From contig CAMMVF010000014.1 in the NCBI GenBank assembly GCA_946500295.1, positions 959 through 64,958 on the forward strand: a DNA stretch of 64,000 nt. The letters are read 5' to 3'. Shown piece by piece: positions 1 to 64,000 of this stretch. The notes beneath the pieces were generated by a model. The model worked only from the letters and a program-made list of their open reading frames with translations. It was not told the origin of the DNA and ran no database searches. Position numbers and translations under genes: made by a program. Within the stretch, counting starts at the first letter, position 1. Each line of letters begins with the position of its first letter. This stretch comes from an uncultured Clostridia bacterium (lineage in GTDB: Bacteria > Bacillota > Clostridia > Oscillospirales > Acutalibacteraceae).

Positions 1-1544
1 GCGACTTTGAAAGCATCCTCTGTTTCATAATCTGAAAGGTTGAGATTGAAGCGTTCGGCATCACGCTTTCGCCATCTTCTCCACGCATATTTTTGCTTTT
101 CTATAGCAGCGTTATATTCGGCTTCAGTTTCGTAATCCAAAGGGTCGACATCGTAAGCAGAGCCGTCGGCACAATGCTTTCGCCAAGCAAACCTGCGAGA
201 GTATTGGTATTTTTCCTCAGATGATTCCACAGAACGGATATAATAATCAACCGATTCAATAAAACCGGGTAATAACCGCCGAATCCGTTTGTCGGTCATC
301 TTCTTTACAATGGGAAGAATATAGAACTTGAATGCCTCCATTGTTTCGACGTTCTCCCAATCGGAGCATTCCGAAATAATGCCGTTTATGAGGTTTTCCA
401 TATCTTTGGCTTTTGCGGTTTTGTTTAATGCAACAGCGGTAAATATCACTTGTGCCTCGTCATTAAGCCCCTTTGACAAAGCAGAAGATACAAAATGTGC
501 AGCACCGTAGGGGTATTGCGGATTTTCGGTAAAGACACCGTTTGCAAAGCTCGGGTTCGTACCGAGCCTTTTTATGCATTCGGTTAGAAATTCCTGCGGA
601 TAATCATCGACTGACGAAATGATTGAATTATATATCGTCCAATCGTTTTTCATATATTCTTTGTATGGGGCAAACTCCTTTATCAGCCATTCCCAAATAT
701 CAACGGCAAGCTTGGAATTTTCCTCTGCGATTTCTAAAAATAAATCGTCAAAAAAGGTTACAACCTCTTCATCCTCATCCGGCACTTCGATCGGCAAAGA
801 AAAGTTTTCTTTAACCGCTTGTGAATACAAAAAACCGTCATATACCGTCAGATACCGCGCCGCCACGCAGGACTGAGAAAGAATGAACTCACATTTCTTT
901 ATTTCATTTGCTTTTGTTTCATTAGCTGAAAGAAACGCTGTCCCAAGGTTTAGTTCACATAGATAATACGCTGCTTTATAGGTTCTTTTATTAGGATAAT
1001 CACTTGGGTTTATTGCTTCAAGCTCATCTTTTCCGGGGTAATCCACAGTAAATGTAATGTTAATCGGCAAAGTAATAGTATCCGTATCGCTGTAATCGTC
1101 TGTCGGTTCTGAAAATTCAGCATCCTCCAAAGCCTCAAGGTACTCCTCCTCTGTATCGTAATCATAAGGAGAAATGTCACCGTGATCAATACCATCATCA
1201 GCGATAATTCGCCAATCTTCGTTGGCTTCCGTTTCTTTTGCCAAAGCTGCATCTTCAACGGCTTCTCTGTATTCGGCTTCGCTGTCGAAATCATATGGGT
1301 CGATGCCATATTCGTCGCCCTCATCGGCAAATAACTGCCAGTTACTATCATCGTCATAGTTGTCGTCATCGAGAGTAGACATAAAGGAAGCGTTGGAATA
1401 CGGGTCATCTTCTTTTTCTTCCTTCATACAGTCCTCGATTATTTTGTAACCGAGCCAGCTTTCGGCAAAGTCGGTCTTACCATCACGGTTAAAATCAAAC
1501 ATTCCACCGAAAGGTTGACCGAAAAGGTCATCAAAAAAGCCCAT
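1..1544 (-). CDS. Hypothetical acidic repeat protein (>514 aa, runs off left edge; absent from ORF track)
   Basis: Hand translation: GGAGG RBS then ATG at 1544, MGFFDDLFGQPFGGMFDFNRDGKTDFAESWLG..., open to position 1; four W-x(9-11)-(I/V)DPxDY(D/E)TExEY-like repeats. Confidence 0.85.
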   Translation of the reverse strand, partial: MGFFDDLFGQPFGGMFDFNRDGKTDFAESWLGYKIIEDCMKEEKEDDPYSNASFMSTLDDDNYDDDSNWQLFADEGDEYGIDPYDFDSEAEYREAVEDAALAKETEANEDWRIIADDGIDHGDISPYDYDTEEEYLEALEDAEFSEPTDDYSDTDTITLPINITFTVDYPGKDELEAINPSDYPNKRTYKAAYYLCELNLGTAFLSANETKANEIKKCEFILSQSCVAARYLTVYDGFLYSQAVKENFSLPIEVPDEDEEVVTFFDDLFLEIAEENSKLAVDIWEWLIKEFAPYKEYMKNDWTIYNSIISSVDDYPQEFLTECIKRLGTNPSFANGVFTENPQYPYGAAHFVSSALSKGLNDEAQVIFTAVALNKTAKAKDMENLINGIISECSDWENVETMEAFKFYILPIVKKMTDKRIRRLLPGFIESVDYYIRSVESSEEKYQYSRRFAWRKHCADGSAYDVDPLDYETEAEYNAAIEKQKYAWRRWRKRDAERFNLNLSDYETEDAFKV

Positions 1545-1628
1545 ATTCACACCTCCTTAACCTTATAATAACATAGTAACTGTACCATAAAACGGACTTT
1601 ACATTAGAAGTTCAAAAATTCAAAATAA

Positions 1629-1940
1629 TTATGTACCGTATTTCAAAACAATTTCACGAAGCTGCATTCCAAGTTGGCAATACCACTCAAAGTAACCATT
1701 CCAAGCAGATGCTTCCTTTTTAAGGTCGCCTTCCTTCAAAACAAGGATACGACAGTCTTTTTCTGCTTCACGCCAATCAACAGATACGCCGAGTTCAGCT
1801 TCGATATCCGCCTTTTTATTCATAAATTTTGCATAGAGGTCTTTATCGTTGCTTATGTAGATTTCAGCACCAATGCGTTTCTTTTGGGTATTAACGGTAA
1901 AATCCAAGTGGCAGGCAGAACTACCGACACCCAAGTGATG
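1629..1940 (-). pseudogene. 5'-truncated DUF4268-like protein fragment
   Basis: GSSACHLDFTVNTQKKRIGAEIYI...W resembles the DUF4268 C-terminal domain; an in-frame stop lies a few codons upstream inside terminase-derived DNA and there is no RBS. Confidence 0.55.
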
Positions 1941-2972
1941 ACAAAGGGTTCAGGTGACGCTCGTATGCAGCCCTTGTATTTCCTTATCACCACAGCCGGA
2001 ACAGATACCCACTCTATCTGTTATGAGATACACCAAAAGGCCAAAGACATCTTGGATGGCAGAAAGATTGACCCCACCTTCTATCCCGTAATTTACGGTG
2101 CAGATGACGGAGACGACTGGACTGATCCAAAGGTATGGAAAAAGGCAAATCCCTCGCTCGGCATTACGGTCGGCATCGACAAGGTTAAAGCTGCGTGTGA
2201 ATCGGCAAAACAAAACCCTGCCGAGGAAAACTCGTTCAGGCAGTTAAGACTTAATCAATGGGTTAAACAAGCAGTCCGTTGGATGCCAATGGAGAAATGG
2301 GACAAATGCTCCTTTGCTACAAACGAAAGTGGTCTTGAGGGTCGTGTGTGCTACGGTGGACTTGATCTTTCAAGCACAACCGATATCACGGCATTTGTGC
2401 TTGTATTCCCACCCGGTGATGAGGATGATAAATTCGTGGTGCTTCCGTACTTTTGGATACCCGAAGAGAATATCGATCTGCGTGTCCGGCGCGACCATGT
2501 GCCGTATGATGTTTGGGAGCGTCAAGGCTATCTCCAAACCACCGAAGGCAATGTTGTGCATTACGGTTTTATTGAGAAATTCATCGAAAACCTCGGTGAG
2601 CGTTTCAACATTCGTGAGATCGCATTTGACCGTTGGGGTGCTGTTCAAATGGTACAGAATCTTGAAGGTATGGGTTTCACCGTCGTTCCTTTTGGACAGG
2701 GATTTAAGGATATGTCTCCGCCCACAAAAGAGTTGATGAAGCTCGTGCTTGAAGAAAAAATTGCCCACGGTGGACACCCTGTGCTTCGTTGGATGATGGA
2801 CAATATCTTCGTGCGAACCGACCCTGCCGGCAATATAAAACCCGATAAAGAAAAGTCCACCGAGAAAATTGACGGTGCCGTTGCAACTGTTATGGCACTT
2901 GATCGAGTCATTCGCTGTGGCAATGATGCTTCCGAGTCCGTGTATGACAAACGCGGGCTACTCTTTATATAA
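1935..2972 (+). pseudogene. terL: Phage terminase large subunit, C-terminal part only
   Basis: VMTKGSGDARMQPLYFLITTAG, WKKANPSLG, FRQLRLNQWV, GGLDLSSTTD, EIAFDRW, EKIDGAVA; the N-terminal ATPase (Walker A/B) region is missing. Confidence 0.9.
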
Positions 2973-3086
2973 TAAAAGAGCTAACACTTTCGGTTACTTC
3001 TTCGTTATTTGCATATACTATCAATATATTATGATAACAACTCCCACAAAATCGCATTATTTTTAAGGTATTATCTCCACATGCTA

Positions 3087-3125
3087 TTGACTATTCCCTT
3101 AATTTATGCTATAATTTAAGGGAAA
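3087..3125 (+). promoter_or_regulatory. Sigma-A promoter of fic overlapped by dyad ATTCCCTTAA-N13-TTAAGGGAA
   Basis: TTGACT 3087-3092, 17 bp spacer, TATAAT 3110-3115; dyad arms 3093-3102 and 3116-3125. Confidence 0.75.
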
Positions 3126-3142
3126 TGGAGGTGCTTCCGGGA

Positions 3143-4189
3143 ATGAGAATCTTTAATTATTCACAAATCAAGAATCATACTTGGGATTCGGAAGTTTTGG
3201 GGCTGATTGCTGCCATATACAAAGAAGCCGGAAAACAAGAGTTATATTTAAAGCAACGCTCCGACGAATTGGAAAAACTCGTAGAAATTGCAAAAGTGCA
3301 AAGTACAGAGGCATCCAACGCTATTGAGGGTATTGTTACCACTAATACACGTATTAAGCAACTTGTGGCTGAAAAAACCACTCCTCGCAATCGTGATGAG
3401 CAGGAAATTGCAGGCTATAGAGATGCACTCGGTATTATCCACGAGAGTTTTGATGCTATTCCCATTACAAGGAACTACATCTTGCAGCTTCACAAAATCA
3501 TGTATAGCCATATGAATAACCCTATGGCGGGGCAAACAAAGAATGTGCAAAACTATATCAGTGCCACATACCCTGATGGCCGTGTGGAAACGCTTTTCAC
3601 ACCGCTTGCTCCTTTTGAAACGCCGGAGGCTTTGGATAAAATCTGCGAAGAGTATAATCGTGTAATTGGAAACTTTGAAGTCGAACCACTGATTGCGATT
3701 CCCACATTCATTCACGATTTTCTTTGTATTCATCCGTTCAATGACGGAAACGGCAGAATGAGCAGATTGCTCACAACTTTGCTTTTGTACCGCAACGGAT
3801 TTTATGTTGGCAAATACATCTCCCTTGAAGCAAAAATCGCCAAAAACAAAGATTTGTATTATGATGCCCTTAACAAATCTCAAGATGGCTGGCACGAAGG
3901 TACAGAGGACGCTGTTCCGTTCATCAAATATATTCTAAGCACTATTCTTGCAGCTTACAAGGATTTCGAGGATAGGTTTGCTATCGTAGAAGAAAAGTTA
4001 CCTGCCCTTGAAATGGTAAGAAAAGCTACGATGAATAAAATCGGTAAGTTTACAAAACAGGATATCCGTGAACTCTGTCCGACCTTGAGCGTTAGTTCAA
4101 TTGAAGGTTCTTTACGAAAGCTGGTAGAATTGGAAGAAGTAAAGCGTGAGGGCAAAGGTAAAGGCACTTTCTATTACCGATTAAAATAA
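3143..4189 (+). CDS. fic: Fic family protein with C-terminal winged-helix (moron between terL and portal)
   Basis: Fic motif HPFNDGNGRMSR; C-terminal FTKQDIRELCPTLSVSSIEGSLRKLV...GKGKGTFY; GGAGG RBS favours ATG 3143 over 3125. Confidence 0.9.
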   Translation: MRIFNYSQIKNHTWDSEVLGLIAAIYKEAGKQELYLKQRSDELEKLVEIAKVQSTEASNAIEGIVTTNTRIKQLVAEKTTPRNRDEQEIAGYRDALGIIHESFDAIPITRNYILQLHKIMYSHMNNPMAGQTKNVQNYISATYPDGRVETLFTPLAPFETPEALDKICEEYNRVIGNFEVEPLIAIPTFIHDFLCIHPFNDGNGRMSRLLTTLLLYRNGFYVGKYISLEAKIAKNKDLYYDALNKSQDGWHEGTEDAVPFIKYILSTILAAYKDFEDRFAIVEEKLPALEMVRKATMNKIGKFTKQDIRELCPTLSVSSIEGSLRKLVELEEVKREGKGKGTFYYRLK

Positions 4190-4209
4190 ATACCCTTAGC
4201 CAACAAACC

Positions 4210-4242
4210 ATTCCCTTAAAGTTGGACAAATTTTAAGGGAAT
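4210..4242. repeat. Second copy of dyad ATTCCCTTAA-N13-TTAAGGGAAT downstream of fic
   Basis: Arms 4210-4219 and 4233-4242 form a perfect inverted repeat with the same 13-bp spacer as the promoter copy. Confidence 0.8.
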
Positions 4243-4269
4243 GAATAATACTTTACGCAAAAGTTATAT

Positions 4270-4302
4270 AAGCATCTGTCAGAAATGATAGGTGCTTTTC
4301 TT
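4270..4302 (+). terminator. Rho-independent terminator after fic
   Basis: aagcatctgtca-gaaa-tgataggtgctt followed by a T-rich tract. Confidence 0.6.
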
Positions 4303-4330
4303 ATGCCTAAATTTTGAAGGAGTGATTAAA

Positions 4331-4727
4331 TTGAGTATCTTTTCAGGACTATTCCGTTCCAGGGATAAGCCTAAAAACGCAACCTCCGGCAGTTCCTACC
4401 GCTTTTATTTAGGCGGTTCAACTTCCGGCAAACCTGTAACGGAACGCTCGGCAATGCAAATGACAGCCGTACATTCCTGTGTGCGTATTCTTGCAGAGGC
4501 AATTGCGTGTCTGCCGTTACACCTTTACCGCTACACAGAAAGTGGCGACAAGGTCAAGGCAACCGACCACCCTCTGTATCACCTGCTCCACGATGAGCCG
4601 AACCCGGAAATGACCTCGTTTAGTTTTCGTGAAACGATGATGACACACCTTTTGCTTTGGGGCAATGCATACGCACAAATCATTCGCAACGGCAAGGGCG
4701 AGGTTATCGCTTTGTATCCCTTGATGC
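4331..4727 (+). pseudogene. Phage portal protein, N-terminal fragment
   Basis: SIFSGLFRSRDKP...VTERSAMQMTAVHSCVRILAEAIACLPLHLY...EPNPEMTSF..LLLWGNAYAQIIRNGKGEVIALYPLM, then an abrupt switch to capsid DNA. Confidence 0.9.
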
Positions 4728-5292
4728 TCACAAACTCACCGCACTTATCAAGGTTTCCGAGGAGTTGCTCAATGACTCTGCATTCGACCTTGAGAGTTAT
4801 TTCCGCAGCGAATTTGCCCGTCGTATTTCCAATGCCGAGGAAATCGCATTTCTCACTGGTGATGGTAAGGGTAAGCCGACCGGTCTGTTCAGCGACACCG
4901 AGGGCGCTGATGTTGGCATTACCGCTGCATCCGCTACCGCCATCACCGCTGATGAGATTATGAACCTCTATTACAGCCTTCGCGCACCTTACCGCAAGAA
5001 CGCTGTATGGTTGATGAACGATGCGACCGTCAACGCTATCCGCCTTTTGAAGGATAAGAACGGTCAGTATCTCTGGCAGCCCGCTTTGAAAGATGGTACT
5101 TACGATACCTTGCTCGGTCGCCCGGTATACACCTCCAATGCTGTACCTACCATCGGTGCCGGTGCCAAGGTTATGGCTTTCGGTGACCTTTCCTACTATT
5201 GGATCGGTGACCGTGAGGGCATCACTTTCCGTCGCCTTAACGAACTTTATGCAGCCAAGGGACAAATTGGCTTCCTTGCTACCAAGCGTGTG
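4720..5292 (+). pseudogene. HK97-type major capsid protein, internal fragment
   Basis: AHKLTALIKVSEELLNDSAFDLESY, AEEIAFLTGDGKGKPTG, LKDKNGQYLWQP, LLGRPV, FGDLSYYWIGDR, QIGFLATKRV; both ends missing. Confidence 0.9.
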
Positions 5293-5613
5293 GAGATAGG
5301 AGTGTCTATCAACACTGTCAAAAGTTTCTGCCGTAGAAATGGAATGTGTACCAGTCGAGGAAACCGATGTATATACTGCGGTGGCATAATAACGCAGTTG
5401 CCGGGAACTAAAAAGCGTGTATTCTGTTCCGATAAGTGTAAGCAAACCTATTGGAATAAAATGCGAACAACTCGTGTGAGCAAAAACAAACTTCCACATC
5501 AATGTCCTGTCTGTGGTGAGATTTTTTATGATTACAGTAGTTCAAAAAGGACATACTGTTCACAGGAATGCTACCATAAGAGGAATTCGATTTGCACAGA
5601 GTTATCAGATTAA
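5293..5613 (+). pseudogene. C-terminal part of sigma-70-region-4-like HTH / Zn-finger phage protein, fused in frame to the capsid fragment
   Basis: IGVSINTVKSFCRRNG then CIYCG...KRVFCSDKC and CPVCG...KRTYCSQEC; this type of gene normally precedes the recombinase cluster of such prophages. Confidence 0.7.
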
Positions 5614-5690
5614 AAACATAGGTCGCAAGGTTGCACTACTTTTGGAAAGTGTGAACTTTGCGACCTTATTTATGCCTAATAAAGTTAAAG

Positions 5691-5846
5691 ATTACACGAA
5701 AGGTCATATAATTACACGAAATGTCGGCACTGACCTCTGCGGTTTCATTTCTGCATATAATGCAATCAAAAGCTCTATTTAAGACATAAAATATAGCCGT
5801 TGCAAAGAAGCAAAACCGCTCTCTACAACAGCATAATTACACGAAA
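5691..5846 (+). repeat. Three direct copies of ATTACACGAAA (possible integrase arm-type sites)
   Basis: Copies at 5691-5701, 5711-5721 and 5836-5846. Confidence 0.6.
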
Positions 5847-5898
5847 GGTATTAAAAACCGCATAGAATAAGGCATAATTTGAAACCGAGAATAAAAAG

Positions 5899-5935
5899 TA
5901 AGAACCTCACGATTGTATCAACCGTAAGGTTCTTA
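5899..5935 (-). terminator. Hairpin just 3' of the tRNA half-copy
   Basis: taagaacctcacg / cgtaaggttctta inverted repeat with one mismatch; T-tract follows on the minus strand. Confidence 0.6.
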
Positions 5936-5937
5936 TT

Positions 5938-6020
5938 TGGTGCGGGCGACAGGACTTGAACCTGCACATCGGTTGACACTAGAACCTAATGGTGACGACA
6001 CCTTGGTGAAAAAATAATTT
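5938..6020. mobile_element. attL: tRNA-Leu 3' half (52 bp) joined to the element P' arm
   Basis: 5938-5989 is identical to 27767-27818 and ends in the anticodon loop; followed by tggtgacgacaccttggtgaaa, an imperfect inverted copy of the arm at 27902-27920. Confidence 0.85.
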
Positions 6021-6021
6021 A

Positions 6022-7374
6022 TTAATTCTTCGGGAACGGTATGGCATCATATTTCCCCCTGAAATATTCAGATATTATTTTTTTATCAAAACGGTCATCA
6101 AATTCATCAAGTGATCTAATAGTTGAAAACCCATTCTCATCTTTGTTTATAAAATTTATTTCATCTTTTCTAAGTAACTTCAAATCCATAAGCTGAGATT
6201 CATGCGTTGTTACAATCAATTGAATTTTTCTTTCTTTTGCTAATTCCAAAAATTCCTCGACAAATTTAATTGTTAGAAGAGGATGAAACATGCGATTTAT
6301 TTCATCAATAATATATACTTTGTTATCATCATTGTTAAGCAAGATTTCTATTATATCTAGTAATCTAACCGTACCATCTGATTCATCTTCTAGTGAAAAC
6401 TTTGCATTAGAGTTTTTATGTTTAAATTCCAGAGTTTTGTATTTAAACATACCTTCTTCGTTTAGACTAACAATAAACATGCTGTTTTCAGGTGATCTAA
6501 TTAACACAGCTGGTTTATGAGATTTTTCTCCTTCTTTGTTATTGTGCTTTTGTTCTGAAAGCATGTTATGAATATCTTTAATTATCTCTTTTGGTAAAGT
6601 TGAATTTACCTTTTCTGGCGCAATATTAGAAACAGTAATTTTTTCAATTCCAGTTGAAAAATGATTAAGCTTTTCAGCAATTACATCAAGGTTGTTGCTG
6701 TCAATCATCCAAGAATAATTTGTTATAGGTCTTTCGGGAAATGTTACTGTTAATTTAAAACGTATCCAATTATAAACATCTTTAAATACTGTGATTTTAC
6801 TGGGCGTTGCGTATAAATTATCTTTATTTTGATTCATTAATTTTAAAAACAAAATTGAATCATCACTTTTTATGTCATCGGCATAAATATTTATGCGATC
6901 CTTTAATGTATTTGTTTTTATATATGAACCTAAAGTGAATTTTTTATCGAGTATATTTCTAGAAAACACATAGTTTTTTTGTTCACTTTTAGTTTCTTCG
7001 TATAACCACTCTTTTTGTAATGAACTGTTGTTCAATATAACTTCAAATCCATAAACAAAAGTTTTTTTATTTGTTTCAATCTTAATTTCAAAAAAACTTG
7101 CTTTATCTTTGTTTTCTTCAACTAATTTGCAATAGTGCGGGTAGGAACCACTTTCAAAACCACTAAATACAATATCTTTAAAAAAAGAAAATGCATAAAC
7201 TAGATTGGATTTACCGGAAGCATTGGCTCCATAAATTGACATAAATTTTAAAAGTTTATATTTGCCATCTTTATATAACCTTTCTGAAAAATTACGTACT
7301 TTCCCCGCTTCCATGCTAAAGGTTTGAATTTCATTAAAAGATAGAAAATTACCAACTCTAAATTGGAGCAACAT
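6022..7374 (-). CDS. RloA/AAA_21-like ABC-type ATPase
   Basis: MLLQFRVGNFLSF start with GAGGTG RBS; Walker A GANASGKSN, signature ESDGT, Walker B IIDEINRMFHP; promoter TTGATA-17-TATAAT at 7421-7393. Confidence 0.8.
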   Translation of the reverse strand: MLLQFRVGNFLSFNEIQTFSMEAGKVRNFSERLYKDGKYKLLKFMSIYGANASGKSNLVYAFSFFKDIVFSGFESGSYPHYCKLVEENKDKASFFEIKIETNKKTFVYGFEVILNNSSLQKEWLYEETKSEQKNYVFSRNILDKKFTLGSYIKTNTLKDRINIYADDIKSDDSILFLKLMNQNKDNLYATPSKITVFKDVYNWIRFKLTVTFPERPITNYSWMIDSNNLDVIAEKLNHFSTGIEKITVSNIAPEKVNSTLPKEIIKDIHNMLSEQKHNNKEGEKSHKPAVLIRSPENSMFIVSLNEEGMFKYKTLEFKHKNSNAKFSLEDESDGTVRLLDIIEILLNNDDNKVYIIDEINRMFHPLLTIKFVEEFLELAKERKIQLIVTTHESQLMDLKLLRKDEINFINKDENGFSTIRSLDEFDDRFDKKIISEYFRGKYDAIPFPKN

Positions 7375-7514
7375 AAACTCACCTCTCGAATTATTATAAC
7401 TAAACCAACAGAAAATATCAAGAATTATTAAAGATTTGTCACTTTTAAAAGGCATATTTCGCAATATTAAGCGAACTAATATCAAATTAAAGAGAAATTT
7501 TCACTTTACCCCCC

Positions 7515-7574
7515 TTGACAATTTATGATATGTGGCTTATACTTGTTTTAGCACTTAACGATATCGAGTGCCAA
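7515..7574 (+). promoter_or_regulatory. Sigma-A promoter followed by CIRCE-like (HrcA) operator
   Basis: TTGACA 7515-7520, 17 bp, TATACT 7538-7543; TTAGCACTT-N9-GAGTGCCAA at 7548-7574 versus consensus TTAGCACTC-N9-GAGTGCTAA (2 mismatches). Confidence 0.75.
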
Positions 7575-7619
7575 TATGCATCCGGAGGCATATTGTCTAT
7601 AGAAAGGAGATAGTCAATC

Positions 7620-7739
7620 ATGGCCAAAACCAAGAGTAGCAAGACTGGTAAACAGGATAAAAAAATTGTCCCAGTCAAGCCTTATAAAAGGTCTGATGGA
7701 ACAACAGTTAAGGGGCACAGACGTTCAACCCCTAACTAA
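7620..7739 (+). CDS. 39-aa basic small protein (not in ORF track)
   Basis: GAAAGGAG RBS; MAKTKSSKTGKQDKKIVPVKPYKRSDGTTVKGHRRSTPN. Confidence 0.75.
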   Translation: MAKTKSSKTGKQDKKIVPVKPYKRSDGTTVKGHRRSTPN

Positions 7740-7837
7740 AATTTTCATAAGAAAGAATCAAAGTTAATGATGAACCTATGTACTCCTATTGTAGAACAAC
7801 TTTATGATACCACATTATCTTTGTAACTTCAACCGAC

Positions 7838-7874
7838 AAGTTTGTAACAATTTATAGGTTATTGTTACAAACTT
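7838..7874. promoter_or_regulatory. Perfect 14-bp inverted repeat before the yfbU RBS
   Basis: aagtttgtaacaat-N9-attgttacaaactt. Confidence 0.6.
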
Positions 7875-7887
7875 AAAAAGGAGTCAT

Positions 7888-8412
7888 ATGATAACAGATA
7901 CAGAAAAATTAATACTTTTTAATCAGTACGAGATTCTAAAATTTCTAAATCCAGATGAAACTGATTTCTACGAGCAGAATCAAAAAGTGCTTGAATACGG
8001 AAGTGAAAGTGATATTGAAGAATTGTCATCTTTTTTGATTGGAACATCAGAAGAAGTTAAAAAAGAAACTTTTGATATTTTACAAATGTTTCGAGATTTA
8101 GAAGATGCGTATGAAAAATTCTTTAATTCAACTTCTGAATATAAGTATAGTGCGAAATTTAGGGGATTTGATGGAAATGAAGAACCAGAATATTATTGTT
8201 ATTGCAAACATTTGATAATTGATGAAGATAGATATTCAGAATTTAAAGGCAGAGAACTAAATAGTCATTTTCCAGTGATAAACAGATATCGAAAAATGTT
8301 GAATTGTTACAATATCACAAATGAAAAACGAATCGGCAATTTCTATGAAAATCCAATGACTTTAAAAGAATTTGAATACATAATTCAAGGAGAAAGTACT
8401 GAAGAGCAGTAA
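7888..8412 (+). CDS. YfbU (UPF0304) family protein
   Basis: EKLILFNQYEIL, TFDILQMFRDL, FRGFDGNEE, LNSHFPVINRYRKML match the YfbU pattern; AAGGAG RBS. Confidence 0.7.
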   Translation: MITDTEKLILFNQYEILKFLNPDETDFYEQNQKVLEYGSESDIEELSSFLIGTSEEVKKETFDILQMFRDLEDAYEKFFNSTSEYKYSAKFRGFDGNEEPEYYCYCKHLIIDEDRYSEFKGRELNSHFPVINRYRKMLNCYNITNEKRIGNFYENPMTLKEFEYIIQGESTEEQ

Positions 8413-8574
8413 TGAATGTCATTTCTTGAAACTGCTATTAGTACCTTAATAATAGCAGTTTCAGAAATGTAGTTATGTCCTGCAAATATATGCTATGGAT
8501 TGTACTGGTTAAAAAAGACGATTATTAGAGTATGAAGCAACTAATTAATAAAATGTTACGGGAGGTATTATAAA

Positions 8575-9498
8575 ATGATAATACGCAAAAATAGAATAAG
8601 AAGTGAAAGTTACCTTAATGAGTTTAAGAAGGGTTCAAATCTTACAATTAAAGTTAATAATGTATTGAACAGTCAAACTAAAATAGAAAAATTTGGATTT
8701 AAGCTTGATGATGTGGATGGCACAACTATCTTGCCTTCTGTATTCAATTCATATTCAAGAAAAAATGCAGAACAGTTCTATACAATAGATAAAACATTGC
8801 CTAAAGAAAAATATACACAAACAATCTACTGGACAAGAACCGAGTGGGCTGGTAGAGGAGAAACTCGTGAAGTTACTGAGTTTACTGATATTGTGCGTGA
8901 ACGTTATCACAGAGATTATCATTTACCTTATTCAGTAGAGTTTACTTTGTCAAGAACAGAATCTGAAAACTCTATTGTATCGCAACAAATAAAGTATGTT
9001 GATGATAATATAAAAAAGACAATCAATACTATAAACTTAGTACTAAGTTTATTTGGCGAATGCGAAATTATCTCTGATGAAGAACCTAGCTATAGTACAC
9101 CAGCAAAAGTAGTGCATGTTAATTGGGATATTTTACCCAAAGGTAAATATCCTTGGACAAAGGTGAAAAAATCAATAGAGAGCATTTCGAAAAAATATAA
9201 CAATACGCAAAAAGAAATGATGTTGAGAAATTGTGAAGAAATAAATAAATTATCTCCTGACTTTGTAGCGTATGGTCGTGCAGGATTTAGAGGATATGCA
9301 GTTTTTGGATTTACTGATAAGAATTTGTATATTCTTGAAAGTATGTTTCCAAATAATGCTACTTATATCTTTGAAAAAGACTGGGAAGAATTATCTATGC
9401 TTTCAAAAGGTGAAATTCTGAATCAAAGTTTGCATAAAGCAAGAATAATTCATACTGCAAAATGGAATGAAAAATTCGAACAAATAATGGGGAAATAA
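8575..9498 (+). CDS. Hypothetical protein (307 aa), candidate defence effector
   Basis: GGGAGG RBS; C-terminal GRAGFRGYAVFGF...ILES...NATYIF...W..LS.LSK.EIL...RIIH..W; no family recognised. Confidence 0.8.
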   Translation: MIIRKNRIRSESYLNEFKKGSNLTIKVNNVLNSQTKIEKFGFKLDDVDGTTILPSVFNSYSRKNAEQFYTIDKTLPKEKYTQTIYWTRTEWAGRGETREVTEFTDIVRERYHRDYHLPYSVEFTLSRTESENSIVSQQIKYVDDNIKKTINTINLVLSLFGECEIISDEEPSYSTPAKVVHVNWDILPKGKYPWTKVKKSIESISKKYNNTQKEMMLRNCEEINKLSPDFVAYGRAGFRGYAVFGFTDKNLYILESMFPNNATYIFEKDWEELSMLSKGEILNQSLHKARIIHTAKWNEKFEQIMGK

Positions 9499-9525
9499 TA
9501 TTTATGTGTAATTGCTAATTATTTA

Positions 9526-9577
9526 GTAGCTCATAAAATTTTGTGTAAAAATCGGTAGCCCATAAATTTTTGTGTAA
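9526..9577 (+). repeat. Tandem 23-24 bp duplication resembling an IS256-family terminal sequence
   Basis: gtagctcataaaattttgtgtaaa and gtagcccataaattttgtgtaaa; no transposase nearby. Confidence 0.35.
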
Positions 9578-9931
9578 ATAATAATCCTTCAAGAAACAAC
9601 AAAACATCGGATTGAGGAGCAAATCAGGAGGATTGATTTGCTCTTTGTCATACTTTTTTCTATCTGCACGATGTTTTTTTTTGCGTGCCTTGCGTAAAAA
9701 TCATCACGCAGTCAAGAAATTCTATTTTGAGCATAATTAATGGAATTCCCTGTTCTCACAGACTATTTATCTCTAGTTTTAAATTATAGCCTAGTTTTGA
9801 TATTTATGTTAGCATACTTTAGAAATTAAGAAGAAATATCTATTTTAATCTCTATATTGATTTAGCATTAACAAGAGAATTCAAAAGTTCTTGTATGAAA
9901 TGGATTAATGCAGTAATAATTATTTAATTGT

Positions 9932-11545
9932 TTACCACCAGCTGTATCTTGATTTTTTAAGCTTTTTTGATTCTTCATCCTTTGAATGCTCTCTTTCTCC
10001 AAGTAAGTCATCATTAAGCTTTACAGTGGGATCATACCAATCAGCCTTATTTTTAGCCCATTCTATCCATTTCTTGTCTTCATCAGTTAAGTTTGGTTTT
10101 GAAGAAACGGCTTCAATATACTTACGTATTTTACAGGCAACTGCAAAATCTTCTGCTTCATTAACCAACGCGATTGTTCTATCAATTTCATTATCCCGTC
10201 TTTGTCTTAATTCTTCTTCTTTGTGCCTTTTTTCTTCACGACGTCTCTCTTCTTCCTCACGCTTTTTTCGCTCAACTTTTATTATTTCTGATTTTTCATA
10301 TAAATCAATCAGAATATTCCCGAGTTGATTCTCAATTAATGAGGTATTGGTGTCTTTATAATATTTTCCTTCAAATACACAGAGCTTGATCTTTCCGTTA
10401 AAAATGTAGTCCCAACTTCTGATTTGTGGTTTAGATGCCCATTTGTATTTCTGCTTTTCCTTTTCGTATTTCTCAAGTTCTCTCAATTCTTCTTTTGTTT
10501 TTACATGAACGATTTTACTCTCGCTTTCAATGACCTTAAAGGTTACGGTTTCACCCCTGATTTCAAGCGACAGATCATCGTTAGTTTTTCCGCCTAATGA
10601 CTCTACACATTTGAATAGTGTATCAATCAAACAATGCACTCTGGGTAGACTTTCATCGGAAATATCATAATAAAGTGGAGGTCCCCCTTTTGGAATAGAA
10701 TAATATCTATCTCTCTTGCGTGAGGCAGAAATATCACGCTTATGATCCTTTTTCCATGAATTTATTTTAGCCTTATTAGCTTTTAATACAGGATGCAGAA
10801 TCGTAGATTCATCAGATAAATTGAATATAATTTTCTTAGCAGCTGAAATTACTTTTTGCTTTTCATCGTCAGATAAAAAGTCAAGTATTGCTTTATTAGG
10901 TGAATCGTCAATAACAGTGTCAGTACTTCTCAAACCTGTTTTTGTTGTAACATCATCAGAAGGCGGCAATGGTATTTTGGGGACATGGTGACCTGTTTCA
11001 ATTTTGCGCCAGTATCCTGCAGGAGGTTTTGGAATATTTAATGATTTACAGATTTTGTGTATCATTACATCAGAAACCCCATATTTTTTTGCTACCTTCG
11101 TTATGGGTTCATTCCATATTTCCTCATAAAGGGTATTTCTGTCATATGTATTGATTCCATTTTCTGTGTTAGTTTTTATACCGTATTCTTCTGCAAGTAT
11201 GGATTTTTGCTTTTCAGTAGAAACAGTTGTTTGTTCCACTTCTAAAGGTTTCAGTGTTTTTTGTTGAGCTTTCTTTTGAACAGTTACAGGCTTACTTCTA
11301 TCAGTTACCGGCAAAAGTATTTCTGTGATTTCAGATTCAGGTAACGGTGTTTTCTCAACCTTTTTCCCAACAGAAAGACTTGCCCAATACGAGTTTGAGG
11401 GAAGTGGAATGTTATATTTTTCACATGACTCCTTAAACTTTTGATATGGTACATCATATTTTTTCGCTGTTCGTGAGGTAGAGTTTAGCCATACTTCATC
11501 ATATATTTCCTGCCTTGAAAAAGCAGTCATTTTATATTTTGCCAA
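9932..11545 (-). CDS. Hypothetical protein with duplicated HTH-like module and C-terminal coiled coil
   Basis: GGGAGG RBS before TTG 11545; repeats SRQEIYDEVW...AKKYDV...CEKYNIPLPSNSYW and DRNTLYEEIW...AKKYGV...CKSLNIPKPPAGYW. Confidence 0.8.
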   Translation of the reverse strand: MAKYKMTAFSRQEIYDEVWLNSTSRTAKKYDVPYQKFKESCEKYNIPLPSNSYWASLSVGKKVEKTPLPESEITEILLPVTDRSKPVTVQKKAQQKTLKPLEVEQTTVSTEKQKSILAEEYGIKTNTENGINTYDRNTLYEEIWNEPITKVAKKYGVSDVMIHKICKSLNIPKPPAGYWRKIETGHHVPKIPLPPSDDVTTKTGLRSTDTVIDDSPNKAILDFLSDDEKQKVISAAKKIIFNLSDESTILHPVLKANKAKINSWKKDHKRDISASRKRDRYYSIPKGGPPLYYDISDESLPRVHCLIDTLFKCVESLGGKTNDDLSLEIRGETVTFKVIESESKIVHVKTKEELRELEKYEKEKQKYKWASKPQIRSWDYIFNGKIKLCVFEGKYYKDTNTSLIENQLGNILIDLYEKSEIIKVERKKREEEERRREEKRHKEEELRQRRDNEIDRTIALVNEAEDFAVACKIRKYIEAVSSKPNLTDEDKKWIEWAKNKADWYDPTVKLNDDLLGEREHSKDEESKKLKKSRYSWW

Positions 11546-11658
11546 GATAATAACCTCCCTTCGTAAATTAATTAACGATTCTTCTATCAAGATTTTTGTT
11601 GCTTGAATTTGTTTTATTTCATTTTCATATATTATTTGTGATTGTTTCACCTCCCTAA

Positions 11659-11982
11659 TTATTCGTCGCCACGCAATAAAAAACTTAAATCGCTTTTCAT
11701 TTCAGTAAATTCTTTAATGATATTCTCAAGATTTTGTTCAATTCCTTGAACCTGAACTTCATTGATTTTACCGTATTTATAGGCAATTAATCTTTCGGGA
11801 ATAATATTATAGCTCCAACTATCTGTATAGCTGTCTTCATTTTTTATAGCAAAACCGATAGGCAGTTTTTCATATCTCATTCCTGTTCTGACAGCTATAA
11901 CAGATATGCCGAGATAATCTGCTGCTATCTGACAAGTAACTTTCTTCATATTCCTAATTTTATCATCAGTATACTTGTTCAA
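11659..11982 (-). CDS. Small HTH (excisionase-like) DNA-binding protein
   Basis: VTCQIAADYLGISVIAVRTGM...LPIGFA...YNIIPERL; GAGGTG RBS. Confidence 0.65.
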   Translation of the reverse strand: MNKYTDDKIRNMKKVTCQIAADYLGISVIAVRTGMRYEKLPIGFAIKNEDSYTDSWSYNIIPERLIAYKYGKINEVQVQGIEQNLENIIKEFTEMKSDLSFLLRGDE

Positions 11983-12100
11983 AACTATTCACCTCTTTTC
12001 AGATAATTTATTACAATATAATATTACCATTGATTTTTGTTTCAATCAATATAAAAAAGAAAGAAGCCCGATGAATTGAGCTTCTTGTTTTTATATAGAA

Positions 12101-12540
12101 TTAATCATATATTTTAATTTGATTTTCTGTATCCGGAATATCTTTATATTTTTCAATTAACTTTTTAATTTCGTATAATAACTGTTGTTTTTGCTCGGTT
12201 TCGATATTTATGATTTCATAAAAGCTGAAGCTAATCAATCTTAACATGAATCCGCTATCCCAATCTAAATTTTTCTTAAACTGGTTAAGATATTCGGTCT
12301 TTTTCTAAATGTCAATTTCAGAAAGCGAGGAATCACGGTCTTTTTCGCTTTTAGCATTCATTTCGAGATAGTGTTTTTCTTCAAATGAAAAAAAGTGATG
12401 ACAATTTAGATACTCTATAAAATATGTGATTATTTCTTTATATTCTTCGTTTGATATTTCAGTTGAATGACCATATTTACTATATTAATGTTATATACAA
12501 TGGATAACATGGTCACATAATTAGTGCATATGGCAATCCA
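12101..12540 (-). pseudogene. Possible decayed ORF
   Basis: Protein-like reading (SNEEYKEIITYFIEYL...IDI*KKTEYLNQF...) broken by an internal TAG and a frameshift. Confidence 0.35.
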
Positions 12541-12698
12541 AAGTATAATTGACCAGAGAAGGCTCGTTAATGTAACAGTGCCAAATTTTCTCCATAAAAT
12601 TATGTCGAATAAACTTCATACTATAGTTAAAAAAGCAGATTCATTAAATATTTAAAATAAAAAGTGTTCGCTGGAAGTTTTTGGCGAACACTTTTTTC

Positions 12699-13703
12699 TT
12701 AAACTAAGGTTTCTTTTATTCTTTTGGCTATTATATATGCCAAATCAACAGGAACTGCATTACCTATCATTTTATATCCGTAATCAACATCAGTATAAAT
12801 AAATTCAAAATCATCAGGAAATCCTTGAAGTCTTGCGCATTCTCTCACAGTAAGTCGGCGATACAAGTTCTCTTTCCCGGGAACGAATATTCTCTTGTTT
12901 TTTTCGACAAAAAGCATTTTAGGAGCTTGCGGATGTAGTTGACACTGCCTGCCGCTCGCCTGAACGGTAAATCCTTGCTCATCCCAGGAACGAACACGAT
13001 TACGACTCATAAAGATAGTTGAATAAGCCCCGACAAAAAACTCGTGATTGAGTATAGGTAATCGTCCGTTTGTTTTGTTTCTGGATAATGCAGGTATTGC
13101 AGAAGTGGCTAAATCACCAATGGCTTGTTTTAGTGTGGTTTTCTGATATCTGTATGGTGTGGTTTGTTCAGGAAATCTGAAATCAATATGCAAATCTTTC
13201 CTGAATCCAATATAAAACACTCTTTTTCTGTCTTGTGGGACACCATAATCAGCTGCATTCACAAGATTTATAGTTACATCATATCCACAAGATTCACATT
13301 GTGAAATAATGTTTTTCACAGCCTCAGAATGTCGATTAGCCAGCATACCGGAAACATTTTCAGCTAGGAAAAATTTAGGCTGTTTACTTTTTAAAATTCT
13401 GATATAGTCATAAAAAAGTTTTCCACGGTCATCGTTAATTCCTCTTAAAGCTCCGGCTTCGCTCCAGCTTTGGCACGGTGGTCCCCCGATAATACCGTCA
13501 ATATTGTCAGGAAAATCAGATTCTGTTATGCTCCTGATGTCTCCTTTAATTAGCTTTGCCTTATGATTCTTTTCATATGTTTCCCATATTCCCTTATCAA
13601 ATTCATTAGCAATAACTATTTCGTAACCAGCTTTTTCAAAACCTAAGTCTAATCCACCTGCACCGGAGAACAAACTAATCAATTTCAATATAATCATCTC
13701 CAT
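12699..13703 (-). CDS. C5-cytosine DNA methyltransferase, M.HaeIII-like (probably GGCC)
   Basis: FSGAGG, GGPPCQ, ENV, QDRKRVF; target-recognition region [31 protein letters not shown] closely matches M.HaeIII as recalled. Confidence 0.9.
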
Positions 13704-13745
13704 TCAGTTTGCATTTTAACTCTTTAAAATATAAATGCAAGTGAA

Positions 13746-14636
13746 TTATTCAAAAACTATGCCATAATCTGTGATATTTGTTACATTAACATCCTCATCC
13801 GTATTAATGCCAAGTTTTTTAAGCACGGAAATAAGGTTTTCTGCTACAGCATTACCCTTGGTTATGAGAGGTTTATCAAAAACTAGATTGCAATCAAGCC
13901 TTCCGTCGGTTACAAACCAATCAACATATACCGATAAAGGTCTATCGCCATCCCACTTCCCTTTTGCTGATCTGTAATTTAATGCTTTGCAGGCAAAGTA
14001 AACTTGCGGATATTTATCTACATATTCCTCAATAGTATATAGATTGCTGAAAATATCTTCTGCAGATGAAATGTTATCATGAAATAAAACGCAATTAGCT
14101 ATACCTGAGTTTTCTATAATGTTTCCATTTACAAAAGCATTTTTCTTATCATCAGGAAGATTAGTGCCGGCATAAACATCAATAACTTGTTCGTGTGAAA
14201 GAGTTATTATATCTGAAAAATCTCCGTTCGATTTATTCAGTAGTTCAAACTTCCAACCTAATGTGAATGCACCTTTATCTGTTCGGCCACTTCTCTTTTT
14301 ATATATCAAGGGCTTATTTAAAAAAGCTGATTTTATTCTTAAAGTTGAACTTTCAATAATCTTTTTCCAGTTATCACCAAATAATAATTGCGCACGCTCA
14401 CTGTTCATTTTATTTTCAATGAAATCTGCATTCTCTTTTTTGTAGGAAATTTTAAATTCCTCAACACCATTTTCACATCTTGCTTTTACATAAATATCTG
14501 TTTTAGGTTCACCCTTGTAACAAGTAGGTTTTCCAGATTCAAGTACAGTATAAGGTGTGTTCTTATATGTAAAAGCTGTTCCTACGGAAAGTATTTCTTT
14601 GATTTTTCTTTCCTCTATTCCAAAACTTTTTGCCAT
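13746..14636 (-). CDS. Putative type II restriction endonuclease (PD-(D/E)xK)
   Basis: EPKTDIY...FKISYK motif; directly upstream of and co-oriented with the MTase. Confidence 0.7.
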   Translation of the reverse strand: MAKSFGIEERKIKEILSVGTAFTYKNTPYTVLESGKPTCYKGEPKTDIYVKARCENGVEEFKISYKKENADFIENKMNSERAQLLFGDNWKKIIESSTLRIKSAFLNKPLIYKKRSGRTDKGAFTLGWKFELLNKSNGDFSDIITLSHEQVIDVYAGTNLPDDKKNAFVNGNIIENSGIANCVLFHDNISSAEDIFSNLYTIEEYVDKYPQVYFACKALNYRSAKGKWDGDRPLSVYVDWFVTDGRLDCNLVFDKPLITKGNAVAENLISVLKKLGINTDEDVNVTNITDYGIVFE

Positions 14637-14802
14637 ATTATCCTCCGAATATACATTGTATATTTAAAATTATATCACAGGTTGTTTGTAAAAACAATCT
14701 GGGAAATTCATAATTACGATTTACAGTTGGATTTTTGTATTAACGCTGGACTTATGCAAAGCTTTGTGGTATATTTTTGTGCTACGAAAGGTGGCATAAA
14801 CT

Positions 14803-15066
14803 ATGGATATACTTGAAGATTTATACTATGGAAACTTATTTCCTCACAAAAAATGCGCAAAGCTTGATGATGAAATGAAAGAGTTGCTCGGTTTACTCAA
14901 CAGAAATGAGGAAAAGCTCACAGAAACTCTTTCCGATGAACAGAAAGAAATTTTTGAAAAATACAAGGATTGCAATCAGGAAATTTCTGAAATCTGTGAA
15001 CGAAACGCATTTCTAAATGGCTTTCGATTAGGAGCAAGGATCATCATTGAAGTTGTCAATAACTAA
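14803..15066 (+). CDS. DUF6809-like protein
   Basis: ILEDLYYGNL...LSDEQKEIFEKY...AFLNGFRLGARI. Confidence 0.7.
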   Translation: MDILEDLYYGNLFPHKKCAKLDDEMKELLGLLNRNEEKLTETLSDEQKEIFEKYKDCNQEISEICERNAFLNGFRLGARIIIEVVNN

Positions 15067-15124
15067 AAAGGCGGGTAGGTAATTATTAACATTGCCTATC
15101 CGCTTTTAGTTGCTATTGAATTTG

Positions 15125-15937
15125 CTATTGCTGTAATTCCTCTTTCAATTGTTCCAAAATTTTCTTTAATCTCTTTTCCGCGCCTTCGGCTGTCAGACCG
15201 ACTCTTAATGATGCTTCACGGATTGTCATTTTATCCTTGCTTTTCAGACAGTCGGAGCAGATACCAAAGACTAACTCAATCAGCCTTAAATCCTGCGGAT
15301 TGAGTTTACTCAAAGCCGTTCTTAATTTATCTCTCTGTTCGTTTTTGAAATATATTTCCTCAGGGGACAATGTATCCATTTCAACATCAGTGATTGAAGA
15401 ATTGAAATAATTTTCATTATCTTGATTGTGAATATCAAGATTGTTGTTTTGCTTAAACCGAGTTGAAGTAATAATGCAGTTCAGTACTGTATTTTCTGAA
15501 ATATTCAGTTCCTTTGCAATGTCCGTGACTGCTTCTTCAAGAGGTTTGTCATTCGGTTGTTGCGAGTACAGCAATGATACTTTCCGTAAATTCTTATACT
15601 GATTATCATTATCAATATGTACGTTACCGCAGACAGTACGGACATATTCGTGCCACGCTTTGCGCACTTTATATTTTATGAGTTGCAGTAAAGGCATATC
15701 CGAATAGTAGCTTTGCAGTTCACTCCACAGCAGAGATGAAAAAATTTGTTTCAAGTCGTCAATTCTGTTACTATCCAAACCGTATTTCTTTATAAACAGT
15801 CGAGCGTTTCTGTTGAGTACAGGCTCATAAAGATAGAGAAATTCATTAAAGTATTTTTCGTTCCTTGTTTTTCTGTAGCGTATAAAATAATCATTCAAGT
15901 TATCAAGCTTAGTCGGGATATAACCAAGCGGATACAT
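15125..15937 (-). CDS. Sigma-70-family sigma-factor-like protein
   Basis: Region-2-like IDDLKQ, LSPEEIY..EQRDKLRTALSKL..LIELVFG..MTIREAS region-4 HTH. Confidence 0.7.
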   Translation of the reverse strand: MYPLGYIPTKLDNLNDYFIRYRKTRNEKYFNEFLYLYEPVLNRNARLFIKKYGLDSNRIDDLKQIFSSLLWSELQSYYSDMPLLQLIKYKVRKAWHEYVRTVCGNVHIDNDNQYKNLRKVSLLYSQQPNDKPLEEAVTDIAKELNISENTVLNCIITSTRFKQNNNLDIHNQDNENYFNSSITDVEMDTLSPEEIYFKNEQRDKLRTALSKLNPQDLRLIELVFGICSDCLKSKDKMTIREASLRVGLTAEGAEKRLKKILEQLKEELQQ

Positions 15938-15947
15938 TTTATTTTCC

Positions 15948-17096
15948 TTAATCTTTCATAGCCTCCTCATATATTTTTGAAAGCTCCATATCTTTCTCAT
16001 ATTGCTTTTCGGCATAGTCAAAATCAACATTAGCCAAATTAAAATAATAATCAATAAGCTCCTTTGCCTTGGCAGATACATTCGCACTGTATTTGCCGAG
16101 GCTTTTATTTTTGCGGATAGAATCGTAACGATTTTTCCATAGAACATAATACGGACTGTCGGATTTTCTTTGTTTTTTCATTTTCCTTTTTGTGACTTCC
16201 GGGTGCTTTGCAATGTACGAACAAGGCACACCGTATTTCTTATTTACCGTACTGCAATACAGTTGATTGCGTGCTGTTGTCATAAAGAAATATCTGTCGC
16301 AAATATCGCATCTCCAAAGATAGTGCCCGTGAATGTAGCCTTCAAATAAATCTGTCATAAGAAAGTCTTTCAGATTATTGTAATAAACCTTCCGATAAAT
16401 CTTACTTGTGCCGTTTTCAGACTCAACCACCGGAATTATTGTTGCTCTCGTGCCGAATGGGTGGCTGTTAACTTCAAATATAAAATTCATATACGGGTCG
16501 TTTATAAAATCGCTGAATGCTTCTGCAAGTTCAGTTTTTGTTCGAGCATTGTTTTTTACGATTTTATTTGTAATCTGAAACACGACTGATGAATAATATT
16601 CTACTTCCTTTACCGCTGATGAAATACAAAATCCGATTGAGAAAGCCGTTTCCAAATCAACAGACGCTTTGATTAACTCGTCTAATTTTTCTGAAATCTT
16701 TATTCTATATTCATTCTTTTTGAATCGGTTGTATTCTTCATAAAGCTTGATTTTTTCTTCTGCGAAAAGCTTATTTATTTCCTCTTTGCATTTCTTGATA
16801 TCAAATATTTTAAAAACTTCATATTGACTCAAAACATCAATAGCTGAAATTATTTTTGAATGGTAATCTAAAAAATCAGTCCTGTTAAAATCCTTATTTA
16901 ACAATTCTTCCGTAAAAATTCTTAAATCTTCAAAAATATTTTCATCAATAAATCGACTGTCGGTATCCATTACAAGGTAACTTGTATAACCAATAGGATA
17001 TTCTTTATCGCTGAGTGCAAACTTATCTTTTCTATATGTGACGCTAAAAAGATTAGTTGTATTCAGCTTTTTCAGTACATTGTCCTTTAAGTCCAT
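15948..17096 (-). CDS. DUF6076-like protein
   Basis: RCDICDRYF....RNQLYC....C Zn-like motif in the C-terminal third; typical IME neighbour. Confidence 0.6.
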   Translation of the reverse strand: MDLKDNVLKKLNTTNLFSVTYRKDKFALSDKEYPIGYTSYLVMDTDSRFIDENIFEDLRIFTEELLNKDFNRTDFLDYHSKIISAIDVLSQYEVFKIFDIKKCKEEINKLFAEEKIKLYEEYNRFKKNEYRIKISEKLDELIKASVDLETAFSIGFCISSAVKEVEYYSSVVFQITNKIVKNNARTKTELAEAFSDFINDPYMNFIFEVNSHPFGTRATIIPVVESENGTSKIYRKVYYNNLKDFLMTDLFEGYIHGHYLWRCDICDRYFFMTTARNQLYCSTVNKKYGVPCSYIAKHPEVTKRKMKKQRKSDSPYYVLWKNRYDSIRKNKSLGKYSANVSAKAKELIDYYFNLANVDFDYAEKQYEKDMELSKIYEEAMKD

Positions 17097-17257
17097 AGTA
17101 TCAACTCCGTTTATATTATATCACTTTGCAAATGAAATCACAAGTGTATAGGAAAGTAAATTGTGTTGTCACGTACTTTTACGGTTTTTTGAAAATTTTT
17201 GGCATTTATATATTGAGAGCAAAAAGCTTTCAATATTTTATGGAAGGAGTTGTTATA

Positions 17258-18340
17258 GTGAGTAACAACAAAAAGCTTACTGTCATTGACGGTGAAACAT
17301 TAATGGATATGCGAATTAATCCGATAAGCTTTTGCATCGACTCGTTGCTTCCGCAGGGTGTATCTCTGCTCTGCGGTGCTCCTAAGATAGGTAAGTCGTG
17401 GTTAGTACTTGACTGGTGTGTTCGCATAGCCAAAGGAGAGGAGGTGTGGAATTTTAAAACCGCGAAAGGAACTACCTTGTATCTTTGTCTTGAGGATACC
17501 CTGAGCAGAATTCAAGAAAGGCTGAATGAGATTACAGATGAAGTTCCGAGCAATGTATTCTTTGCAACATCATCGTGTTCGATGTCGGACGGACTCGCAG
17601 AACAGATTGAAAGTTTTATCGCAGAGCATAACGATACGGTTCTGGTTGTCATAGATACATTTCAAATGATACGCACCAGAAATAAAGATACTACTTACGC
17701 AAATGATTATCAGGAAATTGAGGAACTGAAAAGATTAGCGGAGAAGCTGAAAATTTCTCTTCTGCTTGTACATCATCTGCGAAAGCAGGGTGACAATGAT
17801 CCTCTGAATAAAATCTCAGGCACAACAGGAATCAGCGGTGCGGTTGATACAACATTTATTCTTGATAAAAGTAAACGCAGTCAGAACAGCGCAACAATGA
17901 TTTGCACGGGCAGGGATATTGAATACAGAGAGTTGGAACTGAGCTTTTCAAAAGACAATCATATATGGGATTTAGTTTCGGACAGTGTAGAAAGTCCTGA
18001 AATACTTTTGCCGGAAGAAATGAATTCGTTAATTGAATTTATGAAACAAAAGATTGTTTTCAAGGGGACAAACTCTGAGTTTACAGAAGAATTTAATTCT
18101 TTCTGCCGTAAGGAAATCTCTGCAAAAGCGTTAAAACAGATGATGAATAAATGGCGTTACGAATTAGAGAGTAATAACATTTACTTTAACTCATACAGAA
18201 GTAACGGAAAAAGGTTTGTAAATGTTCACTATCTGCCCGATAGTGACTCAAGTGCCGTAAGTGACGTAAATATTATTAGTGCCAATACTTGCGTTCCTTT
18301 CGTCACTTGCGACCCTGAAAAGCCGTGTCAGCCTACATGA
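17258..18340 (+). CDS. AAA_25 / RepA-like helicase
   Basis: GAPKIGKS Walker A, LYLCLED, VVIDT, VHHLRK, ISGT; GGAAGGAG RBS before GTG 17258. Confidence 0.85.
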   Translation: MSNNKKLTVIDGETLMDMRINPISFCIDSLLPQGVSLLCGAPKIGKSWLVLDWCVRIAKGEEVWNFKTAKGTTLYLCLEDTLSRIQERLNEITDEVPSNVFFATSSCSMSDGLAEQIESFIAEHNDTVLVVIDTFQMIRTRNKDTTYANDYQEIEELKRLAEKLKISLLLVHHLRKQGDNDPLNKISGTTGISGAVDTTFILDKSKRSQNSATMICTGRDIEYRELELSFSKDNHIWDLVSDSVESPEILLPEEMNSLIEFMKQKIVFKGTNSEFTEEFNSFCRKEISAKALKQMMNKWRYELESNNIYFNSYRSNGKRFVNVHYLPDSDSSAVSDVNIISANTCVPFVTCDPEKPCQPT

Positions 18341-18444
18341 GCCGATTTGTGCGATTATTTTGCATAGATCGAGAAAGTATACGACTGCAAGCAAAAATCA
18401 AAATTTGGGCGAATTTACGGCAGATTTTAAATTTAATTTTAGCA

Positions 18445-18545
18445 GCAGAGGTTTGGGCTATATTTCCCGGACTTGTCCGGGGCAAGCAGAGCGCCCGGCT
18501 GTCCGCCGAACACATAAAACCGAGCGAAGCCCGGACCCACTTCAA
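18445..18545. promoter_or_regulatory. Candidate oriT region
   Basis: GC-rich patch with inverted repeat cccggacttgtccggg (18466-18481) directly upstream of mobC; nic site not identified. Confidence 0.4.
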
Positions 18546-18562
18546 CACGGAGGTGCATAAAA

Positions 18563-18874
18563 ATAGAAAATCGTAAGAGAAATCAAACTTTAAGTATCAG
18601 ATTAACTGATTCCGAAAAATCAGCAATCTATAAAATGTCAAAGAAAGCTCATCTGACATTGACTGAATATATTTTGAAATCTTCATTGCAAACCGAAATT
18701 AAAGTAGTTGATTTGCAACCGTTACTTGTTGAACTGAAAAGGATTGGCAATAACCTGAATCAGATAACAAGGAAGATAAACAGCGGTGCTTTTAGTTCCT
18801 ACAACTTTAGTGAAATGATTGCTATGCAAAGAAAAATTTATGATGCAATCATAAAACTCTCGGGGGAAAAGTAA
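18563..18874 (+). CDS. mobC: MobC relaxosome protein (probable ATA start)
   Basis: GGAGG RBS then ATA-GAA-AAT-CGT-AAG-AGA (ENRKRNQTLSIRLT); ELKRIGNNLNQI motif. Confidence 0.8.
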   Translation: MENRKRNQTLSIRLTDSEKSAIYKMSKKAHLTLTEYILKSSLQTEIKVVDLQPLLVELKRIGNNLNQITRKINSGAFSSYNFSEMIAMQRKIYDAIIKLSGEK

Positions 18875-20340
18875 TGGCGACCGTGACATATATCCGTGAG
18901 TCAAAACAATCAATAAGTGCGATGAAAGGTGTAATTGATTACTGTTGTCAGGATAAGAAAGTCTATGATGAGATTTCAAATCAAAGACTTGTCAGCGGAA
19001 TTAATTGTGACGGTGAAAATGCATTCAAAGAGTTTATGGCTACTAAAAAGTCATACGGTAAAAACGACGGTATGAATTTCTATCAGTATGTTCAATCCTT
19101 CTCACCTGAAGCAAATATTACTCCGCAGAAAGCTCATGAGGTTGCATTAGAGTTTGCCGAAAAAGCGTGGACAGGATATGAAGTTTTAGTTGCCACTCAT
19201 TGTGATGTACAGCATATTCATTCACACTTTGTAATCAACTCTGTTAGTTTTGAAAATGGTAAAAAGCTTCGTCAGAATCCAAACACGCTCAAATCGTTTC
19301 GAGCATTGAGTGATGAAATTTGTAGGCATCATAATCTTTCAACTCTTGTGCCTTACAACAAGGACTGTATGAAAATTTCAACAAGAGAATACCGCACGGC
19401 AGTAAAAGGTCAGAGTTGGAAATTTAAACTGATGAACGACATAGACAAAGCTATGAACATAAGCGGAAGCAAGGAAGATTTTATAAACGCAATGTCAATT
19501 ATGGGTTACTCGGTAACATGGACTGATGACAGGAAATACATCACCTATCAATGTCCTAACAAAATGAAGTGCAGAGATATTAAACTGCACAACGACAAAT
19601 ATTTGAAAGGAAGTATGGAAAATGAATTCAGATACAGGCAAGAACAATATTTTGGAAAGTCTCAAGCAGATGAACAGCAATTCATTGACAGCGATAGAAC
19701 TGCTCTCGGGAGAAACGAAAGTGATTTCGATTCCGTCACAGGTGAGAGAGGAAGAACTCACCCTGTTGAGAACGGCAATAACATTTCAGCCGGAACTGTA
19801 CAACATGATTTCAAAAATCTCAACGGACGACCAGATGGTGGACTATTTGGAAAGAATTCTGGAAATCAACAAAGACAATATGAAAACGATCTCACAGAAT
19901 TGTCTGACGGAGCTGAAGAAAGTTTCAGAACAGACGCTGAAAGAAATCAAGTCGGTGCAAACGCAGATGACGAAATCTATCGAACAGGCTGGGAAGATTC
20001 AAGAAGAAATTTTGAACAATACCTTGCAAAAAGGTCAGGAGTTGGAATCGGCAATAGCATCACAGGTGAAGAAGTCAACACTCCTGACAACTCTAAAATG
20101 GATAGCAATAACCATACTGTCCTCGGCTGTGTCAACTCTCTTGCTGAATCACTTTCTCGGATAGTAGATGATGAATCGGAGGATGAAGAAGAACGCAAAA
20201 AAAGAATTGCAGCCGAGCAAAACGGTAGTGATATTGGTACAGCAATAGGACTTGCTGTAGGTGTGCTTGCAGGTGCAATATCAAAAGAAGAAAATATTGA
20301 ATATGAAGATGAAGAATCAGAATTTAATATGAGCCTATAA
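18874..20340 (+). CDS. Relaxase/mobilization nuclease (MOBP-type)
   Basis: N-terminal ...DY.., QYVQSFSP, ATHCDVQHIHSHFVINSV HUH motif. Confidence 0.9.
   Translation: MATVTYIRESKQSISAMKGVIDYCCQDKKVYDEISNQRLVSGINCDGENAFKEFMATKKSYGKNDGMNFYQYVQSFSPEANITPQKAHEVALEFAEKAWTGYEVLVATHCDVQHIHSHFVINSVSFENGKKLRQNPNTLKSFRALSDEICRHHNLSTLVPYNKDCMKISTREYRTAVKGQSWKFKLMNDIDKAMNISGSKEDFINAMSIMGYSVTWTDDRKYITYQCPNKMKCRDIKLHNDKYLKGSMENEFRYRQEQYFGKSQADEQQFIDSDRTALGRNESDFDSVTGERGRTHPVENGNNISAGTVQHDFKNLNGRPDGGLFGKNSGNQQRQYENDLTELSDGAEESFRTDAERNQVGANADDEIYRTGWEDSRRNFEQYLAKRSGVGIGNSITGEEVNTPDNSKMDSNNHTVLGCVNSLAESLSRIVDDESEDEEERKKRIAAEQNGSDIGTAIGLAVGVLAGAISKEENIEYEDEESEFNMSL
19622..20164 (+). CDS. Overprinted ORF in the +1 frame of the relaxase; coiled coil plus C-terminal hydrophobic anchor (MobB-like)
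   Basis: 180 codons open, AAAGGAAG RBS 8 nt upstream, ends KWIAITILSSAVSTLLLNHFLG. Confidence 0.65.
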   Translation: MNSDTGKNNILESLKQMNSNSLTAIELLSGETKVISIPSQVREEELTLLRTAITFQPELYNMISKISTDDQMVDYLERILEINKDNMKTISQNCLTELKKVSEQTLKEIKSVQTQMTKSIEQAGKIQEEILNNTLQKGQELESAIASQVKKSTLLTTLKWIAITILSSAVSTLLLNHFLG

Positions 20341-20447
20341 TCTTATCTATGAAAAGAGGATTTTATTATGTACAAATTAAGTATTAAAATACCAGTGGTA
20401 AAGGAGTGAAGATGGAAAAATAATTAAGCGTTGAGCCGTGTTGACTT

Positions 20448-20618
20448 ATGGCACGAAAAGAAAATCCTATTATTGTTGAATCAGTTGAATTTGATTACGT
20501 AGGAACAGACGAGCAGTTCAATGCTTTTCTGAAAAGTGTAATAAAGGATTACCTTACGGAAAATAATCTGTTGCCTGATGACTATGATGATAAAATTAAT
20601 TTCAAAAAATCAGCATAA
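20448..20618 (+). CDS. 56-aa protein upstream of the recombinase (not in ORF track)
   Basis: MARKENPIIVESVEFDYVGTDEQFNAFLKSVIKDYLTENNLLPDDYDDKINFKKSA; RBS weak. Confidence 0.55.
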   Translation: MARKENPIIVESVEFDYVGTDEQFNAFLKSVIKDYLTENNLLPDDYDDKINFKKSA

Positions 20619-20714
20619 TATCTGGATATTATAGAAAAGTTGTGATATGTTGTGGTTGCACCGAGGTGGTGTGACCACAACATTCATATGATAAAAACGG
20701 AGAGGAGAATGATT

Positions 20715-22322
20715 ATGAAGGTGTGGTTGTATTACAGACTGTCAAGAGATGAAGATGCTGAGCTCAATTCTCTTAACAATCAGCGTAACATTTTAGTAGA
20801 ATACGCAAACGCTAATAATCACGAAATCGTGGGCGAGTCCTTCGATGATAATGTAAGCGGTATGCACTTCAATCGTGAGGGTATCAGCAAAATCTATGAA
20901 CAGGTCGAGAATAAGGCAATTGAAGCAATCATTGTAAAAGACTTATCCCGACTAGGCAGACACAGAACACAGACTGCTATGTTCATAGATTATCTTCGTG
21001 AACACGATGTCAGAGTGCTTTCTGTTACAGAAAACATTGACACAAGCAATGAAGATGATGATCTGATGATTGGTTTCAAGGGAATTTTCAATGATATGTA
21101 CGCCCGTGATATTTCAAAGAAAATCCGTGCAGGCTACAAGCAGAAACAGAAAAACGGCATTGTGATTACAGTACCGCTTGGATATTTTAAGGATAAGAAT
21201 ACAAATGAAATTGTAGTTGTTGAGGAAGAAGCAGAGATTGTCAGAAAGATATTTGACCTCTACCTATCAGGCTACGGTTTAAAAGCAATAGCCAAAAAGC
21301 TGAATGATGAGGGCATAAAATCACCGCAGTATTATCAGAACAAAATGTATAACAAGAAACTTCCGAGTAACAAGCCTGAAATTACGGGTAGGTACTTATG
21401 GGTGAACACAACGGTAAAACGGATTTTGCAGAATGAGTTTTACATAGGAACCGTAACCTGTCACAAGACCTATACCAGTAAAATTAATCATATTAGGAAG
21501 GCTTTGCCCGAGGATGAACAATTTAAACACGAAAATTTTGCACCTGCCATTATCTCAAAGGAGAAATGGGAACAGGTGCAATTTTTATTATCTTCAAAGC
21601 ATAACAATAATGTCCGAGCAAGCTCAAGTAATCCTTGCCACCGCTACACAGGACTCATAGAATGCGGTGACTGCGGTTGCACATTCGTATGTAAAAAGCG
21701 TAAGTGGAAAGATAAACCCGAACGCATCGAATACAACTGCAACGGCTATCATCGCTATGGCAAGGAACATTGCACGGCACACAGGATTGATGAAGAATAT
21801 TTAGATAAGATGATTTATGACGAGCTTATGTCTATCAAAGATGAAGCACTTGCAAACTACAAATCAATAGAATCGGATGTCAAGAAATGGATGAGCAACA
21901 AGGGGACAGTTACTAATAAACTGAAACAGCTCAATACAAGCCTTGAACAGCGCAAATCTGACCAAAAAGAAATCCTGCTTGAGAGAATCAGGGATAGGGA
22001 ACACGCAGATATCTACACAGAAATGCTTGAAAAATGTGAATCGGATATTCAAAAGCTTGAGAATGAAATCAAGTCCATTCAGGATTACAACTCAACTATC
22101 AAAAAGCGCAAAGCTGAAATGAAAGACAGCGTTGAAATCATTGAAGAAATTATCAAGGAAGGAGCAATCAGTGACGCAAACCTCAGATTGCTTGTAGATA
22201 AAATAATAATCTTTGAAAAAGATAAAAAACTGAGTATCAAAATCAAGTTAAATGCAAAATTTCAACGACATAAGGATTGTTATAATGATAATGGAATAGT
22301 TTCAGAAAAGATATTCATATAA
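20715..22322 (+). CDS. Large serine recombinase (integrase)
   Basis: YYRLSRDED catalytic Ser, DDNVSG, KDLSRLGR, recombinase domain, CGDCG..YNC..HC Zn ribbon, coiled coil; GAGGAG RBS. Confidence 0.92.
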   Translation: MKVWLYYRLSRDEDAELNSLNNQRNILVEYANANNHEIVGESFDDNVSGMHFNREGISKIYEQVENKAIEAIIVKDLSRLGRHRTQTAMFIDYLREHDVRVLSVTENIDTSNEDDDLMIGFKGIFNDMYARDISKKIRAGYKQKQKNGIVITVPLGYFKDKNTNEIVVVEEEAEIVRKIFDLYLSGYGLKAIAKKLNDEGIKSPQYYQNKMYNKKLPSNKPEITGRYLWVNTTVKRILQNEFYIGTVTCHKTYTSKINHIRKALPEDEQFKHENFAPAIISKEKWEQVQFLLSSKHNNNVRASSSNPCHRYTGLIECGDCGCTFVCKKRKWKDKPERIEYNCNGYHRYGKEHCTAHRIDEEYLDKMIYDELMSIKDEALANYKSIESDVKKWMSNKGTVTNKLKQLNTSLEQRKSDQKEILLERIRDREHADIYTEMLEKCESDIQKLENEIKSIQDYNSTIKKRKAEMKDSVEIIEEIIKEGAISDANLRLLVDKIIIFEKDKKLSIKIKLNAKFQRHKDCYNDNGIVSEKIFI

Positions 22323-22382
22323 ATAAAGCAAAATTATTGACACGATGTTGCTTTTGATTATATAATTTTTTATGGTGATAAA

Positions 22383-23084
22383 ATGATAAAAGTTGCATTT
22401 TGTGATGATGAAACTAAAATTTTAGAGGATTTATCTGTAAAGATAAAGAAAGAATTTGAAAAGATTAATTGTGAAATTGATTTATATACAACAGAAAACT
22501 CAATCGGGCTTCTTGAATATCTGAAAAGTTGTCCTGTTGATATTCTGTTTCTGGATATTGATATGCCGACAATCAGCGGTATGGATATTGCAGAAGCTCT
22601 GCTCAACAGCGAAATAAAAACACTCATTGTCTTTGTTACAGGTCAGGATGCCCTTGTGTATAAATCCTTTAAATATCATCCCTTCGGATTTATAAGAAAG
22701 ACATATTTTGATGAAGAAATTACGGGAGTTGTAAAAGGCTTGATTGAGGAAATACAAAAAAGCTCTGATACATTCTTCTTCAAAACTAACGATAGCTTTA
22801 ACAGAATCAAGCTTAAGGATATTCTGTATTTTGAATCCGAGTCAAATTATCTTAATCTGCATACTGCAAATACTGTTTACAAATTCAGAAGTACCCTTTC
22901 AGCAATTGAAAAAGAGCTTTCAGCAAAGGGTTTTATCCGCACTCATAAAGGATTTCTTGTGAATCAGGAGCATATCTTTTCAGTCAAATCCGAGAATATT
23001 GTTCTCAGCAGCAATGTCGTCCTACCAATCGGCAGAACAAACAGAGATGTAATAAAAGCTCGCATTATGAGGTATATGAGATGA
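22383..23084 (+). CDS. LytTR-family response regulator
   Basis: FCDDE, FLDIDMP..SG, VFVT, HPFGFIRK, FIRTHKGFLVN. Confidence 0.9.
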   Translation: MIKVAFCDDETKILEDLSVKIKKEFEKINCEIDLYTTENSIGLLEYLKSCPVDILFLDIDMPTISGMDIAEALLNSEIKTLIVFVTGQDALVYKSFKYHPFGFIRKTYFDEEITGVVKGLIEEIQKSSDTFFFKTNDSFNRIKLKDILYFESESNYLNLHTANTVYKFRSTLSAIEKELSAKGFIRTHKGFLVNQEHIFSVKSENIVLSSNVVLPIGRTNRDVIKARIMRYMR

Positions 23085-23806
23085 TCGGAAAATATAAAAA
23101 GCTCAAGCAGGATTTTGAAAATCTTGAAAAGGAATATTCAAGAGAGGTTGCAAAAAATCTCGACTTGCAATACGAATACGACAACCTGAAAGCTGATTAT
23201 ACAAACGAATCGACTCAGCGTGCGGAAATTGAGAGGCTTCACGAAAACACACGAAGGCTCAAGCACGATATGAAAAATCATATTATGGTGGCTGTATCCT
23301 ATCTTAACAACGGAGAGATTGAACAGGCTAAGAATTATCTTTCAGATGTGCTTGATAATCTGAACAAAACCTATTCCTACATTCAGACCGGTAATTCTGT
23401 TATGAATTATATTATCAATTCAAAGCTTGAAAAAGCACATAGCAAGGGAATTGGATTTAAGGCAGAAATAGAAAATCTCCCCTTTGAAAAAATGGGAAGT
23501 GTTGATTTTTCTGCATTGCTTTCAAATATACTTGATAATGCCGTTGAGGCAAGTGAAAAGACAACAGATAAGTTTATCTGTGTTGCGATTCTCAAAAAGC
23601 GTGCTTATGATACAATCCTCGTAAAAAACAAGATTGATAACTCCGTGCTTGAAACAAATCCCGAGCTTAAATCAAGTAAAAATAATACAGAACAACACGG
23701 CTACGGTATAAAGCAGATAAAGACAATAGCCGAAAAATATGATGGTATAGTTGACATTTATGAAGAGGACAATATGTTCTGCGTGAATGTGATGATACCT
23801 AGCTGA
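23081..23806 (+). CDS. GHKL histidine kinase (AgrC-like) lacking a membrane sensor domain
   Basis: HDMKNH, NILDNAVEA, HGYGIKQIK; no hydrophobic segment. Confidence 0.85.
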   Translation: MIGKYKKLKQDFENLEKEYSREVAKNLDLQYEYDNLKADYTNESTQRAEIERLHENTRRLKHDMKNHIMVAVSYLNNGEIEQAKNYLSDVLDNLNKTYSYIQTGNSVMNYIINSKLEKAHSKGIGFKAEIENLPFEKMGSVDFSALLSNILDNAVEASEKTTDKFICVAILKKRAYDTILVKNKIDNSVLETNPELKSSKNNTEQHGYGIKQIKTIAEKYDGIVDIYEEDNMFCVNVMIPS

Positions 23807-23809
23807 ATC

Positions 23810-23840
23810 AGACTGTTTCAAATGAAGCAGTCTTTTTTAT
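23810..23840 (+). terminator. Rho-independent terminator
   Basis: agactgtttc-aaat-gaagcagtct plus T-tract. Confidence 0.6.
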
Positions 23841-24008
23841 TTAACAGGAAACTGCGTATAAGTAAGCTGTCAGGAAAAACAAAAAAGCCAATTCCTTTTT
23901 CAAAATTTGTGTCAAGGCTCTTGCTTTTTGTCACAGTTCAGAAGCAGTTTATCCCAAATGGATTGTAAATTATCAAGTATATGTTTATTATTAATTCAGG
24001 TGAAGAAA

Positions 24009-24965
24009 ATGATTATAGCCAAAAACTTAAGCAAGGAATTTCACAATAACATCAAAGTGGTGAATAATCTTTCGTTTCATATTAACAAGGGTGAAACAGT
24101 CGGGCTAATAGGCGCAAACGGTGCAGGCAAAACAACACTTATAAAGCTTATTTCAGGCTTGTTAATACCCGACAGTGGCTTTGTCAGAATTTTTGAGGAT
24201 AACCCGCTTGCAAGGAAAGCTAAAAACGGGCCGTTTATGGGTGTAGTGTCAGGTCAGAGGCCCTCAGGAACCTATGATAACGGCAAGGGTGCAAACACCG
24301 CGACCTTGCAGGAGGATTTAACGGTTGAACTGAATATGGAGCTTGTAAAGGCAATTTACAGAATTCCCGATGACAGATATAATAAAAAGCTTTCTAAGCT
24401 TACAGACGCTCTTAGATTAAACTCTTTTATGAAATACCGTGTTGACCAGCTTTCATTAGGTCAGCGTATGCGTGCAGAAATAGCTGTTGTACTGCTTTAT
24501 GAGCCTGAACTTCTTATACTTGACGAACCGTTTATCGGGGTTGACCTGATAGCCAAGGAATCAATAAGGCAAATTCTTCAAAAAATGTCCAAGGATAAGA
24601 ACACCACAATAATTCTTACCACACACAATGTAGAAGAAATTGAGAAAATCTGTGAAAGGGTAATCTTAATAGACAAAGGCAGTATGGTTTTTAACGGAAG
24701 CTTTGACCGTATAAAGTATTCTCACGCAAGTATCAATTCATTAAGTGCCGAGCTTACGGATAAAATTCCCGATATGCAAGATTTGCCTGTGACTAAATAC
24801 ACGATTGAAAATAAAAAAATTACCCTTTGGTACGACAGTAAGGTTATCAGCACCAAAGATCTAACCGCATACATTTTATCGCAGTGCAAGGTTAAGGATT
24901 TGCTGATAAGAAAACCTACTGTTGAAGAAATTATCAGAAATATATATGAGGAGGACTCAGAGTGA
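24009..24965 (+). CDS. ABC transporter ATP-binding protein
   Basis: GANGAGKT, LSLGQ, LILDEP. Confidence 0.9.
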   Translation: MIIAKNLSKEFHNNIKVVNNLSFHINKGETVGLIGANGAGKTTLIKLISGLLIPDSGFVRIFEDNPLARKAKNGPFMGVVSGQRPSGTYDNGKGANTATLQEDLTVELNMELVKAIYRIPDDRYNKKLSKLTDALRLNSFMKYRVDQLSLGQRMRAEIAVVLLYEPELLILDEPFIGVDLIAKESIRQILQKMSKDKNTTIILTTHNVEEIEKICERVILIDKGSMVFNGSFDRIKYSHASINSLSAELTDKIPDMQDLPVTKYTIENKKITLWYDSKVISTKDLTAYILSQCKVKDLLIRKPTVEEIIRNIYEEDSE

Positions 24966-25963
24966 GTAAAACTATAATTGATGTACAGAACATAAGCAAA
25001 ACCTTCAAAATCACAAAGAGAAAAACAGGATTTAAAGGTGCGTTAGCAAACATATTTCATCCTGAGCACGAATACAAGAAAGCTGTAAACGACATCAACT
25101 TTAATATAAAAGAGGGTGAGATGGTAGGCTTTATCGGACCTAACGGAGCCGGAAAGTCAACTACCGTCAAAATGCTTTCAGGTATTCTGTATCCTGACAG
25201 CGGAAATATTAATATCGCAGGATATATTCCCCACAAACAGCGTAAGGAATATGTTGCCAATATCGGTGTAATGTTCGGTCAGAAATCGCAGATTTCATGG
25301 GATTTATCACCGCTTGACAGCTACGAGGTTATCAAGCATATCTATAAAATTCCCGATAAGAAATATAAAGAAAATATTGAACGCTTTACAGAGCTTCTTG
25401 ATATGCAGAAATTCATCAATCAGCCTGTTCGCCAACTATCATTAGGTCAGCGAATGAGGGCAGATATTGCGGCGGCGCTTCTTCACTCGCCTAAAATAGT
25501 TTTCTTTGATGAGCCCACAATCGGAATTGATGTTGTGGGTAAGGAAAAAATCCGCAGTTTTATAAAAACTCTTAATAAGACTGATAACATCACTATGATT
25601 TTTACAACTCACGATATGCAGGATATTGAAAAGACCTGTGAGCGCCTGATAATTATTGATGACGGAAAAAAGCTATATGACGGAAGCTTTGACGCTATAA
25701 AAAGCAATTATGTTTCATCACGAATTATAGAAGCAGAGTTTGAACAGCTGCCTGAAAAAATTGATATTCCGTATGTTACTGTCAGTGATGTTGATAAAAA
25801 CAGAATGAAAAAGGTCATCACATTTGATACCAGCAAAACAAGCATAAATTCGTTGATGAGTACCCTGCTCAACAATTACAGCATCAAGGATATTTCAGTA
25901 AAAGAGCCTGAAATTGATGCGATAATCAGTGATATTTATCAGGGCAAAATCATTGTACATTGA
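24962..25963 (+). CDS. ABC transporter ATP-binding protein
   Basis: GPNGAGKS, LSLGQ, FFDEPT. Confidence 0.9.
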   Translation: MSKTIIDVQNISKTFKITKRKTGFKGALANIFHPEHEYKKAVNDINFNIKEGEMVGFIGPNGAGKSTTVKMLSGILYPDSGNINIAGYIPHKQRKEYVANIGVMFGQKSQISWDLSPLDSYEVIKHIYKIPDKKYKENIERFTELLDMQKFINQPVRQLSLGQRMRADIAAALLHSPKIVFFDEPTIGIDVVGKEKIRSFIKTLNKTDNITMIFTTHDMQDIEKTCERLIIIDDGKKLYDGSFDAIKSNYVSSRIIEAEFEQLPEKIDIPYVTVSDVDKNRMKKVITFDTSKTSINSLMSTLLNNYSIKDISVKEPEIDAIISDIYQGKIIVH

Positions 25964-25978
25964 GTACGGAGGTGCAAA

Positions 25979-26767
25979 ATGAGTACTTACATACAATTTG
26001 CCGCCATTAAATTCAGGAATAATATGGCTTACCGTTTTGAGTACATAATGGGGATTCTGAATACTGTTCTGAATTTTTTGGTGTATTGGTGTATATACAA
26101 GGCTTTGTATGGCGGAGCAAATGAGATTGACGGAATTACCTTTTCAATGGTAACTACAAACTTTATAATTTCGCTCGGTTTGACAAATGCTTTTTCAAAA
26201 AATGAAATGTTTTTACAGGATAAAATCAAACAGGGAACAATAGCAAACGAGCTTCTTAAGCCTGTGAATTTTAAATTCAGAATGCTGTTTGAGGATTTGG
26301 GTGACGGCTTTTTTAAAGTGGTTTTCAATTTTCTGCCTGCTGTGATAATTGCAATGCTTTTTACTGAAATGATGCCGCCTGCCAGAATTTTTGGCTTTGT
26401 TCTCTGCCTCGTCAGTGCAGTGCTGGGATATATTGTATTGTGGTATATAAGCTTTATAGTTCAGACCTTGGCTTTCTGGCTGTTTAATGTCTGGGGATTG
26501 ATTACAATAAAAAATGTAATAGTAAATATTTTCTCGGGTGCTTTACTTCCGCTTTGGTTTATGCCACAACCTGTTCTGAATATTATTAAGTTCACACCGT
26601 TTGATTCTATTTACTTCACACCTGTTCAGCTGTATCTCGGACAACTGCAGGGTTATGAAATACTGTTGAATTTTGGTAGGCAGGTTTTGTGGATAGCAAT
26701 ACTTTATTTTATCGGCGAGCTTTTGTGGAATAAAGGAATCAAAAGACTTATAGTGCAGGGAGGATAA
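25979..26767 (+). CDS. ABC-2 family permease
   Basis: Multiple TM segments, GTIANELLKP, FSGALLPLWFMP. Confidence 0.85.
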   Translation: MSTYIQFAAIKFRNNMAYRFEYIMGILNTVLNFLVYWCIYKALYGGANEIDGITFSMVTTNFIISLGLTNAFSKNEMFLQDKIKQGTIANELLKPVNFKFRMLFEDLGDGFFKVVFNFLPAVIIAMLFTEMMPPARIFGFVLCLVSAVLGYIVLWYISFIVQTLAFWLFNVWGLITIKNVIVNIFSGALLPLWFMPQPVLNIIKFTPFDSIYFTPVQLYLGQLQGYEILLNFGRQVLWIAILYFIGELLWNKGIKRLIVQGG

Positions 26768-26770
26768 GTT

Positions 26771-27577
26771 ATGAAAGATATAGTTTCTCTGTTTTTTGCT
26801 TATGCAAAATCAGGTATAAAAACACGCTTTCAATATAAGCTTGACTCCGTAGTTTCGTCTTTTGCCGTGTTTTTCAGAGAAGCGGCAGGAATTATTGCAA
26901 TGTATTTTGCTTTGCTTAAATTTGATACAATCAATAACTGGAATATCAACGAGCTTATGTTTCTGTTCAGCCTGATTTTTATTACATATGGAATTTTTAT
27001 TGTCTTTTTTATGGCTTTGCGGGACTTTTCCGACTGGATAAAGCACGGTGATATAGACAGAGTAATGGTAAGACCTCGTGGAATACTCACTCAACTTGTG
27101 CTGTGCGGTGCAGACTGGCTTGCAGCACTCGGTCACGGAACATTGGGCATTACACTTTTTATTTTGTCAGCCAATAATGTGGGTGTGGAATGGAACGCTG
27201 CGACTATTCTGTACTATGTTATTTCAATTGCAAGCGGTGTCCTTATACAAGGTGCAGTTTTTCTGTTTTTCTCAGCAATCAGCATTTATTTTATAGAAAC
27301 ACAGAGCTTAAAAGAAATTATGTACTGGAATCTGAGAAAATTTGCCGGTTATCCGATTAGCATTTATAATAAGTTCATACAGTCACTGCTGATATTTGTA
27401 GTGCCGTTTGCATTTGTGAATTACTTTCCGGCACAGTTCTTGCTGCGCAAGCCTGATATGTCGACGTATCCCGAATGGTTTATGTATATTTCACCGTTTG
27501 TAGGAATCATACTTTATATCATCGCTTACTTTTTCTGGAAGTTCAGTATGAGGTATTATAAAAGTACCGGTAATTAA
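26771..27577 (+). CDS. ABC-2 family permease
   Basis: GDIDRVMVRP, FAGYPISIY, VVPFAFVNYFP. Confidence 0.85.
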   Translation: MKDIVSLFFAYAKSGIKTRFQYKLDSVVSSFAVFFREAAGIIAMYFALLKFDTINNWNINELMFLFSLIFITYGIFIVFFMALRDFSDWIKHGDIDRVMVRPRGILTQLVLCGADWLAALGHGTLGITLFILSANNVGVEWNAATILYYVISIASGVLIQGAVFLFFSAISIYFIETQSLKEIMYWNLRKFAGYPISIYNKFIQSLLIFVVPFAFVNYFPAQFLLRKPDMSTYPEWFMYISPFVGIILYIIAYFFWKFSMRYYKSTGN

Positions 27578-27598
27578 GGTTTATTGCAAAATATAAAA

Positions 27599-27711
27599 TG
27601 GCAGACGCATAACATTAGTAAGTTTCAATTTAGCGATTATAGCTAAATTGAAGTGTGATGATTTGTACAATATAAACGACAAAATCATCACCTTATGTTA
27701 TGCGTCTGCCA
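27599..27711. other. 113-bp three-way-junction inverted-repeat structure
   Basis: 17-bp outer stem 27599-27615/27695-27711; inner hairpins 27624-27652 (11 bp) and 27655-27691 (10 bp). Confidence 0.75.
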
Positions 27712-27734
27712 ACTTAATTTTTGCTCAAAAACAA

Positions 27735-27762
27735 GAAAAAGCCCGATTAAATCGAGCTTTTC
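27735..27762 (-). terminator. Terminator downstream of tRNA-Leu
   Basis: aagcccgat-taa-atcgagctt hairpin with a minus-strand T-tract. Confidence 0.65.
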
Positions 27763-27766
27763 AGGG

Positions 27767-27851
27767 TGGTGCGGGCGACAGGACTTGAACCTGCACATCG
27801 GTTGACACTAGAACCTAAATCTAGCGCGTCTGCCAATTCCGCCACGCCCGC
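27767..27851 (-). tRNA. trnL: tRNA-Leu(TAG), intact, CCA encoded
   Basis: GCGGGCGTGGCGGAATTGGCAGACGCGCTAGATTTAGGTTCTAG...GGTTCAAGTCCTGTCGCCCGCACCA; anticodon TAG, long variable arm. Confidence 0.97.
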
Positions 27852-27895
27852 ACGTGTGTATTTCAACAAGTTAACCTTGCGAAAATCAAAATATT

Positions 27896-27958
27896 AAATT
27901 GTTTCACCGAGGTAGCGTGACCTAAATCTAGCGCGTCTGCCAATTCCGCCACGCCCGC
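27896..27958. mobile_element. attR: element P arm joined to the tRNA-Leu 5' half
   Basis: 27920-27958 is identical to 27813-27851; preceded by aaattgtttcaccgaggtagcgtg. Confidence 0.85.
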
Positions 27959-27990
27959 GAATATGTTTAATTAGAAAAATCACAAATATT

Positions 27991-28019
27991 ATTATACAAA
28001 AAAATTCATGATTTGTCAA
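27991..28019 (-). promoter_or_regulatory. Consensus tRNA promoter
   Basis: Minus-strand TTGACA (28019-28014), 17 bp, TATAAT (27996-27991). Confidence 0.85.
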
Positions 28020-28041
28020 TCACTAATTCAATATATAAATT

Positions 28042-28740
28042 TTATTTGTCAGATTTCCAAGGCCTTGATTTCCCGAGCCAACCTTTACTGTGCCAGTAGT
28101 TCTTGTCCGCTTCATTAAAACCGTTCTTTTGAGCAATATGCATAACGAAAAAGAACACTCTTGTAATCAATCCCACTCGAACTTTACCGTTGTGTTTCTT
28201 TATTTTTCTTGCCACTCGAGATGTTTTCTTATCAATCTTATTTTTAACTTTATCACTAAGATGAGAATATCTCGTTTCAAAAACAGCGAGACCTATTTTA
28301 TATCTTTTGGTAATTCCCCAAAAGAATAAGCTGTGTGACATATCCTTGTTAGCGGATCTCATACCTGCGCCTGCTGCTGTGGATACGCATACAGCTTGTT
28401 TTGAGAACATTGTTTCTTCAGGACGATGTACCATCCACATATAGCCGTAATGGTCAAGAAGCGCTTTCATTGCCCCGGTGCTGTGAAAAACATAAACAGG
28501 ACTCGCGAGAATAATAACATCAGCTTCAAACATAGCATTTGTAATAGGCTTTAGCTTGGTATAATGGGGGCACATTTTTTCAGATTTTGTAAAACAGTTT
28601 GTACATCCTATGCAAAATTCTCCAAAATCCATTGGAAGAAAAAACTCAGTAATTTCGCCGCCGATTTTGTTTGCCAACATTCTAGCTGTATGATATGTAG
28701 AGCCTTTATGATTCTGACCATTAATAATAACAATTTTCAT
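28042..28740 (-). CDS. Flavodoxin family / NADPH-dependent FMN reductase-like protein
   Basis: MKIVIING..HKGST, CIGCTNC...CPH, ADVIILASPVY; GGAGG RBS. Confidence 0.85.
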   Translation of the reverse strand: MKIVIINGQNHKGSTYHTARMLANKIGGEITEFFLPMDFGEFCIGCTNCFTKSEKMCPHYTKLKPITNAMFEADVIILASPVYVFHSTGAMKALLDHYGYMWMVHRPEETMFSKQAVCVSTAAGAGMRSANKDMSHSLFFWGITKRYKIGLAVFETRYSHLSDKVKNKIDKKTSRVARKIKKHNGKVRVGLITRVFFFVMHIAQKNGFNEADKNYWHSKGWLGKSRPWKSDK

Positions 28741-28849
28741 AAAATCCTCCTGGAACATTATGTTATTTACAACTATATTATATAAACTATATTATCGCAA
28801 TATCTAAAAATAAAGCTCGGCTTAAAAACCGAACCCAAATACAATATTC

Positions 28850-28911
28850 AATTGTTTCACCGAGGTAGCGTAACCTAAATCCAGCATATCTGCCAATTCC
28901 GCCACGCTCGC
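28850..28911. mobile_element. Degenerate second attR-like site (P arm plus decayed tRNA 5' half)
   Basis: 56/62 identical to 27897-27958, with 5 of the 6 changes in the tRNA-derived part. Confidence 0.8.
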
Positions 28912-29160
28912 AAATTTATAAAATGCAAAATGCAGAGTGCATAATGCATAATTATTTATTTAAATTTGAGGTTTTGCAAATTTTTATCAGAATACTGATA
29001 ATTTCATTTATATCTGACTGCAAACTTCAAATTGTAAACTATCAATGTAATTTGTTTTATGAAGTAATTTAATCCAAGCCAAACCGGGGTGACATGCTAG
29101 TTCAGTGCAAATAAGCTTATTACGTCATAAATATAAGGACTTTTACGTATATATGCATTA

Positions 29161-29412
29161 CTAGTCTTCAGCTAGGGCTGATAGCTTTTTGATACACTTT
29201 TCGCAGACCATCTTCCCCTTAAAGCTCGTAATATTATCAGCACTGCCGCAGAATATACAAACAGGACTGTATTTTTTAAGCATTATGCCGTCTTCATCGG
29301 TGAAGACCTCGAACGTGTCCCCTCCGTTAATTTCAAAGGTTTTTCTGATTGGAGCCGGAATAAGGATTCTGCCGAGGTTGTCGATATTACATAAAAATCC
29401 GGCGGGTTTCAT
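29161..29412 (-). CDS. AbrB/SpoVT-family transcriptional regulator
   Basis: IDNLGRILIPAPIRK...LKKY...CIFCG...C. Confidence 0.85.
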   Translation of the reverse strand: MKPAGFLCNIDNLGRILIPAPIRKTFEINGGDTFEVFTDEDGIMLKKYSPVCIFCGSADNITSFKGKMVCEKCIKKLSALAED

Positions 29413-29524
29413 TGTAGCATCCTCCCTTTTAAAAGATAATTATTTTATATTTTGTAGCAATTATACCAATTTATGGCATAATTGTCAAGCCTTGTTCATA
29501 AATTGTTGAAAAATCGGTGATTAT

Positions 29525-30121
29525 ATGATGAATTACATTTGGTCAGGGATAATAATACTTAGCATTATCTATGCGCTTTTCAGCGGCGGTACAGCTGCAG
29601 TGAGCGACAGCGTGTTTGAAGGCTGCAAAAGCGCACTTGCGCTGATTGCGGCAACTGCGGGAATGATGGTGTTTTGGTCTGGAGTGATGAAGGTCGCAGA
29701 CAAAAGCGGGATTACCAAAGCTGTGGCAAGGATATTCTCCCCTGTTTTTAAAAAATTCATGCCCGAACACTGCAATGACAAGGAGATATGCAACGCTGTA
29801 TCCATGAATATCTCAGCAAATCTGCTCGGGCTTGGAAACGCAGCCACCCCGCTCGGACTTGAAGCAATGAGACTAATGAAAGCTAAAACCGGAGGAAATG
29901 AAGCGAGCAATTCCATGGTTATATTTGTAGTGCTTAACACCGCCTCAATACAGCTCGTACCTACTACCGTAGCTGTGCTCAGAAGTGAAAACGGCAGTAC
30001 AGACCCCATGGGAATAATAGTAAATGTCTGGCTTTGCTCTGCGGCGGCGCTCATTGTTGGAATAACAATGGCGAAAATACTTGAAAAAAGCAAGCCCAGC
30101 TCAAGGAGATTATCAAGGTGA
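29525..30121 (+). CDS. spmA: Spore maturation protein A
   Basis: ANLLGLGNAATPLGL, VVLNTASIQLVPTT. Confidence 0.9.
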   Translation: MMNYIWSGIIILSIIYALFSGGTAAVSDSVFEGCKSALALIAATAGMMVFWSGVMKVADKSGITKAVARIFSPVFKKFMPEHCNDKEICNAVSMNISANLLGLGNAATPLGLEAMRLMKAKTGGNEASNSMVIFVVLNTASIQLVPTTVAVLRSENGSTDPMGIIVNVWLCSAAALIVGITMAKILEKSKPSSRRLSR

Positions 30122-30633
30122 ATATAGGTATATATGTGATCCCCTGCGTACTGCTTATTATTCTCTTAACCGCTCTGATAAAAAGGGTAGCGGTTTTTGA
30201 ATCCTTTTTAGAGGGAGCACGTGCAGGGATAGGCTCGGTTTTTAAGATAGCGCCCTCGATTATCGGGCTTGTCTGCGCAGTGACCATGCTGCGCTCCAGC
30301 GGGCTTTTGGACGCCGTTATCTCCCTTCTCTCCCCCGTATTAGAACCGCTCGGCTTCCCTGCCGAACTCACACCTCTCGCATTAGTCCGCCCGGTGTCGG
30401 GAAGCGGAGCGCTGGCTGTACTCGATGACATATACAGAAGCTTCGGCGCTGACAGTTTTATAGGAAAAGCAGCCAGCGTGATGATGGGTTCGACCGAAAC
30501 CACCTTCTATGCTATTGCCGTTTACTATGGCAGCGTCGGCATAAGCAAAACCCGCCACACAGTGCCCTCGGCGCTGATGGCGGATTTTACGGGAATGGCT
30601 GCGGCTGTGCTCAGCGTCAGGCTGCTGGGATAA
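30118..30633 (+). CDS. spmB: Spore maturation protein B
   Basis: LVRPVSGSG, MGSTETTFY, KTRHT. Confidence 0.9.
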   Translation: MNIGIYVIPCVLLIILLTALIKRVAVFESFLEGARAGIGSVFKIAPSIIGLVCAVTMLRSSGLLDAVISLLSPVLEPLGFPAELTPLALVRPVSGSGALAVLDDIYRSFGADSFIGKAASVMMGSTETTFYAIAVYYGSVGISKTRHTVPSALMADFTGMAAAVLSVRLLG

Positions 30634-32043
30634 TCAGCTTTTACCCTCACGCTTGGGAAGTCTGAACACCTTGTGCAGCAGGGCTTTTCCGTTGAAAGGA
30701 ATAAGAGGATATAGATATCCCTTGCCGGAAACTGTCTTATTGGTTAAAACGGCAAAGCAAACAAAAGCGAAACCCAAAACAAAGCCTATTACACCAAAAA
30801 GCTCTATAAAAACAAGCCAGATAACCCTCATAAATTTCAATGCATAGCTCAGCTCGTAGCTGGGCTGTGAATAGTTTGCAATGGCCACAAACGCCATATA
30901 AAGTATCGCCTCACTGCAAAACCAGCCGGAGCTAACCGCAAAGTCGCTCAAAGCTATAGCGCCGATTATACTCACGGCGGTACTGAGGGTTGAAGGGGTG
31001 TTGAGCGAGGCAAGCCGCAGACCGTCTATGGCTATTTCCAGGATAATCAGCTGCCAGAATATAGGGACATGGATCTCCTCAGTCACAAGCACAAAGCTAA
31101 AAGCGTTGGGAACATTGCCGGGATATTTAAGCGCAAGCAGCCAAATCGGAGTAATTACCAAGGCGGCTAATGTCACTATAAGCCTTGCAAGTCTCAGGTA
31201 AGTTCCTGTTATCGGGGAAAAGTAGTAATCTCCTGCATCCTCCATTACATCAAAGATCGAGGTTGGCAAAACGAGAGCCGAGGGCGAGTTATCCACCAAG
31301 ATAACTATATTTCCCTCGAGCAGTGCAGACGCCGCTGAGTCGGGCCGCTCGGTATATTTAATTTTCGGAAACGGATTATACCATTTCCTCCCGAACATAA
31401 GCTCGACAAGGCTCTCCTGGTTCATCGTCAGAGAATCACAGTCAATACTGTTTAGCTTTGATTTAATCTTATCAAGGAGCTTTTTATCAGCCCTGCCGTC
31501 CATATACATAAGCGCAATATCGGTTTTAGAGCTCTTCCCTATTACAAAGGATTTAACTATAAGCTCAGGCGAGCGTATTCTGCGGCGAATCAGTCCCGTG
31601 TTGGCTATCAGCGTTTCCACAAAGCCGTCGTGACTGCCCACCAGAACCTTGTCCCTTTCAGGCTCTGCTGTGTCTCTTTGAGGGTAGGTTCTGCCGTCGA
31701 TCAAAATAGCCTTATCAAAGCCGTCTATTATTAACGCCGAGACGCCAGCAAAAACATTGGCGGCAATCTTATGCTCGTCATGCTCGGTAGAAGCCTCAAG
31801 GTTGGGCATACAGCACTCTAAAAAGCTGTCGGCGCTGCGCATGAAGCTTTCGTCATTGACGGAGTAGATATATTCAAGCACCTTCTCCATCACGCTGTCC
31901 TTTATCAAGCCATCTACAAAGTAAAGCCTTGCTTTTCTGCCGTTAATTTGCAGCCTGCGGTCTATAAGGTCAAAGCTCTCACCGCTGTTAAGCACATTTT
32001 CAAGTATGATTACATTGCTCTTTAAATCTGTACACAGAGACAC
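30634..32043 (-). CDS. GerA/SpoVAF-family spore germination protein
   Basis: GSHDGFVETL, TERPD, LVDNSP, AIDGLRLASL. Confidence 0.85.
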   Translation of the reverse strand: MSLCTDLKSNVIILENVLNSGESFDLIDRRLQINGRKARLYFVDGLIKDSVMEKVLEYIYSVNDESFMRSADSFLECCMPNLEASTEHDEHKIAANVFAGVSALIIDGFDKAILIDGRTYPQRDTAEPERDKVLVGSHDGFVETLIANTGLIRRRIRSPELIVKSFVIGKSSKTDIALMYMDGRADKKLLDKIKSKLNSIDCDSLTMNQESLVELMFGRKWYNPFPKIKYTERPDSAASALLEGNIVILVDNSPSALVLPTSIFDVMEDAGDYYFSPITGTYLRLARLIVTLAALVITPIWLLALKYPGNVPNAFSFVLVTEEIHVPIFWQLIILEIAIDGLRLASLNTPSTLSTAVSIIGAIALSDFAVSSGWFCSEAILYMAFVAIANYSQPSYELSYALKFMRVIWLVFIELFGVIGFVLGFAFVCFAVLTNKTVSGKGYLYPLIPFNGKALLHKVFRLPKREGKS

Positions 32044-32164
32044 GCTACCACTCCTTTGAGCTTATTATGCCAAAAAAGCAAAAAAATACCCTGAGCAATT
32101 CAAATCGCTCAGGGTATTTCACTGTCACTTTAGCCTTATACAGTGTCTCTCACGGAAGCCCGCA

Positions 32165-33946
32165 TTACTGCACTGATTCAAGCTCTATGCCAAGCTCCTT
32201 GAGCTGCTCGTCATCAACCGGAGAGGGAGCGTTGGTCATCAGCTCGCTTGCGTTTTGCACCTTCGGGAAGGCGACAACGTCTCTGAGTGTAGAGGCACCA
32301 ACCATCTGCATGACAAGCCTGTCAAGTCCGATTCCCATTCCGCCGTGGGGCGGTGCGCCGTACTTAAATGCGTTTGTAAGGAAGCCAAACTTAGCCTCTA
32401 TCTCTTCGTCCGTCATTCCAAGCATATCAAACATCTTTTTCTGAAGCTCGGGGTTAGTAATTCTGATTGAACCCGAGGACAGCTCAACTCCGTTTAATAC
32501 CATGTCGTATGCTTTTGCGTAAACCTGACTTTTATCCGAATCGAGCTTATCAAGGCAATCATCGGTCGGTGAGGTAAAGGGATGGTGCATAGCGACCCAC
32601 TCGCCGGTTTCTTCGTCCTTCTCAAAGAACGGGAATTCAACCACCCAAAGGAAGTTAAAGCCCTCGGAGATGATATCAAGTCTCTTGGCTACGGTAAGTC
32701 TCAAGGCCCCTAAAACCGAGAGCACAAGGCTGCGGTTTGTATCGGCTACGATAAACACAACGTCTCCCTTTTCCGCTCCGGCTCTGTCGAGGATTGCCTC
32801 CATCTCGCTGTCGGTCATAAACTTTGCAAAACTCGAGGCTATACCGTCGTCTGTCATTCTTATATAGGCAAGGCCCTTAGCTCCTATTCCCCTCGCCTGC
32901 TCGGTGAGCTTATCTATCTCCTTGCGGCTGTAGGTCTTTACGGCGTTTTTAGCTGTGAAGGCTCTTACAATACCGCCTCCGTCAATCGCAGACTTAAACA
33001 CGCCAAAGGAGCAGTCCTTGACGATATCGGTAAGGTCATAAAGCTCCATTCCAAAGCGTGTATCGGGCTTATCTGAACCATAGCGTTCCATAACCTCGTC
33101 GTACTTATATCTCGGGAACGGGGTAGGAATATCTACATCCAACACCTCTTTAAACAGCCTCTTTATATATCCCTCGGTCAAAGAGAGGATATCCTCCATA
33201 TCGACAAAGGACATCTCATAGTCAATCTGAGTGAACTCAGGCTGGCGGTCTGCTCTCAAGTCCTCGTCACGGAAACAGCGGGCAATCTGCATATATCTGT
33301 CAAAGCCCGCAACCATGCAGAGCTGTTTGTACATCTGTGGCGACTGCGGAAGAGCATAAAAGCTTCCCTTGTGTATTCTGGACGGAACAAGGAAATCCCT
33401 CGCTCCTTCAGGTGTAGATTTGATGAGCATTGGTGTTTCTATCTCGACAAAGCCGTTCTCGTCAAAATAATCCCTGGTTACCTTCGCTATCTTATGGCGC
33501 AGCAGAATGTTTCGCTGTAAATCGGGACGGCGCAAATCAAGATAACGGTACTCAAGTCGGGTGCTCTCGCCGGTTTTACAGCTTTCAACTATCTCGAAGG
33601 GAGGGGTTTCGCTCTCGTTTAAGATTCTCAGCTCATCCACCCTTATCTCGACCTCGCCCGTGGGAATATCCGGATTTTTTGCGCTTCTCTCGCACACAGT
33701 GCCGACTACGCCGAGAACATATTCGCTCCTGACGGTTGACGCCTTTTCAAATATCGCCCTGTCGGTGTTCTCATCAAAGGCGAGCTGAACTATGCCCGTA
33801 CGATCCCTGAGGTCTATAAAAATCAACTGTCCGAGGTCTCTCTGTCTTTGAACCCAGCCGAACACAGTTACCTGCTGTCCGACATTGCCGATGTTCAGTT
33901 CTCCGCAATAATTGCTCCTTTTCATTCCCGTCATAAATTCTGCCAT
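32165..33946 (-). CDS. aspS: Aspartyl-tRNA synthetase
   Basis: FIDLRDRTG, STPEGARDF, RQPEFTQID, GAPPHGG. Confidence 0.97.
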   Translation of the reverse strand: MAEFMTGMKRSNYCGELNIGNVGQQVTVFGWVQRQRDLGQLIFIDLRDRTGIVQLAFDENTDRAIFEKASTVRSEYVLGVVGTVCERSAKNPDIPTGEVEIRVDELRILNESETPPFEIVESCKTGESTRLEYRYLDLRRPDLQRNILLRHKIAKVTRDYFDENGFVEIETPMLIKSTPEGARDFLVPSRIHKGSFYALPQSPQMYKQLCMVAGFDRYMQIARCFRDEDLRADRQPEFTQIDYEMSFVDMEDILSLTEGYIKRLFKEVLDVDIPTPFPRYKYDEVMERYGSDKPDTRFGMELYDLTDIVKDCSFGVFKSAIDGGGIVRAFTAKNAVKTYSRKEIDKLTEQARGIGAKGLAYIRMTDDGIASSFAKFMTDSEMEAILDRAGAEKGDVVFIVADTNRSLVLSVLGALRLTVAKRLDIISEGFNFLWVVEFPFFEKDEETGEWVAMHHPFTSPTDDCLDKLDSDKSQVYAKAYDMVLNGVELSSGSIRITNPELQKKMFDMLGMTDEEIEAKFGFLTNAFKYGAPPHGGMGIGLDRLVMQMVGASTLRDVVAFPKVQNASELMTNAPSPVDDEQLKELGIELESVQ

Positions 33947-33960
33947 TTCTATTCCCCCGC

Positions 33961-35283
33961 TTAATCCTTTTTATCCTCTTTATTCAGAAAAACAGCCTTA
34001 GCCGAGTTATGTGCGCTGGCTGAAATAAATTCATTGAGAAAACGCCCGTCGAGGCTTATCTCAGTCTTTTCTCCGCTCTCCATATTCTTGAGCTCAGCCT
34101 TATTTGAGTCGATCTCGTTGTCGCCGAGCACGAGGCTGAACTTGGCTCCAATCTTGTCGGCGTACTTCATCTGCGCTCTCAGGCTTCTGCCGACTATATC
34201 GGTTTCGGCGTGCATTGAAGTGCTCCTCACCTGAGCCAAAAGCTCAAACGCCTTTGACTGAGAGCGCTTGCCCATAGTGGCGATGTATAGCTCGCACTCA
34301 TCATTATTCGGGATTTCAGCGCCCATGGCTTCAAGCAGGGCGAGCAATCTCTCGATTCCAAGAGCGAAGCCCAAAGACGGCAAATGCTGACCGCCGAGCT
34401 CCTCAATCAGCCCGTCGTATCTTCCGCCGCCGCAGACCGTGCCCTGAGCGCCGAGCTCGTCGGTGACAAACTCAAACACCGTGCGTGTGTAGTAGTCAAG
34501 TCCTCTGACGATTTTGGGATTTATGCTGTATTTTACCCCTGCGCTATCAAGCAATGATTTTACTTCCTCGAAGTGCTCTTTACAATCGTCACAGATATAA
34601 TCGAGAACAACAGGAGCGCCCTTGGCAATCTCAGAGCAAACGGGACTTTTGCAGTCCAAAATTCTCATCGGATTTCTCTCTAGACGAGAAAGACAGGTCT
34701 CGCAAAGCTGATCCTTATACTGAGAGAAATACTCCTTGAGAGCCTCGTAGTACTTAGCCCTGCACTCAGGGCAGCCGATGGAGTTTAGCTCGAGCCTGAG
34801 CTTATCGCCTATATAAAGTCTGTCAAATATGCTCTGAGCGGCGCAGATCATCTCTGCATCAGCCGCCGGGCTTTCGCTGCCGTAGGTTTCCATGCCGAAC
34901 TGGTGGAACTCACGGTAGCGGTTAGCCTGCTTTTTCTCATAGCGGTAGCAGGGCGTTATGTAGTAAACCTTGACCGGAAGTCCGTCGTTGTAAAGAGCGT
35001 GCTCTAAAAGCGCTCTGGCCGCTCCTGCCGTACCCTCGGGCTTGAGCGTAAGAGAAGTGCCTCCCTTGGTGTTAAAGGTGTACATCTCCTTTTGCACTAT
35101 ATCGGTAGTATCGCCTACTCCCCTTTGAAAAAGCTCGGTGTGCTCGAACACCGGCGTGCGTATTTCTTTAAAGCCGTAGGCGCTCGCTTCGCTTCTCATA
35201 AGCTGCTCAAGGAACTGCCACTTGTAGCTGTCCTTCGGCAAGACGTCCTCGGCGCCGTAAACTCTCTTGGTAATGAGTGCCAT
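33961..35283 (-). CDS. hisS: Histidyl-tRNA synthetase
   Basis: RTPVFEHTELF, KPEGTA, VRGLDYYT, GGGRYDGL. Confidence 0.97.
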   Translation of the reverse strand: MALITKRVYGAEDVLPKDSYKWQFLEQLMRSEASAYGFKEIRTPVFEHTELFQRGVGDTTDIVQKEMYTFNTKGGTSLTLKPEGTAGAARALLEHALYNDGLPVKVYYITPCYRYEKKQANRYREFHQFGMETYGSESPAADAEMICAAQSIFDRLYIGDKLRLELNSIGCPECRAKYYEALKEYFSQYKDQLCETCLSRLERNPMRILDCKSPVCSEIAKGAPVVLDYICDDCKEHFEEVKSLLDSAGVKYSINPKIVRGLDYYTRTVFEFVTDELGAQGTVCGGGRYDGLIEELGGQHLPSLGFALGIERLLALLEAMGAEIPNNDECELYIATMGKRSQSKAFELLAQVRSTSMHAETDIVGRSLRAQMKYADKIGAKFSLVLGDNEIDSNKAELKNMESGEKTEISLDGRFLNEFISASAHNSAKAVFLNKEDKKD

Positions 35284-35505
35284 ATAAAAATCCTCCGATT
35301 GCTAAATAAAATAATCCGCATTGTGCGTACACGGTATTATTTTATCACAAACCGGAGGATATTGCAGTAGTTTGGGAAAAAATATTTTCTATGACTTAAA
35401 AGAAATTCTCCACAAAATTTGATAAAATTAGATTTTGCCCTTTTCAAATCTGTGGATATATTATATTATTATTAATGTAAAAACAGCGGCAAAGGAGGAA
35501 GATTT

Positions 35506-36198
35506 ATGCCCGACGATAAGGGACTTCACTCAGGACACAGAAACAGAATGAGGGAAAAATTCATTCACACCTCGCTCGACGGGTTTGAAACCCACGAGGC
35601 GCTCGAGCTGCTGCTTTACTATGCTATTCCACGCAAAGACACCAACCCCATAGCCCATAAGCTGCTCGATGATTTTGGCTCGCTGTCGGCTGTGTTTGAC
35701 GCACCGCTGGACAGCCTGAAGCAGAGCGGGCTGAGCGAAAATGCAGCGGTTTTTATAAAGCTGATTCCAAATATTTGCAGGCTTTATTTAGACGACAAAA
35801 ACAGCGGAGATAAGGTGGTTGACGTATCAAATATCGGTGACAGGCTGGTGCATAAATTCATAGGGCGAGATTATGAGACTGTCTATCTTTTGCTGCTCGA
35901 CGCTAAGTGCAAGGAGCTGTACTGTGGAATTATCAACAAGGGTTCAGTAAATTCCACCGACTTATATGTGCGCTCAGTGATTGAGAAGATAATGATGTAC
36001 AACGCAGTTTACGCCGTGCTCGCACACAACCACCCGAGCGGACTTGCCCTCCCCTCTGTCGCAGATATCAATACCACCATAAGCCTTGCAAAATCACTTC
36101 GCTTAGTCGGCACAAGACTTTTGGACCACATAGTAGTGGCGGACGAGGACTATGTTTCGATGAAGCAGTCACATCTTTGCGACGAAGCTTTTACATAA
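35506..36198 (+). CDS. radC: RadC (JAB domain) protein
   Basis: GHRNRMR, ELLLYYAIPRKDT, AHNHPSG, LLDHIVV. Confidence 0.9.
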   Translation: MPDDKGLHSGHRNRMREKFIHTSLDGFETHEALELLLYYAIPRKDTNPIAHKLLDDFGSLSAVFDAPLDSLKQSGLSENAAVFIKLIPNICRLYLDDKNSGDKVVDVSNIGDRLVHKFIGRDYETVYLLLLDAKCKELYCGIINKGSVNSTDLYVRSVIEKIMMYNAVYAVLAHNHPSGLALPSVADINTTISLAKSLRLVGTRLLDHIVVADEDYVSMKQSHLCDEAFT

Positions 36199-36224
36199 AA
36201 CATAGCATAAGTACAATTATATAT

Positions 36225-36265
36225 AAAACGGCGTTCGGCAGCTATAACCGCCGAACGCCGTTTTT
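36225..36265. terminator. Bidirectional terminator between radC and pfkA
   Basis: aaaacggcgttcggc / gccgaacgccgtttt. Confidence 0.7.
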
Positions 36266-36820
36266 ATTACAATTAGCCCTGCCCATATAAGCTCCCAATA
36301 ACAAATCGAAAGCTTATTCTGCGTTAAAAATCTCGTCTTTTAGCTGGCTTACAACGAACTCATAGACATTATTGCTTATATCACCGCACTTGAGCATAGT
36401 CATCAGCTTGTATGCTGTCATAATGAGGCTACACTCTTCTGCTGTAACCTCATTCAAATTTATATTTTTTACCGCTTCTTTGTCTTTATTCACAATATCG
36501 CTCCTCTCGCAGGTGTTTGTAAAATTTCAAATCCGACAATTTTATCCACATACTAAATCATTATTTTACAACGTGTGAAATATTATCTCTGTGATAATTA
36601 TACACTTACGAGAGTGAATTTTCAAGTTTTATTGAAGTATTTTCAACAATCTTGTCAAAATTTAAATCTTCGCCTGTGTGACAAGCTCGTTTGAGCACAC
36701 TGCAACGATTGCAAAATTAAAAACCGCACCTATGTAATTTATCAAGAAGCTTCATCTGTCAACAAAAAAGGCCGGATATATATCCGACCTAAATCTGCTG
36801 TGAACTTTTATATGTAGAAA

Positions 36821-37789
36821 TCAAATAGAAATCTCCATGGCTATCTTGTAAAGGTCATAATCGAACTTGCGCTTCATATTCAAAGCCTCAGTAATATCGA
36901 AGTCAACAATCTTGCTGTCAACCATGGCTACAACACGGTTGCCTATACCCTGTGAAAGCAGCTCGACTGCCTTATGACCCATAGCGCTGGCTACAACACG
37001 ATCTCTGAGTGTTGGAGAGCCGCCGCGCTGTACATGACCCAAAACAGTTGCTCTGGATTCAATACCGGTCTTAGCCTCTATTGTCTTTGCAAGCTCCTCT
37101 ACTCCGCCTACTCCCTCAGCTACAACGATGATAAAGTGCTTCTTGCCGCTGCGCTGTGAAGAAAGCATACGCTGGATTACGTCCTTATCTAGGTCAAAGG
37201 GAACTTCGGGAACAAGAATTGATGTTGCTCCTATTGCAATACCCGTCTGCAAAGCGATATCGCCGCAACGTCTTCCCATTACCTCTACAACGCTGCATCT
37301 GTCATGTGACTGAGCAGTGTCTCTGATTTTATCCACCATCTGCATTGCGGTGTTCATGGCGGTGTCAAAGCCAACTGTGTACTCGCTGCAGGCGATGTCG
37401 TTGTCAATAGTTCCCGGGATTCCTACACAGGGAATACCCTCGCCTGTGAGGTCTCTTGCGCCTCTGAACGAGCCGTCTCCTCCGATTACAACTACACCCT
37501 TTACACCAAGCTCACGGCAGGTGTCGGCTGCCTTCTTTACACCGGCAGGGGTGTTGTACTCTTCACTTCTGGCAGTGTAGAGAATTGTTCCGCCGATATG
37601 AATTATATTTGAAACCGAACGCAGGTTCATCTCGAAAACATCGCCGTTGAGCAGACCGTTGTAACCTCTGTGCACTCCAATAACCTTCATACCCTTTTGA
37701 ATAGCAGAGCGGGTTACAGCTCTTACGGCTGCGTTCATTCCCGGCGCATCGCCTCCGCTTGTTAATACAGCAATAGCTTCTTGTGACAT
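36821..37789 (-). CDS. pfkA: 6-phosphofructokinase
   Basis: LTSGGDAPGMNAA, GGDGS, PGTIDND, EVMGR, LGHVQRGG. Confidence 0.97.
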   Translation of the reverse strand: MSQEAIAVLTSGGDAPGMNAAVRAVTRSAIQKGMKVIGVHRGYNGLLNGDVFEMNLRSVSNIIHIGGTILYTARSEEYNTPAGVKKAADTCRELGVKGVVVIGGDGSFRGARDLTGEGIPCVGIPGTIDNDIACSEYTVGFDTAMNTAMQMVDKIRDTAQSHDRCSVVEVMGRRCGDIALQTGIAIGATSILVPEVPFDLDKDVIQRMLSSQRSGKKHFIIVVAEGVGGVEELAKTIEAKTGIESRATVLGHVQRGGSPTLRDRVVASAMGHKAVELLSQGIGNRVVAMVDSKIVDFDITEALNMKRKFDYDLYKIAMEISI

Positions 37790-37964
37790 AAACAGAACCT
37801 CCGATATATACAAAATTTGATATGCTTTCTTTTCACTCAGCTATTATTATAGTACAGAAGCCCGATGATAATCAAGCCTTTTTTACCCTTTTTTTAAAAA
37901 ATGTTAAAGGTTTAACAAGGATTTACTTTGATTTTACATAAGTGAAATTGCCGGATAATAAAAT

Positions 37965-40900
37965 TTAAATTTTCATCCGCTTGACCACAACATTCTCCTG
38001 ACCTATCCTTCGTTTCAGTTCTTTTTCAAGCACGGGATTTAAGTGCACCCACATATTTCTCGGGGCTTTTACATATCGTTTTTCGTCTGAAAGATATAAA
38101 ATCAAGGGGGTGGAGCCGTCAAAAACATCGAGCAGCAGCTTTGCCTCGGCATATTCCTGACTTTCAAAGCTCGGCACCTTTAGACACAGGCAGGTTATGC
38201 CGGGAGTTGTATTATTTGCTCCCGAATTATTCATATGCGCAGTTTTAGCCTTAGCTGAAGCGGCGTTTATAAGCTGCTCAATGTGCTCTTTATCGGGAGC
38301 GAGCTTGATAACATTGCACAGCACCTTGGGCTCTTCATCCTCACGGACGCTGACTGTGCCGTGGATATCCACTATATTTCCTTCCAATATTGCGTTTGAT
38401 GACTCTCTCATAGGCTGAGGAAAAACTATAACCTCCATCGAACCGCTCATATCCTCAACTGTTACGAAAGCCATCATGTCGTTCTTTTTCGTGGATTTTA
38501 GCTTTACCGCTGTAATTATAGCGAGCAACCTGACCTGCTGGCCGTCGCGATATGCGCTCTGCTCCGAGTGCTCCACTATTTTTCCTATGGAATCGACTCT
38601 GAGCCTTTTTAAATACGGTGCATATTCCTTCAACGGGTGACCGCTGAGAAACATTCCCGTTGTCTCTCTCTCCATAGTAAGCTTGTCTTTTTCGCTGAAA
38701 TCACTCATTCTCCTCAGATCTATACTGCTCTCGTTTTCGGCATCGCCGAACAGGCTGAGCTGTCCAAACGCCGTATGCTTGCGGTCATATTCAAGACTGT
38801 CCATAACCGTTTGCGCATTCATCAGCATTTCACGCCGATTGAGATCCATCTGGTCGAGCGAACCGCTTTTGATGAGGCTTTCCAGCGCCCTGCTGTTTAA
38901 GCCTCTGCCGCACAGCCTTTTACAGAAATTATAGTAGCTTGTAAAACGACCTCCCTGCTCTCTTTCGGAGATTATAGCTTCAATCACATTCTTGCCGAGG
39001 TTTTTAATAGCAAGCAGCCCGAAACGTATATTGTCCCCCGAAACAGTGAAGCCCATGTTGCTGATATTTACATTGGGAGGAAGAACCCTTATACCGAGCC
39101 TGGCACACTCCGCTGTGTAGGAGGCGAGCTTATTGGGATTGTCGAGAACGCTGGTGAGCAGAGCCGCCAAATATTCCTTCGGATAGTGACACTTCATCCA
39201 CGCTGTTTTGTATGCCACGTTTGCGTACGCCGCCGCGTGTGATTTGTTAAAGGCATAGGAAGCAAAGCTCTCCATCTCGCTAAAAATCGAAAGAGCTACA
39301 GCCCTGTCAACGCCGCGGCGCAGACAACCCTCGACCTCTATATTGCCGTTTTCATCCTGAAGTCCGTTTAAGAATATCTCTTTTTCTCTCTCCATGACGT
39401 CGTGCTTTTTCTTGGACATGGCTCTGCGGACTATATCCGCTCTACCCAGGCTGTAGCCGGCAAGGCTTCTGAATATCTGCATTACCTGCTCCTGATATAC
39501 TATACAGCCGTAGGTTACCTCCAAAATCGGCTTTAGCAGCGGGTGTTTGTAAGTTATGTTGTCCGGGTGGTGACGGTTTTCGATGTACCTCGGGATTGAG
39601 TCCATCGGTCCGGGTCGATAAAGGGAGATTACCGCTATCAAATCCTCTATCGAGTTCGGCTTGAGCTGCATGAGAACATTCTTCATTCCGGCAGACTCAA
39701 ACTGGAACACTCCGTCCGACTGCCCTTTTGAGAGCATATCGAAAACCTCGGGGTCGCTCTCGTCGATATCAGATTGACTGTAATTGGGGTTTGAAGCGAG
39801 TATCATGTCCTCGGCTTCCTTTAGCACGGTAAGATTTCTAAGCCCGAGGAAATCCATCTTCAAAAGCCCCAGCTCCTCAAGGGTAGTCATAGTATATTGA
39901 GTGACTACAGCCTCGTCATTTTTTGCCAGTGGCACATAGGTGCTCACCGGATCTCTGGTAATTACCACGCCGGCGGCGTGGGTGGTGGCGTGGCGGGGCA
40001 TTCCTTCAATCCCTATAGCCGTATCTATTAAAGTCTTGACCTGCTGCTCGTTTTGATACCTCAGCTCAAGCTCCTTGGAAACCTGCAGAGCCTTGCTGAT
40101 AGTCATTCCAAGCTCGTTGGGGACGAGCTTTGCAACAGAATCCACTGCTGCATAGGGCATGCCCAAGGCCCTGCCTACGTCTCTGATCGCTCCCCTTGCA
40201 GCCATTGTACCGAAGGCTATAATCTGGGCGACATGATCAGCGCCGTATTTTCTGATTACATAGTCGATGACCTCCTGCCGTCTGTCCTTGCAGAAGTCAA
40301 CGTCGAAATCCGGCATACTGACTCGCTCCGGGTTTAAGAATCTTTCAAACAGGAGGTTGTACTTTATGGGGTCGATTCCTGTGATACCCATACAGTATGC
40401 CGCCAGGCTTCCCGCACCCGAGCCTCTGCCCGGGCCTACGGGAATATCCTGTGATTTAGCGTAATTTATAAAGTCACCGACTATCAAAAAGTAGTCTGTA
40501 TAACCCATCTCCTTGATAATCGAAAGCTCATAGTCGAGCCTTTGACATATTTCTTTATCCGGCTTTTCGCCGTAGCGCTCATGCAGCCCTTTTACACACA
40601 GATCCTTAAAATACTCAAAGTGGTCTAAATTGTCCGGAACCTCAAAATGCGGCAGCTTTGTCTTTCCAAATTCAAACTCGACATTGCATCTTTCCGCTAT
40701 TTCAACCGTATTGTCGGCAGCCTGCGGACATTCGGGAAACAGTGAGCGCATCTCCTGCTCTGATTTCAAGTAAAACTCGTCTGTTGTAAACTCCATCTTA
40801 TCCGGATCACTCATAGTGTGGTTGGTCTGAATACACAACAGAATTTGATGAAGATAGGAATCCTCTTTTTTTATATAGTGGCAATCGTTCGTCATTACAA

Positions 40901-41498
40901 GCGGAATTCCTGTCTGCTCGGAAATCTTTATCAAATGTTCCGCTACGTTTGCCTCCATATCAATATTGTGATTTTGCAGCTCAAGGTAGAAATTCCCCTG
41001 TCCGAAAAGCTCGTTATAGTATATCGCTTTTTTCCTTGCACCCTCTATATTCCCGGAGCTGATTAATCTGGGTATCTCACCCGCAAGGCAGGCGGAAAGG
41101 CAGATCAACCCCTCGTGGTGGCTTTCAAGCAGACTGTCGTCAATCCTAGGTTTGTTATAAAACCCCTCTATCCAAGCTTGGGACAGGATTTGGGCGAGAT
41201 TTTTGTAGCCTGTGTTATTCTCGCAAAGCAGCACCATATGATAATTCGCACGGTCGAGCTCGCCGTTTTTATCAAATCTGCTGTTCGGCGCCACATAGAC
41301 CTCGCAGCCAATGATCGGCTTCACTCCGTACTTTTTACACAGCTTATAAAAATCCACGGCACTGTACATAGCACCGTGGTCAGTAACCGCTACAGCGTCC
41401 ATTCCCATTTCTTTGACTGTTTTGACAAACGGCTCCAGCCTGCACGCTCCGTCAAGCAGGCTGTACTCGCTGTGGTTGTGAAGATGAACAAAAGCCAT
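37965..41498 (-). CDS. dnaE: DNA polymerase III alpha subunit
   Basis: FVHLHNHSEYS PHP domain, GPGRGS, MPDFDVDF, FNKSHAAAY. Confidence 0.97.
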   Translation of the reverse strand: MAFVHLHNHSEYSLLDGACRLEPFVKTVKEMGMDAVAVTDHGAMYSAVDFYKLCKKYGVKPIIGCEVYVAPNSRFDKNGELDRANYHMVLLCENNTGYKNLAQILSQAWIEGFYNKPRIDDSLLESHHEGLICLSACLAGEIPRLISSGNIEGARKKAIYYNELFGQGNFYLELQNHNIDMEANVAEHLIKISEQTGIPLVMTNDCHYIKKEDSYLHQILLCIQTNHTMSDPDKMEFTTDEFYLKSEQEMRSLFPECPQAADNTVEIAERCNVEFEFGKTKLPHFEVPDNLDHFEYFKDLCVKGLHERYGEKPDKEICQRLDYELSIIKEMGYTDYFLIVGDFINYAKSQDIPVGPGRGSGAGSLAAYCMGITGIDPIKYNLLFERFLNPERVSMPDFDVDFCKDRRQEVIDYVIRKYGADHVAQIIAFGTMAARGAIRDVGRALGMPYAAVDSVAKLVPNELGMTISKALQVSKELELRYQNEQQVKTLIDTAIGIEGMPRHATTHAAGVVITRDPVSTYVPLAKNDEAVVTQYTMTTLEELGLLKMDFLGLRNLTVLKEAEDMILASNPNYSQSDIDESDPEVFDMLSKGQSDGVFQFESAGMKNVLMQLKPNSIEDLIAVISLYRPGPMDSIPRYIENRHHPDNITYKHPLLKPILEVTYGCIVYQEQVMQIFRSLAGYSLGRADIVRRAMSKKKHDVMEREKEIFLNGLQDENGNIEVEGCLRRGVDRAVALSIFSEMESFASYAFNKSHAAAYANVAYKTAWMKCHYPKEYLAALLTSVLDNPNKLASYTAECARLGIRVLPPNVNISNMGFTVSGDNIRFGLLAIKNLGKNVIEAIISEREQGGRFTSYYNFCKRLCGRGLNSRALESLIKSGSLDQMDLNRREMLMNAQTVMDSLEYDRKHTAFGQLSLFGDAENESSIDLRRMSDFSEKDKLTMERETTGMFLSGHPLKEYAPYLKRLRVDSIGKIVEHSEQSAYRDGQQVRLLAIITAVKLKSTKKNDMMAFVTVEDMSGSMEVIVFPQPMRESSNAILEGNIVDIHGTVSVREDEEPKVLCNVIKLAPDKEHIEQLINAASAKAKTAHMNNSGANNTTPGITCLCLKVPSFESQEYAEAKLLLDVFDGSTPLILYLSDEKRYVKAPRNMWVHLNPVLEKELKRRIGQENVVVKRMKI

Positions 41499-41507
41499 GA
41501 CTTCCTC

Positions 41508-42425
41508 CTATATTTCCTCGGCTATCTCAAGTATCCTCTTCATTCTGTGATTCGCTCCGCTTCGGCTGATCGGCGGCGAGAGCAGCTCGCCCAAGTCTCT
41601 GAGCGAATGTTCGGGATTTTCAAGCCGAAGCTGTGCTATACTCTTTAAATCATCGGGCAGGGAGTCAAGCCCCCGCACCCTCTTTATCTTCTCTATCGCC
41701 TCTATCTGCACTGCGCTCGCCTTGGCTGTTTTGTTGATATTTGCAATTTCAGAATTTGTCTTTCTGTTTACAGAATTTCTTATACTCTTTAAAATTTTCT
41801 CCTGCATCAGTTCCATAGACGCAAGCGGCGCTCCGATAAATGCGAGGAGGTCGGCTATCTCCTCGCTGTCCTTGATATAGGCGATAAACATTCCCTTGCG
41901 GTTTAGCTGTCTCGGCTCCCTGCTGCGGGGAGAAACCTCGGAAATAAGCCTGCACAAATCCATGCAAAGGTTTTTATATGGAACCGAGAACTCCAGATGA
42001 TAGTCCTTTTTCGGGTCGGACACACTTCCGCAGCACAGAAACACTCCCCTCAAAAAGGCGGCTACTGCTCCCTCATCCTCGAGATTTGCCCTGTTTATAC
42101 GCAAATTAATATCACGGGACGAATGACCCAGCTCGGAATAAATTCTGCGGCAGTCATCCTCAAGCGGAATACTCAGAGTAAAGAGGCGGCTTTGGTCTTT
42201 CTTGCCGGTAAGCGCAGTCTTTTTCTCTGTTATTGCCTGAAAGCTTGAGCTGATGAGCTCTGAAAACCTTGAGGCGGTGTAGGGATTTTCAGTGCTGAAC
42301 ACCATTTTACTCTCCGAAAAAACCTTCGCAAAAAGCAAAAAGCCGTAGCACTCCGCACGGCTACAGCTGACGCTTTGGCTGTCGCAGCTGCACAGTTCTT
42401 TTTTTGCTTCAAATGAAAATGACAT
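41508..42425 (-). CDS. whiA: DNA-binding protein WhiA
   Basis: FLRGVFL..GSVSDPKKDYHLEF, NRKTN.E.AN, SRSGANHR. Confidence 0.92.
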   Translation of the reverse strand: MSFSFEAKKELCSCDSQSVSCSRAECYGFLLFAKVFSESKMVFSTENPYTASRFSELISSSFQAITEKKTALTGKKDQSRLFTLSIPLEDDCRRIYSELGHSSRDINLRINRANLEDEGAVAAFLRGVFLCCGSVSDPKKDYHLEFSVPYKNLCMDLCRLISEVSPRSREPRQLNRKGMFIAYIKDSEEIADLLAFIGAPLASMELMQEKILKSIRNSVNRKTNSEIANINKTAKASAVQIEAIEKIKRVRGLDSLPDDLKSIAQLRLENPEHSLRDLGELLSPPISRSGANHRMKRILEIAEEI

Positions 42426-42436
42426 AGTCTCAGTCC

Positions 42437-43300
42437 TTACGCTTTACGAATATCCCTGTGATGAACCGCAGCAGGCTGACCGATTTCAATCAGATGTTCG
42501 TACATCTTTCCTGCCAAGGTAACGCTGCGGTGCTTGCCGCCGGTACAGCCGAAGGCCATTATCAGCTGGCTTTTCCCCTCCTTGATGTATAAAGAGAGGG
42601 CATAGTCAATATAATCCTCTATCTTCTTGTATAGGGTTTGGGTCTGCTCCCACTTAAGTACATATTCCCTGACCTCGCTGTCAAGACCTGTTTTATATTT
42701 AAGCTCCTCAACATAAAACGGGTTTGGCAGGCAGCGCACATCAAATACCAAATCCGCCTCCATGGGCAACCCGTACTTGAATCCGAACGACATACAGGTA
42801 ACGGTAAAGCCGAGGCGTCCGTCTCCCAAAAAGAGGGTGGATATCCGCTCCTTGAGCTGAGCCGCTGATAGGTTGGTTGTATCTATAACATAATCCGCGG
42901 CAGATTTTATCGGCTTTAACAGTTCCTCTTCTACCCTGACCGCACCGACTGTAGAATTTATCTCCTTGCCGGAAAGAGGGTGTCTGCGGCGGGTTGATTT
43001 ATATCGGGTTAACAGCACGTTTTCCGATGCGTCCAAAAACAACACCTTAAAGCGCTTATTTTCAACCTTGAGCTTTAAAAGGTTATCTGTATAGAGCCGA
43101 TAGTCGTCTTGATTTCTGATATTTGTAACCAGCGCTACCCTCTTCATCCTCTCGTCGCTTGAATTTGAACAGAGGTCATAGAAGGTTGTTATCAGTGCGG
43201 CAGGAAGATTATCAACACAGTAAAAGCCTATATCCTCAAGCGAGTGCATAGCGACCGTCTTGCCTGCGCCCGAAAGTCCTGAAATAATTAAAAACTCCAT
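42437..43300 (-). CDS. rapZ: RNase adapter RapZ (YvcJ)
   Basis: SGLSGAGKT, VDNLP, SFGFKYG, GCTGGKHRSV. Confidence 0.95.
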   Translation of the reverse strand: MEFLIISGLSGAGKTVAMHSLEDIGFYCVDNLPAALITTFYDLCSNSSDERMKRVALVTNIRNQDDYRLYTDNLLKLKVENKRFKVLFLDASENVLLTRYKSTRRRHPLSGKEINSTVGAVRVEEELLKPIKSAADYVIDTTNLSAAQLKERISTLFLGDGRLGFTVTCMSFGFKYGLPMEADLVFDVRCLPNPFYVEELKYKTGLDSEVREYVLKWEQTQTLYKKIEDYIDYALSLYIKEGKSQLIMAFGCTGGKHRSVTLAGKMYEHLIEIGQPAAVHHRDIRKA

Positions 43301-43314
43301 TATATCGCCTCCTG

Positions 43315-44226
43315 TTACAGCTTGCCGACCGGTCTTACCTCACACTCCAGCTCAACGCCGAATTTATCCTTTACAGTTGATTTAATATGTTCTATAAGCT
43401 TCAGCACATCATCACAGCTTGCATTGTCGTTGTTTACTATAAAGCCAGAGTGTTTGGGGCTTACCATTGCCCCGCCGACAGAATATCCTTTAAGGCCGCA
43501 ATCCTGAATCAAAGCTCCTGCAAAATATCCCTCGGGTCGCTTAAAAATACTGCCCGCACTGGGATACTCCAGCGGCTGCTTATCCTTGCGCCTTTGCATA
43601 TAATCGTCCATGCGGCGGCTTATCTCAGCTTTGGAATCCTTATGAAGCCTGACGGTGATTCCGGTGATTATATGGCCGTTTTCCGCATAGGCGCTGTGAC
43701 GATAACCAAGACCGAGCTCATCTCCGGTCAAAGCTCCGCACTCCCCCGAACGAGTGATGTGGTTTGCCTGAAACATGATATCCTTCATTTCTCCGCCGTA
43801 CGCCCCTGCATTCATAAAAGCGGCTCCGCCCACGCTGCCCGGAATCCCCCAGGCAAACTCAAGCCCCGACAGTCCGTTGTCACAGGCATAGCGGCACAGG
43901 CTTGCAAGACTTGCCGCAGCCCCGCAGTAGATTGTATCGTCCTCGACAAGCGTCATTTTCTTAAAATCTCCGTCGAGCTTTATCACCACCGAGTCAATTC
44001 CCTTGTCAGAAACCAGAAGATTTGAACCCTTGCCCAGAACAAATACCGAAGCCTTGAGCTCATCGCATTTTTTTAGTAGCGCTTTAAGCGCAGAAAGACT
44101 CGGCACGAAAATCAGCAACCGAGCCGCTCCTCCGATTTTAAAGGTGGTGTAGCGGCTCATCGGCTCGTTTTCACGCACGGTACAGCCCTTTGAAAGTGCC
44201 AGCTGCTTTATATTCTCAAAATCCAT
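43315..44226 (-). CDS. murB: UDP-N-acetylmuramate dehydrogenase
   Basis: TTFKIGG, GKGSNLL, GIPGSVGG..MNAGAYGGE, QPLEYPSAGS. Confidence 0.95.
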   Translation of the reverse strand: MDFENIKQLALSKGCTVRENEPMSRYTTFKIGGAARLLIFVPSLSALKALLKKCDELKASVFVLGKGSNLLVSDKGIDSVVIKLDGDFKKMTLVEDDTIYCGAAASLASLCRYACDNGLSGLEFAWGIPGSVGGAAFMNAGAYGGEMKDIMFQANHITRSGECGALTGDELGLGYRHSAYAENGHIITGITVRLHKDSKAEISRRMDDYMQRRKDKQPLEYPSAGSIFKRPEGYFAGALIQDCGLKGYSVGGAMVSPKHSGFIVNNDNASCDDVLKLIEHIKSTVKDKFGVELECEVRPVGKL

Positions 44227-44242
44227 AATAAATTTCTCCCAG

Positions 44243-44962
44243 TTATACAGAGATTCCGTTTTTAATCAGAAAGCTCTTAAAACGGTCCTCATCCGAATTT
44301 ACAATCAGTTCCTCAGGAAAATCAATCTCCTTCAAAAGTTTTAGCGCTTGAGGGCAGTCGCCAACCTTTGACGAAAAATGAGCGTCTGAATTGACAACTA
44401 TCATAGCTCCGAATTTCTTGCATACCTTTGCAATTTCCAAGCAGTTTTTACAAGAGGACTTTCGGAAATAGAAGCTGTTGTTATTTATCTCGACAAGCTT
44501 TCCCTTTTCAGCGAATACGGGAATAACCCTTTCATAGTCGTATTTATACTCTGGAGTGCCCGAGTGGCCTATAACCTTGACATAGGGATTATCGGCAAGC
44601 TTGAGATAAGCATTGGTGCAGGAGTCTATATCCGGCTTGCCGGAGCACAATCCTCCGTGGATTGACGCCACTACCCACTCCAAAGAGGATAAAACCTCCG
44701 GCGTCATGTCCAAGTTGCCGTCTAGATCCATGACGTTTGCCTCAACCCCCTTGAGCACTCTAACCCCGTTTACATATTTTGGAATAGCACCGAGGGATTC
44801 AAAAAACCACGGCCCCGGAGAACCGGGCATGGCATAGCCGTGGTCAGTAAGCGCAATAGCGTAAAGCCCCTGCTTTGCAGCGGCTGCTATCATCTCCTGC
44901 GCCGTTGAGTAGGCGTGGGTAGAGGAGATAGTGTGAGTATGGGTATCTGCTATTAATTTCAT
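44243..44962 (-). CDS. PHP-domain phosphatase (YcdX-like)
   Basis: DTHTHT, TDHG, GVEAN, NSDAH. Confidence 0.85.
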   Translation of the reverse strand: MKLIADTHTHTISSTHAYSTAQEMIAAAAKQGLYAIALTDHGYAMPGSPGPWFFESLGAIPKYVNGVRVLKGVEANVMDLDGNLDMTPEVLSSLEWVVASIHGGLCSGKPDIDSCTNAYLKLADNPYVKVIGHSGTPEYKYDYERVIPVFAEKGKLVEINNNSFYFRKSSCKNCLEIAKVCKKFGAMIVVNSDAHFSSKVGDCPQALKLLKEIDFPEELIVNSDEDRFKSFLIKNGISV

Positions 44963-44966
44963 CTTA

Positions 44967-45941
44967 TCACAACCAATTTATATTAGTTTTTCCGTCCTTG
45001 CCGCCCGGCTCAACCTCCATACCGAGGCTTGCCAAAAGCTCCTGTGCGGCGTTGTAGCCCATCTTCTTTTGTCTATTATTCATCGCCGCTACCTCGATTA
45101 TTACGGCTGTATTACGTCCGGGCTTGATGGGGATAGTAAGAATTGGCACGTTTATACCCAAAATCTCCGTGTACTCATTATCTATGCCCATTCTATCATA
45201 AACCTTGGTGCTGTCCCAAGCCTCCATATTTATGACGATATCTATTTTTTCCGTGAGCTTTACAGCGCCCATACCAAAAATGCGCCTGGCGTTGATAATA
45301 CCAACGCCTCTGAGCTCTATAAAGTGACGGATATTTTCAGGAGAAGTGCCGACCAACGACTTGCTTGAAACACGCCTTATCTCAACTGCATCATCAGCAA
45401 TAAGTCTGTGTCCTCTCTTTATAAGCTCGATGGCCGTCTCGCTTTTGCCTACGCCGCTGTCTCCGATGAGCAATATACCCTCACCGTAAACCTCAACAAG
45501 CACTCCGTGTCTGGTAACTCTGGGAGCAAGCTGTACATTTAGGTATGACACAAGAGACGCGCTCAGGTTCGAGGTGGTATCTGTCGAACGCAAAACCGGA
45601 ACCTTGTGCATACGAGCCGCTTTCATCAGCTCGTCTAAGGGCTGGATATTTCTGGTAACAATAATAGCCGGAGGCCCTAATTTGCAGATACGCTCCAGTA
45701 CGTGGAATTTCTGTTCGCTTCCGAATTTATTCAAAAAACCCGTCTCTGTATTTCCTATCAACATTATTCTCTGCGGGTCAAAAAAGTCCATAAAGCCCGT
45801 AAGCTCCAGCCCGGGACGGTTGATATCACGGGAAGATATCAGTATTTCTTTAGTATCACAGGGGGTATATTCTGTTTCGAGCGAAAGCTCCTTAATTATT
45901 TCAAACAGTGGAACTGTAAAGGTGGAATCCATTTCTACCAT
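44967..45941 (-). CDS. hprK: HPr kinase/phosphorylase
   Basis: NRPGLEL, GDSGVGKSE, LIADDAV, IKPGRN. Confidence 0.95.
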   Translation of the reverse strand: MVEMDSTFTVPLFEIIKELSLETEYTPCDTKEILISSRDINRPGLELTGFMDFFDPQRIMLIGNTETGFLNKFGSEQKFHVLERICKLGPPAIIVTRNIQPLDELMKAARMHKVPVLRSTDTTSNLSASLVSYLNVQLAPRVTRHGVLVEVYGEGILLIGDSGVGKSETAIELIKRGHRLIADDAVEIRRVSSKSLVGTSPENIRHFIELRGVGIINARRIFGMGAVKLTEKIDIVINMEAWDSTKVYDRMGIDNEYTEILGINVPILTIPIKPGRNTAVIIEVAAMNNRQKKMGYNAAQELLASLGMEVEPGGKDGKTNINWL

Positions 45942-46017
45942 CCTTTCACCGGATAAATTTATTCAATTTTATTATACCTTATCACAGAAAAAATTAAAAG
46001 AGAAATTTATCTTTTTA

Positions 46018-46554
46018 TTAACTTTTGTTTGTACCGCTCCCAAGACCTCTGTCCAAGGTATTGAGCACTTTACAAAGAGGCGGAACGCATACGCCCGCGA
46101 CAAACCCGGTCACAGTTCCTGCGGCAATGGAAAGCAGCAAATAAAGCCATAGGAAGCTAAACACCCTGATATCCCACATAATCAACGCGGCAGCCGCAAG
46201 CTGAGCTGTGTTGTGGGCGGCAGCTGAGGCTATCGACACCCCGACATAGCCAAATTGTTTGATGTAAAACAATAATAGCATAACCGCCAGGCTCACTGCT
46301 CCTCCGCAAAAACTCATAAACCCCGCCATTACACCTCTGGCGACAAGTATAAACAATGATTTGACCACACAGACGCTGACCGCTCCGCCTGCTCCGACTA
46401 TCGGTATAGCAACAATCACGGCAAGGTTAGCAAGCCCGAGCCTGCATCCCGGCAAAAAGAATATCGGGACTGGCAGCGCTGACTCAAGCATAGACAGCAC
46501 GACCGCCGCAGCACACAGCAAAGCGCAGCGAGTGAGTTTTAAAGATTTTTTCAT
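46018..46554 (-). CDS. Gx transporter family (heptaprenyl diphosphate synthase component I-like) membrane protein
   Basis: LGLANL, GVSIASAAAHNTAQL. Confidence 0.8.
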   Translation of the reverse strand: MKKSLKLTRCALLCAAAVVLSMLESALPVPIFFLPGCRLGLANLAVIVAIPIVGAGGAVSVCVVKSLFILVARGVMAGFMSFCGGAVSLAVMLLLFYIKQFGYVGVSIASAAAHNTAQLAAAALIMWDIRVFSFLWLYLLLSIAAGTVTGFVAGVCVPPLCKVLNTLDRGLGSGTNKS

Positions 46555-46558
46555 TTCA

Positions 46559-46954
46559 TCACCCCACTACTGCATCGACTTCATTTGAGTCACCCTCTAG
46601 GGTAATTGATATCCTTCCGGGCAGGCAGATAATACTCTGAGATGTATTAGTTATCAGCCCCGTCTTTTCGCACAGCTTATCCGGGCAATTTGGAGAGCGA
46701 ACGCTGACCCCATCAGCTATAACCAGAGTAAGCTCTATACCGTTTTCGCCCTTTATTTCATACTCTCCGTTTTCACTATAGGGATACTCGGCGGTGATTT
46801 CACCGTTCACTCTCACCACTACCATATTGGCAGACGAGGTGTTTTTCACAGCAACTAAAAACGAGACCGCAGCAATGGCAATAACTGCGGCGATGATTAT
46901 TATATCCGTTTTTCTGAAAATTGGGATTTTATCCAAATTTGTCTTTGCTTTCAT
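46559..46954 (-). CDS. NusG domain II-containing protein
   Basis: N-terminal TM; CPDKLC..G.I......IICLP. Confidence 0.85.
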   Translation of the reverse strand: MKAKTNLDKIPIFRKTDIIIIAAVIAIAAVSFLVAVKNTSSANMVVVRVNGEITAEYPYSENGEYEIKGENGIELTLVIADGVSVRSPNCPDKLCEKTGLITNTSQSIICLPGRISITLEGDSNEVDAVVG

Positions 46955-47151
46955 CTTATCACCTGTCTCGTTTATTACAGTAAGCAACTGTACAATCGGG
47001 GAAGCGTTTCCGATTGCATAGACGGATAAAAAGTTCACCTACGTCTCTGACATCTTCCGCACACATTCTCTATGCCTGCACTCAGCAGCTTACCCTCTCG
47101 GCTTAGAAATAAGCCCCTCGACACCATGTCTGCCGAGGAGCTCTATCCTGA

Positions 47152-48126
47152 TTATTCGTTGTCAGAAATAAACTTGTAAAAATTGCAGTAGTCCGTGCGT
47201 CCATCGGCGGTAAACTTCATAGCTTCCCTCGGGTGTTGGTTTAACTGCCCTGTAATCATAAATTGAATATCATATCCCCATTTAACCCCCTGAGCCTTGA
47301 GAGGAAGGATATATTTTTCGATAAAGGTCAGCAGAGCATAGAGACTGTACTTGGGATTTCTCAAAAATCCGAGCAAAAGCTCCATTGCACAGTTTCCTGC
47401 ACCCCTTCCCATTCCGCTGGCGGTAGCGTCGAGGTAGCTTACTCCGTAAGACATTGTTTCAATCGTGTTTGCAAAGGCGAGGTTTTGGTTGTTGTGTGCG
47501 TGGAAACCGATGAGCTTGTTGTATTTCTCGCCGTACTCTACATACTTTTGAGCGAGCTCAGCCGCCGACTCAGGGTAAAAATAACCGTAGGAATCGACAA
47601 GGTAGATGACATCTACACAGCTTTGGCCGAGCATATCCAAAGCCGACTCGATTTGAGACTCGTTCGCCTGACTTACAGCCATGATATTGCAGCTGGTCTC
47701 ATAACCGAGGTCGTGAAAATACTGAATCATCTCCAGCGCAGCAGGAATCTGATGGATATAGCAGGCAACCCTGACCATATCTATTACGCTTTCGGATTTG
47801 GGGAGAAAGTCGTTGCGAAAATCACATCTGCCAACGTCCGCCATAACCGCAATCTTCATCGGACTTTCGTTATTGCCGACAACGGAGCGCAGCGCCTCCT
47901 CGTCGCAGAACTTCCACTTGCCAAAATCGCTCTCGTTAAAAAGCTTTTTGGAGGCCTTGTATCCAAACTCCATGTAGTCAACTCCGCACTCGATATTGGT
48001 CTTGTACAGGCTTTTTACAAACTCATCGGTGAACTCAAAGTTGTTGCAAAGTCCTCCGTCTCTTATCGTTGCGTCAACGACCTTAATATCAGGTCTTACT
48101 GTCATTAAATTTCCTTTTCTTGCCAT
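47152..48126 (-). CDS. DRE-TIM (HMGL-like) aldolase-domain protein
   Basis: DATIRDGG, GFHAHNNQNLAFAN, GMGRGAGN. Confidence 0.8.
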   Translation of the reverse strand: MARKGNLMTVRPDIKVVDATIRDGGLCNNFEFTDEFVKSLYKTNIECGVDYMEFGYKASKKLFNESDFGKWKFCDEEALRSVVGNNESPMKIAVMADVGRCDFRNDFLPKSESVIDMVRVACYIHQIPAALEMIQYFHDLGYETSCNIMAVSQANESQIESALDMLGQSCVDVIYLVDSYGYFYPESAAELAQKYVEYGEKYNKLIGFHAHNNQNLAFANTIETMSYGVSYLDATASGMGRGAGNCAMELLLGFLRNPKYSLYALLTFIEKYILPLKAQGVKWGYDIQFMITGQLNQHPREAMKFTADGRTDYCNFYKFISDNE

Positions 48127-48241
48127 AATGCTTCCTTTCCAATTCAACGGCAGCGCCGTTTATCTATTTCACTTTAGCGCTTTTAAGCGTTTATGTATTA
48201 AAGTTTACACCCTAAATTCAAATGTGTCAAGTAAATGATGC

Positions 48242-49891
48242 TTAAAATTCAACAGAAGTGCGCACGTCCCTGTACGCCTGCTCAGTAACCCAAACAGAGA
48301 CCGAGCCGCCGTCAACATAAAACTCTCCATATCCCTCATTGTCGAGGGTCACAGGGTCGAGCAACCCGCCAAGCGCATTGTAAAGCTTCTGACCTGCAAG
48401 TCGCTGGCTTACCTTCATCCTCTTCTTTCCCCCATCGCTGTCAGTCATCAGAACCGCAAGGCCGGAGCCGCTGTGCCCGTCATCTCCGCTGCGAGTAAAA
48501 CCGACTATGGACGAATCGTCAAAGTAGTCCGTCTGAGTTCCGTAGGCGTAGGATTTTCTGAGCTTGATAAGCTGCCTCAGTCCCGGCACAGGCTTTATCT
48601 TGTCGTGGGGAATACCGTATAAATCGCCGTAGAAAACACAGGGAAGCCCACTCTCCTGTAAAAGTATCAGCGCATAGGCTATTGGCTTGAACCACTCCGG
48701 TACAAAGGAGCTCAGAGACTGACCCGGCTGGGTGTCGTGATTATCAACGAAAGTAACCGCCTTAAAGGGGGTTGCCTTACAAAGCGAATTTTCAAGCAAC
48801 TTACTCATATCAAAACCGCCGTTTGAAGTAGCAGCCCCGACAAAGGCAAAATGCAGCGGCACGTCAAACAGAGACATACATTCGCCCGTGGCATTGAGGT
48901 AATTTTTCAGCTTTTCAAGGTCGCTCGACCAGTATTCGCCGACTGCGAAGAACTCCTCCCCTTTATAACTGCGCATATTTGCCATCCACTCCTTATAAAA
49001 TCCGGAGCTGATGTGTTTTACAGCGTCCAGGCGGAAGCCGCTCGGCTTAACAGTATCCAAATACCACTTGCCCCAATTTGTGACTGCCTCTGTCGTCTTG
49101 GAGTTATCAAAGTCAAGGTCAACACCCATGAGATAGTCAAAGTTTGCTTTCTCGTCGTCAGTATCCTCGCTCCAGTTCTTTCCCTGAAATCTGTAAATAC
49201 CTCCTTTTTTAGTCTTTTCGTCCCAATCTGTACCGCTGAAGTTGGTATAATCCCAGGTAAAGCTTGAGTACTTCCCCTGCCTGCCCGGAAAAGTAAAGCG
49301 GGTCCATGCGGAAATCTCCCTCTCTCCGCCTATTTCCTCCTCACGGTTTTCTCCTGCATCCTCACAGGCAATAACAGTTTGAGCCTCGTCAGCGCCCATC
49401 ATGTGATTTAAAACCACATCAGCCAAGACCTCTATCCCCTGGGATTTAAAACTCTCAACTGCTTTTATATACTCATCCTTTGTTCCGTATTTTGTCGCGT
49501 ATGTTCCCTTTTGATTAAATTCGCCTAGATCGTACATATCATAAACATCATATCCCACGCTCTTTTTCCCGGCGGCTCCCTTGTAAGCGGGCGGCAGCCA
49601 TACCATATTTATGCCCAGCTGCGAAAGCCCCCATGCCTGAATTTCGCACCTTTGCCAATGAAGCGAATCAGCCGGCATATACCACTCAAAATATTGCAGC
49701 ATCGTCTTGTTTGTCATTATATCCTTCTCCTTCTCAACAGGGCTTGAGCCGTACATGGAAGAGTCAACCGTACTATCAACGAGGTCATTATTTTCAATCT
49801 GAGTCTGATTTGACTGATTAGAGCCGGCATTAAATCCGGCGCCTATTATTTTCTCTCTGCGCTTATTTTTTATTGAGTGAAAAAAGCTCAT
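48242..49891 (-). CDS. Alpha-amylase (GH13, cytoplasmic AmyA-like) with N-terminal extension
   Basis: TMLQYFEWY, DVVLNH, GFRLDAVKH, VGEYW, FVDNHDTQ. Confidence 0.92.
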   Translation of the reverse strand: MSFFHSIKNKRREKIIGAGFNAGSNQSNQTQIENNDLVDSTVDSSMYGSSPVEKEKDIMTNKTMLQYFEWYMPADSLHWQRCEIQAWGLSQLGINMVWLPPAYKGAAGKKSVGYDVYDMYDLGEFNQKGTYATKYGTKDEYIKAVESFKSQGIEVLADVVLNHMMGADEAQTVIACEDAGENREEEIGGEREISAWTRFTFPGRQGKYSSFTWDYTNFSGTDWDEKTKKGGIYRFQGKNWSEDTDDEKANFDYLMGVDLDFDNSKTTEAVTNWGKWYLDTVKPSGFRLDAVKHISSGFYKEWMANMRSYKGEEFFAVGEYWSSDLEKLKNYLNATGECMSLFDVPLHFAFVGAATSNGGFDMSKLLENSLCKATPFKAVTFVDNHDTQPGQSLSSFVPEWFKPIAYALILLQESGLPCVFYGDLYGIPHDKIKPVPGLRQLIKLRKSYAYGTQTDYFDDSSIVGFTRSGDDGHSGSGLAVLMTDSDGGKKRMKVSQRLAGQKLYNALGGLLDPVTLDNEGYGEFYVDGGSVSVWVTEQAYRDVRTSVEF

Positions 49892-50063
49892 TGTTTCACT
49901 GCTCCTTTATCTATATACATCCATCATTCATTTTTATGACTAATTTGCCAACCCACACCAAATCATGGTAGGCATTGACAGTAGAATTATATCACTAATT
50001 TTGATTTATGTGAAGCGGCGCAGCTCAAGAGCCGCCTTTTCTCTTAATTTACACCAAAAGCAC

Positions 50064-50221
50064 TTGAAATTACACTGAGCTTGTGTTAAAATAGCAACGG
50101 AAATCAGGCTGCCCCCTTGCCACCGGGTAAGGGGATGAGCGTCAAACCCCTTGTCGTTAGGTCTTTGAAGGCAGGGAGTGTTGACGCTTTTATTTTGCCT
50201 AAATTTACTCGGAGGTGCAAA
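50064..50221 (+). promoter_or_regulatory. Promoter plus structured 5' leader with terminator (candidate riboswitch) of the MATE gene
   Basis: TTGAAA-17-TAAAAT; hairpin ccccttgcc-accg-ggtaagggg; long stem agcgtcaa...ttgacgct followed by TTTATTTT before the RBS. Confidence 0.55.
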
Positions 50222-51517
50222 ATGCAAGTTAATTCAAACCTGAAGCTTTTTGGGCGCTACGCTTCATTAAACGTGCTGGGTATGATAGGACTGTCCTGTT
50301 ACATTCTGGCAGATACATTTTTTGTAGCCCAGGGAGTTGGATCAAACGGCCTAACCGCCTTAAGCCTCGCCCTGCCCGTTTACAGCGTGACTAACGGCAC
50401 CGGGCTGATGATTGGAATGGGCGGAGCCACAAGGTTTTCGATATCAAAATCAAGCTCTATCTTCACACGCTCACTGGTCTATGGTTGGTGCGTAGCTATA
50501 GTATATCTTCTGTGTGGTATTTTTCTGTCGGGCGCTTTAGCAACTGCGCTAGGGGCGGACACACAGGTGCACGAATTCACAAAAACTTATCTGCAAATTC
50601 TCCTGCTCTTCTCCCCGTTATTTTTAACCAACAATATTTTAAACTGCTTTGTCAGAAATGACAACGACCCGAGACTTTCCATGATAGCAATGCTCGCCGG
50701 AACATTTACAAATATAGTTTTTGACTATATTCTGGTATTTCCCTGTAATTTAGGGATAGGCGGGGCGGCGCTCGCCACGGGCTTTTCACCGCTTATCAGC
50801 ATCTGCATACTTTCAACCCACTTTTTTTCAAAGAAAAATAACCTTAAATTTAAAAAGGCGGCGCTTAAAGTCTGGGACTTTATAAAGTCGGTCAAGGACA
50901 TAAGCGCACTCGGAATAGCCGCACTGATAACCGAGCTTTCCTCTGGCATAGTACTGATAGTATTCAACAACCTTATTTTACGCCTTGAGGGCAACCTCGG
51001 AGTTGCGGCATACGGAATAATCGCAAATATAGCAATAGTTGTGAACTCGATCTTCACGGGTATTGCCGAAGGCTCTCAGCCGATAATCAGCCGCAGCTAC
51101 GGCGAGGGCAGGTTTAAAGACGCAAAGAAAATACTAAAGTACGGTATAATCTCCGCCGTAATTTTTGCCGCTGTATTCTATATAACCTCGTTTATCTTCA
51201 CAGAGCCCATTGTGAAGCTGTTTGACAGTGAGGGAAGCAGCGAGCTTATCAGCATGGCTGTACATGGATTCAGAATTTACTTCCTCGCCGCATTCTTCCT
51301 GGGAATAAATATCCTGGTTGCCTCGTACTTCACATCAATAGACAGAGCCGCAAACGGCTTTATCATCTCATTGTGCAGGGGCTTGGCGGTAATAGTGCCG
51401 GTATCGGTTTTGATGTCGTTTGTACTCGGACTTGACGGGGTGTGGCTATCGCTTTGTATTTCAGAGCTTATAGTCTGCGGAATAGGCGCTTTGCTGCTAA
51501 AAAAGAGGAATATTTAG
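50222..51517 (+). CDS. MATE family efflux transporter
   Basis: About 12 TM helices, LADTFFV, NIVFDY, GGAALATG; GGAGG RBS before ATG 50222. Confidence 0.9.
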   Translation: MQVNSNLKLFGRYASLNVLGMIGLSCYILADTFFVAQGVGSNGLTALSLALPVYSVTNGTGLMIGMGGATRFSISKSSSIFTRSLVYGWCVAIVYLLCGIFLSGALATALGADTQVHEFTKTYLQILLLFSPLFLTNNILNCFVRNDNDPRLSMIAMLAGTFTNIVFDYILVFPCNLGIGGAALATGFSPLISICILSTHFFSKKNNLKFKKAALKVWDFIKSVKDISALGIAALITELSSGIVLIVFNNLILRLEGNLGVAAYGIIANIAIVVNSIFTGIAEGSQPIISRSYGEGRFKDAKKILKYGIISAVIFAAVFYITSFIFTEPIVKLFDSEGSSELISMAVHGFRIYFLAAFFLGINILVASYFTSIDRAANGFIISLCRGLAVIVPVSVLMSFVLGLDGVWLSLCISELIVCGIGALLLKKRNI

Positions 51518-51544
51518 TCTGCACGGTCGGATGAACAGCCGCCA

Positions 51545-51675
51545 GTGATATCTCACCTTACGGTGCGGTGATATATGCGCCAAGGCGCAAATGATGTGCC
51601 GCAAGCGGCATGACGTGTTGCCTGCGGCAACATGATGTATGCGCCAGGAGGATATTATATTGCGCCGTTGGCGTA
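51545..51675. repeat. REP-like cluster of 5-6 short palindromes each preceded by RTGAYRT
   Basis: cacc-ttac-ggtg, tgcgcc-aa-ggcgca, gccgc-aa-gcggc, gttgcc-tgc-ggcaac. Confidence 0.6.
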
Positions 51676-52025
51676 GAAAAGCTTTTCTTTGCCGCAAATG
51701 TCGAAAAGCCTACGGCTTTGGAATTAAAGTAGTTTGTGCGAGACTCAGGTTTTATCACCCGAAATCCGCACAGGGTTAAAACGAGCAAAGGGTAAAAAGG
51801 CACTTATGCGATGGTAATGCTCAGATAGACAAATAGTTAGAAGGATTATTGCTCCCGTAAAGGCGGCGAGGTTTTAACGTGCAAAAAGCTCCAAAATGAT
51901 ACAGGCTTGAGATTGGCACAAATTTACACGAGAGAAGTGCAGTAGCACGTAGGAAATAAAAGTGCTTCGGCACTTGACATAATGTCGAATTGTGTTATAA
52001 TAGCAGTTACAAACTGAATAACTCA

Positions 52026-52152
52026 CTTATCAAGAGCGATGGAGGGAACAGGCCCTGTGAAGTCCGGCAACCTGCATATGTAAGGTGCCAAATCCTGCGG
52101 TATATCCGAAAGATGAGTTTACAGCCGCTTTCGGTAACGAGAGCGGCTTTTT
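52026..52152 (+). ncRNA. SAM-I riboswitch with terminator
   Basis: CTTATCAAGAG...GGAGGGA.AGGCCC..TGAAG.CCGGCAACC...GGTGCCAAATCC...AGATGAG, then terminator agccgct...agcggcttttt; lies upstream of metK. Confidence 0.95.
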
Positions 52153-52202
52153 TAATGCAATCAAAACAAGGAGCTTTGTAAAATTATGAAAGGGGTTTTA
52201 GT

Positions 52203-53390
52203 ATGGCAAAGCATTTTTTTACATCAGAATCAGTAACCGAAGGACATCCCGACAAGGTGTGCGACCAGATTTCGGACGCTATAGTTGACGAGATTTTATC
52301 ACAGGACAAGGACGCTCACATTGCGTGCGAGTGCACCGCAACGACGGGAATGGTGCATATTATGGGTGAGATATCGACAACCTGCAACGTGGACATCCCC
52401 TCTATCGCAAGGAAGGTAATCCGCTCGATAGGCTATGACAACGCCGAGTGCGGCTTTGACGGCAACACCTGCGCCATAATTACCTCTCTCGACCGCCAGT
52501 CTGACGACATAGCAATGGGCGTAAACGCAAGCTATGAGCTAAAGCAGGGCGAGGAGGACATATATAACCGCACGGGAGCAGGAGACCAGGGCATGATGTT
52601 CGGCTATGCCTGCGACGAAACTCCGGAGCTTATGCCGATGAGTATTTCTTTAAGCCACAAGCTTGCAAAACAGCTTACCAAGGTTCGCAAAAACGGCACT
52701 CTCTCCTACCTGCGCCCGGACGGGAAAACTCAGGTCACTGTAGAGTACGACGGAGATAAAATCAAGAGAATTGACGCAATAGTTGTCTCGAGCCAGCACA
52801 ACGAGGAGGTTGACATCGAGCAGCTCAGAGGAGATATTTTGGAGTGCGTTATCCGCCCAATTATTCCCAAGGAGCTTTTGGACAGCGAGACAAGGATTTA
52901 CATCAACCCTACAGGACGGTTTGTAATCGGCGGTCCTGTGGGCGACAGCGGACTTACGGGAAGAAAGATAATAGTAGACACCTACGGCGGCTTCGGACGT
53001 CACGGCGGCGGCTGCTTCTCGGGAAAAGACCCGACAAAGGTTGACCGCAGCGCAGCCTACGCTGCAAGATACGTTGCAAAAAATATTGTAGCGGCAGGAC
53101 TTGCCCACCGCTGCGAGGTTCAGCTCGCCTACGCAATAGGCGTGGCAAGACCTGTTTCGGTTATGGTTGACAGCTTCGGCACGAGCGAATATACAAACGA
53201 ACAGCTCGCCGATGCAGTTTGCAAAACCTTTGACCTGCGCCCCGCGGCAATAATTGAGGCTCTAAAGCTCAAGGAGGTAAAATACCTGCCCCTTGCCGCC
53301 TACGGACACATGGGTCGCGAGGAGCTCAATGTAGAGTGGGAGAAAACAAATAAGGTTGACGCGCTCAAGGCTGAATTTGAGAATGTGTGA
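52203..53390 (+). CDS. metK: S-adenosylmethionine synthetase
   Basis: [41 protein letters not shown]. Confidence 0.97.
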
Positions 53391-53466
53391 GGCTGGATAG
53401 TGCTGATATAACCTTAGTCTCTGCTTCAGACAGAGCAATCGTTGAACTTAAAAAATACAAGTATTT

Positions 53467-53512
53467 CAAAAAAGGCTGCGCCGGATATCATAAGATACCC
53501 GGCGCAGCCTTT
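53467..53512. terminator. Bidirectional terminator after metK
   Basis: aaaggctgcgccgg / ccggcgcagccttt. Confidence 0.75.
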
Positions 53513-53691
53513 GTGTTATTCAATATTAATCGGAATACGCTAAACATAATGCTTATACAATCGACATTGACACAAATATGAACCTATAGCCGTTAACAAG
53601 TTAGATAAACGAATAGGATTCCAATAAACTTTCCATTACCTGTTTAATCGACAATATTATTTTCGGTCGTGGAATTTTTAATTAGCTTTAA

Positions 53692-53751
53692 AAAATACAA
53701 CATATGTTGTATTTTCAAGGCTAGTATACATCATTTGTTGTATTATGTCAA
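53692..53751. promoter_or_regulatory. Tandem operators and divergent minus-strand promoter next to the XRE gene
   Basis: Perfect 24-bp palindrome 53692-53715; second 18-bp copy (2 mismatches) 53726-53743; minus-strand TTGACA-17-TATACT at 53751-53723. Confidence 0.7.
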
Positions 53752-53781
53752 TAATAAAATACAAAAATGGAGAAATTCATT

Positions 53782-54000
53782 ATGACATATTACAGAAGAA
53801 TCCGTGATCTGCGGGAGGACAGCGACCTGACGCAGAACCAGCTTGTCGATCAACTCCACATGCACAAGACAACCTACACCAACTACGAGCAGGGCAAGCG
53901 AGACCTTCCGCTGCAAATCGCTATAAAGCTAGCCGACTTTTACAATGTATCTCTGGATTACATTGCCGGGAGAACAAACAAGAGGGAGATTAACAGATAA
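53782..54000 (+). CDS. Small XRE-family HTH regulator
   Basis: IRDLRED.DLTQ..L...LH....TY..YE.G.R.LP....IKLADFY.VSLDY; GGAG RBS. Confidence 0.9.
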   Translation: MTYYRRIRDLREDSDLTQNQLVDQLHMHKTTYTNYEQGKRDLPLQIAIKLADFYNVSLDYIAGRTNKREINR

Positions 54001-54089
54001 AGCTAAATCAATTTTATATAAAAATCGAGAGCGGATTCCACACGGAAATCTGCTCTCGTTGGATTTATGAGCATATTTTGTTTTGTATA

Positions 54090-55439
54090 TCAAGGCTTTG
54101 CGGAATTAATCTTACCTATCAACTCCTTAGATCTAATTATAAGACTGTCCTTATCATTTACAAGCTTACCCTCAATAACCTCATCAAGCAGGAGCGAAAG
54201 CGCCTGCCCCAAAGCTATACCTCGGCTGTAGCCAAGCGACAGCAAATCATCGCCGCTTATTTTAAGCTGTTTAAGACTTACGCAGGCGTGATTGTCAATA
54301 AGCTCTCGGCACAGTCGTGCGCTGTGTGAAAGCCGCTTCAAACGTTTTTCCTTATCACAGCCGTTTTGCGCCAGTATATCCGCACGCCTTACCTCGCTTA
54401 ATATTTTCAGCACAGTTTCAAAGCCTATATCTCGCATAAGCCGCTTGATTTCAATCTCTGTTTCGCAGTGTACGTCGTGATATTTGCAAAGCAGGCAGAC
54501 TTTTTTTGTCAGCTCGGCGGGTGCTCTCAATCTTTTTAAGATTTCTCCCGCAAGCTCAGCTGATTTCTCACCGTGATTGGGGAATATCTGCTGTCCGTCT
54601 TTTCCCTGCACAATACAAAGCGGCTTTGCGATGTCGTGCAACAGCATGGCAAGCCGCAAATCGAGAGACGGCGATACAGCATCAACCGACCTCGCTATAT
54701 GCTCAAGCAGGCTTTGGCGGTGATTCTCACCAGTCAAAAACAGTGTATTACAAGCTTCAAGCTGTGGAATAAATACCGAGAACACGTCGCTGTATTCACA
54801 CAATATCTTTCCTGCAAAATCGCCGCACAGCAAAAGAGAAAGCTCCTTAAATATCCTCTCTACAGCTATTTTTTTGAGCAAGCCCTTGTTTTCATGAATC
54901 GACCTTGCCGTATCACAGTCAATCTCAAAGGAATACTGAGCCGAAAATCTCAGCGCCCTCATAATCCTCAAAGCGTCCTCGGAAAATCTTTTATCCGGCT
55001 CACCCACGCAGCGCAGCACTCGTCTTTTGATATCCTCTGCACCCCCAAAGGGATCAATTATACCGCTTTTCGGGCTGTAGGCAATGGCGTTTACCGTGAA
55101 GTCGCGGCGGCTGAGGTCCTCTTTAAGAGATACTCCAAGATGGACTGCGTTCGGGTGGCGGCAGTCTTTATACTCTCCATCTGCACGAAAGGTGGTGACC
55201 TCTACCTGTTCTCCGTCCACCACTACAGTGACCGTACCATGTTTTATACCATTAGTAATTGATTTGAAGCTATTAAATACTCTAAGTATATCATCCGGCA
55301 GAGCCGAGGTGGCTACGTCATAATCCTTAGGCTTTATACCGAGAAGATAATTCCTCACGCAGCCTCCCACAGCGTATGCCTCAAAGCCTGAGCGCTCAAG
55401 AGCAGAGAGCACATAACCGCAGCCCTTTGACAGTTCCAT
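54090..55439 (-). CDS. cca: CCA tRNA nucleotidyltransferase (HD domain)
   Basis: VGGCVRN, DYDVAT, EVTTFR, DLSRRDFTVNA, EDALRIMR, LLHDIAK. Confidence 0.92.
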   Translation of the reverse strand: MELSKGCGYVLSALERSGFEAYAVGGCVRNYLLGIKPKDYDVATSALPDDILRVFNSFKSITNGIKHGTVTVVVDGEQVEVTTFRADGEYKDCRHPNAVHLGVSLKEDLSRRDFTVNAIAYSPKSGIIDPFGGAEDIKRRVLRCVGEPDKRFSEDALRIMRALRFSAQYSFEIDCDTARSIHENKGLLKKIAVERIFKELSLLLCGDFAGKILCEYSDVFSVFIPQLEACNTLFLTGENHRQSLLEHIARSVDAVSPSLDLRLAMLLHDIAKPLCIVQGKDGQQIFPNHGEKSAELAGEILKRLRAPAELTKKVCLLCKYHDVHCETEIEIKRLMRDIGFETVLKILSEVRRADILAQNGCDKEKRLKRLSHSARLCRELIDNHACVSLKQLKISGDDLLSLGYSRGIALGQALSLLLDEVIEGKLVNDKDSLIIRSKELIGKINSAKP

Positions 55440-55473
55440 GCCGTCCCCTCCTTTATCTGCTCAACATTACGGC

Positions 55474-56397
55474 TCACTGAAAATCGTTATTATCAAACCC
55501 GAGCGAGCGCAGGATATTCTCACGATTTCGCCAGTCCTCCTTGACCTTGACCCATAATCTCAAATTTATTTTACAGCCGAAAAAGCTCTCCAAATCCTGC
55601 CTAGCGTAGGTTCCAACCTTTTTGAGCATTGCTCCGCCCTTGCCGATAACTATCCCCTTGTGGCTTGCCTTTTCACAATATATGGTGGCGTCAATATCCA
55701 TCATATCCTTATCGTCTCTCGACTTCATTCTCTCGACAAATACGGCTGTACCGTGGGGGATTTCCTTATCGAGCAATCTTAAAAGTTTTTCTCTGATAAT
55801 CTCCGACGCCAGCACTCGCTCGGGCTGGTCGGTGAGGGTGTCGTCGTCAAAGAAATGCCCGCCCTCCATTGCAAGCTGCTTTAGCTCAGCCTTGAGCTCT
55901 TCAAGTCCGCTGCCGGTTTGAGCTGATACGGGCACTACCGCCGCAAAATCGCAGTGCTGAGAGTAGGCGGCGATAATTTTAATCAGCTCGTCCTTGGATT
56001 TGAGCATATCAATTTTATTCAGCGCCAAGACTATCGGCAAGTCAAGCTCCTGCGCCCTCTTGATAAGCTCCAGCTCGGTATCGCCCGGAGTTTTGTCGCA
56101 CTCGGCTACCAGCATTACTGCGTCCACCCCGGCTACAGACTCTCTGACCGAGCGCACCATATATTTCCCAAGCTCCGTTTTTGGCTTATGCAATCCCGGA
56201 GTATCTATAAATACAAGCTGGGTCTCACCCTCGGTGAGCACTCCCATTATCCTTGTTCTGGTGGTCTGCGGCTTGCTGGAGACGATTGCCACCTTCTGCC
56301 CGAGCAGGCGATTGAGTATGGAGCTTTTACCTACGTTCGGTCTGCCCACTATGGCGATAAAGGCTGATTTCTGATTAAAATTCATTTCACTGTTCAT
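55474..56397 (-). CDS. era: GTPase Era
   Basis: GRPNVGKS, QTTR, DTPG, NKID, GIVIGKGG KH domain; GGAG RBS before ATG 56397. Confidence 0.97.
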   Translation of the reverse strand: MNSEMNFNQKSAFIAIVGRPNVGKSSILNRLLGQKVAIVSSKPQTTRTRIMGVLTEGETQLVFIDTPGLHKPKTELGKYMVRSVRESVAGVDAVMLVAECDKTPGDTELELIKRAQELDLPIVLALNKIDMLKSKDELIKIIAAYSQHCDFAAVVPVSAQTGSGLEELKAELKQLAMEGGHFFDDDTLTDQPERVLASEIIREKLLRLLDKEIPHGTAVFVERMKSRDDKDMMDIDATIYCEKASHKGIVIGKGGAMLKKVGTYARQDLESFFGCKINLRLWVKVKEDWRNRENILRSLGFDNNDFQ

Positions 56398-56562
56398 ATT
56401 GCACTCCTGAGTTTTATTGATATAAGTATTGTAGCACATCAAACCCACTAATAACAAGTAAAGTTGCCGCAGTAAAATACGTGTGTTCATAACGACAGAG
56501 TATTATATCGGTTTGAAGGTGATGTAACAGAGCGGAATACGGGTAACAATGTTTTTGATGTT

Positions 56563-57345
56563 TTAGTGCTCAATATAGACCTGTACTTCATAATTCCATT
56601 GCAAAATGCCCGATACGACGATTAACTGCACTGTAAATGTCGGCTCAACACCGTATTTTGTTCGGGCTATACGGATTACCTCGCTTAATACTTGTTCCCG
56701 GTTTTCTTCGGTACAATCAGCGCACAGGTATTTCCCTTTGGGCAACACCTTTAATCCGTTTATATCCGCATAACGAATACAGACAGCAAAAAGCCTCGAC
56801 ACTCCGTTTTCGGTATAGATACCGGCTAAATCCTCAAAGGAAAATTGCTCTTTTAAGTCAGGTGTAACTTTATCGTAAAAATGACTTAGATAATTCCAAA
56901 GATTATCGAGCGTTGGCACTTCTAAGGTATCTGAAAGCAAAATAACACGCTCTGGAAAATCCTTGATAAAGGCGCCGTTAGAATTTTTGCGCATCTGTAA
57001 TTTCTTTTCATAGTCTGCTTTTGCTAACTGGATTTTTGATTTACTGTACCGGAGCGCTGCTATTTTTTCATCAGCCTTTTTTTCTGCTTGCGCTAAAAAA
57101 TCCACAACTTTTTCAAGATCGTCATATTCTAAAACCTTTTTTATCTCCTGCAAAGGCAAGTCCATAAGCTGTAAAGCCCGCACTGTATTCAACCGAACAA
57201 TGTCCTGCTCGGTATAATAGCGGTACTTAGTCCATTCGTCCTTTTTGCTCGGTTTCACTAATCCGATACGGTCATAATGCCGCAGCGTTTCGCTCGTTGT
57301 ATGGACAGCCTTTGCGGCTTCTCCAACTGAAAAATATTTCTTCAT
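56563..57345 (-). CDS. MerR-family regulator
   Basis: FSVGEAAK....TLRHYDRIGLVKP....YRYY. Confidence 0.9.
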   Translation of the reverse strand: MKKYFSVGEAAKAVHTTSETLRHYDRIGLVKPSKKDEWTKYRYYTEQDIVRLNTVRALQLMDLPLQEIKKVLEYDDLEKVVDFLAQAEKKADEKIAALRYSKSKIQLAKADYEKKLQMRKNSNGAFIKDFPERVILLSDTLEVPTLDNLWNYLSHFYDKVTPDLKEQFSFEDLAGIYTENGVSRLFAVCIRYADINGLKVLPKGKYLCADCTEENREQVLSEVIRIARTKYGVEPTFTVQLIVVSGILQWNYEVQVYIEH

Positions 57346-57360
57346 TTTTATTTTCTCCTG

Positions 57361-57391
57361 TTGACTTTTGTGTTACACAAAGGTTTATAAT
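57361..57391 (+). promoter_or_regulatory. MerR-type promoter (19-bp spacer with dyad)
   Basis: TTGACT-19-TATAAT containing tttgtgt-t-acacaaa. Confidence 0.8.
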
Positions 57392-57457
57392 TCATTTTAG
57401 CATAAGATATTGCGAAAAGCTATAGATACTGCAATGCTGTTTAGGAGGAATGGATGC

Positions 57458-57550
57458 ATGATAGGATTTAAACAAGTAACAACGCAGTACGGACAATCAA
57501 CCGTACTAAAAACATTACTTTGTCAATCAACGAATACTTCTATGAATTAA
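57458..57550 (+). pseudogene. Truncated N-terminus of an ABC ATP-binding protein
   Basis: AGGAGG RBS; MIGFKQVTTQYGQSTVLK then stop after 30 aa, before any Walker A. Confidence 0.5.
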
Positions 57551-57589
57551 AATTGTAATTATAATCTATAAAATTATGGGGGAATCACT

Positions 57590-58252
57590 ATGAAGAAAAT
57601 CATTTCAATTTTATTGTGTCTTATATTGGGCAGTTTTATTTTGTCGGGGTGCTCGAACAACGACGAACCATTTGAGGAAAAAAGCTATACGTCAGATACA
57701 CAGATCAATGAAATCAATCTTGATGTACGGGATAGAGAAATTGAAGTGTCGTTGTCCGAGGACGAACAAGTCCATATTGAATATTCCGAAAACAGTAAAG
57801 AGCATTACGATATTTCTGTTTCCGACAAAAATGTGTTAACTATGGCAAGTGCAAGCAATAAAGAGTGGACGGATTATATCGGGGGAAAACCCTCTGCCGA
57901 AGATCGGAAAATATCGTTGCAGATACCGGACGCACTTTTAGAAAGCCTTACACTATCTACAACAAACGAGGATATAACGCTTTCTGCATTGGCTGTAACC
58001 GGAAGTATAAATATTTCTTCTAATGGAGGAAACATAGCCTTTGCAAACTTAGATGTGGGTAGCGCTTTGACACTGAACGTTAAAAATGGAAATATTTCGG
58101 GTGCGATTGTAGGAAGCTATGATGATTTTTCTATTCAATCCGAAATGAAAAAAGGCGAAAGCAATCTGCCGGTCAATAAAGATGGTGGGGAAAAAACGCT
58201 GGTTGTATCCGGTAATAACGGCGACGTCAATATAGAATTTGTAAAAGAATAA
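57590..58252 (+). CDS. DUF4097-like beta-strand-repeat lipoprotein
   Basis: Lipobox ILSGC; repeats TTNEDI, SSNGGNI, VKNGNI, GNNGDV. Confidence 0.75.
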   Translation: MKKIISILLCLILGSFILSGCSNNDEPFEEKSYTSDTQINEINLDVRDREIEVSLSEDEQVHIEYSENSKEHYDISVSDKNVLTMASASNKEWTDYIGGKPSAEDRKISLQIPDALLESLTLSTTNEDITLSALAVTGSINISSNGGNIAFANLDVGSALTLNVKNGNISGAIVGSYDDFSIQSEMKKGESNLPVNKDGGEKTLVVSGNNGDVNIEFVKE

Positions 58253-58485
58253 TTCTGTTTCTGAACCGTAATTTTGATGTTTTGCAGTTGAATATACTAA
58301 TAAACGGCGGTATCAGGCGATATCGCCGTTTATTTCTGTTCCCTGCAAAATACCACATTTATTAATTTGTCAAAAAAACTTTGCCACGGCAACGGCTCTG
58401 ACGTTCTCTTTGGCGGGCGAGCGCCTGTGTCACCGCTTCCCATAACACAAACAGAAAAAAGCCCTGCCAGTCGGCAGGGCGTGAA

Positions 58486-58992
58486 TTATTCGTCGTCTGA
58501 GCTTACGCTCTCTTTAACAAACAGGGATTTTGCATTTTCAAACATTTTCTTAGGCCCGAGTATTATAAATATCAGCGATAAAATCACCGTCAGCGCAAGC
58601 AGGGCAAACCGCTCGGGAGTGCCGCAATGGAACTCAATTATTTTCCAAATTGTATCAACATCCCAAAGCAAAAACACGGCTATCGCTACGGCAAACACCG
58701 CCGCCACAAGCACCGCTCCCGCTGCTGCGTCCTTGGCAATTTTTATTAGAGGGTTGTACTCCTTGGAATACAAATCGCAAACCCTCTCTATGGCAGTGTT
58801 CACAAACTCAAGACCAATCACTAAAGCCATAGCGATTAGCAGCACTGCCATTTTAGCTGTCGATACATTATAGTAACTGAGAAAATAAAGCAGGTATATA
58901 CTGACTATAATATGCACCCGCAAATTTCTTTCATGGTTAATGGTGTACAATACACCAGAAAATGCGTACTTAAATCCCCGCAAAAACTTCAT
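58486..58992 (-). CDS. dgkA: Diacylglycerol kinase family protein
   Basis: FKYAFSG...ERNLRVH, EFVNTAIE..CD, AKDAAAGAV. Confidence 0.9.
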   Translation of the reverse strand: MKFLRGFKYAFSGVLYTINHERNLRVHIIVSIYLLYFLSYYNVSTAKMAVLLIAMALVIGLEFVNTAIERVCDLYSKEYNPLIKIAKDAAAGAVLVAAVFAVAIAVFLLWDVDTIWKIIEFHCGTPERFALLALTVILSLIFIILGPKKMFENAKSLFVKESVSSDDE

Positions 58993-59501
58993 TAGCCTCT
59001 CCTGTCGGCGTCAATTACATAGCTCGAGGAAGCGGGAAGCCCGAGCTGATCCATTACAAGCTCCTCCTTCTCTCTCATATGTACCCTGTCCATATTAGTC
59101 TCATGGTCATAGCCCAAAAGATGGAGCACGCTGTGAGCGGTCAAATACCCGACCTCTCTTTGCAGGCTGTGGTCGAAGCGCTTAGCCTGCTCAAGAGCCT
59201 TTTCCATTGAGATTACAACATCACCGAGTATCTGCGCTCCGGTTTCGGGGTCGATATCGTACTTGCCGTCCTCGCCCATTCCGAAGGAGAGCACATCTGT
59301 TACTTCATCCTTATTTCTGTATTGCTTATTGTACTCCTTAATCTGCTCGTTATCCACAAAGGTAACGCTGATTTCTGCGCTTCCCTTGAACTCCTCCAGC
59401 CTCAACACGGCGTTACAGCAGCGACGAACGAGCATTCTCATTCCCGTGGGAATTTTGACTGCCTTTTGCTTATTAGTAATAATTACTCTGATCTTATCCA
59501 A
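58992..59501 (-). CDS. ybeY: rRNA maturation RNase YbeY
   Basis: TDVLSF, LGDVVIS, HSVLHLLGYDH. Confidence 0.95.
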   Translation of the reverse strand: MDKIRVIITNKQKAVKIPTGMRMLVRRCCNAVLRLEEFKGSAEISVTFVDNEQIKEYNKQYRNKDEVTDVLSFGMGEDGKYDIDPETGAQILGDVVISMEKALEQAKRFDHSLQREVGYLTAHSVLHLLGYDHETNMDRVHMREKEELVMDQLGLPASSSYVIDADRRG

Positions 59502-59503
59502 TT

Positions 59504-60466
59504 TTATTTACCTCTTTTCGCCTGTTCTATTTTTTCGTAGGCCTTAATAATGTCCTGTACCAGAGAATGTCTGACAACATCCTTTTCGCTAAAGGTGATG
59601 TTTGCTATATCTCCGATACCACTGAGAATCCTGACGCTTTCCTTTAATCCCGACCTCACACCCCGAGGCAGGTCAATTTGGGTCACATCGCCTGTGATTA
59701 CCATTTTAGAATTAAATCCCAGTCTGGTCAAAAACATCTTCATCTGCTCGCCGGTTGTATTCTGTGCTTCGTCAAGAATGATGAAGCTGTCGTCAAGCGT
59801 TCGACCTCTCATATAAGCCAGAGGGGCTACTTCAATATTACCCCGCTCGACATATCTTTGGTAGGTCTCCGCTCCGAGCATATCAAACAGGGCGTCGTAA
59901 AGCGGACGAAGATACGGATCTACCTTGCTCTGCAAATCTCCCGGCAAAAATCCGAGCTTCTCGCCCGCCTCAACCGCAGGGCGGGTAAGGATAATTCGGT
60001 TGACCTGCTGAGAACGAAACGCTGTCACCGCCATTGCCACCGCAAGATAGGTTTTGCCCGTACCCGCAGGACCTATGCCAAAGGTGATGGTATTTTCCTT
60101 TATAGCGGCACAGTATTTTTTCTGACCAATGGTCTTGGGTCGCACCGGCTTGCCCTTTGCTGTAATGCAAACGCAGTCCCCTGCCAGTTGTTCTATCTTC
60201 TCTTCACTGCCCTCGTTGACAAGGGACATGCAGTAGCGAACATTCTGCTCACTCAGGGTCTCTCCCCTATTGATAAGAGACAGCAGGCTGTCAATGACCT
60301 TTGCCGCCTTCATCACTCCTTCGGGCTCACCTGAAATCTTGATATCCGACCCTCGGTTGATTACGCTCACGGCATACTCATTTTCAATGAGCTTGATGTT
60401 TTCGTCAAAACTGCCAAAGAGTGCAACTGCATGCTCCATCCTATCCACATTTACTACTTGCTCCAG
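59504..60466 (-). CDS. phoH: PhoH family ATPase (probable CTG start)
   Basis: GPAGTGKT, RPAVEAGE.LGFLPG, YMRGRTL, DEAQN; frame extends to CTG 60466 with an AAGGTG RBS. Confidence 0.92.
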   Translation of the reverse strand: MEQVVNVDRMEHAVALFGSFDENIKLIENEYAVSVINRGSDIKISGEPEGVMKAAKVIDSLLSLINRGETLSEQNVRYCMSLVNEGSEEKIEQLAGDCVCITAKGKPVRPKTIGQKKYCAAIKENTITFGIGPAGTGKTYLAVAMAVTAFRSQQVNRIILTRPAVEAGEKLGFLPGDLQSKVDPYLRPLYDALFDMLGAETYQRYVERGNIEVAPLAYMRGRTLDDSFIILDEAQNTTGEQMKMFLTRLGFNSKMVITGDVTQIDLPRGVRSGLKESVRILSGIGDIANITFSEKDVVRHSLVQDIIKAYEKIEQAKRGK

Positions 60467-60689
60467 AACACTTCACCTTCAAACCATAACTGAGAAAACT
60501 ATGAGATGTACACAATATAAATTCTATACACCTCTATTATCTGTCATTATAACACAGTATTCCCCTTCTGTCATTATATTTTACGGTTTTTTATGCCAAA
60601 TCCCTAAATTTTGTACAATTTCACCAATGCTTTTCTCTGCCTTATTTGCGTTTTAGAATAAATCCTGCAAAATAACCGTACTCTTCTTA

Positions 60690-60737
60690 ATCGAGTAGGA
60701 GGCTACCCATTAGTTGAGTAGCCGACCTCTCACACCA
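60690..60737 (-). pseudogene. Group II intron 3' end remnant (domain VI)
   Basis: Minus strand tggtgtgagaggtcggctactcaactaatgggtagcctcctactcgAT: DVI hairpin with bulged A and AY terminus; DV and RT ORF absent. Confidence 0.7.
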
Positions 60738-60984
60738 TATTGCGTGTCCAAATTGATACAATCAACATCTTGTGGCTATCGTTTTCCGATTTGTGAAATT
60801 GCTACAAGATATGCGATTTTTCATTCTTTGCCGCGCACCCACATGGTATTGGGTATCGTTTTTTGACTTGCAATTTCAGGCTGAACGACTGCCTTCTTTC
60901 CTATTAAAGAAAGGCTACCGTTTTTCGATTTGCTATCGTTTTCATTTTACATCAAATCTGCCTGAGAATCTACCACAGAGAAAG

Positions 60985-61019
60985 GCCCGGAACCAAACGC
61001 TCAGGATCTGGTTCCGGGC
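60985..61019 (-). terminator. Hairpin after the recombinase genes
   Basis: gcccggaacca / tggttccgggc. Confidence 0.55.
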
Positions 61020-61025
61020 ATATTT

Positions 61026-62603
61026 TTACATCTCCGTTGTGATTTCTGTCCCGTTCCTGAAAGTAAAGACCACCCTGCCGTCTGAATAGACCGTAGCGTA
61101 ATCGACTAACTGGTAGAACAGCCGGTCATCAAAGGCAAGCGGCAGTTCATGGATTTCTCCAAGCTCGAACAGAAATCCGCTGAAAATATCATATTTGAAT
61201 TCCCTTTCTTTCCGTTCTTTCTCCAGGCCGTTCATCCTGCTTTCCAGTGCGGCATACCGGCTGACATACCCGTCATACCGTTTCCGGTAATCGTTCTGGT
61301 CCATTTTCCTCGTGGCGTTTTCGTCTATCAGCTTCTGAATCAGCCCTGTGGTCACTTCCATTTCACTTCTGACCTCTTCCATCTCCCGGTTGATTGCCTC
61401 GCAGTCACCTAAAACGTGCATGACCGCCCGGCAGTCATCAATCAGGCTGTCCCTGTTCTCCATCAGGCTGCTCAACGCTTCCAGAAACAATTCCTGTATC
61501 CTCTGCTCGTACAGATGGGGCGTTGTGCATTTATGTTCTCCCTTGAACTTGGCATTGCACTGCCAGACTGTGCGCTTATATTTGCTGTTGGAATGCCAAA
61601 CCTTGGAGCCGAAGTATGCTCCGCAGTCCCCGCATTTCAGCTTAGCGGAAAACGGGCTGCAGCAATTGCTCCGGCCGGCTGCCCTCCGGCGTTCCATCTC
61701 CAATTGTACCAACTGCCACTCGGAAGGGGAAATGATGGCATCATGGCTGCCCTCCACATAATACTGCGGAACTTCCCCTTCGTTCGCCTTTCGTTTCTTG
61801 GAGAGGAAATCCACCGTGTAACACTTTTGCAGACGTGCATCGCCCTTGTACTTTTCATTCGTCAGGATATTTTCCACCGTCCGGTGCCGCCACCCGCTTT
61901 TTCCGGTCGGCGTGGGAATTTCCTGCTCCGTCAAATACTTTGCAATGGCATAAGGCGTTTTCCCCTGCATGAACATCCGGTAAATCAGCCTTACGGTTTC
62001 CGCCTCCTCCGGCACAATCTCCATCTGCCCATCCTCGCCTTTCTTGTATCCGAGGAAGGTGCTGTACGCAAGGCTGACTTTGCCGTCTGCAAAACGCTTT
62101 CTCTTTCCCCAGGTAACATTCTCCGAGATGGAGCGGGATTCTTCCTGCGCAAGGCTGCTCATGATGGTAATCAGCAGCTCGCCTTTGGAGTCAAATGTAA
62201 AAATGTTCTCTTTCTGGAAATAAACCTCCACGCCTCTTTCCTTCAACTTCCGAACCGTAGAAAGGCTGTCCACCGTATTCCTTGCGAACCGGGATACCGA
62301 TTTTGTCACAATCAGGTCTATCTTCCCATCCAGGGCGTCCTTTATCATCTCATTAAAGCCGTCCCTGTGACGGGTGTCAGTTGCACTGATCCCTTCATCC
62401 GTATATACTTTGACAAATTCCCATTCCGGCCGGGATTGGATGTAGCGGGTGTAATAATCAACCTGCGCTTCGTAGCTGGTCAACTGCTCCTCGCTGTCTG
62501 TGCTGACACGGGCATAACCCGCCGTTTTCCGCTTGGTTACCGCATCCTTCCGGATTCCGGTATGTATATTCCTTGTTGCAGGAATGACTGTCACATTAGC
62601 CAT
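61026..62603 (-). CDS. Large serine recombinase
   Basis: YARVST, DEGISAT, KSVSRFARN, CGDCG Zn ribbon, coiled coil; GGAGG RBS. Confidence 0.95.
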   Translation of the reverse strand: MANVTVIPATRNIHTGIRKDAVTKRKTAGYARVSTDSEEQLTSYEAQVDYYTRYIQSRPEWEFVKVYTDEGISATDTRHRDGFNEMIKDALDGKIDLIVTKSVSRFARNTVDSLSTVRKLKERGVEVYFQKENIFTFDSKGELLITIMSSLAQEESRSISENVTWGKRKRFADGKVSLAYSTFLGYKKGEDGQMEIVPEEAETVRLIYRMFMQGKTPYAIAKYLTEQEIPTPTGKSGWRHRTVENILTNEKYKGDARLQKCYTVDFLSKKRKANEGEVPQYYVEGSHDAIISPSEWQLVQLEMERRRAAGRSNCCSPFSAKLKCGDCGAYFGSKVWHSNSKYKRTVWQCNAKFKGEHKCTTPHLYEQRIQELFLEALSSLMENRDSLIDDCRAVMHVLGDCEAINREMEEVRSEMEVTTGLIQKLIDENATRKMDQNDYRKRYDGYVSRYAALESRMNGLEKERKEREFKYDIFSGFLFELGEIHELPLAFDDRLFYQLVDYATVYSDGRVVFTFRNGTEITTEM

Positions 62604-64000
62604 CGTTCTCCTCCTTCCCGCCGTTTTTTCTCATGGTCCTGACTTCCTTCATCCGCTGGCGCAGCATCTCCCGGTGTTCCGCAGAGGCTTCACGGTCACT
62701 CCAGTAGGCTTTCTTTTTTTCGCTTATGAGCCTGCGTTGTTCCTCCGTAAACTCATGTGTCTTCCAGTATTCCTTCATCCGCTCGCTCTGCTGGCGTTTC
62801 TGTTCATCAGTACGCTTCCGGCCAGAATTTTTTAGGCTAATCTGCCGTTTCTGCTCTTCTGTGCAGATATACTTGATTTCATGCTCCCTCCACTGTTTAA
62901 CGGTTTCTTTTCCGTCCTTCAAGCAGAATACCAAAGTGCGGTCTTTTTCCGCTCTGATAACCGTTATCTTGTCCCTGACGGCATCCTCCGTAACTTTACC
63001 ACCAATGACCTCCGCCGTCAGCCTGAAAAGTTCTTCCTCCGGGATAATCTCCGCGCCACAGCAATTCAATCCGTCTTTCCTCCGGGTGTGGCAGGTCCAG
63101 GTCCGGTATTTCGGGGACCCTGAGCGCACATAACTTTTCCCGCACCGGCTGCATTTTACCATGCTGGTAAACGGGTATCTCGCAGTAGATTTGTTTCCAT
63201 CCGGGCTTGCGAAATGCTCTGCTCTGCGCTGGATCTCCTCCTGCGCCCGGTTAAAGGTATCCATGTCAATGATAGCCTCGTGGGTACCCTGCGCATGGTA
63301 CATCGGTTTTTCCCCGTTGTTCTTGACGCTCCTTTTTGTGATGTAGTCTTCCCGGTAGGTCGTCTGCAGGATCAGATTCCCGGTATACGCATAATTACGC
63401 AGCAGCTTTAAAATGGGGCTCCTGCTCCACGAGTTTCCGAGCCGTGTTTTGATGCCCATTGCATTCAGGCGGTTCCGTATGGTTGTTGCACCGGCCCCTT
63501 CCAGATACCATGCAAAAATCATCCGTACCGTTTCCGCTTCCTCCGGCACAATCTCATACCGTCCGTTCACATTGCGGTAGCCGAGCAGGGTGCTGCTCCA
63601 CGGTTTGCCCTCCTCGAAATTCTTCTTGATGCGCCATTTCTGGTTCTCGCTGGCTGAGCGGCTTTCTTCCTGCGCATAGGACGCCAGGATCGTCAACATC
63701 AGTTCCCCGTCCGCGCTTAAGGAATGGATGTTCTGTTCTTCAAAGTAAACATCCACACCCAGCGTTTTCAGTTCCCGCACGGTCTCCAGGAGCGTGACCG
63801 TATTCCTGGCAAAGCGTGAGATGGATTTTGTGATGACCATGTCAATCTTTCCCGCCCTGCACTCTGAAAGCAGCCTTTTAAAATTCTTCCTGGAATCCTT
63901 GGTCCCGGTCACAGCCTCATCCGCATAGACGCCGGCGTATTCCCATCCGGCGTGGTTCTGGATCAGTTCACTGTAATAGCTCACCTGTGCCGCCAGGGAA
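62596..64000 (-). CDS. Large serine recombinase (5' end beyond window) with NUMOD3-like tail
   Basis: SLAAQVSYY, DEAVTG, KSISRFARN, CSRCG; tail TEEQKRQIS..SGRKRTDEQKRQQSE..FTEEQRRLISE. Confidence 0.92.
   Translation of the reverse strand, partial: SLAAQVSYYSELIQNHAGWEYAGVYADEAVTGTKDSRKNFKRLLSECRAGKIDMVITKSISRFARNTVTLLETVRELKTLGVDVYFEEQNIHSLSADGELMLTILASYAQEESRSASENQKWRIKKNFEEGKPWSSTLLGYRNVNGRYEIVPEEAETVRMIFAWYLEGAGATTIRNRLNAMGIKTRLGNSWSRSPILKLLRNYAYTGNLILQTTYREDYITKRSVKNNGEKPMYHAQGTHEAIIDMDTFNRAQEEIQRRAEHFASPDGNKSTARYPFTSMVKCSRCGKSYVRSGSPKYRTWTCHTRRKDGLNCCGAEIIPEEELFRLTAEVIGGKVTEDAVRDKITVIRAEKDRTLVFCLKDGKETVKQWREHEIKYICTEEQKRQISLKNSGRKRTDEQKRQQSERMKEYWKTHEFTEEQRRLISEKKKAYWSDREASAEHREMLRQRMKEVRTMRKNGGKEENDG

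Follow-up and report, generated by a model that had tools for sequence, protein, structure and literature searches.

A large serine recombinase element that probably splits a tRNA-Leu(UAG) gene and supplies its replacement

A 21.9-kb island in the stretch of DNA analysed here (64,000 nucleotides, hereafter the window) separates two halves of a tRNA-Leu(UAG) gene and holds an intact copy of the same gene close to its right end (Table 1). In the account that we regard as very probably correct, an element encoding a large serine recombinase (LSR) splits tRNA-Leu(UAG) and supplies a spare, and the spare is re-used as a landing site. The anticodon stem-loop of the tRNA gene would serve as attB, to which the LSR would join a dyad-symmetric attP, with the crossover placed at an AA dinucleotide that corresponds to U33-U34 of the tRNA. 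Since attP and attB share only 6 bp, neither junction would rebuild the gene; the element would instead bring an entire tRNA-Leu(UAG) gene and the terminator that belongs to it, in the orientation of the broken gene and 68 bp inside the P-arm end. Integration would put the dead 5' half and the resident promoter upstream of the spare.

Table 1. Features of the island and its flanks, in window coordinates
Feature	Position	Strand	Basis or remark
Hairpin and T-run	5905..5937	(-)	3' of tRNA end; putative terminator of the split gene, read by eye
tRNA-Leu(TAG) 3' half	5938..5989	(-)	tRNA nt 34-85; B-side of attL; 100% match
Body of predicted integrative mobilizable element, 21.9 kb	5990..27919	.	GC trough, gene content, att junctions
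P' arm of element	5990..6011	.	TGGTGACGACACCTTGGTGAAA; element side of attL; once in genome
AAA_21 / AbiEii-like ATPase (cargo)	6022..7485	(-)	Pfam PF13304, E 1.4e-28
YfbU-domain protein (cargo)	7888..8412	(+)	Pfam PF03887
C5 cytosine DNA methylase	12699..13703	(-)	Pfam PF00145, E 4.9e-105
Sigma-70 region-4 protein and DUF6076 protein, conserved core	15125..17096	(-)	Pfam
AAA_25 (RepA/DnaB-like) ATPase	17126..18340	(+)	Pfam PF13481
MobC/NikA-like accessory protein	18635-18874	(+)	Pfam PF05713
MobA/VirD2-type relaxase	18874-20340	(+)	Pfam PF03432
LSR, 535 aa	20715..22322	(+)	Catalytic Ser10 in YYRLSRDE
Cargo block: LytTR response regulator, GHKL kinase, two ABC ATPases, two ABC-2 permeases	22383..27577	(+)	Pfam
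Conserved block 3' of cargo tRNA	27592..27766	(-)	Hairpin module 27599-27711; terminator 27762-27736 (terminator scan)
Intact cargo tRNA-Leu(TAG)	27767..27851	(-)	ARAGORN and Rfam; sole intact genome copy
68-bp spacer	27852..27919	.	Outer part is P arm aattgtttcaccgaggtagcgtg, 27897-27919
Shared core ACCTAA	27920-27925		Predicted crossover AA at 27924-27925
tRNA-Leu(TAG) 5' half	27920..27958	(-)	tRNA nt 1-39; B'-side of attR; 100% match
Resident promoter TTGACA-17-TATAAT	27991..28019	(-)	12/12 matches; 32 nt upstream of 5' half
FMN-reductase gene	28042..28758	(-)	Pfam PF03358; right end of older element, between P arm and tRNA
Older decayed attR scar	28850..28911	(-)	P arm with 1 mismatch in 29, and tRNA 5' half at 88% identity
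Remnant of the tRNA-upstream spacer of a still older element	28912..29085	.	

The split gene and its intact copy

ARAGORN called a single tRNA in the window, the minus-strand tRNA-Leu(TAG) inside the island, and Rfam recognised the same gene at 55.8 bits while calling neither half a tRNA. When the intact tRNA was used as the query against its own genome, the two halves were recovered at the positions listed, with ACCTAA (6 bp) as their only overlap; an earlier note on this DNA, made from the letters alone, had described the flanks of the island in just this way, and the genome search agrees with it. The empty site that it predicted, 5938-5989 joined to 27926-27958, is identical to the cargo copy at 85 of 85 bases. 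Its placement of an intact tRNA inside the element also stands, but its distance of 44 bp from the P arm does not: the end of the tRNA is separated from the arm by 45-50 bp, according to the base at which the arm is said to begin, and lies 68 bp away from the start of the core. Next to the unsplit tRNA of the sister species G003 lies a flank ('aaataagaac' plus hairpin) similar to the putative terminator at the left junction.

The genome is 99.8% complete, the island's copy is its one intact tRNA-Leu(TAG), and CUA codons occur 1157 times in 541 long ORFs, all of which favours the earlier suggestion that the cargo copy complements the broken gene; the spare is now the only tRNA-Leu(UAG) of the cell. 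The perfect consensus promoter reported for this locus was found at 28019-27991 on the minus strand, and the spacer between the spare and the core contains no consensus promoter. Because of this, read-through from the resident promoter fits the data and is, as judged from the sequence, the most likely route by which the cargo tRNA is transcribed, most likely with trimming by RNase P; a weak promoter inside the spacer is conceivable.

Repeated tRNA pieces in a 45-contig draft genome might be produced by misassembly or misbinning. Against this, the sequence at the junctions is unique and all of it lies on one 69-kb contig, and dozens of assemblies made independently show the three-piece layout again, among them a 998 kb isolate scaffold, leaving an artefact scarcely credible.

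Attachment sites, recombinase and island contents

The attP rebuilt from the inner arms is a 15/19 inverted repeat centred between the two A's of ACCTAA, that is, at tRNA positions 33-34. Its dyad score was attained by 2 of 2000 shuffles, and attL, attR and attB scored alike gave 9-11/19, so that the symmetric site with an AA centre that had been proposed from the letters survives comparison. The P and P' arms are unrelated to the tRNA sequence past ACCTAA, and both tRNA halves are displaced. From the dyad, cleavage would fall at the central AA dinucleotide. Relatives retain the P' arm as TGGTRACGACACCTTGGTG, with differing DNA past the arm, and the 68-bp spacer is also present at three related loci (L041, L046, L047). 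Metagenome contigs contained no exact match to the predicted empty site, and neither metagenome nor viral contigs contained one to the predicted attP junction.

The LSR carries the Pfam domains Resolvase (PF00239, E 1.3e-28), Recombinase (PF07508, E 6.1e-28) and Zn_ribbon_recom (PF13408, E 9.3e-13), and its relatives in the PDB include TnpX, SprA and the TP901-1 integrase, the match to SprA (9dxh) being full-length and covering residues 81-520. Its open frame begins with GTG at 20652, although the start chosen earlier, ATG at 20715, yields the usual N-terminus MKVWLYYRLS and is retained here.

The GC content drops from ~43-47% to 28-39% between 6 kb and 29 kb of the window. By its gene content, the island is an integrative mobilizable element, with an LSR, MobC and a relaxase but without a conjugation pore: no VirB4 or VirD4 domain was found among the scanned island ORFs of at least 79 aa, and Pfam detected no phage structural genes in 5990-27919. 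The sigma-70/DUF6076 block is 90-95% identical in L040 and L043, and the block 3' of the cargo tRNA stays beside the tRNA in L043, L045-L048 and G005. Adjoining the C5 methylase, a 296-aa ORF (13746-14636) has no family match; we would guess that it is a possible partner nuclease. Neither a recombination directionality factor nor an oriT was identified.

Could another enzyme, acting in trans or since lost, have inserted the island, with the LSR serving in resolution or inversion? The LSR gene is not terminal but separated from the right end by 5.4 kb, and four island ORFs lack a family match at curated thresholds, leaving room for such an enzyme. However, the 5.4 kb corresponds to the inserted ABC-transporter cargo block, which among close relatives occurs in L040 and L041 only and is missing from L043 and L045-L048, and the LSR genes of relatives stop 72-230 bp short of the tRNA and the att end. 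The attP is also a dyad with 2 nt at its centre and shares a core of just 6 bp, which is the pattern of an LSR, not of a tyrosine integrase; the LSR is the sole recombinase detected in the island, where Pfam found no tyrosine recombinase or DDE domain; and the target isoacceptor tracks the LSR clades (below). We therefore consider a different integrase very improbable.

The recombinase family and re-use of the spare

The survey of the family took in 52 loci that encode an LSR homologue. At 33 of them the LSR gene has an intact, convergent tRNA-Leu (TAG or CAG) downstream, the closest 72 bp after the LSR stop, which answers the earlier note's proposal that LSR homologues be searched for a linked tRNA. 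At 24 of these 33 loci there are also one to three scars composed of P arm and 5' half, all cut at the same loop position and with a core, ACCTAA or ACCTGA, that agrees with the anticodon of the linked tRNA (a few scars have 1-2 mutated core bases). The tRNA was not seen at the other 19 of the 52, most of which are on short contigs; four (L051, L066, L069, L081) show 10 kb downstream of the LSR without a tRNA. Attachment junctions of the attL type with the same P' arm and different interior DNA occur in five other genomes, one of which (L047, L095) holds attL, LSR gene, tRNA and attR on a single contig, ~14.9 kb end to end. On the sequences compared, the design is common to related gut-Clostridia genomes.

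In the LSR tree, the CAG-linked proteins form a clade of their own (support 98/85), apart from the TAG-linked ones, and the dyad centre of this clade is GA, not AA. Genome G433, with a CAG-type element, displays attL and attR with a GA dyad centre at the same tRNA position. As the crossover dinucleotide includes the wobble base, target choice may follow from it, the GA-centre sister clade targeting and carrying tRNA-Leu(CAG); this reading draws on two clades. The earlier claim that this LSR breaks the tRNA gene is strengthened by the tRNA linkage of its homologues and the TAG/CAG split of their tree, together with the lack of a second detected recombinase.

The insertion might be real and the cargo tRNA an accident, picked up once by imprecise excision or recombination, unselected, in a cell that tolerates the broken gene. 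The cargo copy is 100% identical both to the gene that was split and to the native G003 gene, which would fit such a recent local capture. Yet the LSR-tRNA link is kept down to ~60% LSR identity and spans two isoacceptors, with the cargo anticodon equal to the scar core at linked loci. Moreover, in G433 the cargo tRNA and the split host gene have different variable-arm sequences, so that this tRNA was brought in rather than locally copied; and the window genome uses CUA codons while having no other tRNA-Leu(TAG). An accidental cargo thus appears quite improbable, and we retain the reading in which the spare belongs to the element.

The right flank of the island adds the history of the locus. 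The segment that holds the 5' half of the split gene includes an FMN-reductase gene and has a P arm as its boundary, and for this reason the split gene, with its 5' half and promoter, is by its layout not the native gene but one already in element-derived DNA; spare tRNAs therefore act as new landing sites. G002 has the same layout of P arm, FMN reductase, promoter and intact tRNA. Beyond the decayed scar, the sequence at 28912-29085 is found in G004 and L048 between the intact tRNA and a scar. Read in this way, the window shows at least two earlier insertion layers. Serial scars number three in L050 and L079 and four in G004, and the L047 scar is flanked by the same spacer sequence as the window's cargo tRNA. 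The earlier idea that the cargo copy renews attB is in keeping with the decayed scar here and with relatives having up to 3-4 serial scars, some with the element-tRNA spacer: the spare is a fresh attB, and therefore later family elements insert there, as the comparison shows. Element bodies would be lost when the repeated pieces of tRNA recombine, or when att sites that do not match are used for excision, and what stays upstream of the working gene is a stack of scars, each with its P arm and 5' half.

Within the genus, the tRNA of G003, a genome that lacks this family's LSR, adjoins rpiB and is neither split nor accompanied by scars; in G004 the 5' half remains on the rpiB side, along with a P arm and a replacement tRNA. 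The locus in the window genome is away from this genus-typical site, with a degraded prophage as its left flank. None of the genomes has an unsplit tRNA with both flanks of this insertion; G001 and G002 match the right side only. The rpiB-linked tRNA site typical of the genus is gone from the window genome.

Known systems and implications

A published description of serine integrases with this tRNA-replacing design was not found, and according to a 2014 database paper tRNA genes are not among the known targets of serine-family integrases (PMC4383910). Of the published ideas, tRNA-dependent lysogeny comes nearest, but its integrases are tyrosine integrases and its elements are phages (Fionnbharth/K4, Cluster L, Gaia; Guerrero-Bustamante & Hatfull, mBio 2024, PMC10865867). 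There, as in the island with its 6 bp, attB lies in a tRNA gene and the core is too short to rebuild the tRNA; its systems, however, are temperate phages whose integrases are lambda-like tyrosine enzymes with arm-type sites, whereas the island is mobilizable and non-phage and has an LSR and a dyad attP. The sections of that paper drawn on here report nothing similar to a spare tRNA beside attP, its re-use as attB or scar arrays. The island thus works like tRNA-dependent lysogeny without being a member, given its serine-family integrase and absence of phage structural genes.

In LSR architecture the island resembles SPbeta SprA in spsM, A118 in comK, Tn4451 TnpX and the serine-recombinase integrative mobilizable elements in rumA. 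Gene-splitting LSR elements have att sites that share almost no identity, cross over at 2 bp inside a gene, and hit genes dispensable to the host (PMC5704250), whereas the island hits a single-copy tRNA gene that its cargo replaces. Islander-class tRNA islands, with tyrosine integrases, likewise have their crossover in the anticodon loop and tRNA fragments as flanks, but there the attP tRNA fragment restores the gene at one junction and one fragment is displaced, while here both halves are displaced and a whole gene is supplied. The Dehalococcoides ssrA islands (McMurdie et al. 2011, PMC3146451) likewise carry a serine-family recombinase, the CcrB-like DsiB, and are located at a small stable-RNA gene; their target is the tmRNA gene ssrA, their bounds are ssrA direct repeats, they have two recombinases (DsiA and DsiB), and the portion of that report considered does not mention a replacement gene such as the island carries.

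We tentatively envision, as a possibility that falls somewhat short of even, an LSR family whose portable landing pad is the anticodon stem-loop of tRNA-Leu, with retargeting, turnover, a record of scars and riders. ORF-less miniature copies (G005, L022) may depend for their movement on the same LSR-type enzyme, supplied in trans. If this broader picture is true, one base change in attP with a matching cargo tRNA would retarget an element between leucine isoacceptors (AA for UAG, GA for CAG), and ordered stacks of attR scars would be a record of past insertions. The elements would also fix small cargo segments beside the tRNA, such as the FMN-reductase gene. Each insertion would swap the working gene and offer a new attB, so that an essential tRNA gene would be turned over horizontally and even relocated.

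Halves of a tRNA-Leu gene at the island ends

ARAGORN calls a single tRNA in the window, an intact tRNA-Leu(TAG) inside the island that scores 55.8 bits with Rfam; nothing else at 5-30 kb was called as a tRNA. Searching its own genome with this tRNA returned two more perfect partial matches, both on this contig, nucleotides 34-85 at one end of the island and nucleotides 1-39 at the other, with ACCTAA as their entire overlap. Joined at ACCTAA, the halves equal the intact copy at 85 of 85 bases, and the GC content across the interval drops to 28-39% from about 43-47%. Once the inner arms (P and P', on the element side) are joined, the rebuilt attP is a 15/19 inverted repeat centred between the two A's of ACCTAA, a dyad score reached in 2 of 2000 shuffles, while attL, attR and attB score 9-11 of 19. 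An earlier note had read from the sequence alone an island bounded by tRNA halves sharing only ACCTAA, a symmetric attP centred on AA, an intact tRNA within the element and a resident TTGACA-17-TATAAT promoter; all of its listed items are present, the sole adjustment being to its figure for the gap from the tRNA to the P arm. The classical tyrosine-type model, in which attP carries a restoring fragment, predicts one leftover fragment, and was rejected because two halves and a whole gene are seen.

The resident promoter is a perfect consensus facing the 5' half, and a terminator lies directly past the intact tRNA; the 68-bp spacer that separates the 5' half from the intact tRNA showed no consensus promoter. 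We lean towards transcription of the cargo tRNA by read-through from the resident promoter. The genome, 99.8% complete, encodes five leucine tRNA species with one gene each, the island copy being its sole tRNA-Leu(TAG). CUA codons are rare yet used, at 3.5 per 1000 codons; the gene for histidyl-tRNA synthetase is among those containing them. Since precise excision by the large serine recombinase (LSR) would rebuild the gene, the element is not strictly addictive; as it decays, it has to retain the tRNA, in line with the observed remnants.

Features of the island and its flanks (window coordinates)
Feature	Position	Strand	Basis
Degraded prophage	1674-5782		
tRNA-Leu(TAG) 3' half (nt 34-85)	5938-5989	minus	search with intact tRNA
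AbiEii-like ATPase	6022-7485		Pfam
YfbU protein	7888-8412		Pfam
C5 DNA methylase	12699-13703		Pfam
Sigma-70 region-4 protein and DUF6076 protein	15125-17096		Pfam
AAA_25 ATPase	17126-18340		Pfam
MobC and MobA/VirD2 relaxase	18635-20340		Pfam
P-arm-like hairpin site	20648-20690		
Large serine recombinase	20715-22322		Pfam
LytTR two-component pair and four-gene ABC transporter	22383-27577		Pfam
Second conserved block	27592-27852		
Hairpin module	27599-27711		
Terminator	27762-27736		
Intact tRNA-Leu(TAG)	27767-27851	minus	ARAGORN, Rfam
tRNA-Leu(TAG) 5' half (nt 1-39)	27920-27958	minus	search with intact tRNA
Resident promoter	28019-27991	minus	
G002-type arrangement, tRNA split	27959-28911		
Spacer of G004 type	28912-29085		
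Second serine-recombinase-like gene	61434-62516	minus	

Island products were assigned by Pfam scans of the ORFs, among which no tyrosine recombinase, DDE transposase, coupling protein or VirB4 was found. The LSR begins with MKVWLYYRLS, contains Resolvase, Recombinase and zinc-ribbon domains, and has TnpX, SprA and the TP901-1 integrase as solved relatives. Its gene content classes the island as an integrative mobilizable element carrying a serine integrase. A known plasmid or phage was ruled out, as PLSDB plasmids gave no nucleotide match to the element and the LSRs in a phage collection are at most about 31% identical to that of the island. Compared with close relatives, the island has a conserved core (~14.5-22.3 kb) and a second conserved block comprising a hairpin module, the terminator and the tRNA; its left 8 kb is variable, and the ABC and two-component cargo is shared only with two loci (L040 and L041). 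The outer stem of the hairpin module, 17 bp long, contains gcgtctgcc, as in the tRNA D-arm, and in the relative G005 this stem is altered with G-U pairs still possible. Module, terminator and cargo tRNA move as one conserved block in loci L043 and L045-L048, which are without the ABC cargo. The second serine-recombinase-like gene of the window is about 30% identical to the island LSR.

The recombinase family and its linked tRNA-Leu copies

A scan for LSR homologues, with one genome per species, gave 52 loci from gut and rumen Clostridia labelled Acutalibacteraceae, Ruminococcus, Eubacterium sp. or Oscillospiraceae. The linked tRNA copy that the earlier note had proposed to look for was found in 33 of them, as an intact tRNA-Leu downstream of the LSR gene on the opposite strand, at minimum 72 bp past the stop codon; four loci with 10 kb of downstream sequence are without a tRNA. 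The anticodon is TAG at 10 of the 33 linked loci, including those of the 86-97% identical LSRs, and CAG at the other 23, where the LSRs are about 60-75% identical. Scars, that is, a P arm joined to a tRNA 5' half, occur in one to three copies just beyond the intact tRNA in 24 of the 33 loci and also at L050, whose tRNA is masked. The half is cut at the identical loop position in every case, with an arm consensus of cacYRaggtRRcgtK and, except in a few scars where one or two core bases are mutated, a core of ACCTAA (TAG loci) or ACCTGA (CAG loci).

Element junctions were found in relatives as well. The P' arm TGGTRACGACACCTTGGTG is followed by unrelated interior DNA in five other genomes (attL junctions), one of which holds attL, the LSR gene, the tRNA and attR on a single contig, about 14.9 kb end to end. 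A CAG-type element in genome G433 has both junctions, ...CACTAGAACCTGA joined to TGGTAACGTCACCTCGGTGG and GTGTCACTGAAGTGACACG joined to ACCTGA..., and the centre of its dyad is GA, at the same tRNA position as AA. The CAG-linked proteins group into a supported clade (98/85) of the LSR tree, apart from the TAG-linked ones. LSR lineage, attP centre, cargo anticodon and target anticodon hence change together, and no other evidence at hand argues as strongly for the LSR making the junctions and for maintenance of the cargo tRNA; with the island copy as the only tRNA-Leu(TAG) of its genome, this covariation supports the earlier proposal that the element breaks the tRNA and complements it. A search with the attR pattern gave 3 matches in 401 family genomes, a count that is no measure of spread, the pattern being bound to this genus's own tRNA sequence.

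An 8-bp hairpin immediately before the LSR start codon carries in its loop a P-arm-like sequence, TTGCACCGAGGTGGTGTGACC, which matches the P arm at 16 of 19 positions and is the sole such match in the genome besides the true arms. It is identical across the TAG-group relatives examined, whereas CAG-group relatives have another motif at that place, cacgcgYctgccgag, which resembles the tRNA D-arm. The site may be a putative operator bound by the LSR.

Several further arrangements were observed at related loci. At a tRNA-Leu(CAG) locus of G005 (L022:1337-2899), a 5' half and P arm are followed by a spacer, an intact tRNA-Leu(CAG), ~1.25 kb without a convincing ORF, and a P' arm with 3' half; this miniature element could be a non-autonomous derivative moved in trans. 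Shorter tRNA 5' fragments, with 16-22 nt matching and ending in the D-arm region, are seen at L057:2278, L061:4079, L071:2015 and L091:8680, those of L061 and L071 having a common junction (...ccgcagg followed directly by cag(c/t)gctc...), and may represent a second kind of element or event. Finally, a distant LSR (about 28-30% identical) is convergent with tRNA-Leu(CAG) at G003:C27:4980-6829 and G006:C1:114408-116277, in the same geometry as in the family.

Older insertions at the locus and re-use of the spare tRNA

In relatives, the upstream neighbour of tRNA-Leu(TAG) is rpiB. G003, from which the LSR of the family is absent, has the tRNA unsplit and scar-free directly downstream of rpiB. 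In G004 the order is rpiB, promoter, 5' half, P arm, a 456-bp spacer and the intact tRNA, and in G002 promoter, 5' half, P arm, an FMN-reductase gene, promoter and intact tRNA. The window has the G002 arrangement with its tRNA split by the present element. Past the P arm at 28850 comes a 5' half decayed to 88% identity and flanked by a spacer of the G004 type; this older scar and its spacer point to at least two older layers upstream. Judging from this order, the gene split by the present element is one that carried the 5' flank of an earlier element. The scar at L047 is flanked by the 68-bp spacer type that adjoins the cargo tRNA of the window, and tRNA-Leu(CAG) of G004 has four serial scars upstream of one intact copy (L026:1708-2244). 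These nested scars agree with the earlier suggestion that the cargo copy renews attB, and they support a reading in which the spare tRNA would be the next landing site for later elements.

Solo scars could arise by homologous recombination between the 52-nt 3' repeats, with loss of the element body, or if the LSR excised DNA between the attL and attR of two different elements. If the 39-nt 5' repeats recombined, attR would be lost and the element fixed, which would explain the tRNAs with an element-type 3' flank and no scar in G005, G006, L043 and L044.

No full empty site for the present insertion was found, the left flank being a degraded prophage and rpiB lying elsewhere. The prophage, directly left of the 3' half, retains a large terminase subunit and a Fic protein, along with an N-terminal piece of the portal that is apparently joined to a capsid gene. 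Between the two segments that match this prophage, G003 and G005 contain about 2.2 kb of extra DNA. Searches of relatives with the left flank matched only prophage genes, on other contigs. Here rpiB is on another contig (G000 C11:18060-18494) with no tRNA remnant beside it and unrelated DNA downstream, so that either the tRNA locus has moved or the native site was lost. In public metagenome contigs, an exact pattern of left terminator flank, gap and right promoter flank had no matches, nor had a degenerate attP junction pattern for the excised circle in metagenome contigs or IMG/VR viral contigs.

Relation to known systems and implications

Taken together, the data make it very probable that a serine integrase on a mobilizable island integrates by disrupting and complementing its target, the spare tRNA then becoming the landing site for the next insertion. 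The Islander paper (PMC4383910) states that tRNA genes are not among the known targets of serine-family integrases, and according to a review of integrative mobilizable elements (PMC5704250) those with serine recombinases disrupt host-dispensable genes. Our full-text literature search found no description of a serine integrase targeting a tRNA gene or bringing a replacement. The closest parallel is tRNA-dependent lysogeny, demonstrated by experiment in 2024 for actinobacteriophages with tyrosine integrases (PMC10865867); it likewise works by disruption and complementation, but two of its features, the tyrosine integrase and the phage, do not hold here. In Dehalococcoides, islands combine a CcrB-like serine recombinase with the tmRNA gene and have ssrA direct repeats as their bounds (PMC3146451); the accessible part of that paper makes no mention of a replacement gene, whereas here a spare tRNA is carried. 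The principle itself is hence already known, and what is new is its use with a serine integrase, on a mobilizable island, with re-use of the spare tRNA.

This reading counters the stated rule (PMC4383910; PMC5704250), as a family in gut and rumen Clostridia would break an essential single-copy tRNA gene and repay it with a spare. Disruption and complementation, which the 2024 work showed only for tyrosine-integrase phages, would thereby reach a second recombinase family and elements other than phages. The compact module of LSR, tRNA and attP could be an integration tool for hard-to-engineer gut anaerobes, its appeal being that many Clostridia conserve the attB, which a single dinucleotide apparently sets. 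For the biology of the family, the reading would explain why orphan 5' halves of the tRNA lie upstream of tRNA-Leu genes, and it suggests a route for the horizontal replacement of tRNA genes.

Follow-up and report, generated by a model that had tools for sequence, protein, structure and literature searches.

A 64,000-nucleotide stretch of DNA from an uncultured Clostridia bacterium (hereafter the window) carries, ahead of a small unannotated gene, an inverted repeat resembling the operator of a chaperone regulon, which raises the question of what a mobile element would do with a host heat-shock switch and how far the control exerted by such a switch would extend. CIRCE/HrcA operators control the class I heat-shock operons of Bacillota, groESL and hrcA-grpE-dnaK-dnaJ. 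HrcA represses the CIRCE genes and needs GroEL for its activity, and in the titration model of Bacillus subtilis unfolded protein titrates GroEL, which leads to derepression. A preliminary description of the locus, drawn from its letters alone, had proposed a CIRCE operator in front of a 39-aa basic peptide on a mobile island, acting as a possible stress- or infection-triggered switch. We consider it probable that the dyad is a functional CIRCE for the host HrcA, placed at the sigma-A promoter of the 39-aa gene within a portable cassette that heads interchangeable anti-phage cargo and would be derepressed by stress. The parts of the cassette in the window are as follows.

7515–7543, plus strand: near-consensus sigma-A promoter TTGACA-17-TATACT, called from its -35/-10 score and from a layout as in the sister cassettes.
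7548–7574, no strand assigned: CIRCE operator TTAGCACTT-N9-GAGTGCCAA, called from consensus match, genome rank, groES-like geometry and arm conservation.
7572–7595, plus strand: stem-loop of the leader (5' UTR) with an 8-bp stem, caatatgc (7572–7579) pairing with gcatattg (7588–7595), and the loop ATCCGGAG.
7603–7609, plus strand: Shine-Dalgarno sequence AAAGGAG, 10 nt ahead of the ATG.
7620–7739, plus strand: gene of a conserved 39-aa basic protein, MAKTKSSKTGKQDKKIVPVKPYKRSDGTTVKGHRRSTPN, called from homologues, codon-position pattern and AlphaFold2.

Each element named in the preliminary description was thus recovered: a consensus promoter, a CIRCE dyad, an 8-bp hairpin, a strong ribosome-binding site and a 39-codon ORF. 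The promoter, with its -35 box TTGACA at 7515–7520 and its -10 box TATACT at 7538–7543 separated by a 17-nt spacer, scores 11 out of 12 and is the best promoter match within 5500–12000. The dyad reads in full TTAGCACTT-aacgatatc-GAGTGCCAA. We compared it with the CIRCE consensus TTAGCACTC-N9-GAGTGCTAA, a 9-N9-9 inverted repeat, and found agreement at 16 of the 18 positions, i.e. two mismatches. At up to three mismatches it is the sole consensus match in the 64-kb window, where shuffled sequences lead one to expect 0.01.

The genome from which the window derives measures 2.18 Mb and has a G+C content of about 45%. Only four CIRCE sites with at most two mismatches occur in these 2.18 Mb. One is the window dyad, and the other three lie upstream of groES-groEL, of hrcA-grpE (both perfect) and of an hsp18-like gene (one mismatch). 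NCBIfam models confirmed the genes behind these three operators. The window dyad ranks fourth genome-wide after these operators, and scoring with a position weight matrix built from 19 host chaperone operators gives it the same place, with 19.2 bits against 13.5 bits for the next site and at most 8 bits for all others. One further site at up to three mismatches is chance-like, the reversed control pattern also yielding one match. The host encodes HrcA (NCBIfam TIGR00331 hrcA, 249 bits against a cut-off of 197) in a gene that adjoins grpE and has a perfect CIRCE of its own, and HrcA is encoded in every host that we examined. Both deviations of the window dyad are found in genuine operators, since the TTAGCACTT arm also occurs, on the opposite strand, in the host hsp18 site, and GAGTGCCAA lies upstream of groEL in two metagenomic contigs (L169 and L211). 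Sequence, position and the presence of HrcA in the host support the identification of the dyad as CIRCE. Because it carries two mismatches where the host chaperone operators carry none or one, repression from this imperfect operator may be weak.

The geometry of the promoter points the same way. CIRCE begins 4 bp past the -10 box (TATACT-tgtt-TTAGCACTT), and the host groES promoter likewise shows 4 bp between the two (TATAAT-aaaa-TTAGCACTC), so that the offsets are identical, and the transcription start is expected inside the left arm of CIRCE. The leader stem-loop shares the last 3 nt of CIRCE. Among seven sister leaders, four of seven stem pairs covary and the TCCGGA core of the loop is largely kept. 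We ruled out a reading of the leader as a riboswitch or small RNA, because an Rfam scan of 5000–12000 returned sub-threshold microRNA noise and no known RNA family, and because the arms of the dyad are conserved in sequence without covariation. The dyad could act as a 5' stem of the RNA as well.

Judged by its pattern of substitution, the 39-aa ORF is clearly a translated real gene under purifying selection; it runs from the ATG at 7620 to its end at 7739. Homologues were searched with the natural 41-codon open frame around the ORF as query and then with the alignment A1. The protein search returned 87 homologous clusters of 60–98% identity, mostly of exactly 39 aa, and tblastn returned full-length unannotated copies with 67–72% identity in Lacticaseibacillus phages. 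Across 77 distinct coding sequences, pairwise differences at codon positions 1, 2 and 3 numbered 22848, 20167 and 68126, respectively, and invariant residues such as R34, S36, T37 and P38 are encoded by four to six different codons. The excess at third positions, together with the codon variety at invariant residues, indicates that selection acts on the protein.

The AlphaFold2 model of the peptide (pLDDT 77) consists of disordered, basic residues 1–13 followed by a small beta-meander. A profile search of 1.8 billion representative proteins identified its core, VxVxGYTRxDGTxVxxHxRSxP, as a repeat of about 22 residues. Large proteins contain two to nine tandem copies of it, in some cases N-terminal to Ser/Thr kinase domains, and through this repeat the relationship of the peptide to them is clear. 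The peptide itself has no Pfam match. Its multi-repeat relatives score 25.6–31.2 bits as whole proteins against DUF5666 (gathering score 27), with no single stretch qualifying, and a profile comparison of the peptide with DUF2188 revealed no relationship. The earlier characterization of the peptide as nucleic-acid-binding-like is in keeping with its basic charge, and it gained nothing further: a sequence search of the PDB gave nothing significant (the best match, at E of about 1, being the single-stranded DNA-binding protein ORF34 of phage p2), Foldseek gave no significant fold match for the model (E above 0.8), and PHROGs gave one family of unknown function and a weak SSB match, none of them significant.

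The proposed mobile island proved to be an integrative mobilisable element with a relaxase and a serine recombinase.

18874–20340: relaxase, part of the integrative mobilisable element.
20652–22322: large serine recombinase, part of the same element.

The element also carries an AAA_25 protein and a C5 methylase, and it lies within a low-G+C block extending from about 6000 to about 29000. No copy of the element was detected when 60 related genomes were searched at the DNA level, which indicates that it was not vertically inherited.

We then compared more than 150 peptide-encoding loci. The dyad is kept in every locus whose peptide gene stands back to back with the gene of an AbiLi-like ATPase or of a 354-aa HTH_3 protein (L011–L024, L044–L046, L053, L055, L062 and L070, together with 18 matches from the viral and metagenome scans). 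The AbiLi-like ATPases beside dyad-keeping peptide genes are 56–100% identical, and the diverged ones only 56–65%. The cassette, comprising promoter, CIRCE, leader hairpin and 39-aa gene, was found in 14 distinct sequence versions, a modest number of lineages, all of them related. In the conservation table, which covers 13 of the 14 versions, 14 of the 18 positions of the dyad arms are invariant, and pairwise identity is 0.90 in the arms versus 0.37 in the 9-bp spacer. All 13 distinct sister leaders share the layout TTGACx-17-TAnAAT, then 4 nt, then CIRCE. The dyads of the cassettes differ from the consensus at one to four positions (14–17 of 18 agree), and several lineages stand nearer to it than the window does, for example Ruminococcus flavefaciens SAb67 (locus L055) with TTAGCACTA-N9-GAGTGCTAA. 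Five host genomes carrying the cassette contain three to six CIRCE sites each at up to two mismatches, as against none for the reversed control pattern. A metagenome scan for CIRCE followed after 20–50 nt by ATGGCNAARAC returned 77 matches, of which 17 were the peptide gene and the remainder GroEL, GroES, HtpG and a few short unidentified ORFs.

Most homologues of the peptide, in prophages and other contexts, are not preceded by CIRCE, the best matches there having at least six mismatches. In at least 28 of 80 genomic loci the peptide gene follows genes for an Xre-type HTH protein, an M78 peptidase and a 33–44-aa basic protein, and loci of this type lie upstream of terminase or at the ends of prophages. 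The peptide gene of Lacticaseibacillus phages stands alone, with its own promoter, a different dyad and a terminator. The search for homologues and for an upstream CIRCE that the preliminary description had called for therefore gave a divided answer: the dyad is kept in all loci of the same architecture and is absent upstream of the prophage homologues. This distribution ties CIRCE to the lineage of the cassette rather than to the entire family of the peptide, which has no intrinsic need of HrcA control. In the sequences compared, these data show promoter, CIRCE, leader hairpin and peptide gene to form a portable cassette. Its carriers are integrative elements in Clostridia of the gut and the rumen, with Ruminococcus, Oscillospiraceae and Acutalibacteraceae-type bacteria as hosts.

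The genes on either side of the cassette in the window are the following.

6022–7374, minus strand: divergent AbiLi-like AAA_15/AAA_21 ATPase of 450 aa (Pfam AAA_21 1.4e-28, and AAA_15; PADLOC AbiLi 4.2e-70).
7393–7421, minus strand: promoter-like site of the ATPase gene, TTGATA-17-TATAAT, from a promoter scan, more than 125 bp from CIRCE.
7888–8412, plus strand: YfbU-family gene of 174 aa, the first cargo gene (Pfam YfbU 1.1e-33; PRK05445 96.2 bits).
8575–9498, plus strand: 307-aa protein of a widespread unannotated family (272 clusters; AlphaFold2 pLDDT 90.7).

The ATPase likely starts at the ATG at 7374, as suggested by its 450-aa orthologues in L011, which begin MLLQFRV; its gene is monocistronic, with a terminator-like site at 5935–5899. 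Control of this divergent gene by CIRCE was considered and rejected on account of the distance between its promoter and CIRCE. The first cargo gene belongs to the YfbU family by both of its models (PF03887, 117 bits against 25; NCBIfam PRK05445, 96.2 bits against 90). For the 307-aa protein, Foldseek found no PDB analogue of the confident model, the best TM-score being about 0.15, and its candidacy as a pore-forming toxin was discarded, the matches being artefacts caused by a long beta-hairpin. Elsewhere the partner of the 307-aa family is either a small, overlapping DUF2188 protein or the 39-aa peptide. In three Lachnospiraceae loci (L035, L036 and L087) the peptide gene overlaps the 3' end of the gene for the 307-aa homologue, a place normally held in the wider family by a 74-aa DUF2188 protein, and this overlap is a hint at a possible partner of the peptide.

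The cassette always stands at the head of a slot with alternative cargo. YfbU together with the 307-aa protein occupies the slot in the window and in L044, L159, L200 and L203, and YfbU alone in L045, L164 and others. The slot holds a cyclase, an E2 protein and a 4TM effector (E2-type CBASS) in L011, L046, L147, L158 and others, an HNH-SAVED effector with a cyclase (Cap5-type CBASS) in L053, L055, L062, L171 and L201, and a 2TM effector with a cyclase (type I CBASS) in L070. The window encodes neither a CBASS cyclase nor a CBASS effector; both are present in the same slot of L011, L046, L053, L055, L062, L070 and L201. Left arms (ATPase or HTH protein) and right arms (cargo) combine freely. 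L011 is itself a recombinant, equal to the L044 type up to about codon 15–20 of the peptide ORF and to the L046 type thereafter, and this crossover inside the ORF makes the peptide gene a crossover anchor. Among 400 genomes of the same order, a search with the E2-CBASS cyclase found two distant homologues, neither of them with CIRCE or the peptide. No PADLOC model matches the peptide, the YfbU protein, the 307-aa protein or a 572-aa protein; the position of the YfbU and 307-aa genes in the slot marks them as candidate defence genes.

Whether control at the cassette promoter would reach this cargo depends on the following features of the plus strand.

7802–7813, plus strand: conserved box TTATGATACCAC between peptide gene and cargo, from an alignment of six sister spacers.
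7838–7874, plus strand: perfect 14-bp palindrome AAGTTTGTAACAAT-N9-ATTGTTACAAACTT, abutting the yfbU ribosome-binding site, without a U-tract.
8427–8463, plus strand: another hairpin with a perfect 14-bp stem, located after yfbU and before the 307-aa gene, without a U-tract.
9613–9647, plus strand: first intrinsic-terminator-like site downstream of the promoter, from a terminator scan.

The preliminary description had seen no clear terminator between the peptide gene and the downstream yfbU and 307-aa genes, and on this point it was right, as no canonical U-tract terminator is predicted on the plus strand between 7739 and 9613. Read-through from the cassette into yfbU and the 307-aa gene is thus plausible. 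The spacer of about 150 nt is conserved among cargo types, with the TTATGATACCAC box, a TTCAAC motif and the palindrome. TTGTAA..TTACAA palindromes homologous to that at 7838–7874 occur in L045 and L046, and the palindrome might serve in attenuation, in processing or as an operator. Where the cargo is Cap5-type or type I CBASS, the corresponding, homologous part of the spacer forms a long hairpin with A- and T-tracts that resembles a terminator or attenuator. The hairpin with its T-run in the CBASS sisters, together with the palindrome before yfbU, suggests that the cargo may have a promoter and a regulator of its own. Considering all these features, we regard HrcA control of the peptide gene as well supported by the comparative evidence, and we give predicted HrcA control of the cargo about an even chance.

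From the sequence comparisons we infer that HrcA binds the operator, that stress induces the promoter, that transcription continues into the cargo and that infection is one of the triggers, and the following course of events would result. In an unstressed cell, HrcA, held active by GroEL, would repress the cassette promoter. Heat or a surge of unfolded protein, including phage structural proteins made en masse, would titrate GroEL, whereupon HrcA would leave the operator and the peptide would be made. GroEL is classically burdened by the production of phage capsids. In the window, the transcript would probably extend across yfbU and the 307-aa gene and end at the terminator at 9613. By borrowing the HrcA circuit in this way, the element would have the peptide, and possibly its cargo as well, made under proteotoxic stress, for example late in infection. 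The earlier idea of a stress or infection switch gains weight from the sister cassettes that head CBASS operons, and the Xre and M78 pair in front of the prophage homologues of the peptide offers a parallel that would support stress-licensed expression. A broader version, in which the cassette ties abortive-infection cargo (three CBASS architectures and the YfbU/307-aa module) to the HrcA-GroEL sensor, defence is licensed once phage morphogenesis or heat titrates GroEL, and the peptide is both the point of crossover and an active co-factor, is offered tentatively and appears rather unlikely to hold in full. As one possibility, the peptide would bind the conserved hairpin or box of the spacer and thereby control read-through into the cargo.

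The main alternative, to which we give an appreciable chance though one short of even, accepts CIRCE as real and has it gate the 39-aa gene alone, with the cargo served by its own promoter in the 150–200-nt spacer under the palindrome or the box; HrcA and defence would in that case be connected by position only, the peptide gene being a conserved recombination anchor beside the slot. Such an arrangement would fit L053, L055, L062 and L070, where a long hairpin with A- and T-tracts stands behind the peptide gene (fold z-scores of -4.4 in L053 and -3.6 in L062), but in the window this hairpin is degenerate, with six of nine pairs formed, and the first predicted U-tract terminator lies no closer than 9613. 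The spacer does contain a conserved TTCAAC/G box with an AT-rich hexamer 17 nt further on, as well as the TTGTAA..TTACAA palindrome abutting the ribosome-binding site, yet the candidate promoters in it are weak. The free-standing peptide gene of the Lacticaseibacillus phages, with promoter and terminator of its own, and the L011 crossover inside the peptide ORF are both consistent with a separately expressed anchor gene. Against this, CIRCE strictly co-occurs with defence cargo and is absent in non-defence contexts, a pattern not easily accounted for if operator and cargo had nothing to do with each other.

An improbable reading denies HrcA any part: the dyad would be the operator of a regulator encoded by the element or of another host regulator, or mainly a 5' RNA stem-loop that sets mRNA stability, and its likeness to CIRCE a coincidence. 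The transcript probably starts in the left arm, so that most of the dyad would be transcribed and would fold; a second, covarying hairpin follows directly; and the outermost changes in the arms are symmetric (T..A, T..G, C..G), as would suit pairing or a dimeric protein. However, an A:C mismatch in the putative RNA stem is conserved, unrepaired, in 8 of 13 versions, and the divergent gene next door encodes an ATPase in some loci and an HTH protein in others, leaving no constant element-encoded regulator. In 14 independent versions, moreover, 14–17 of the 18 arm positions agree with the host CIRCE consensus, several lineages deviate from it at no more than one, and the 4-bp offset from the -10 box copies that of the groES promoter. 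That the dyad resembles CIRCE by chance or decay and serves no purpose, as the two consensus mismatches and the AT-rich foreign DNA might suggest, is very unlikely given the comparative data: about 0.01 such matches are expected per window, the arms are conserved over some 14 diverged cassettes while the spacer varies freely, and the distance to the -10 box does not change.

How costly abortive-infection systems such as CBASS are silenced and switched on is only partly understood. The known answers for such systems lie with regulators that the elements themselves encode and that respond to DNA damage (CapH/CapP) or to other signals. With a chaperone operator apparently borrowed by a mobile element, the licensing signal here would be unfolded-protein load. 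If true, the HrcA regulon would reach beyond chaperones, and bacterial immunity would receive a second general stress input. A cultured carrier of the cassette exists in Ruminococcus flavefaciens SAb67, and a widespread unannotated family of 39-aa proteins is now defined. In the literature we found no paper that connects CIRCE/HrcA with defence against phages, with CBASS or with the motif of the peptide.

Compared with the class I CIRCE/HrcA operons, the cassette has the same 9-N9-9 repeat over a sigma-A transcription start with the groES-type 4-bp offset. Unlike in those operons, the controlled gene encodes a non-chaperone, 39-aa basic protein on a mobile element with anti-phage cargo next to it, and, with one to four mismatches, the cassette operators are slightly degenerate relative to the host CIRCE sites with none or one.

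AbiL of lactococci is an abortive-infection system composed of the AbiLi ATPase and AbiLii. The divergent ATPase of the window resembles it in matching the PADLOC AbiLi model (4.2e-70). In contrast to AbiL, there is no AbiLii-like partner, the neighbouring genes having no PADLOC match and the monocistronic ATPase gene being followed by a terminator, and in sister loci an HTH_3 protein takes the place of the ATPase.

A parallel in regulation is CapH-CapP, a stress-responsive control of CBASS in which an HTH repressor is cleaved by a metallopeptidase activated by single-stranded DNA (Lau et al., bioRxiv 10.1101/2022.04.27.489752); Xre and M78 pairs of the ImmR/ImmA or CapH/CapP kind respond to DNA damage (10.1101/2022.04.27.489752). 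As we propose for the cassette, CapH-CapP sets a defence operon behind a repressor whose cue is general stress rather than a specific phage component, and an Xre HTH and M78 pair of this kind directly precedes the 39-aa homologues in prophages. In L044, the twin locus of the window's element, no HTH and M78 pair of the CapH/CapP type is present. Unlike CapH-CapP, the proposed sensor is the host's own proteostasis repressor, reached through a borrowed operator with no element-encoded regulator, and the signal would be unfolded-protein load rather than DNA damage.

Defence hotspots in phages, satellites and integrative elements combine conserved flanks with swappable cargo. The slot described here is of this kind, as it has a conserved anchor in the peptide cassette, alternative left arms (ATPase or HTH protein) and right arms (YfbU or three CBASS types), and a documented crossover inside the anchor. 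It differs from other hotspots in that the anchor is a regulated promoter and a small gene with a host heat-shock operator. CIRCE operators as such are familiar, and the novelty would lie in their recruitment by mobile defence loci.

Comparison of the locus L011 with the ATPase/YfbU-type element L044 and the HTH/E2-CBASS-type element L046 revealed a clean recombinant at L011:3001-3120. Its left side is identical to the ATPase/YfbU type and its right side to the HTH/E2-CBASS type, with the crossover lying inside the 39-aa ORF, near the invariant KKIV codons. The position of this crossover makes the small gene the homology anchor for swapping defence cargo. Further features of the window and of the host genome are as follows.

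3125-4189: Fic/DOC protein gene, adjacent to the capsid-family ORF
4657-5613: phage capsid-family ORF
7838-7874: perfect 14-bp hairpin without a U-tract, in the gap before yfbU
8427-8463: perfect 14-bp hairpin without a U-tract, in the gap before the 307-aa gene
9932-11650 (-): gene for a 572-aa protein not assigned to any family
L003:1501-1543 (host genome C2:126168): CIRCE of the host hsp18-like gene, overlapping the -35 region

Both intergenic gaps of the putative operon formed by the peptide gene, yfbU and the 307-aa gene hold one hairpin each; each hairpin might act as an operator or an attenuator, or mark a site of RNase processing. The 572-aa protein is ~95% identical in several sister elements, and its gene lies upstream of the cassette in L158 and L165 and downstream in L200 and L203; since it occurs on either side, it probably belongs to the element backbone. 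The capsid-family ORF and the Fic/DOC gene are located directly left of the low-G+C island. The C-terminal third of the former is Cys-rich and appears unrelated, which suggests a prophage remnant or a fusion.

The 307-aa protein (window 8575-9498; loci L219-L231, L035 and L087) is a member of a large unannotated family of 272 clusters, whose usual partner is a downstream, overlapping 74-aa DUF2188 gene. This pair has integrases for neighbours, together with Fic, RES or SIR2 genes, and in some Lachnospiraceae (L035, L087) the position of DUF2188 is taken by the 39-aa peptide. The AlphaFold2 model of the 307-aa protein is confident (pLDDT 90.7), and no PDB analogue was found for it.

In prophages, the peptide closes a module consisting of an Xre-type HTH (~118 aa), an M78 peptidase (~170 aa), a terminator and a 33-44-aa basic protein (MYIFRPWITRKDGTK...FRFWV). 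This module, found in L025-L032, L033, L038-L043 and at least 28 of L044-L123, sits 3' of lysis genes or immediately 5' of terminase. A 33-aa homologue is encoded in L010 (BK070128.1, a Helicobacter heilmannii 'prophage' record); its leader has ...AGTGCCGATATGGCA...CATAGAAAGG in common with the window leader, and the left CIRCE arm is absent from it. Because BK070128.1 also contains enolase and phosphate acetyltransferase genes, its DNA is probably chromosomal, not phage.

The core of the peptide is a ~22-residue repeat, VxVxGYTRxDGTxVxxHxRSxP, present in 2-9 tandem copies in large proteins (P0088, P0110, P0112, P0123 and P0130); several tandem-repeat proteins carry C-terminal Ser/Thr kinase domains. 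The relationship of the repeat to Pfam DUF5666 is marginal only. As for the operator, the hsp18-like gene has an extended -10 promoter (TGcTATAAT) with CIRCE placed over the -35 region, whereas at both groES and the cassette CIRCE follows the -10 box.

Follow-up and report, generated by a model that had tools for sequence, protein, structure and literature searches.

Genomic islands that rely on tyrosine integrases classically recombine in the 3' part of a tRNA gene, or symmetrically in its anticodon stem-loop, restoring the tRNA with the help of a partial copy, and the scars that they leave are 3' fragments located downstream of the tRNA gene. During ICE/IME accretion, a newcomer uses the attL or the attR site of the resident element, and the remnants are flanked by attL- or attR-type repeats. 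Accretion with CIME remnants has been reviewed for Streptococcus elements of the ICESt1/ICESt3 type (PMC5704250; PMC7563491). In gut Clostridia, the large-serine-recombinase element IME_Rho_tet targets small MAFF2-type ORFs; the main text of that report contains no occurrence of the word "tRNA," and describes neither a tRNA target nor a replacement gene (PMC12904643). In the tRNA-dependent lysogeny of actinobacteriophages, the tRNA gene is not rebuilt on integration (Guerrero-Bustamante and Hatfull, 2024; PMC10865867), and prophage Lj965 of Lactobacillus johnsonii is cited in the same work as a further case. The phages described there use lambda-like tyrosine integrases, with arm-type sites and a core of about 10 bp, and neither the abstract nor the Discussion of that paper mentions re-integration into an element-borne tRNA or stacks of scars. 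A literature search found no paper tying large serine recombinases to a tRNA-Leu attB.

The locus described here lies in a window of 64,000 nt, to which all coordinates below refer unless a contig is named, from the 2.18-Mb draft genome (45 contigs, 33 tRNAs) of an uncultured Clostridia bacterium. Very probably, mobilizable elements of a single family integrated here site-specifically one after another and left at least three layers, here termed E0, E1, and E2. E2 is a complete integrative mobilizable element of 21.9 kb (5990–27918), with a GC content of 28–39% against 41–51% outside it in the GC profile. It encodes a PF03432 relaxase (18874–20340), an AAA_25 protein (17126–18340), and, on the plus strand, a 556-aa large serine recombinase (20652–22322) with Resolvase (PF00239), Recombinase (PF07508), and Zn_ribbon_recom (PF13408) domains and the catalytic-serine motif YYRLSRDE, together with DUF6076, DUF6809, a C5 methylase, a LytTR/GHKL two-component pair, ABC transporters, an AAA_21 ATPase, and a YfbU protein. 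No phage structural genes are seen among its ORFs, and a domain scan of 20 of them, three without any Pfam match, detected no VirB4/T4CP-type domain; its own integration module and its relaxase, without a complete type IV secretion apparatus being found, place E2 among the IMEs. Like IME_Rho_tet and elements of the Tn4451/Tn5397 type, E2 presents a backbone of relaxase and serine recombinase with inverted-repeat ends, and the hosts belong to the Lachnospiraceae and the Oscillospirales; unlike E2, IME_Rho_tet integrates into another target (PMC12904643).

E2 is inserted between the two halves of a tRNA-Leu(UAG) gene. At the left junction, attL, the terminator hairpin of the split gene (5906–5937) precedes the tRNA 3' half (5938–5989, minus strand), 52/52 identical to positions 27767–27818, and the 3' half is followed by the P arm tggtgacgacaccttggtgaaa (5990–6011, plus strand), which forms the left end of the element and is an imperfect inverted repeat of the right-hand P' arm (17/22 positions). 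At the right junction, the inner scar attR1 (27898–27958, plus strand) joins the 21-nt P' arm ATTGTTTCACCGAGGTAGCGT (27898–27918) to the tRNA 5' half (27919–27958). The tRNA part of attR1 (27920–27958) agrees with the intact tRNA at 39/39 positions, and the junction base at 27919, a position that differs among the arms of different elements, is g where the tRNA has a. Neither junction holds a functional tRNA, attL having only a 3' half and attR only a 5' half, and the attL and attR1 halves, when joined, give a perfect tRNA. The reconstructed attP, tttcaccgaggtagcgtgacct-AA-tggtgacgacaccttggtgaaa, is a 46-bp imperfect palindrome with 17/22 arm symmetry around a non-palindromic AA, which is the form expected for a serine integrase, and it shares the core ACCTAA with attB. 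The central AA corresponds to positions U33–U34 of the tRNA and hence places the predicted crossover at the anticodon.

The replacement gene sits close to the right end of E2. This intact tRNA-Leu(UAG) (27767–27851, minus strand), with its own terminator (27736–27762), is the sole tRNA found by ARAGORN in the window and the single Leu-UAG tRNA of the assembly. A tail of 46 nt (27852–27897, minus strand), read as a compact promoter-like spacer whose putative -35 and -10 elements were picked out by inspection only, separates it from the P' arm and is kept both in near-identical copies of E2 and in the short-tail scars of other genomes. As read from these sequences, E2 splits the tRNA at the anticodon and brings a whole replacement tRNA 46 nt inside its right arm. 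As in the tRNA-dependent lysogeny of actinobacteriophages, E2 leaves the tRNA unrebuilt and carries an intact copy; unlike those phages, E2 is mobilizable, uses a large serine recombinase and a palindromic attP, and resides in another host phylum, and in its family the distance between attP and the replacement tRNA ranges from 46 nt to about 1.5 kb. E2 works like tRNA-dependent lysogeny and is not a member of it, having neither a tyrosine integrase nor the makeup of a phage. With classical tRNA islands it shares the use of a tRNA gene as attachment site and the marking of old junctions by partial tRNA copies, but its scars are 5' halves located upstream, and the whole gene is replaced.

The pairing of this recombinase with its target extends beyond the window. 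Homologues with 86–97% identity have a tRNA-Leu(TAG) gene downstream, on the opposite strand, in 8 of 11 loci, and the tRNA region is N-masked in a ninth (L183), while a sister clade of recombinases, at 60–70% identity, has tRNA-Leu(CAG) downstream instead. Judged by this genomic association of clade with isoacceptor, the link between recombinase and target appears strong.

Beyond attR1, the window contains a second, decayed scar. The initial annotation had reported that positions 28850–28911 repeat the arm and the tRNA 5' half at 56/62 identity, and a pairwise recount of this segment against 27897–27958 gives the same figure. The two arm-plus-half units start 953 bp apart. In the outer scar, attR2 (28851–28911, plus strand), the P' arm (28851–28871) is followed by a decayed 5' half (28872–28911), so that the tRNA-Leu(UAG) 5' half is present twice in addition to the intact gene, and the upstream flanks of the three tRNA 5' ends are all different, as the annotation had also stated. 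There are exactly two copies of the 21-nt P' arm in the window (27898 and 28851), with no occurrence expected from 100 shuffles, and the remainder of the 2.18-Mb genome lacks the arm, save for the inverted imperfect P arm of attL (5990–6011). The six differences between attR2 and attR1 are all transitions (28872, 28882, 28886–28888, and 28908) and are confined to the tRNA part or the junction, leaving the arm 21/21 identical; the earlier description of mutations as concentrated in the tRNA part holds descriptively, but the concentration is not significant (1/29 versus 6/40; Fisher p = 0.23). Direct repetition between the two units extends over only about 82 nt, and not over a 953-bp unit, which excludes the simple tandem duplication that had been named as a possible refutation.

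The interval between both scars has the organization of an element end. It was originally described as holding a flavodoxin gene and the promoter of the tRNA, and a Pfam search and a promoter and terminator scan agree with that description. The segment 27959–28850 (minus strand), read from the outer scar, contains a terminator (28836–28813), a gene for a 238-aa FMN reductase or flavodoxin-like protein (28042–28758, minus strand; PF03358, E = 1.5e-20) with its own promoter, and a consensus promoter, TTGACA-17-TATAAT (28019 to 27991; 12/12 positions), that faces the inner tRNA half. When the nearest homologues of the reductase (76–93% aa identity) were compared together with their flanks, the gene was found associated with scars in at least eight other genomes (L133, L135–L138, L156/G001, G002, and G007), in the shared order 5'-half scar, P' arm, terminator, FMN reductase, promoter, and tRNA-Leu(UAG). 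The promoter and an intact tRNA-Leu(UAG) follow the gene in L133, L136, L137, L156, and G002, and an intact tRNA was not found downstream of it in L135, L138, and G007. The recurrence of this module between a scar and a tRNA identifies it as the right end of an element, E1, whose tail would have been stranded here. On its outer side, the E1 tail of G001 borders the native rpiB flank, those of G002 and G007 border an E1-type promoter, and the one in the window borders an E0 tail, and these differing contexts indicate independent integrations; the 76–86% identities of the reductase among congeners would also fit the vertical descent of one old event followed by rearrangement. Comparison among congeners also answers the proposal that the flavodoxin gene and the promoter might belong to the ancestral empty locus: the flavodoxin gene is not present there, being missing from four of seven congeners (G003–G006) and absent both from the scar-free native tRNA loci of G003 and G006 and from the native locus of G004. 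In L133, L136, and G001, the sequence beyond the tRNA has no likeness to an element body, and these genomes may display the state that the window locus would have had before the arrival of E2, and no recombinase lies within 2.7–5 kb of the fossil tails of these three genomes and G004. As regards transcription, the stranded E1 promoter is now predicted to drive transcription into the tRNA of E2, across the inner scar, the P' arm, and the 46-nt tail. The E1 terminator, for its part, would shield the reductase gene from transcription entering through the outer remnant.

A third layer can be recognized beyond attR2. The segment 28912–29081 (minus strand), which forms the upstream region of the tRNA split by E1, matches, at 87–92% identity, the stretch that lies upstream of an intact tRNA in G004, of the same genus, and in G011, of another genus, a level that far exceeds the approximately 70% seen for chromosomal genes. 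In G004, this E0 tail is 438 nt long, contains a 23S-rRNA-IVP four-helix gene, and terminates in its own P' arm and 5'-half scar, beyond which lie a native promoter and then rpiB; in the window it is cut at 29081, with 170 nt left. A reading of 28912–29077 as the native promoter flank of the tRNA was considered and rejected, the G004 counterpart being an element tail with its own scar. The scar-bounded nature of the tail in G004 implies that the tRNA split by E1 was itself element-borne. The initial annotation had envisaged an older element that supplied promoter and tRNA and was later entered by E2, a sequence of events that the present analysis retains, but it took the tRNA split first to be the original one, which the E0 tail upstream contradicts. 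It had also placed the older attL either to the left of the window or among deleted sequences, and here deletion agrees with the data whereas a position to the left does not: the left flank (1–5900) is a decayed prophage that has a TerL nuclease domain and an inserted Fic gene, and whose portal and capsid fragments were joined through the loss of about 2.2 kb, as judged by comparison with the phages in G005:C25 and G003:C2. The search that it proposed for a tRNA 3' half and an arm further left yields no third tRNA 3' half or P arm in the assembly, even at 4–8 mismatches, and an older attL or body in that direction was therefore rejected. The contig (C14) extends for another 958 bp past the left edge of the window, and an unassembled attL or second tRNA copy could still exist in a draft of 45 contigs and 33 tRNAs.

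The stacking of scars is not peculiar to this genome. Among 29 other loci with at least one 5' half, 11 carry two or more, and stacks of two to five scars are common in the Oscillospirales. In the isolate Ruminococcaceae bacterium P7, five scars follow one another, with tails that differ, and its whole genome contains a single intact tRNA and neither an additional 3' half nor a close recombinase; four scars are seen in L065, several in L105, and four at tRNA-Leu(CAG) in the congener G004. The cassettes seen include those for FMN reductase, the 23S-IVP four-helix protein, a GIY-YIG/DUF4357 protein, and unknown products. Copies of E2 with 94–97% identical recombinases terminate in the 46-nt tail, and beyond it their contexts vary, with one scar and the native promoter in L174, two scars in L180, and three in L179, indicating that the stack belongs to the locus and not to E2. 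The presence of stacks without bodies, in P7 and elsewhere, indicates that bodies vanish while tails and attR scars stay. In G005, L176, and L177, an E2-type tRNA module is fused straight to the promoter flank with no P' arm, in L176 and L177 with a 94–95% identical recombinase upstream of the fused module, and these fusions indicate that recombination between tRNA-half repeats does occur in the family. Two nested bodies still in place were seen in no genome examined.

These observations can be accommodated in a simple mechanistic scheme. A large serine recombinase would cross over at U33–U34, in the anticodon loop of tRNA-Leu(UAG), and integration would hence destroy the tRNA gene, each element bringing an entire tRNA as a replacement, situated a short way in from its right end. 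The replacement tRNA would in turn constitute an intact attB, at which the next element of the family could integrate. From the scars in the window, we infer a nested order of events in which an E0-type element would have arrived first, an E1-type element would then have split the E0 tRNA, leaving attR2, and E2 would finally have split the E1 tRNA to give attL and attR1, both pristine. Nesting would create direct repeats on the left side, composed of tRNA 3' halves, P arms, and any shared backbone, and homologous recombination between these repeats might drop the older body together with one attL while the working tRNA is kept; the tails would survive because they lie outside the direct repeats created by nesting. 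Cross-excision between the outer attL and the inner attR would provide an alternative route to the same product, and the sequence fits both. As in ICE/IME accretion, elements would pile up at one site, and internal att sites part the live element from remnants that keep cargo; unlike in accretion, the target here would be a complete attB, the tRNA, inside the resident, and the remnant (27959–28850) lies between two attR-type scars, with no attL stack seen.

Other readings of the two scars can be entertained. The 21/21 identity of the P' arms in attR2 and attR1 (28/29 counting upstream bases) agrees with a single composite element spanning 5990–28871, of which attR2 would be the true junction, and attR1 with the FMN-reductase tail an internal fossil, gained elsewhere via excision with the outer attR, so that a single integration would have taken place in this genome. 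Such an excision is mechanistically possible and would explain how tails gain cargo, and tail lengths in the family are very different, from 46 to about 1560 nt; yet the attL 3' half pairs perfectly with attR1, whereas joining it to the attR2 half would leave the acceptor stem with an A·C mismatch and disrupt the D stem, and divergence is seen in attR2 but in neither attL nor attR1, both of which are pristine. This reading is further rendered improbable by the E2 copies (94–97%) that stop at the 46-nt tail in different outer contexts, and by the FMN-reductase tails found elsewhere with an intact tRNA and no E2.

The reductase gene and the promoter might instead be native neighbors of tRNA-Leu, the outer scar having been brought in by an unrelated rearrangement. 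The closest homologue of the reductase (L132; 93% aa identity) does lie upstream of an intact tRNA without a recognizable scar, and there are clear rearrangements around the locus in this genome; against this, the P' arm and 5' half stand directly upstream of the reductase gene in eight other genomes, and the gene is missing from four of the seven congeners and from the native locus of G003, G004, and G006, making a native origin quite improbable. A local tandem duplication, or an ectopic gene conversion, that copied the attR junction about 1 kb downstream would account for two direct repeats of some 82 nt placed 953 bp apart, but the sequence past 28925 is unrelated to that past 27972, the intervening module is a recurrent scar-bounded element end in other genomes, and stacks with different tails are present in many genomes, so that copying of this sort is extremely improbable. 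Serial integration at element-borne tRNA genes is the explanation preferred here.

Under serial integration, the position of the locus on the chromosome also calls for attention. The junction between the island and the conserved chromosome lies on the right at 29082–29160, followed by an AbrB/MazE-like gene, spmA, spmB, and gerA, and homology to congeners begins at approximately 29150. The genes of G005 across the AbrB-like gene match the start of contig C35 of the present genome (G000), which defines the region from the contig start to approximately 29100 as an island that congeners lack at this position. No tRNA is found within about 10 kb of the AbrB/spmAB region in congeners, and the native locus of tRNA-Leu(UAG) in the genus adjoins rpiB (G003, G004, and G001); in this genome, rpiB (C11, approximately 18500) has no tRNA beside it. 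A simple inversion between the rpiB and AbrB regions was examined as the source of this arrangement and rejected, for the missing part of the E0 tail is found neither at C11:18505 and beyond nor at the start of C35. The sole assembled Leu-UAG tRNA of this host is thus, by its sequence context, of element origin and located on a live element, and if E2 were excised, the halves at attL and attR1 would rejoin as an identical tRNA.

The disruption and replacement of a tRNA, for which experimental proof is known only from actinobacterial phages with tyrosine integrases, would now extend to mobilizable elements with serine recombinases, which are widespread in gut and rumen Clostridia. An element-borne attB invites nested re-integration and would lead to ordered stacks of scars and cargo tails that provide a readable history of element traffic at a single locus and explain the build-up of small orphan genes with strong promoters upstream of the tRNA. 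The only gene that a host has for an isoacceptor can, in this manner, become derived from a mobile element and shift around the chromosome. More tentatively, and with considerable doubt, the upstream side of tRNA-Leu might act as an integrase-less platform for gene capture, in which elements of the family re-mobilize blocks of cassettes via an outer attR and drive the turnover and relocation of tRNA-Leu(UAG). If this were true, each cycle of splitting, replacement, and body loss would strand one promoter-equipped cargo cassette, and the empty native locus of the present genome would be an instance of the relocation of tRNA-Leu(UAG), the only such gene of the host. For the recombinases themselves, the data suggest a family whose natural attB, namely the anticodon region of tRNA-Leu, is well defined and highly conserved, and within this family the sister specificities for UAG and CAG would represent a natural experiment in target recognition.

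The 21.9-kb integrative mobilizable element of the window, E2, carries two blocks of cargo, one defence-like and one export/immunity-like (window 6022-14636 and 22383-27577). The defence-like block comprises an AAA_21 ATPase, a YfbU protein together with an uncharacterized 307-aa protein, another of 572 aa, and a C5 methylase next to a 296-aa ORF. The second block combines a LytTR regulator and a GHKL kinase with ABC transporter genes for two ATPases and two ABC-2 permeases, an arrangement resembling a bacteriocin-immunity or export module. The left flank of the element (window 1-5900) is a decayed prophage that retains an ORF with a TerL nuclease domain (1674-2972), a portal fragment (4292-4963) and a capsid fragment (4657-5613), and into which a Fic/DOC gene has been inserted (3125-4189). 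The portal fragment passes directly into the capsid fragment, with about 2.2 kb deleted relative to related phages in the congeners G005 (contig C25) and G003 (contig C2).

Approximately 120 nt downstream of an intact tRNA-Leu(UAG) gene in locus L087 lies a separate scar (1080-1230) that consists only of the T-arm to the CCA end of the tRNA. The 3' end of this tRNA, too, seems to serve as a target, for elements of a different kind that presumably have a tyrosine integrase. In the congener G007 (L225, contig C10, 2410-2555), the FMN reductase tail, the stranded right end of an older element, is followed by an unrelated ORF in place of the promoter and tRNA; the contig ends at this ORF, whose N-terminus looks, by eye, like that of an ISL3-type transposase. 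The tRNA-Leu(CAG) gene is linked to a sister recombinase clade with 60-70% identity (L185-L216), and in the congener G004 four scars are stacked at this gene (L172, contig C34, 3058-3800), each with a P' arm of the type ttttacacagaagtggcgtgacctgaacc and a tail that is about 130 nt long.

In the source genome, the native tRNA-Leu(UAG) locus of the genus, downstream of rpiB (contig C11, 18505-18730, outside the window), contains no tRNA. The intergenic stretch there, of about 220 nt, is GC-rich and structured-looking and ends in a T-run, and the next gene looks TetR-like by eye. A repeat of about 60 nt recurs at many contig ends of this genome (the ends of C16 and C11 and the starts of C33, C19 and C7), as well as at C8:13771-13834, and is also present on contig C4 of G003. 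Its position suggests a multicopy element, which is probably where the assembly breaks.

A large compound hairpin (27586-27724) separates the last ABC-2 permease gene of E2 from the tRNA terminator and travels together with the E2-type tRNA. The hairpin, terminator and tRNA form a module of about 250 bp with approximately 93% identity to a copy in G005, where the adjoining genes are unrelated, and the tRNA-proximal part of the hairpin is also seen beside the E2-type tRNA in L105 and L176. In three loci the E2-type tRNA module is fused straight onto a promoter flank, without a P' arm or 5' half scar (L176, 13661-13800; L177, 13263-13400; L022, on contig C4 of G005, 2721-2860), and upstream of the L176 and L177 joints lies a recombinase, 94-95% identical. 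In these loci a deletion between the two tRNA 5' halves seems to have removed the right att site, which should leave the element locked in place.
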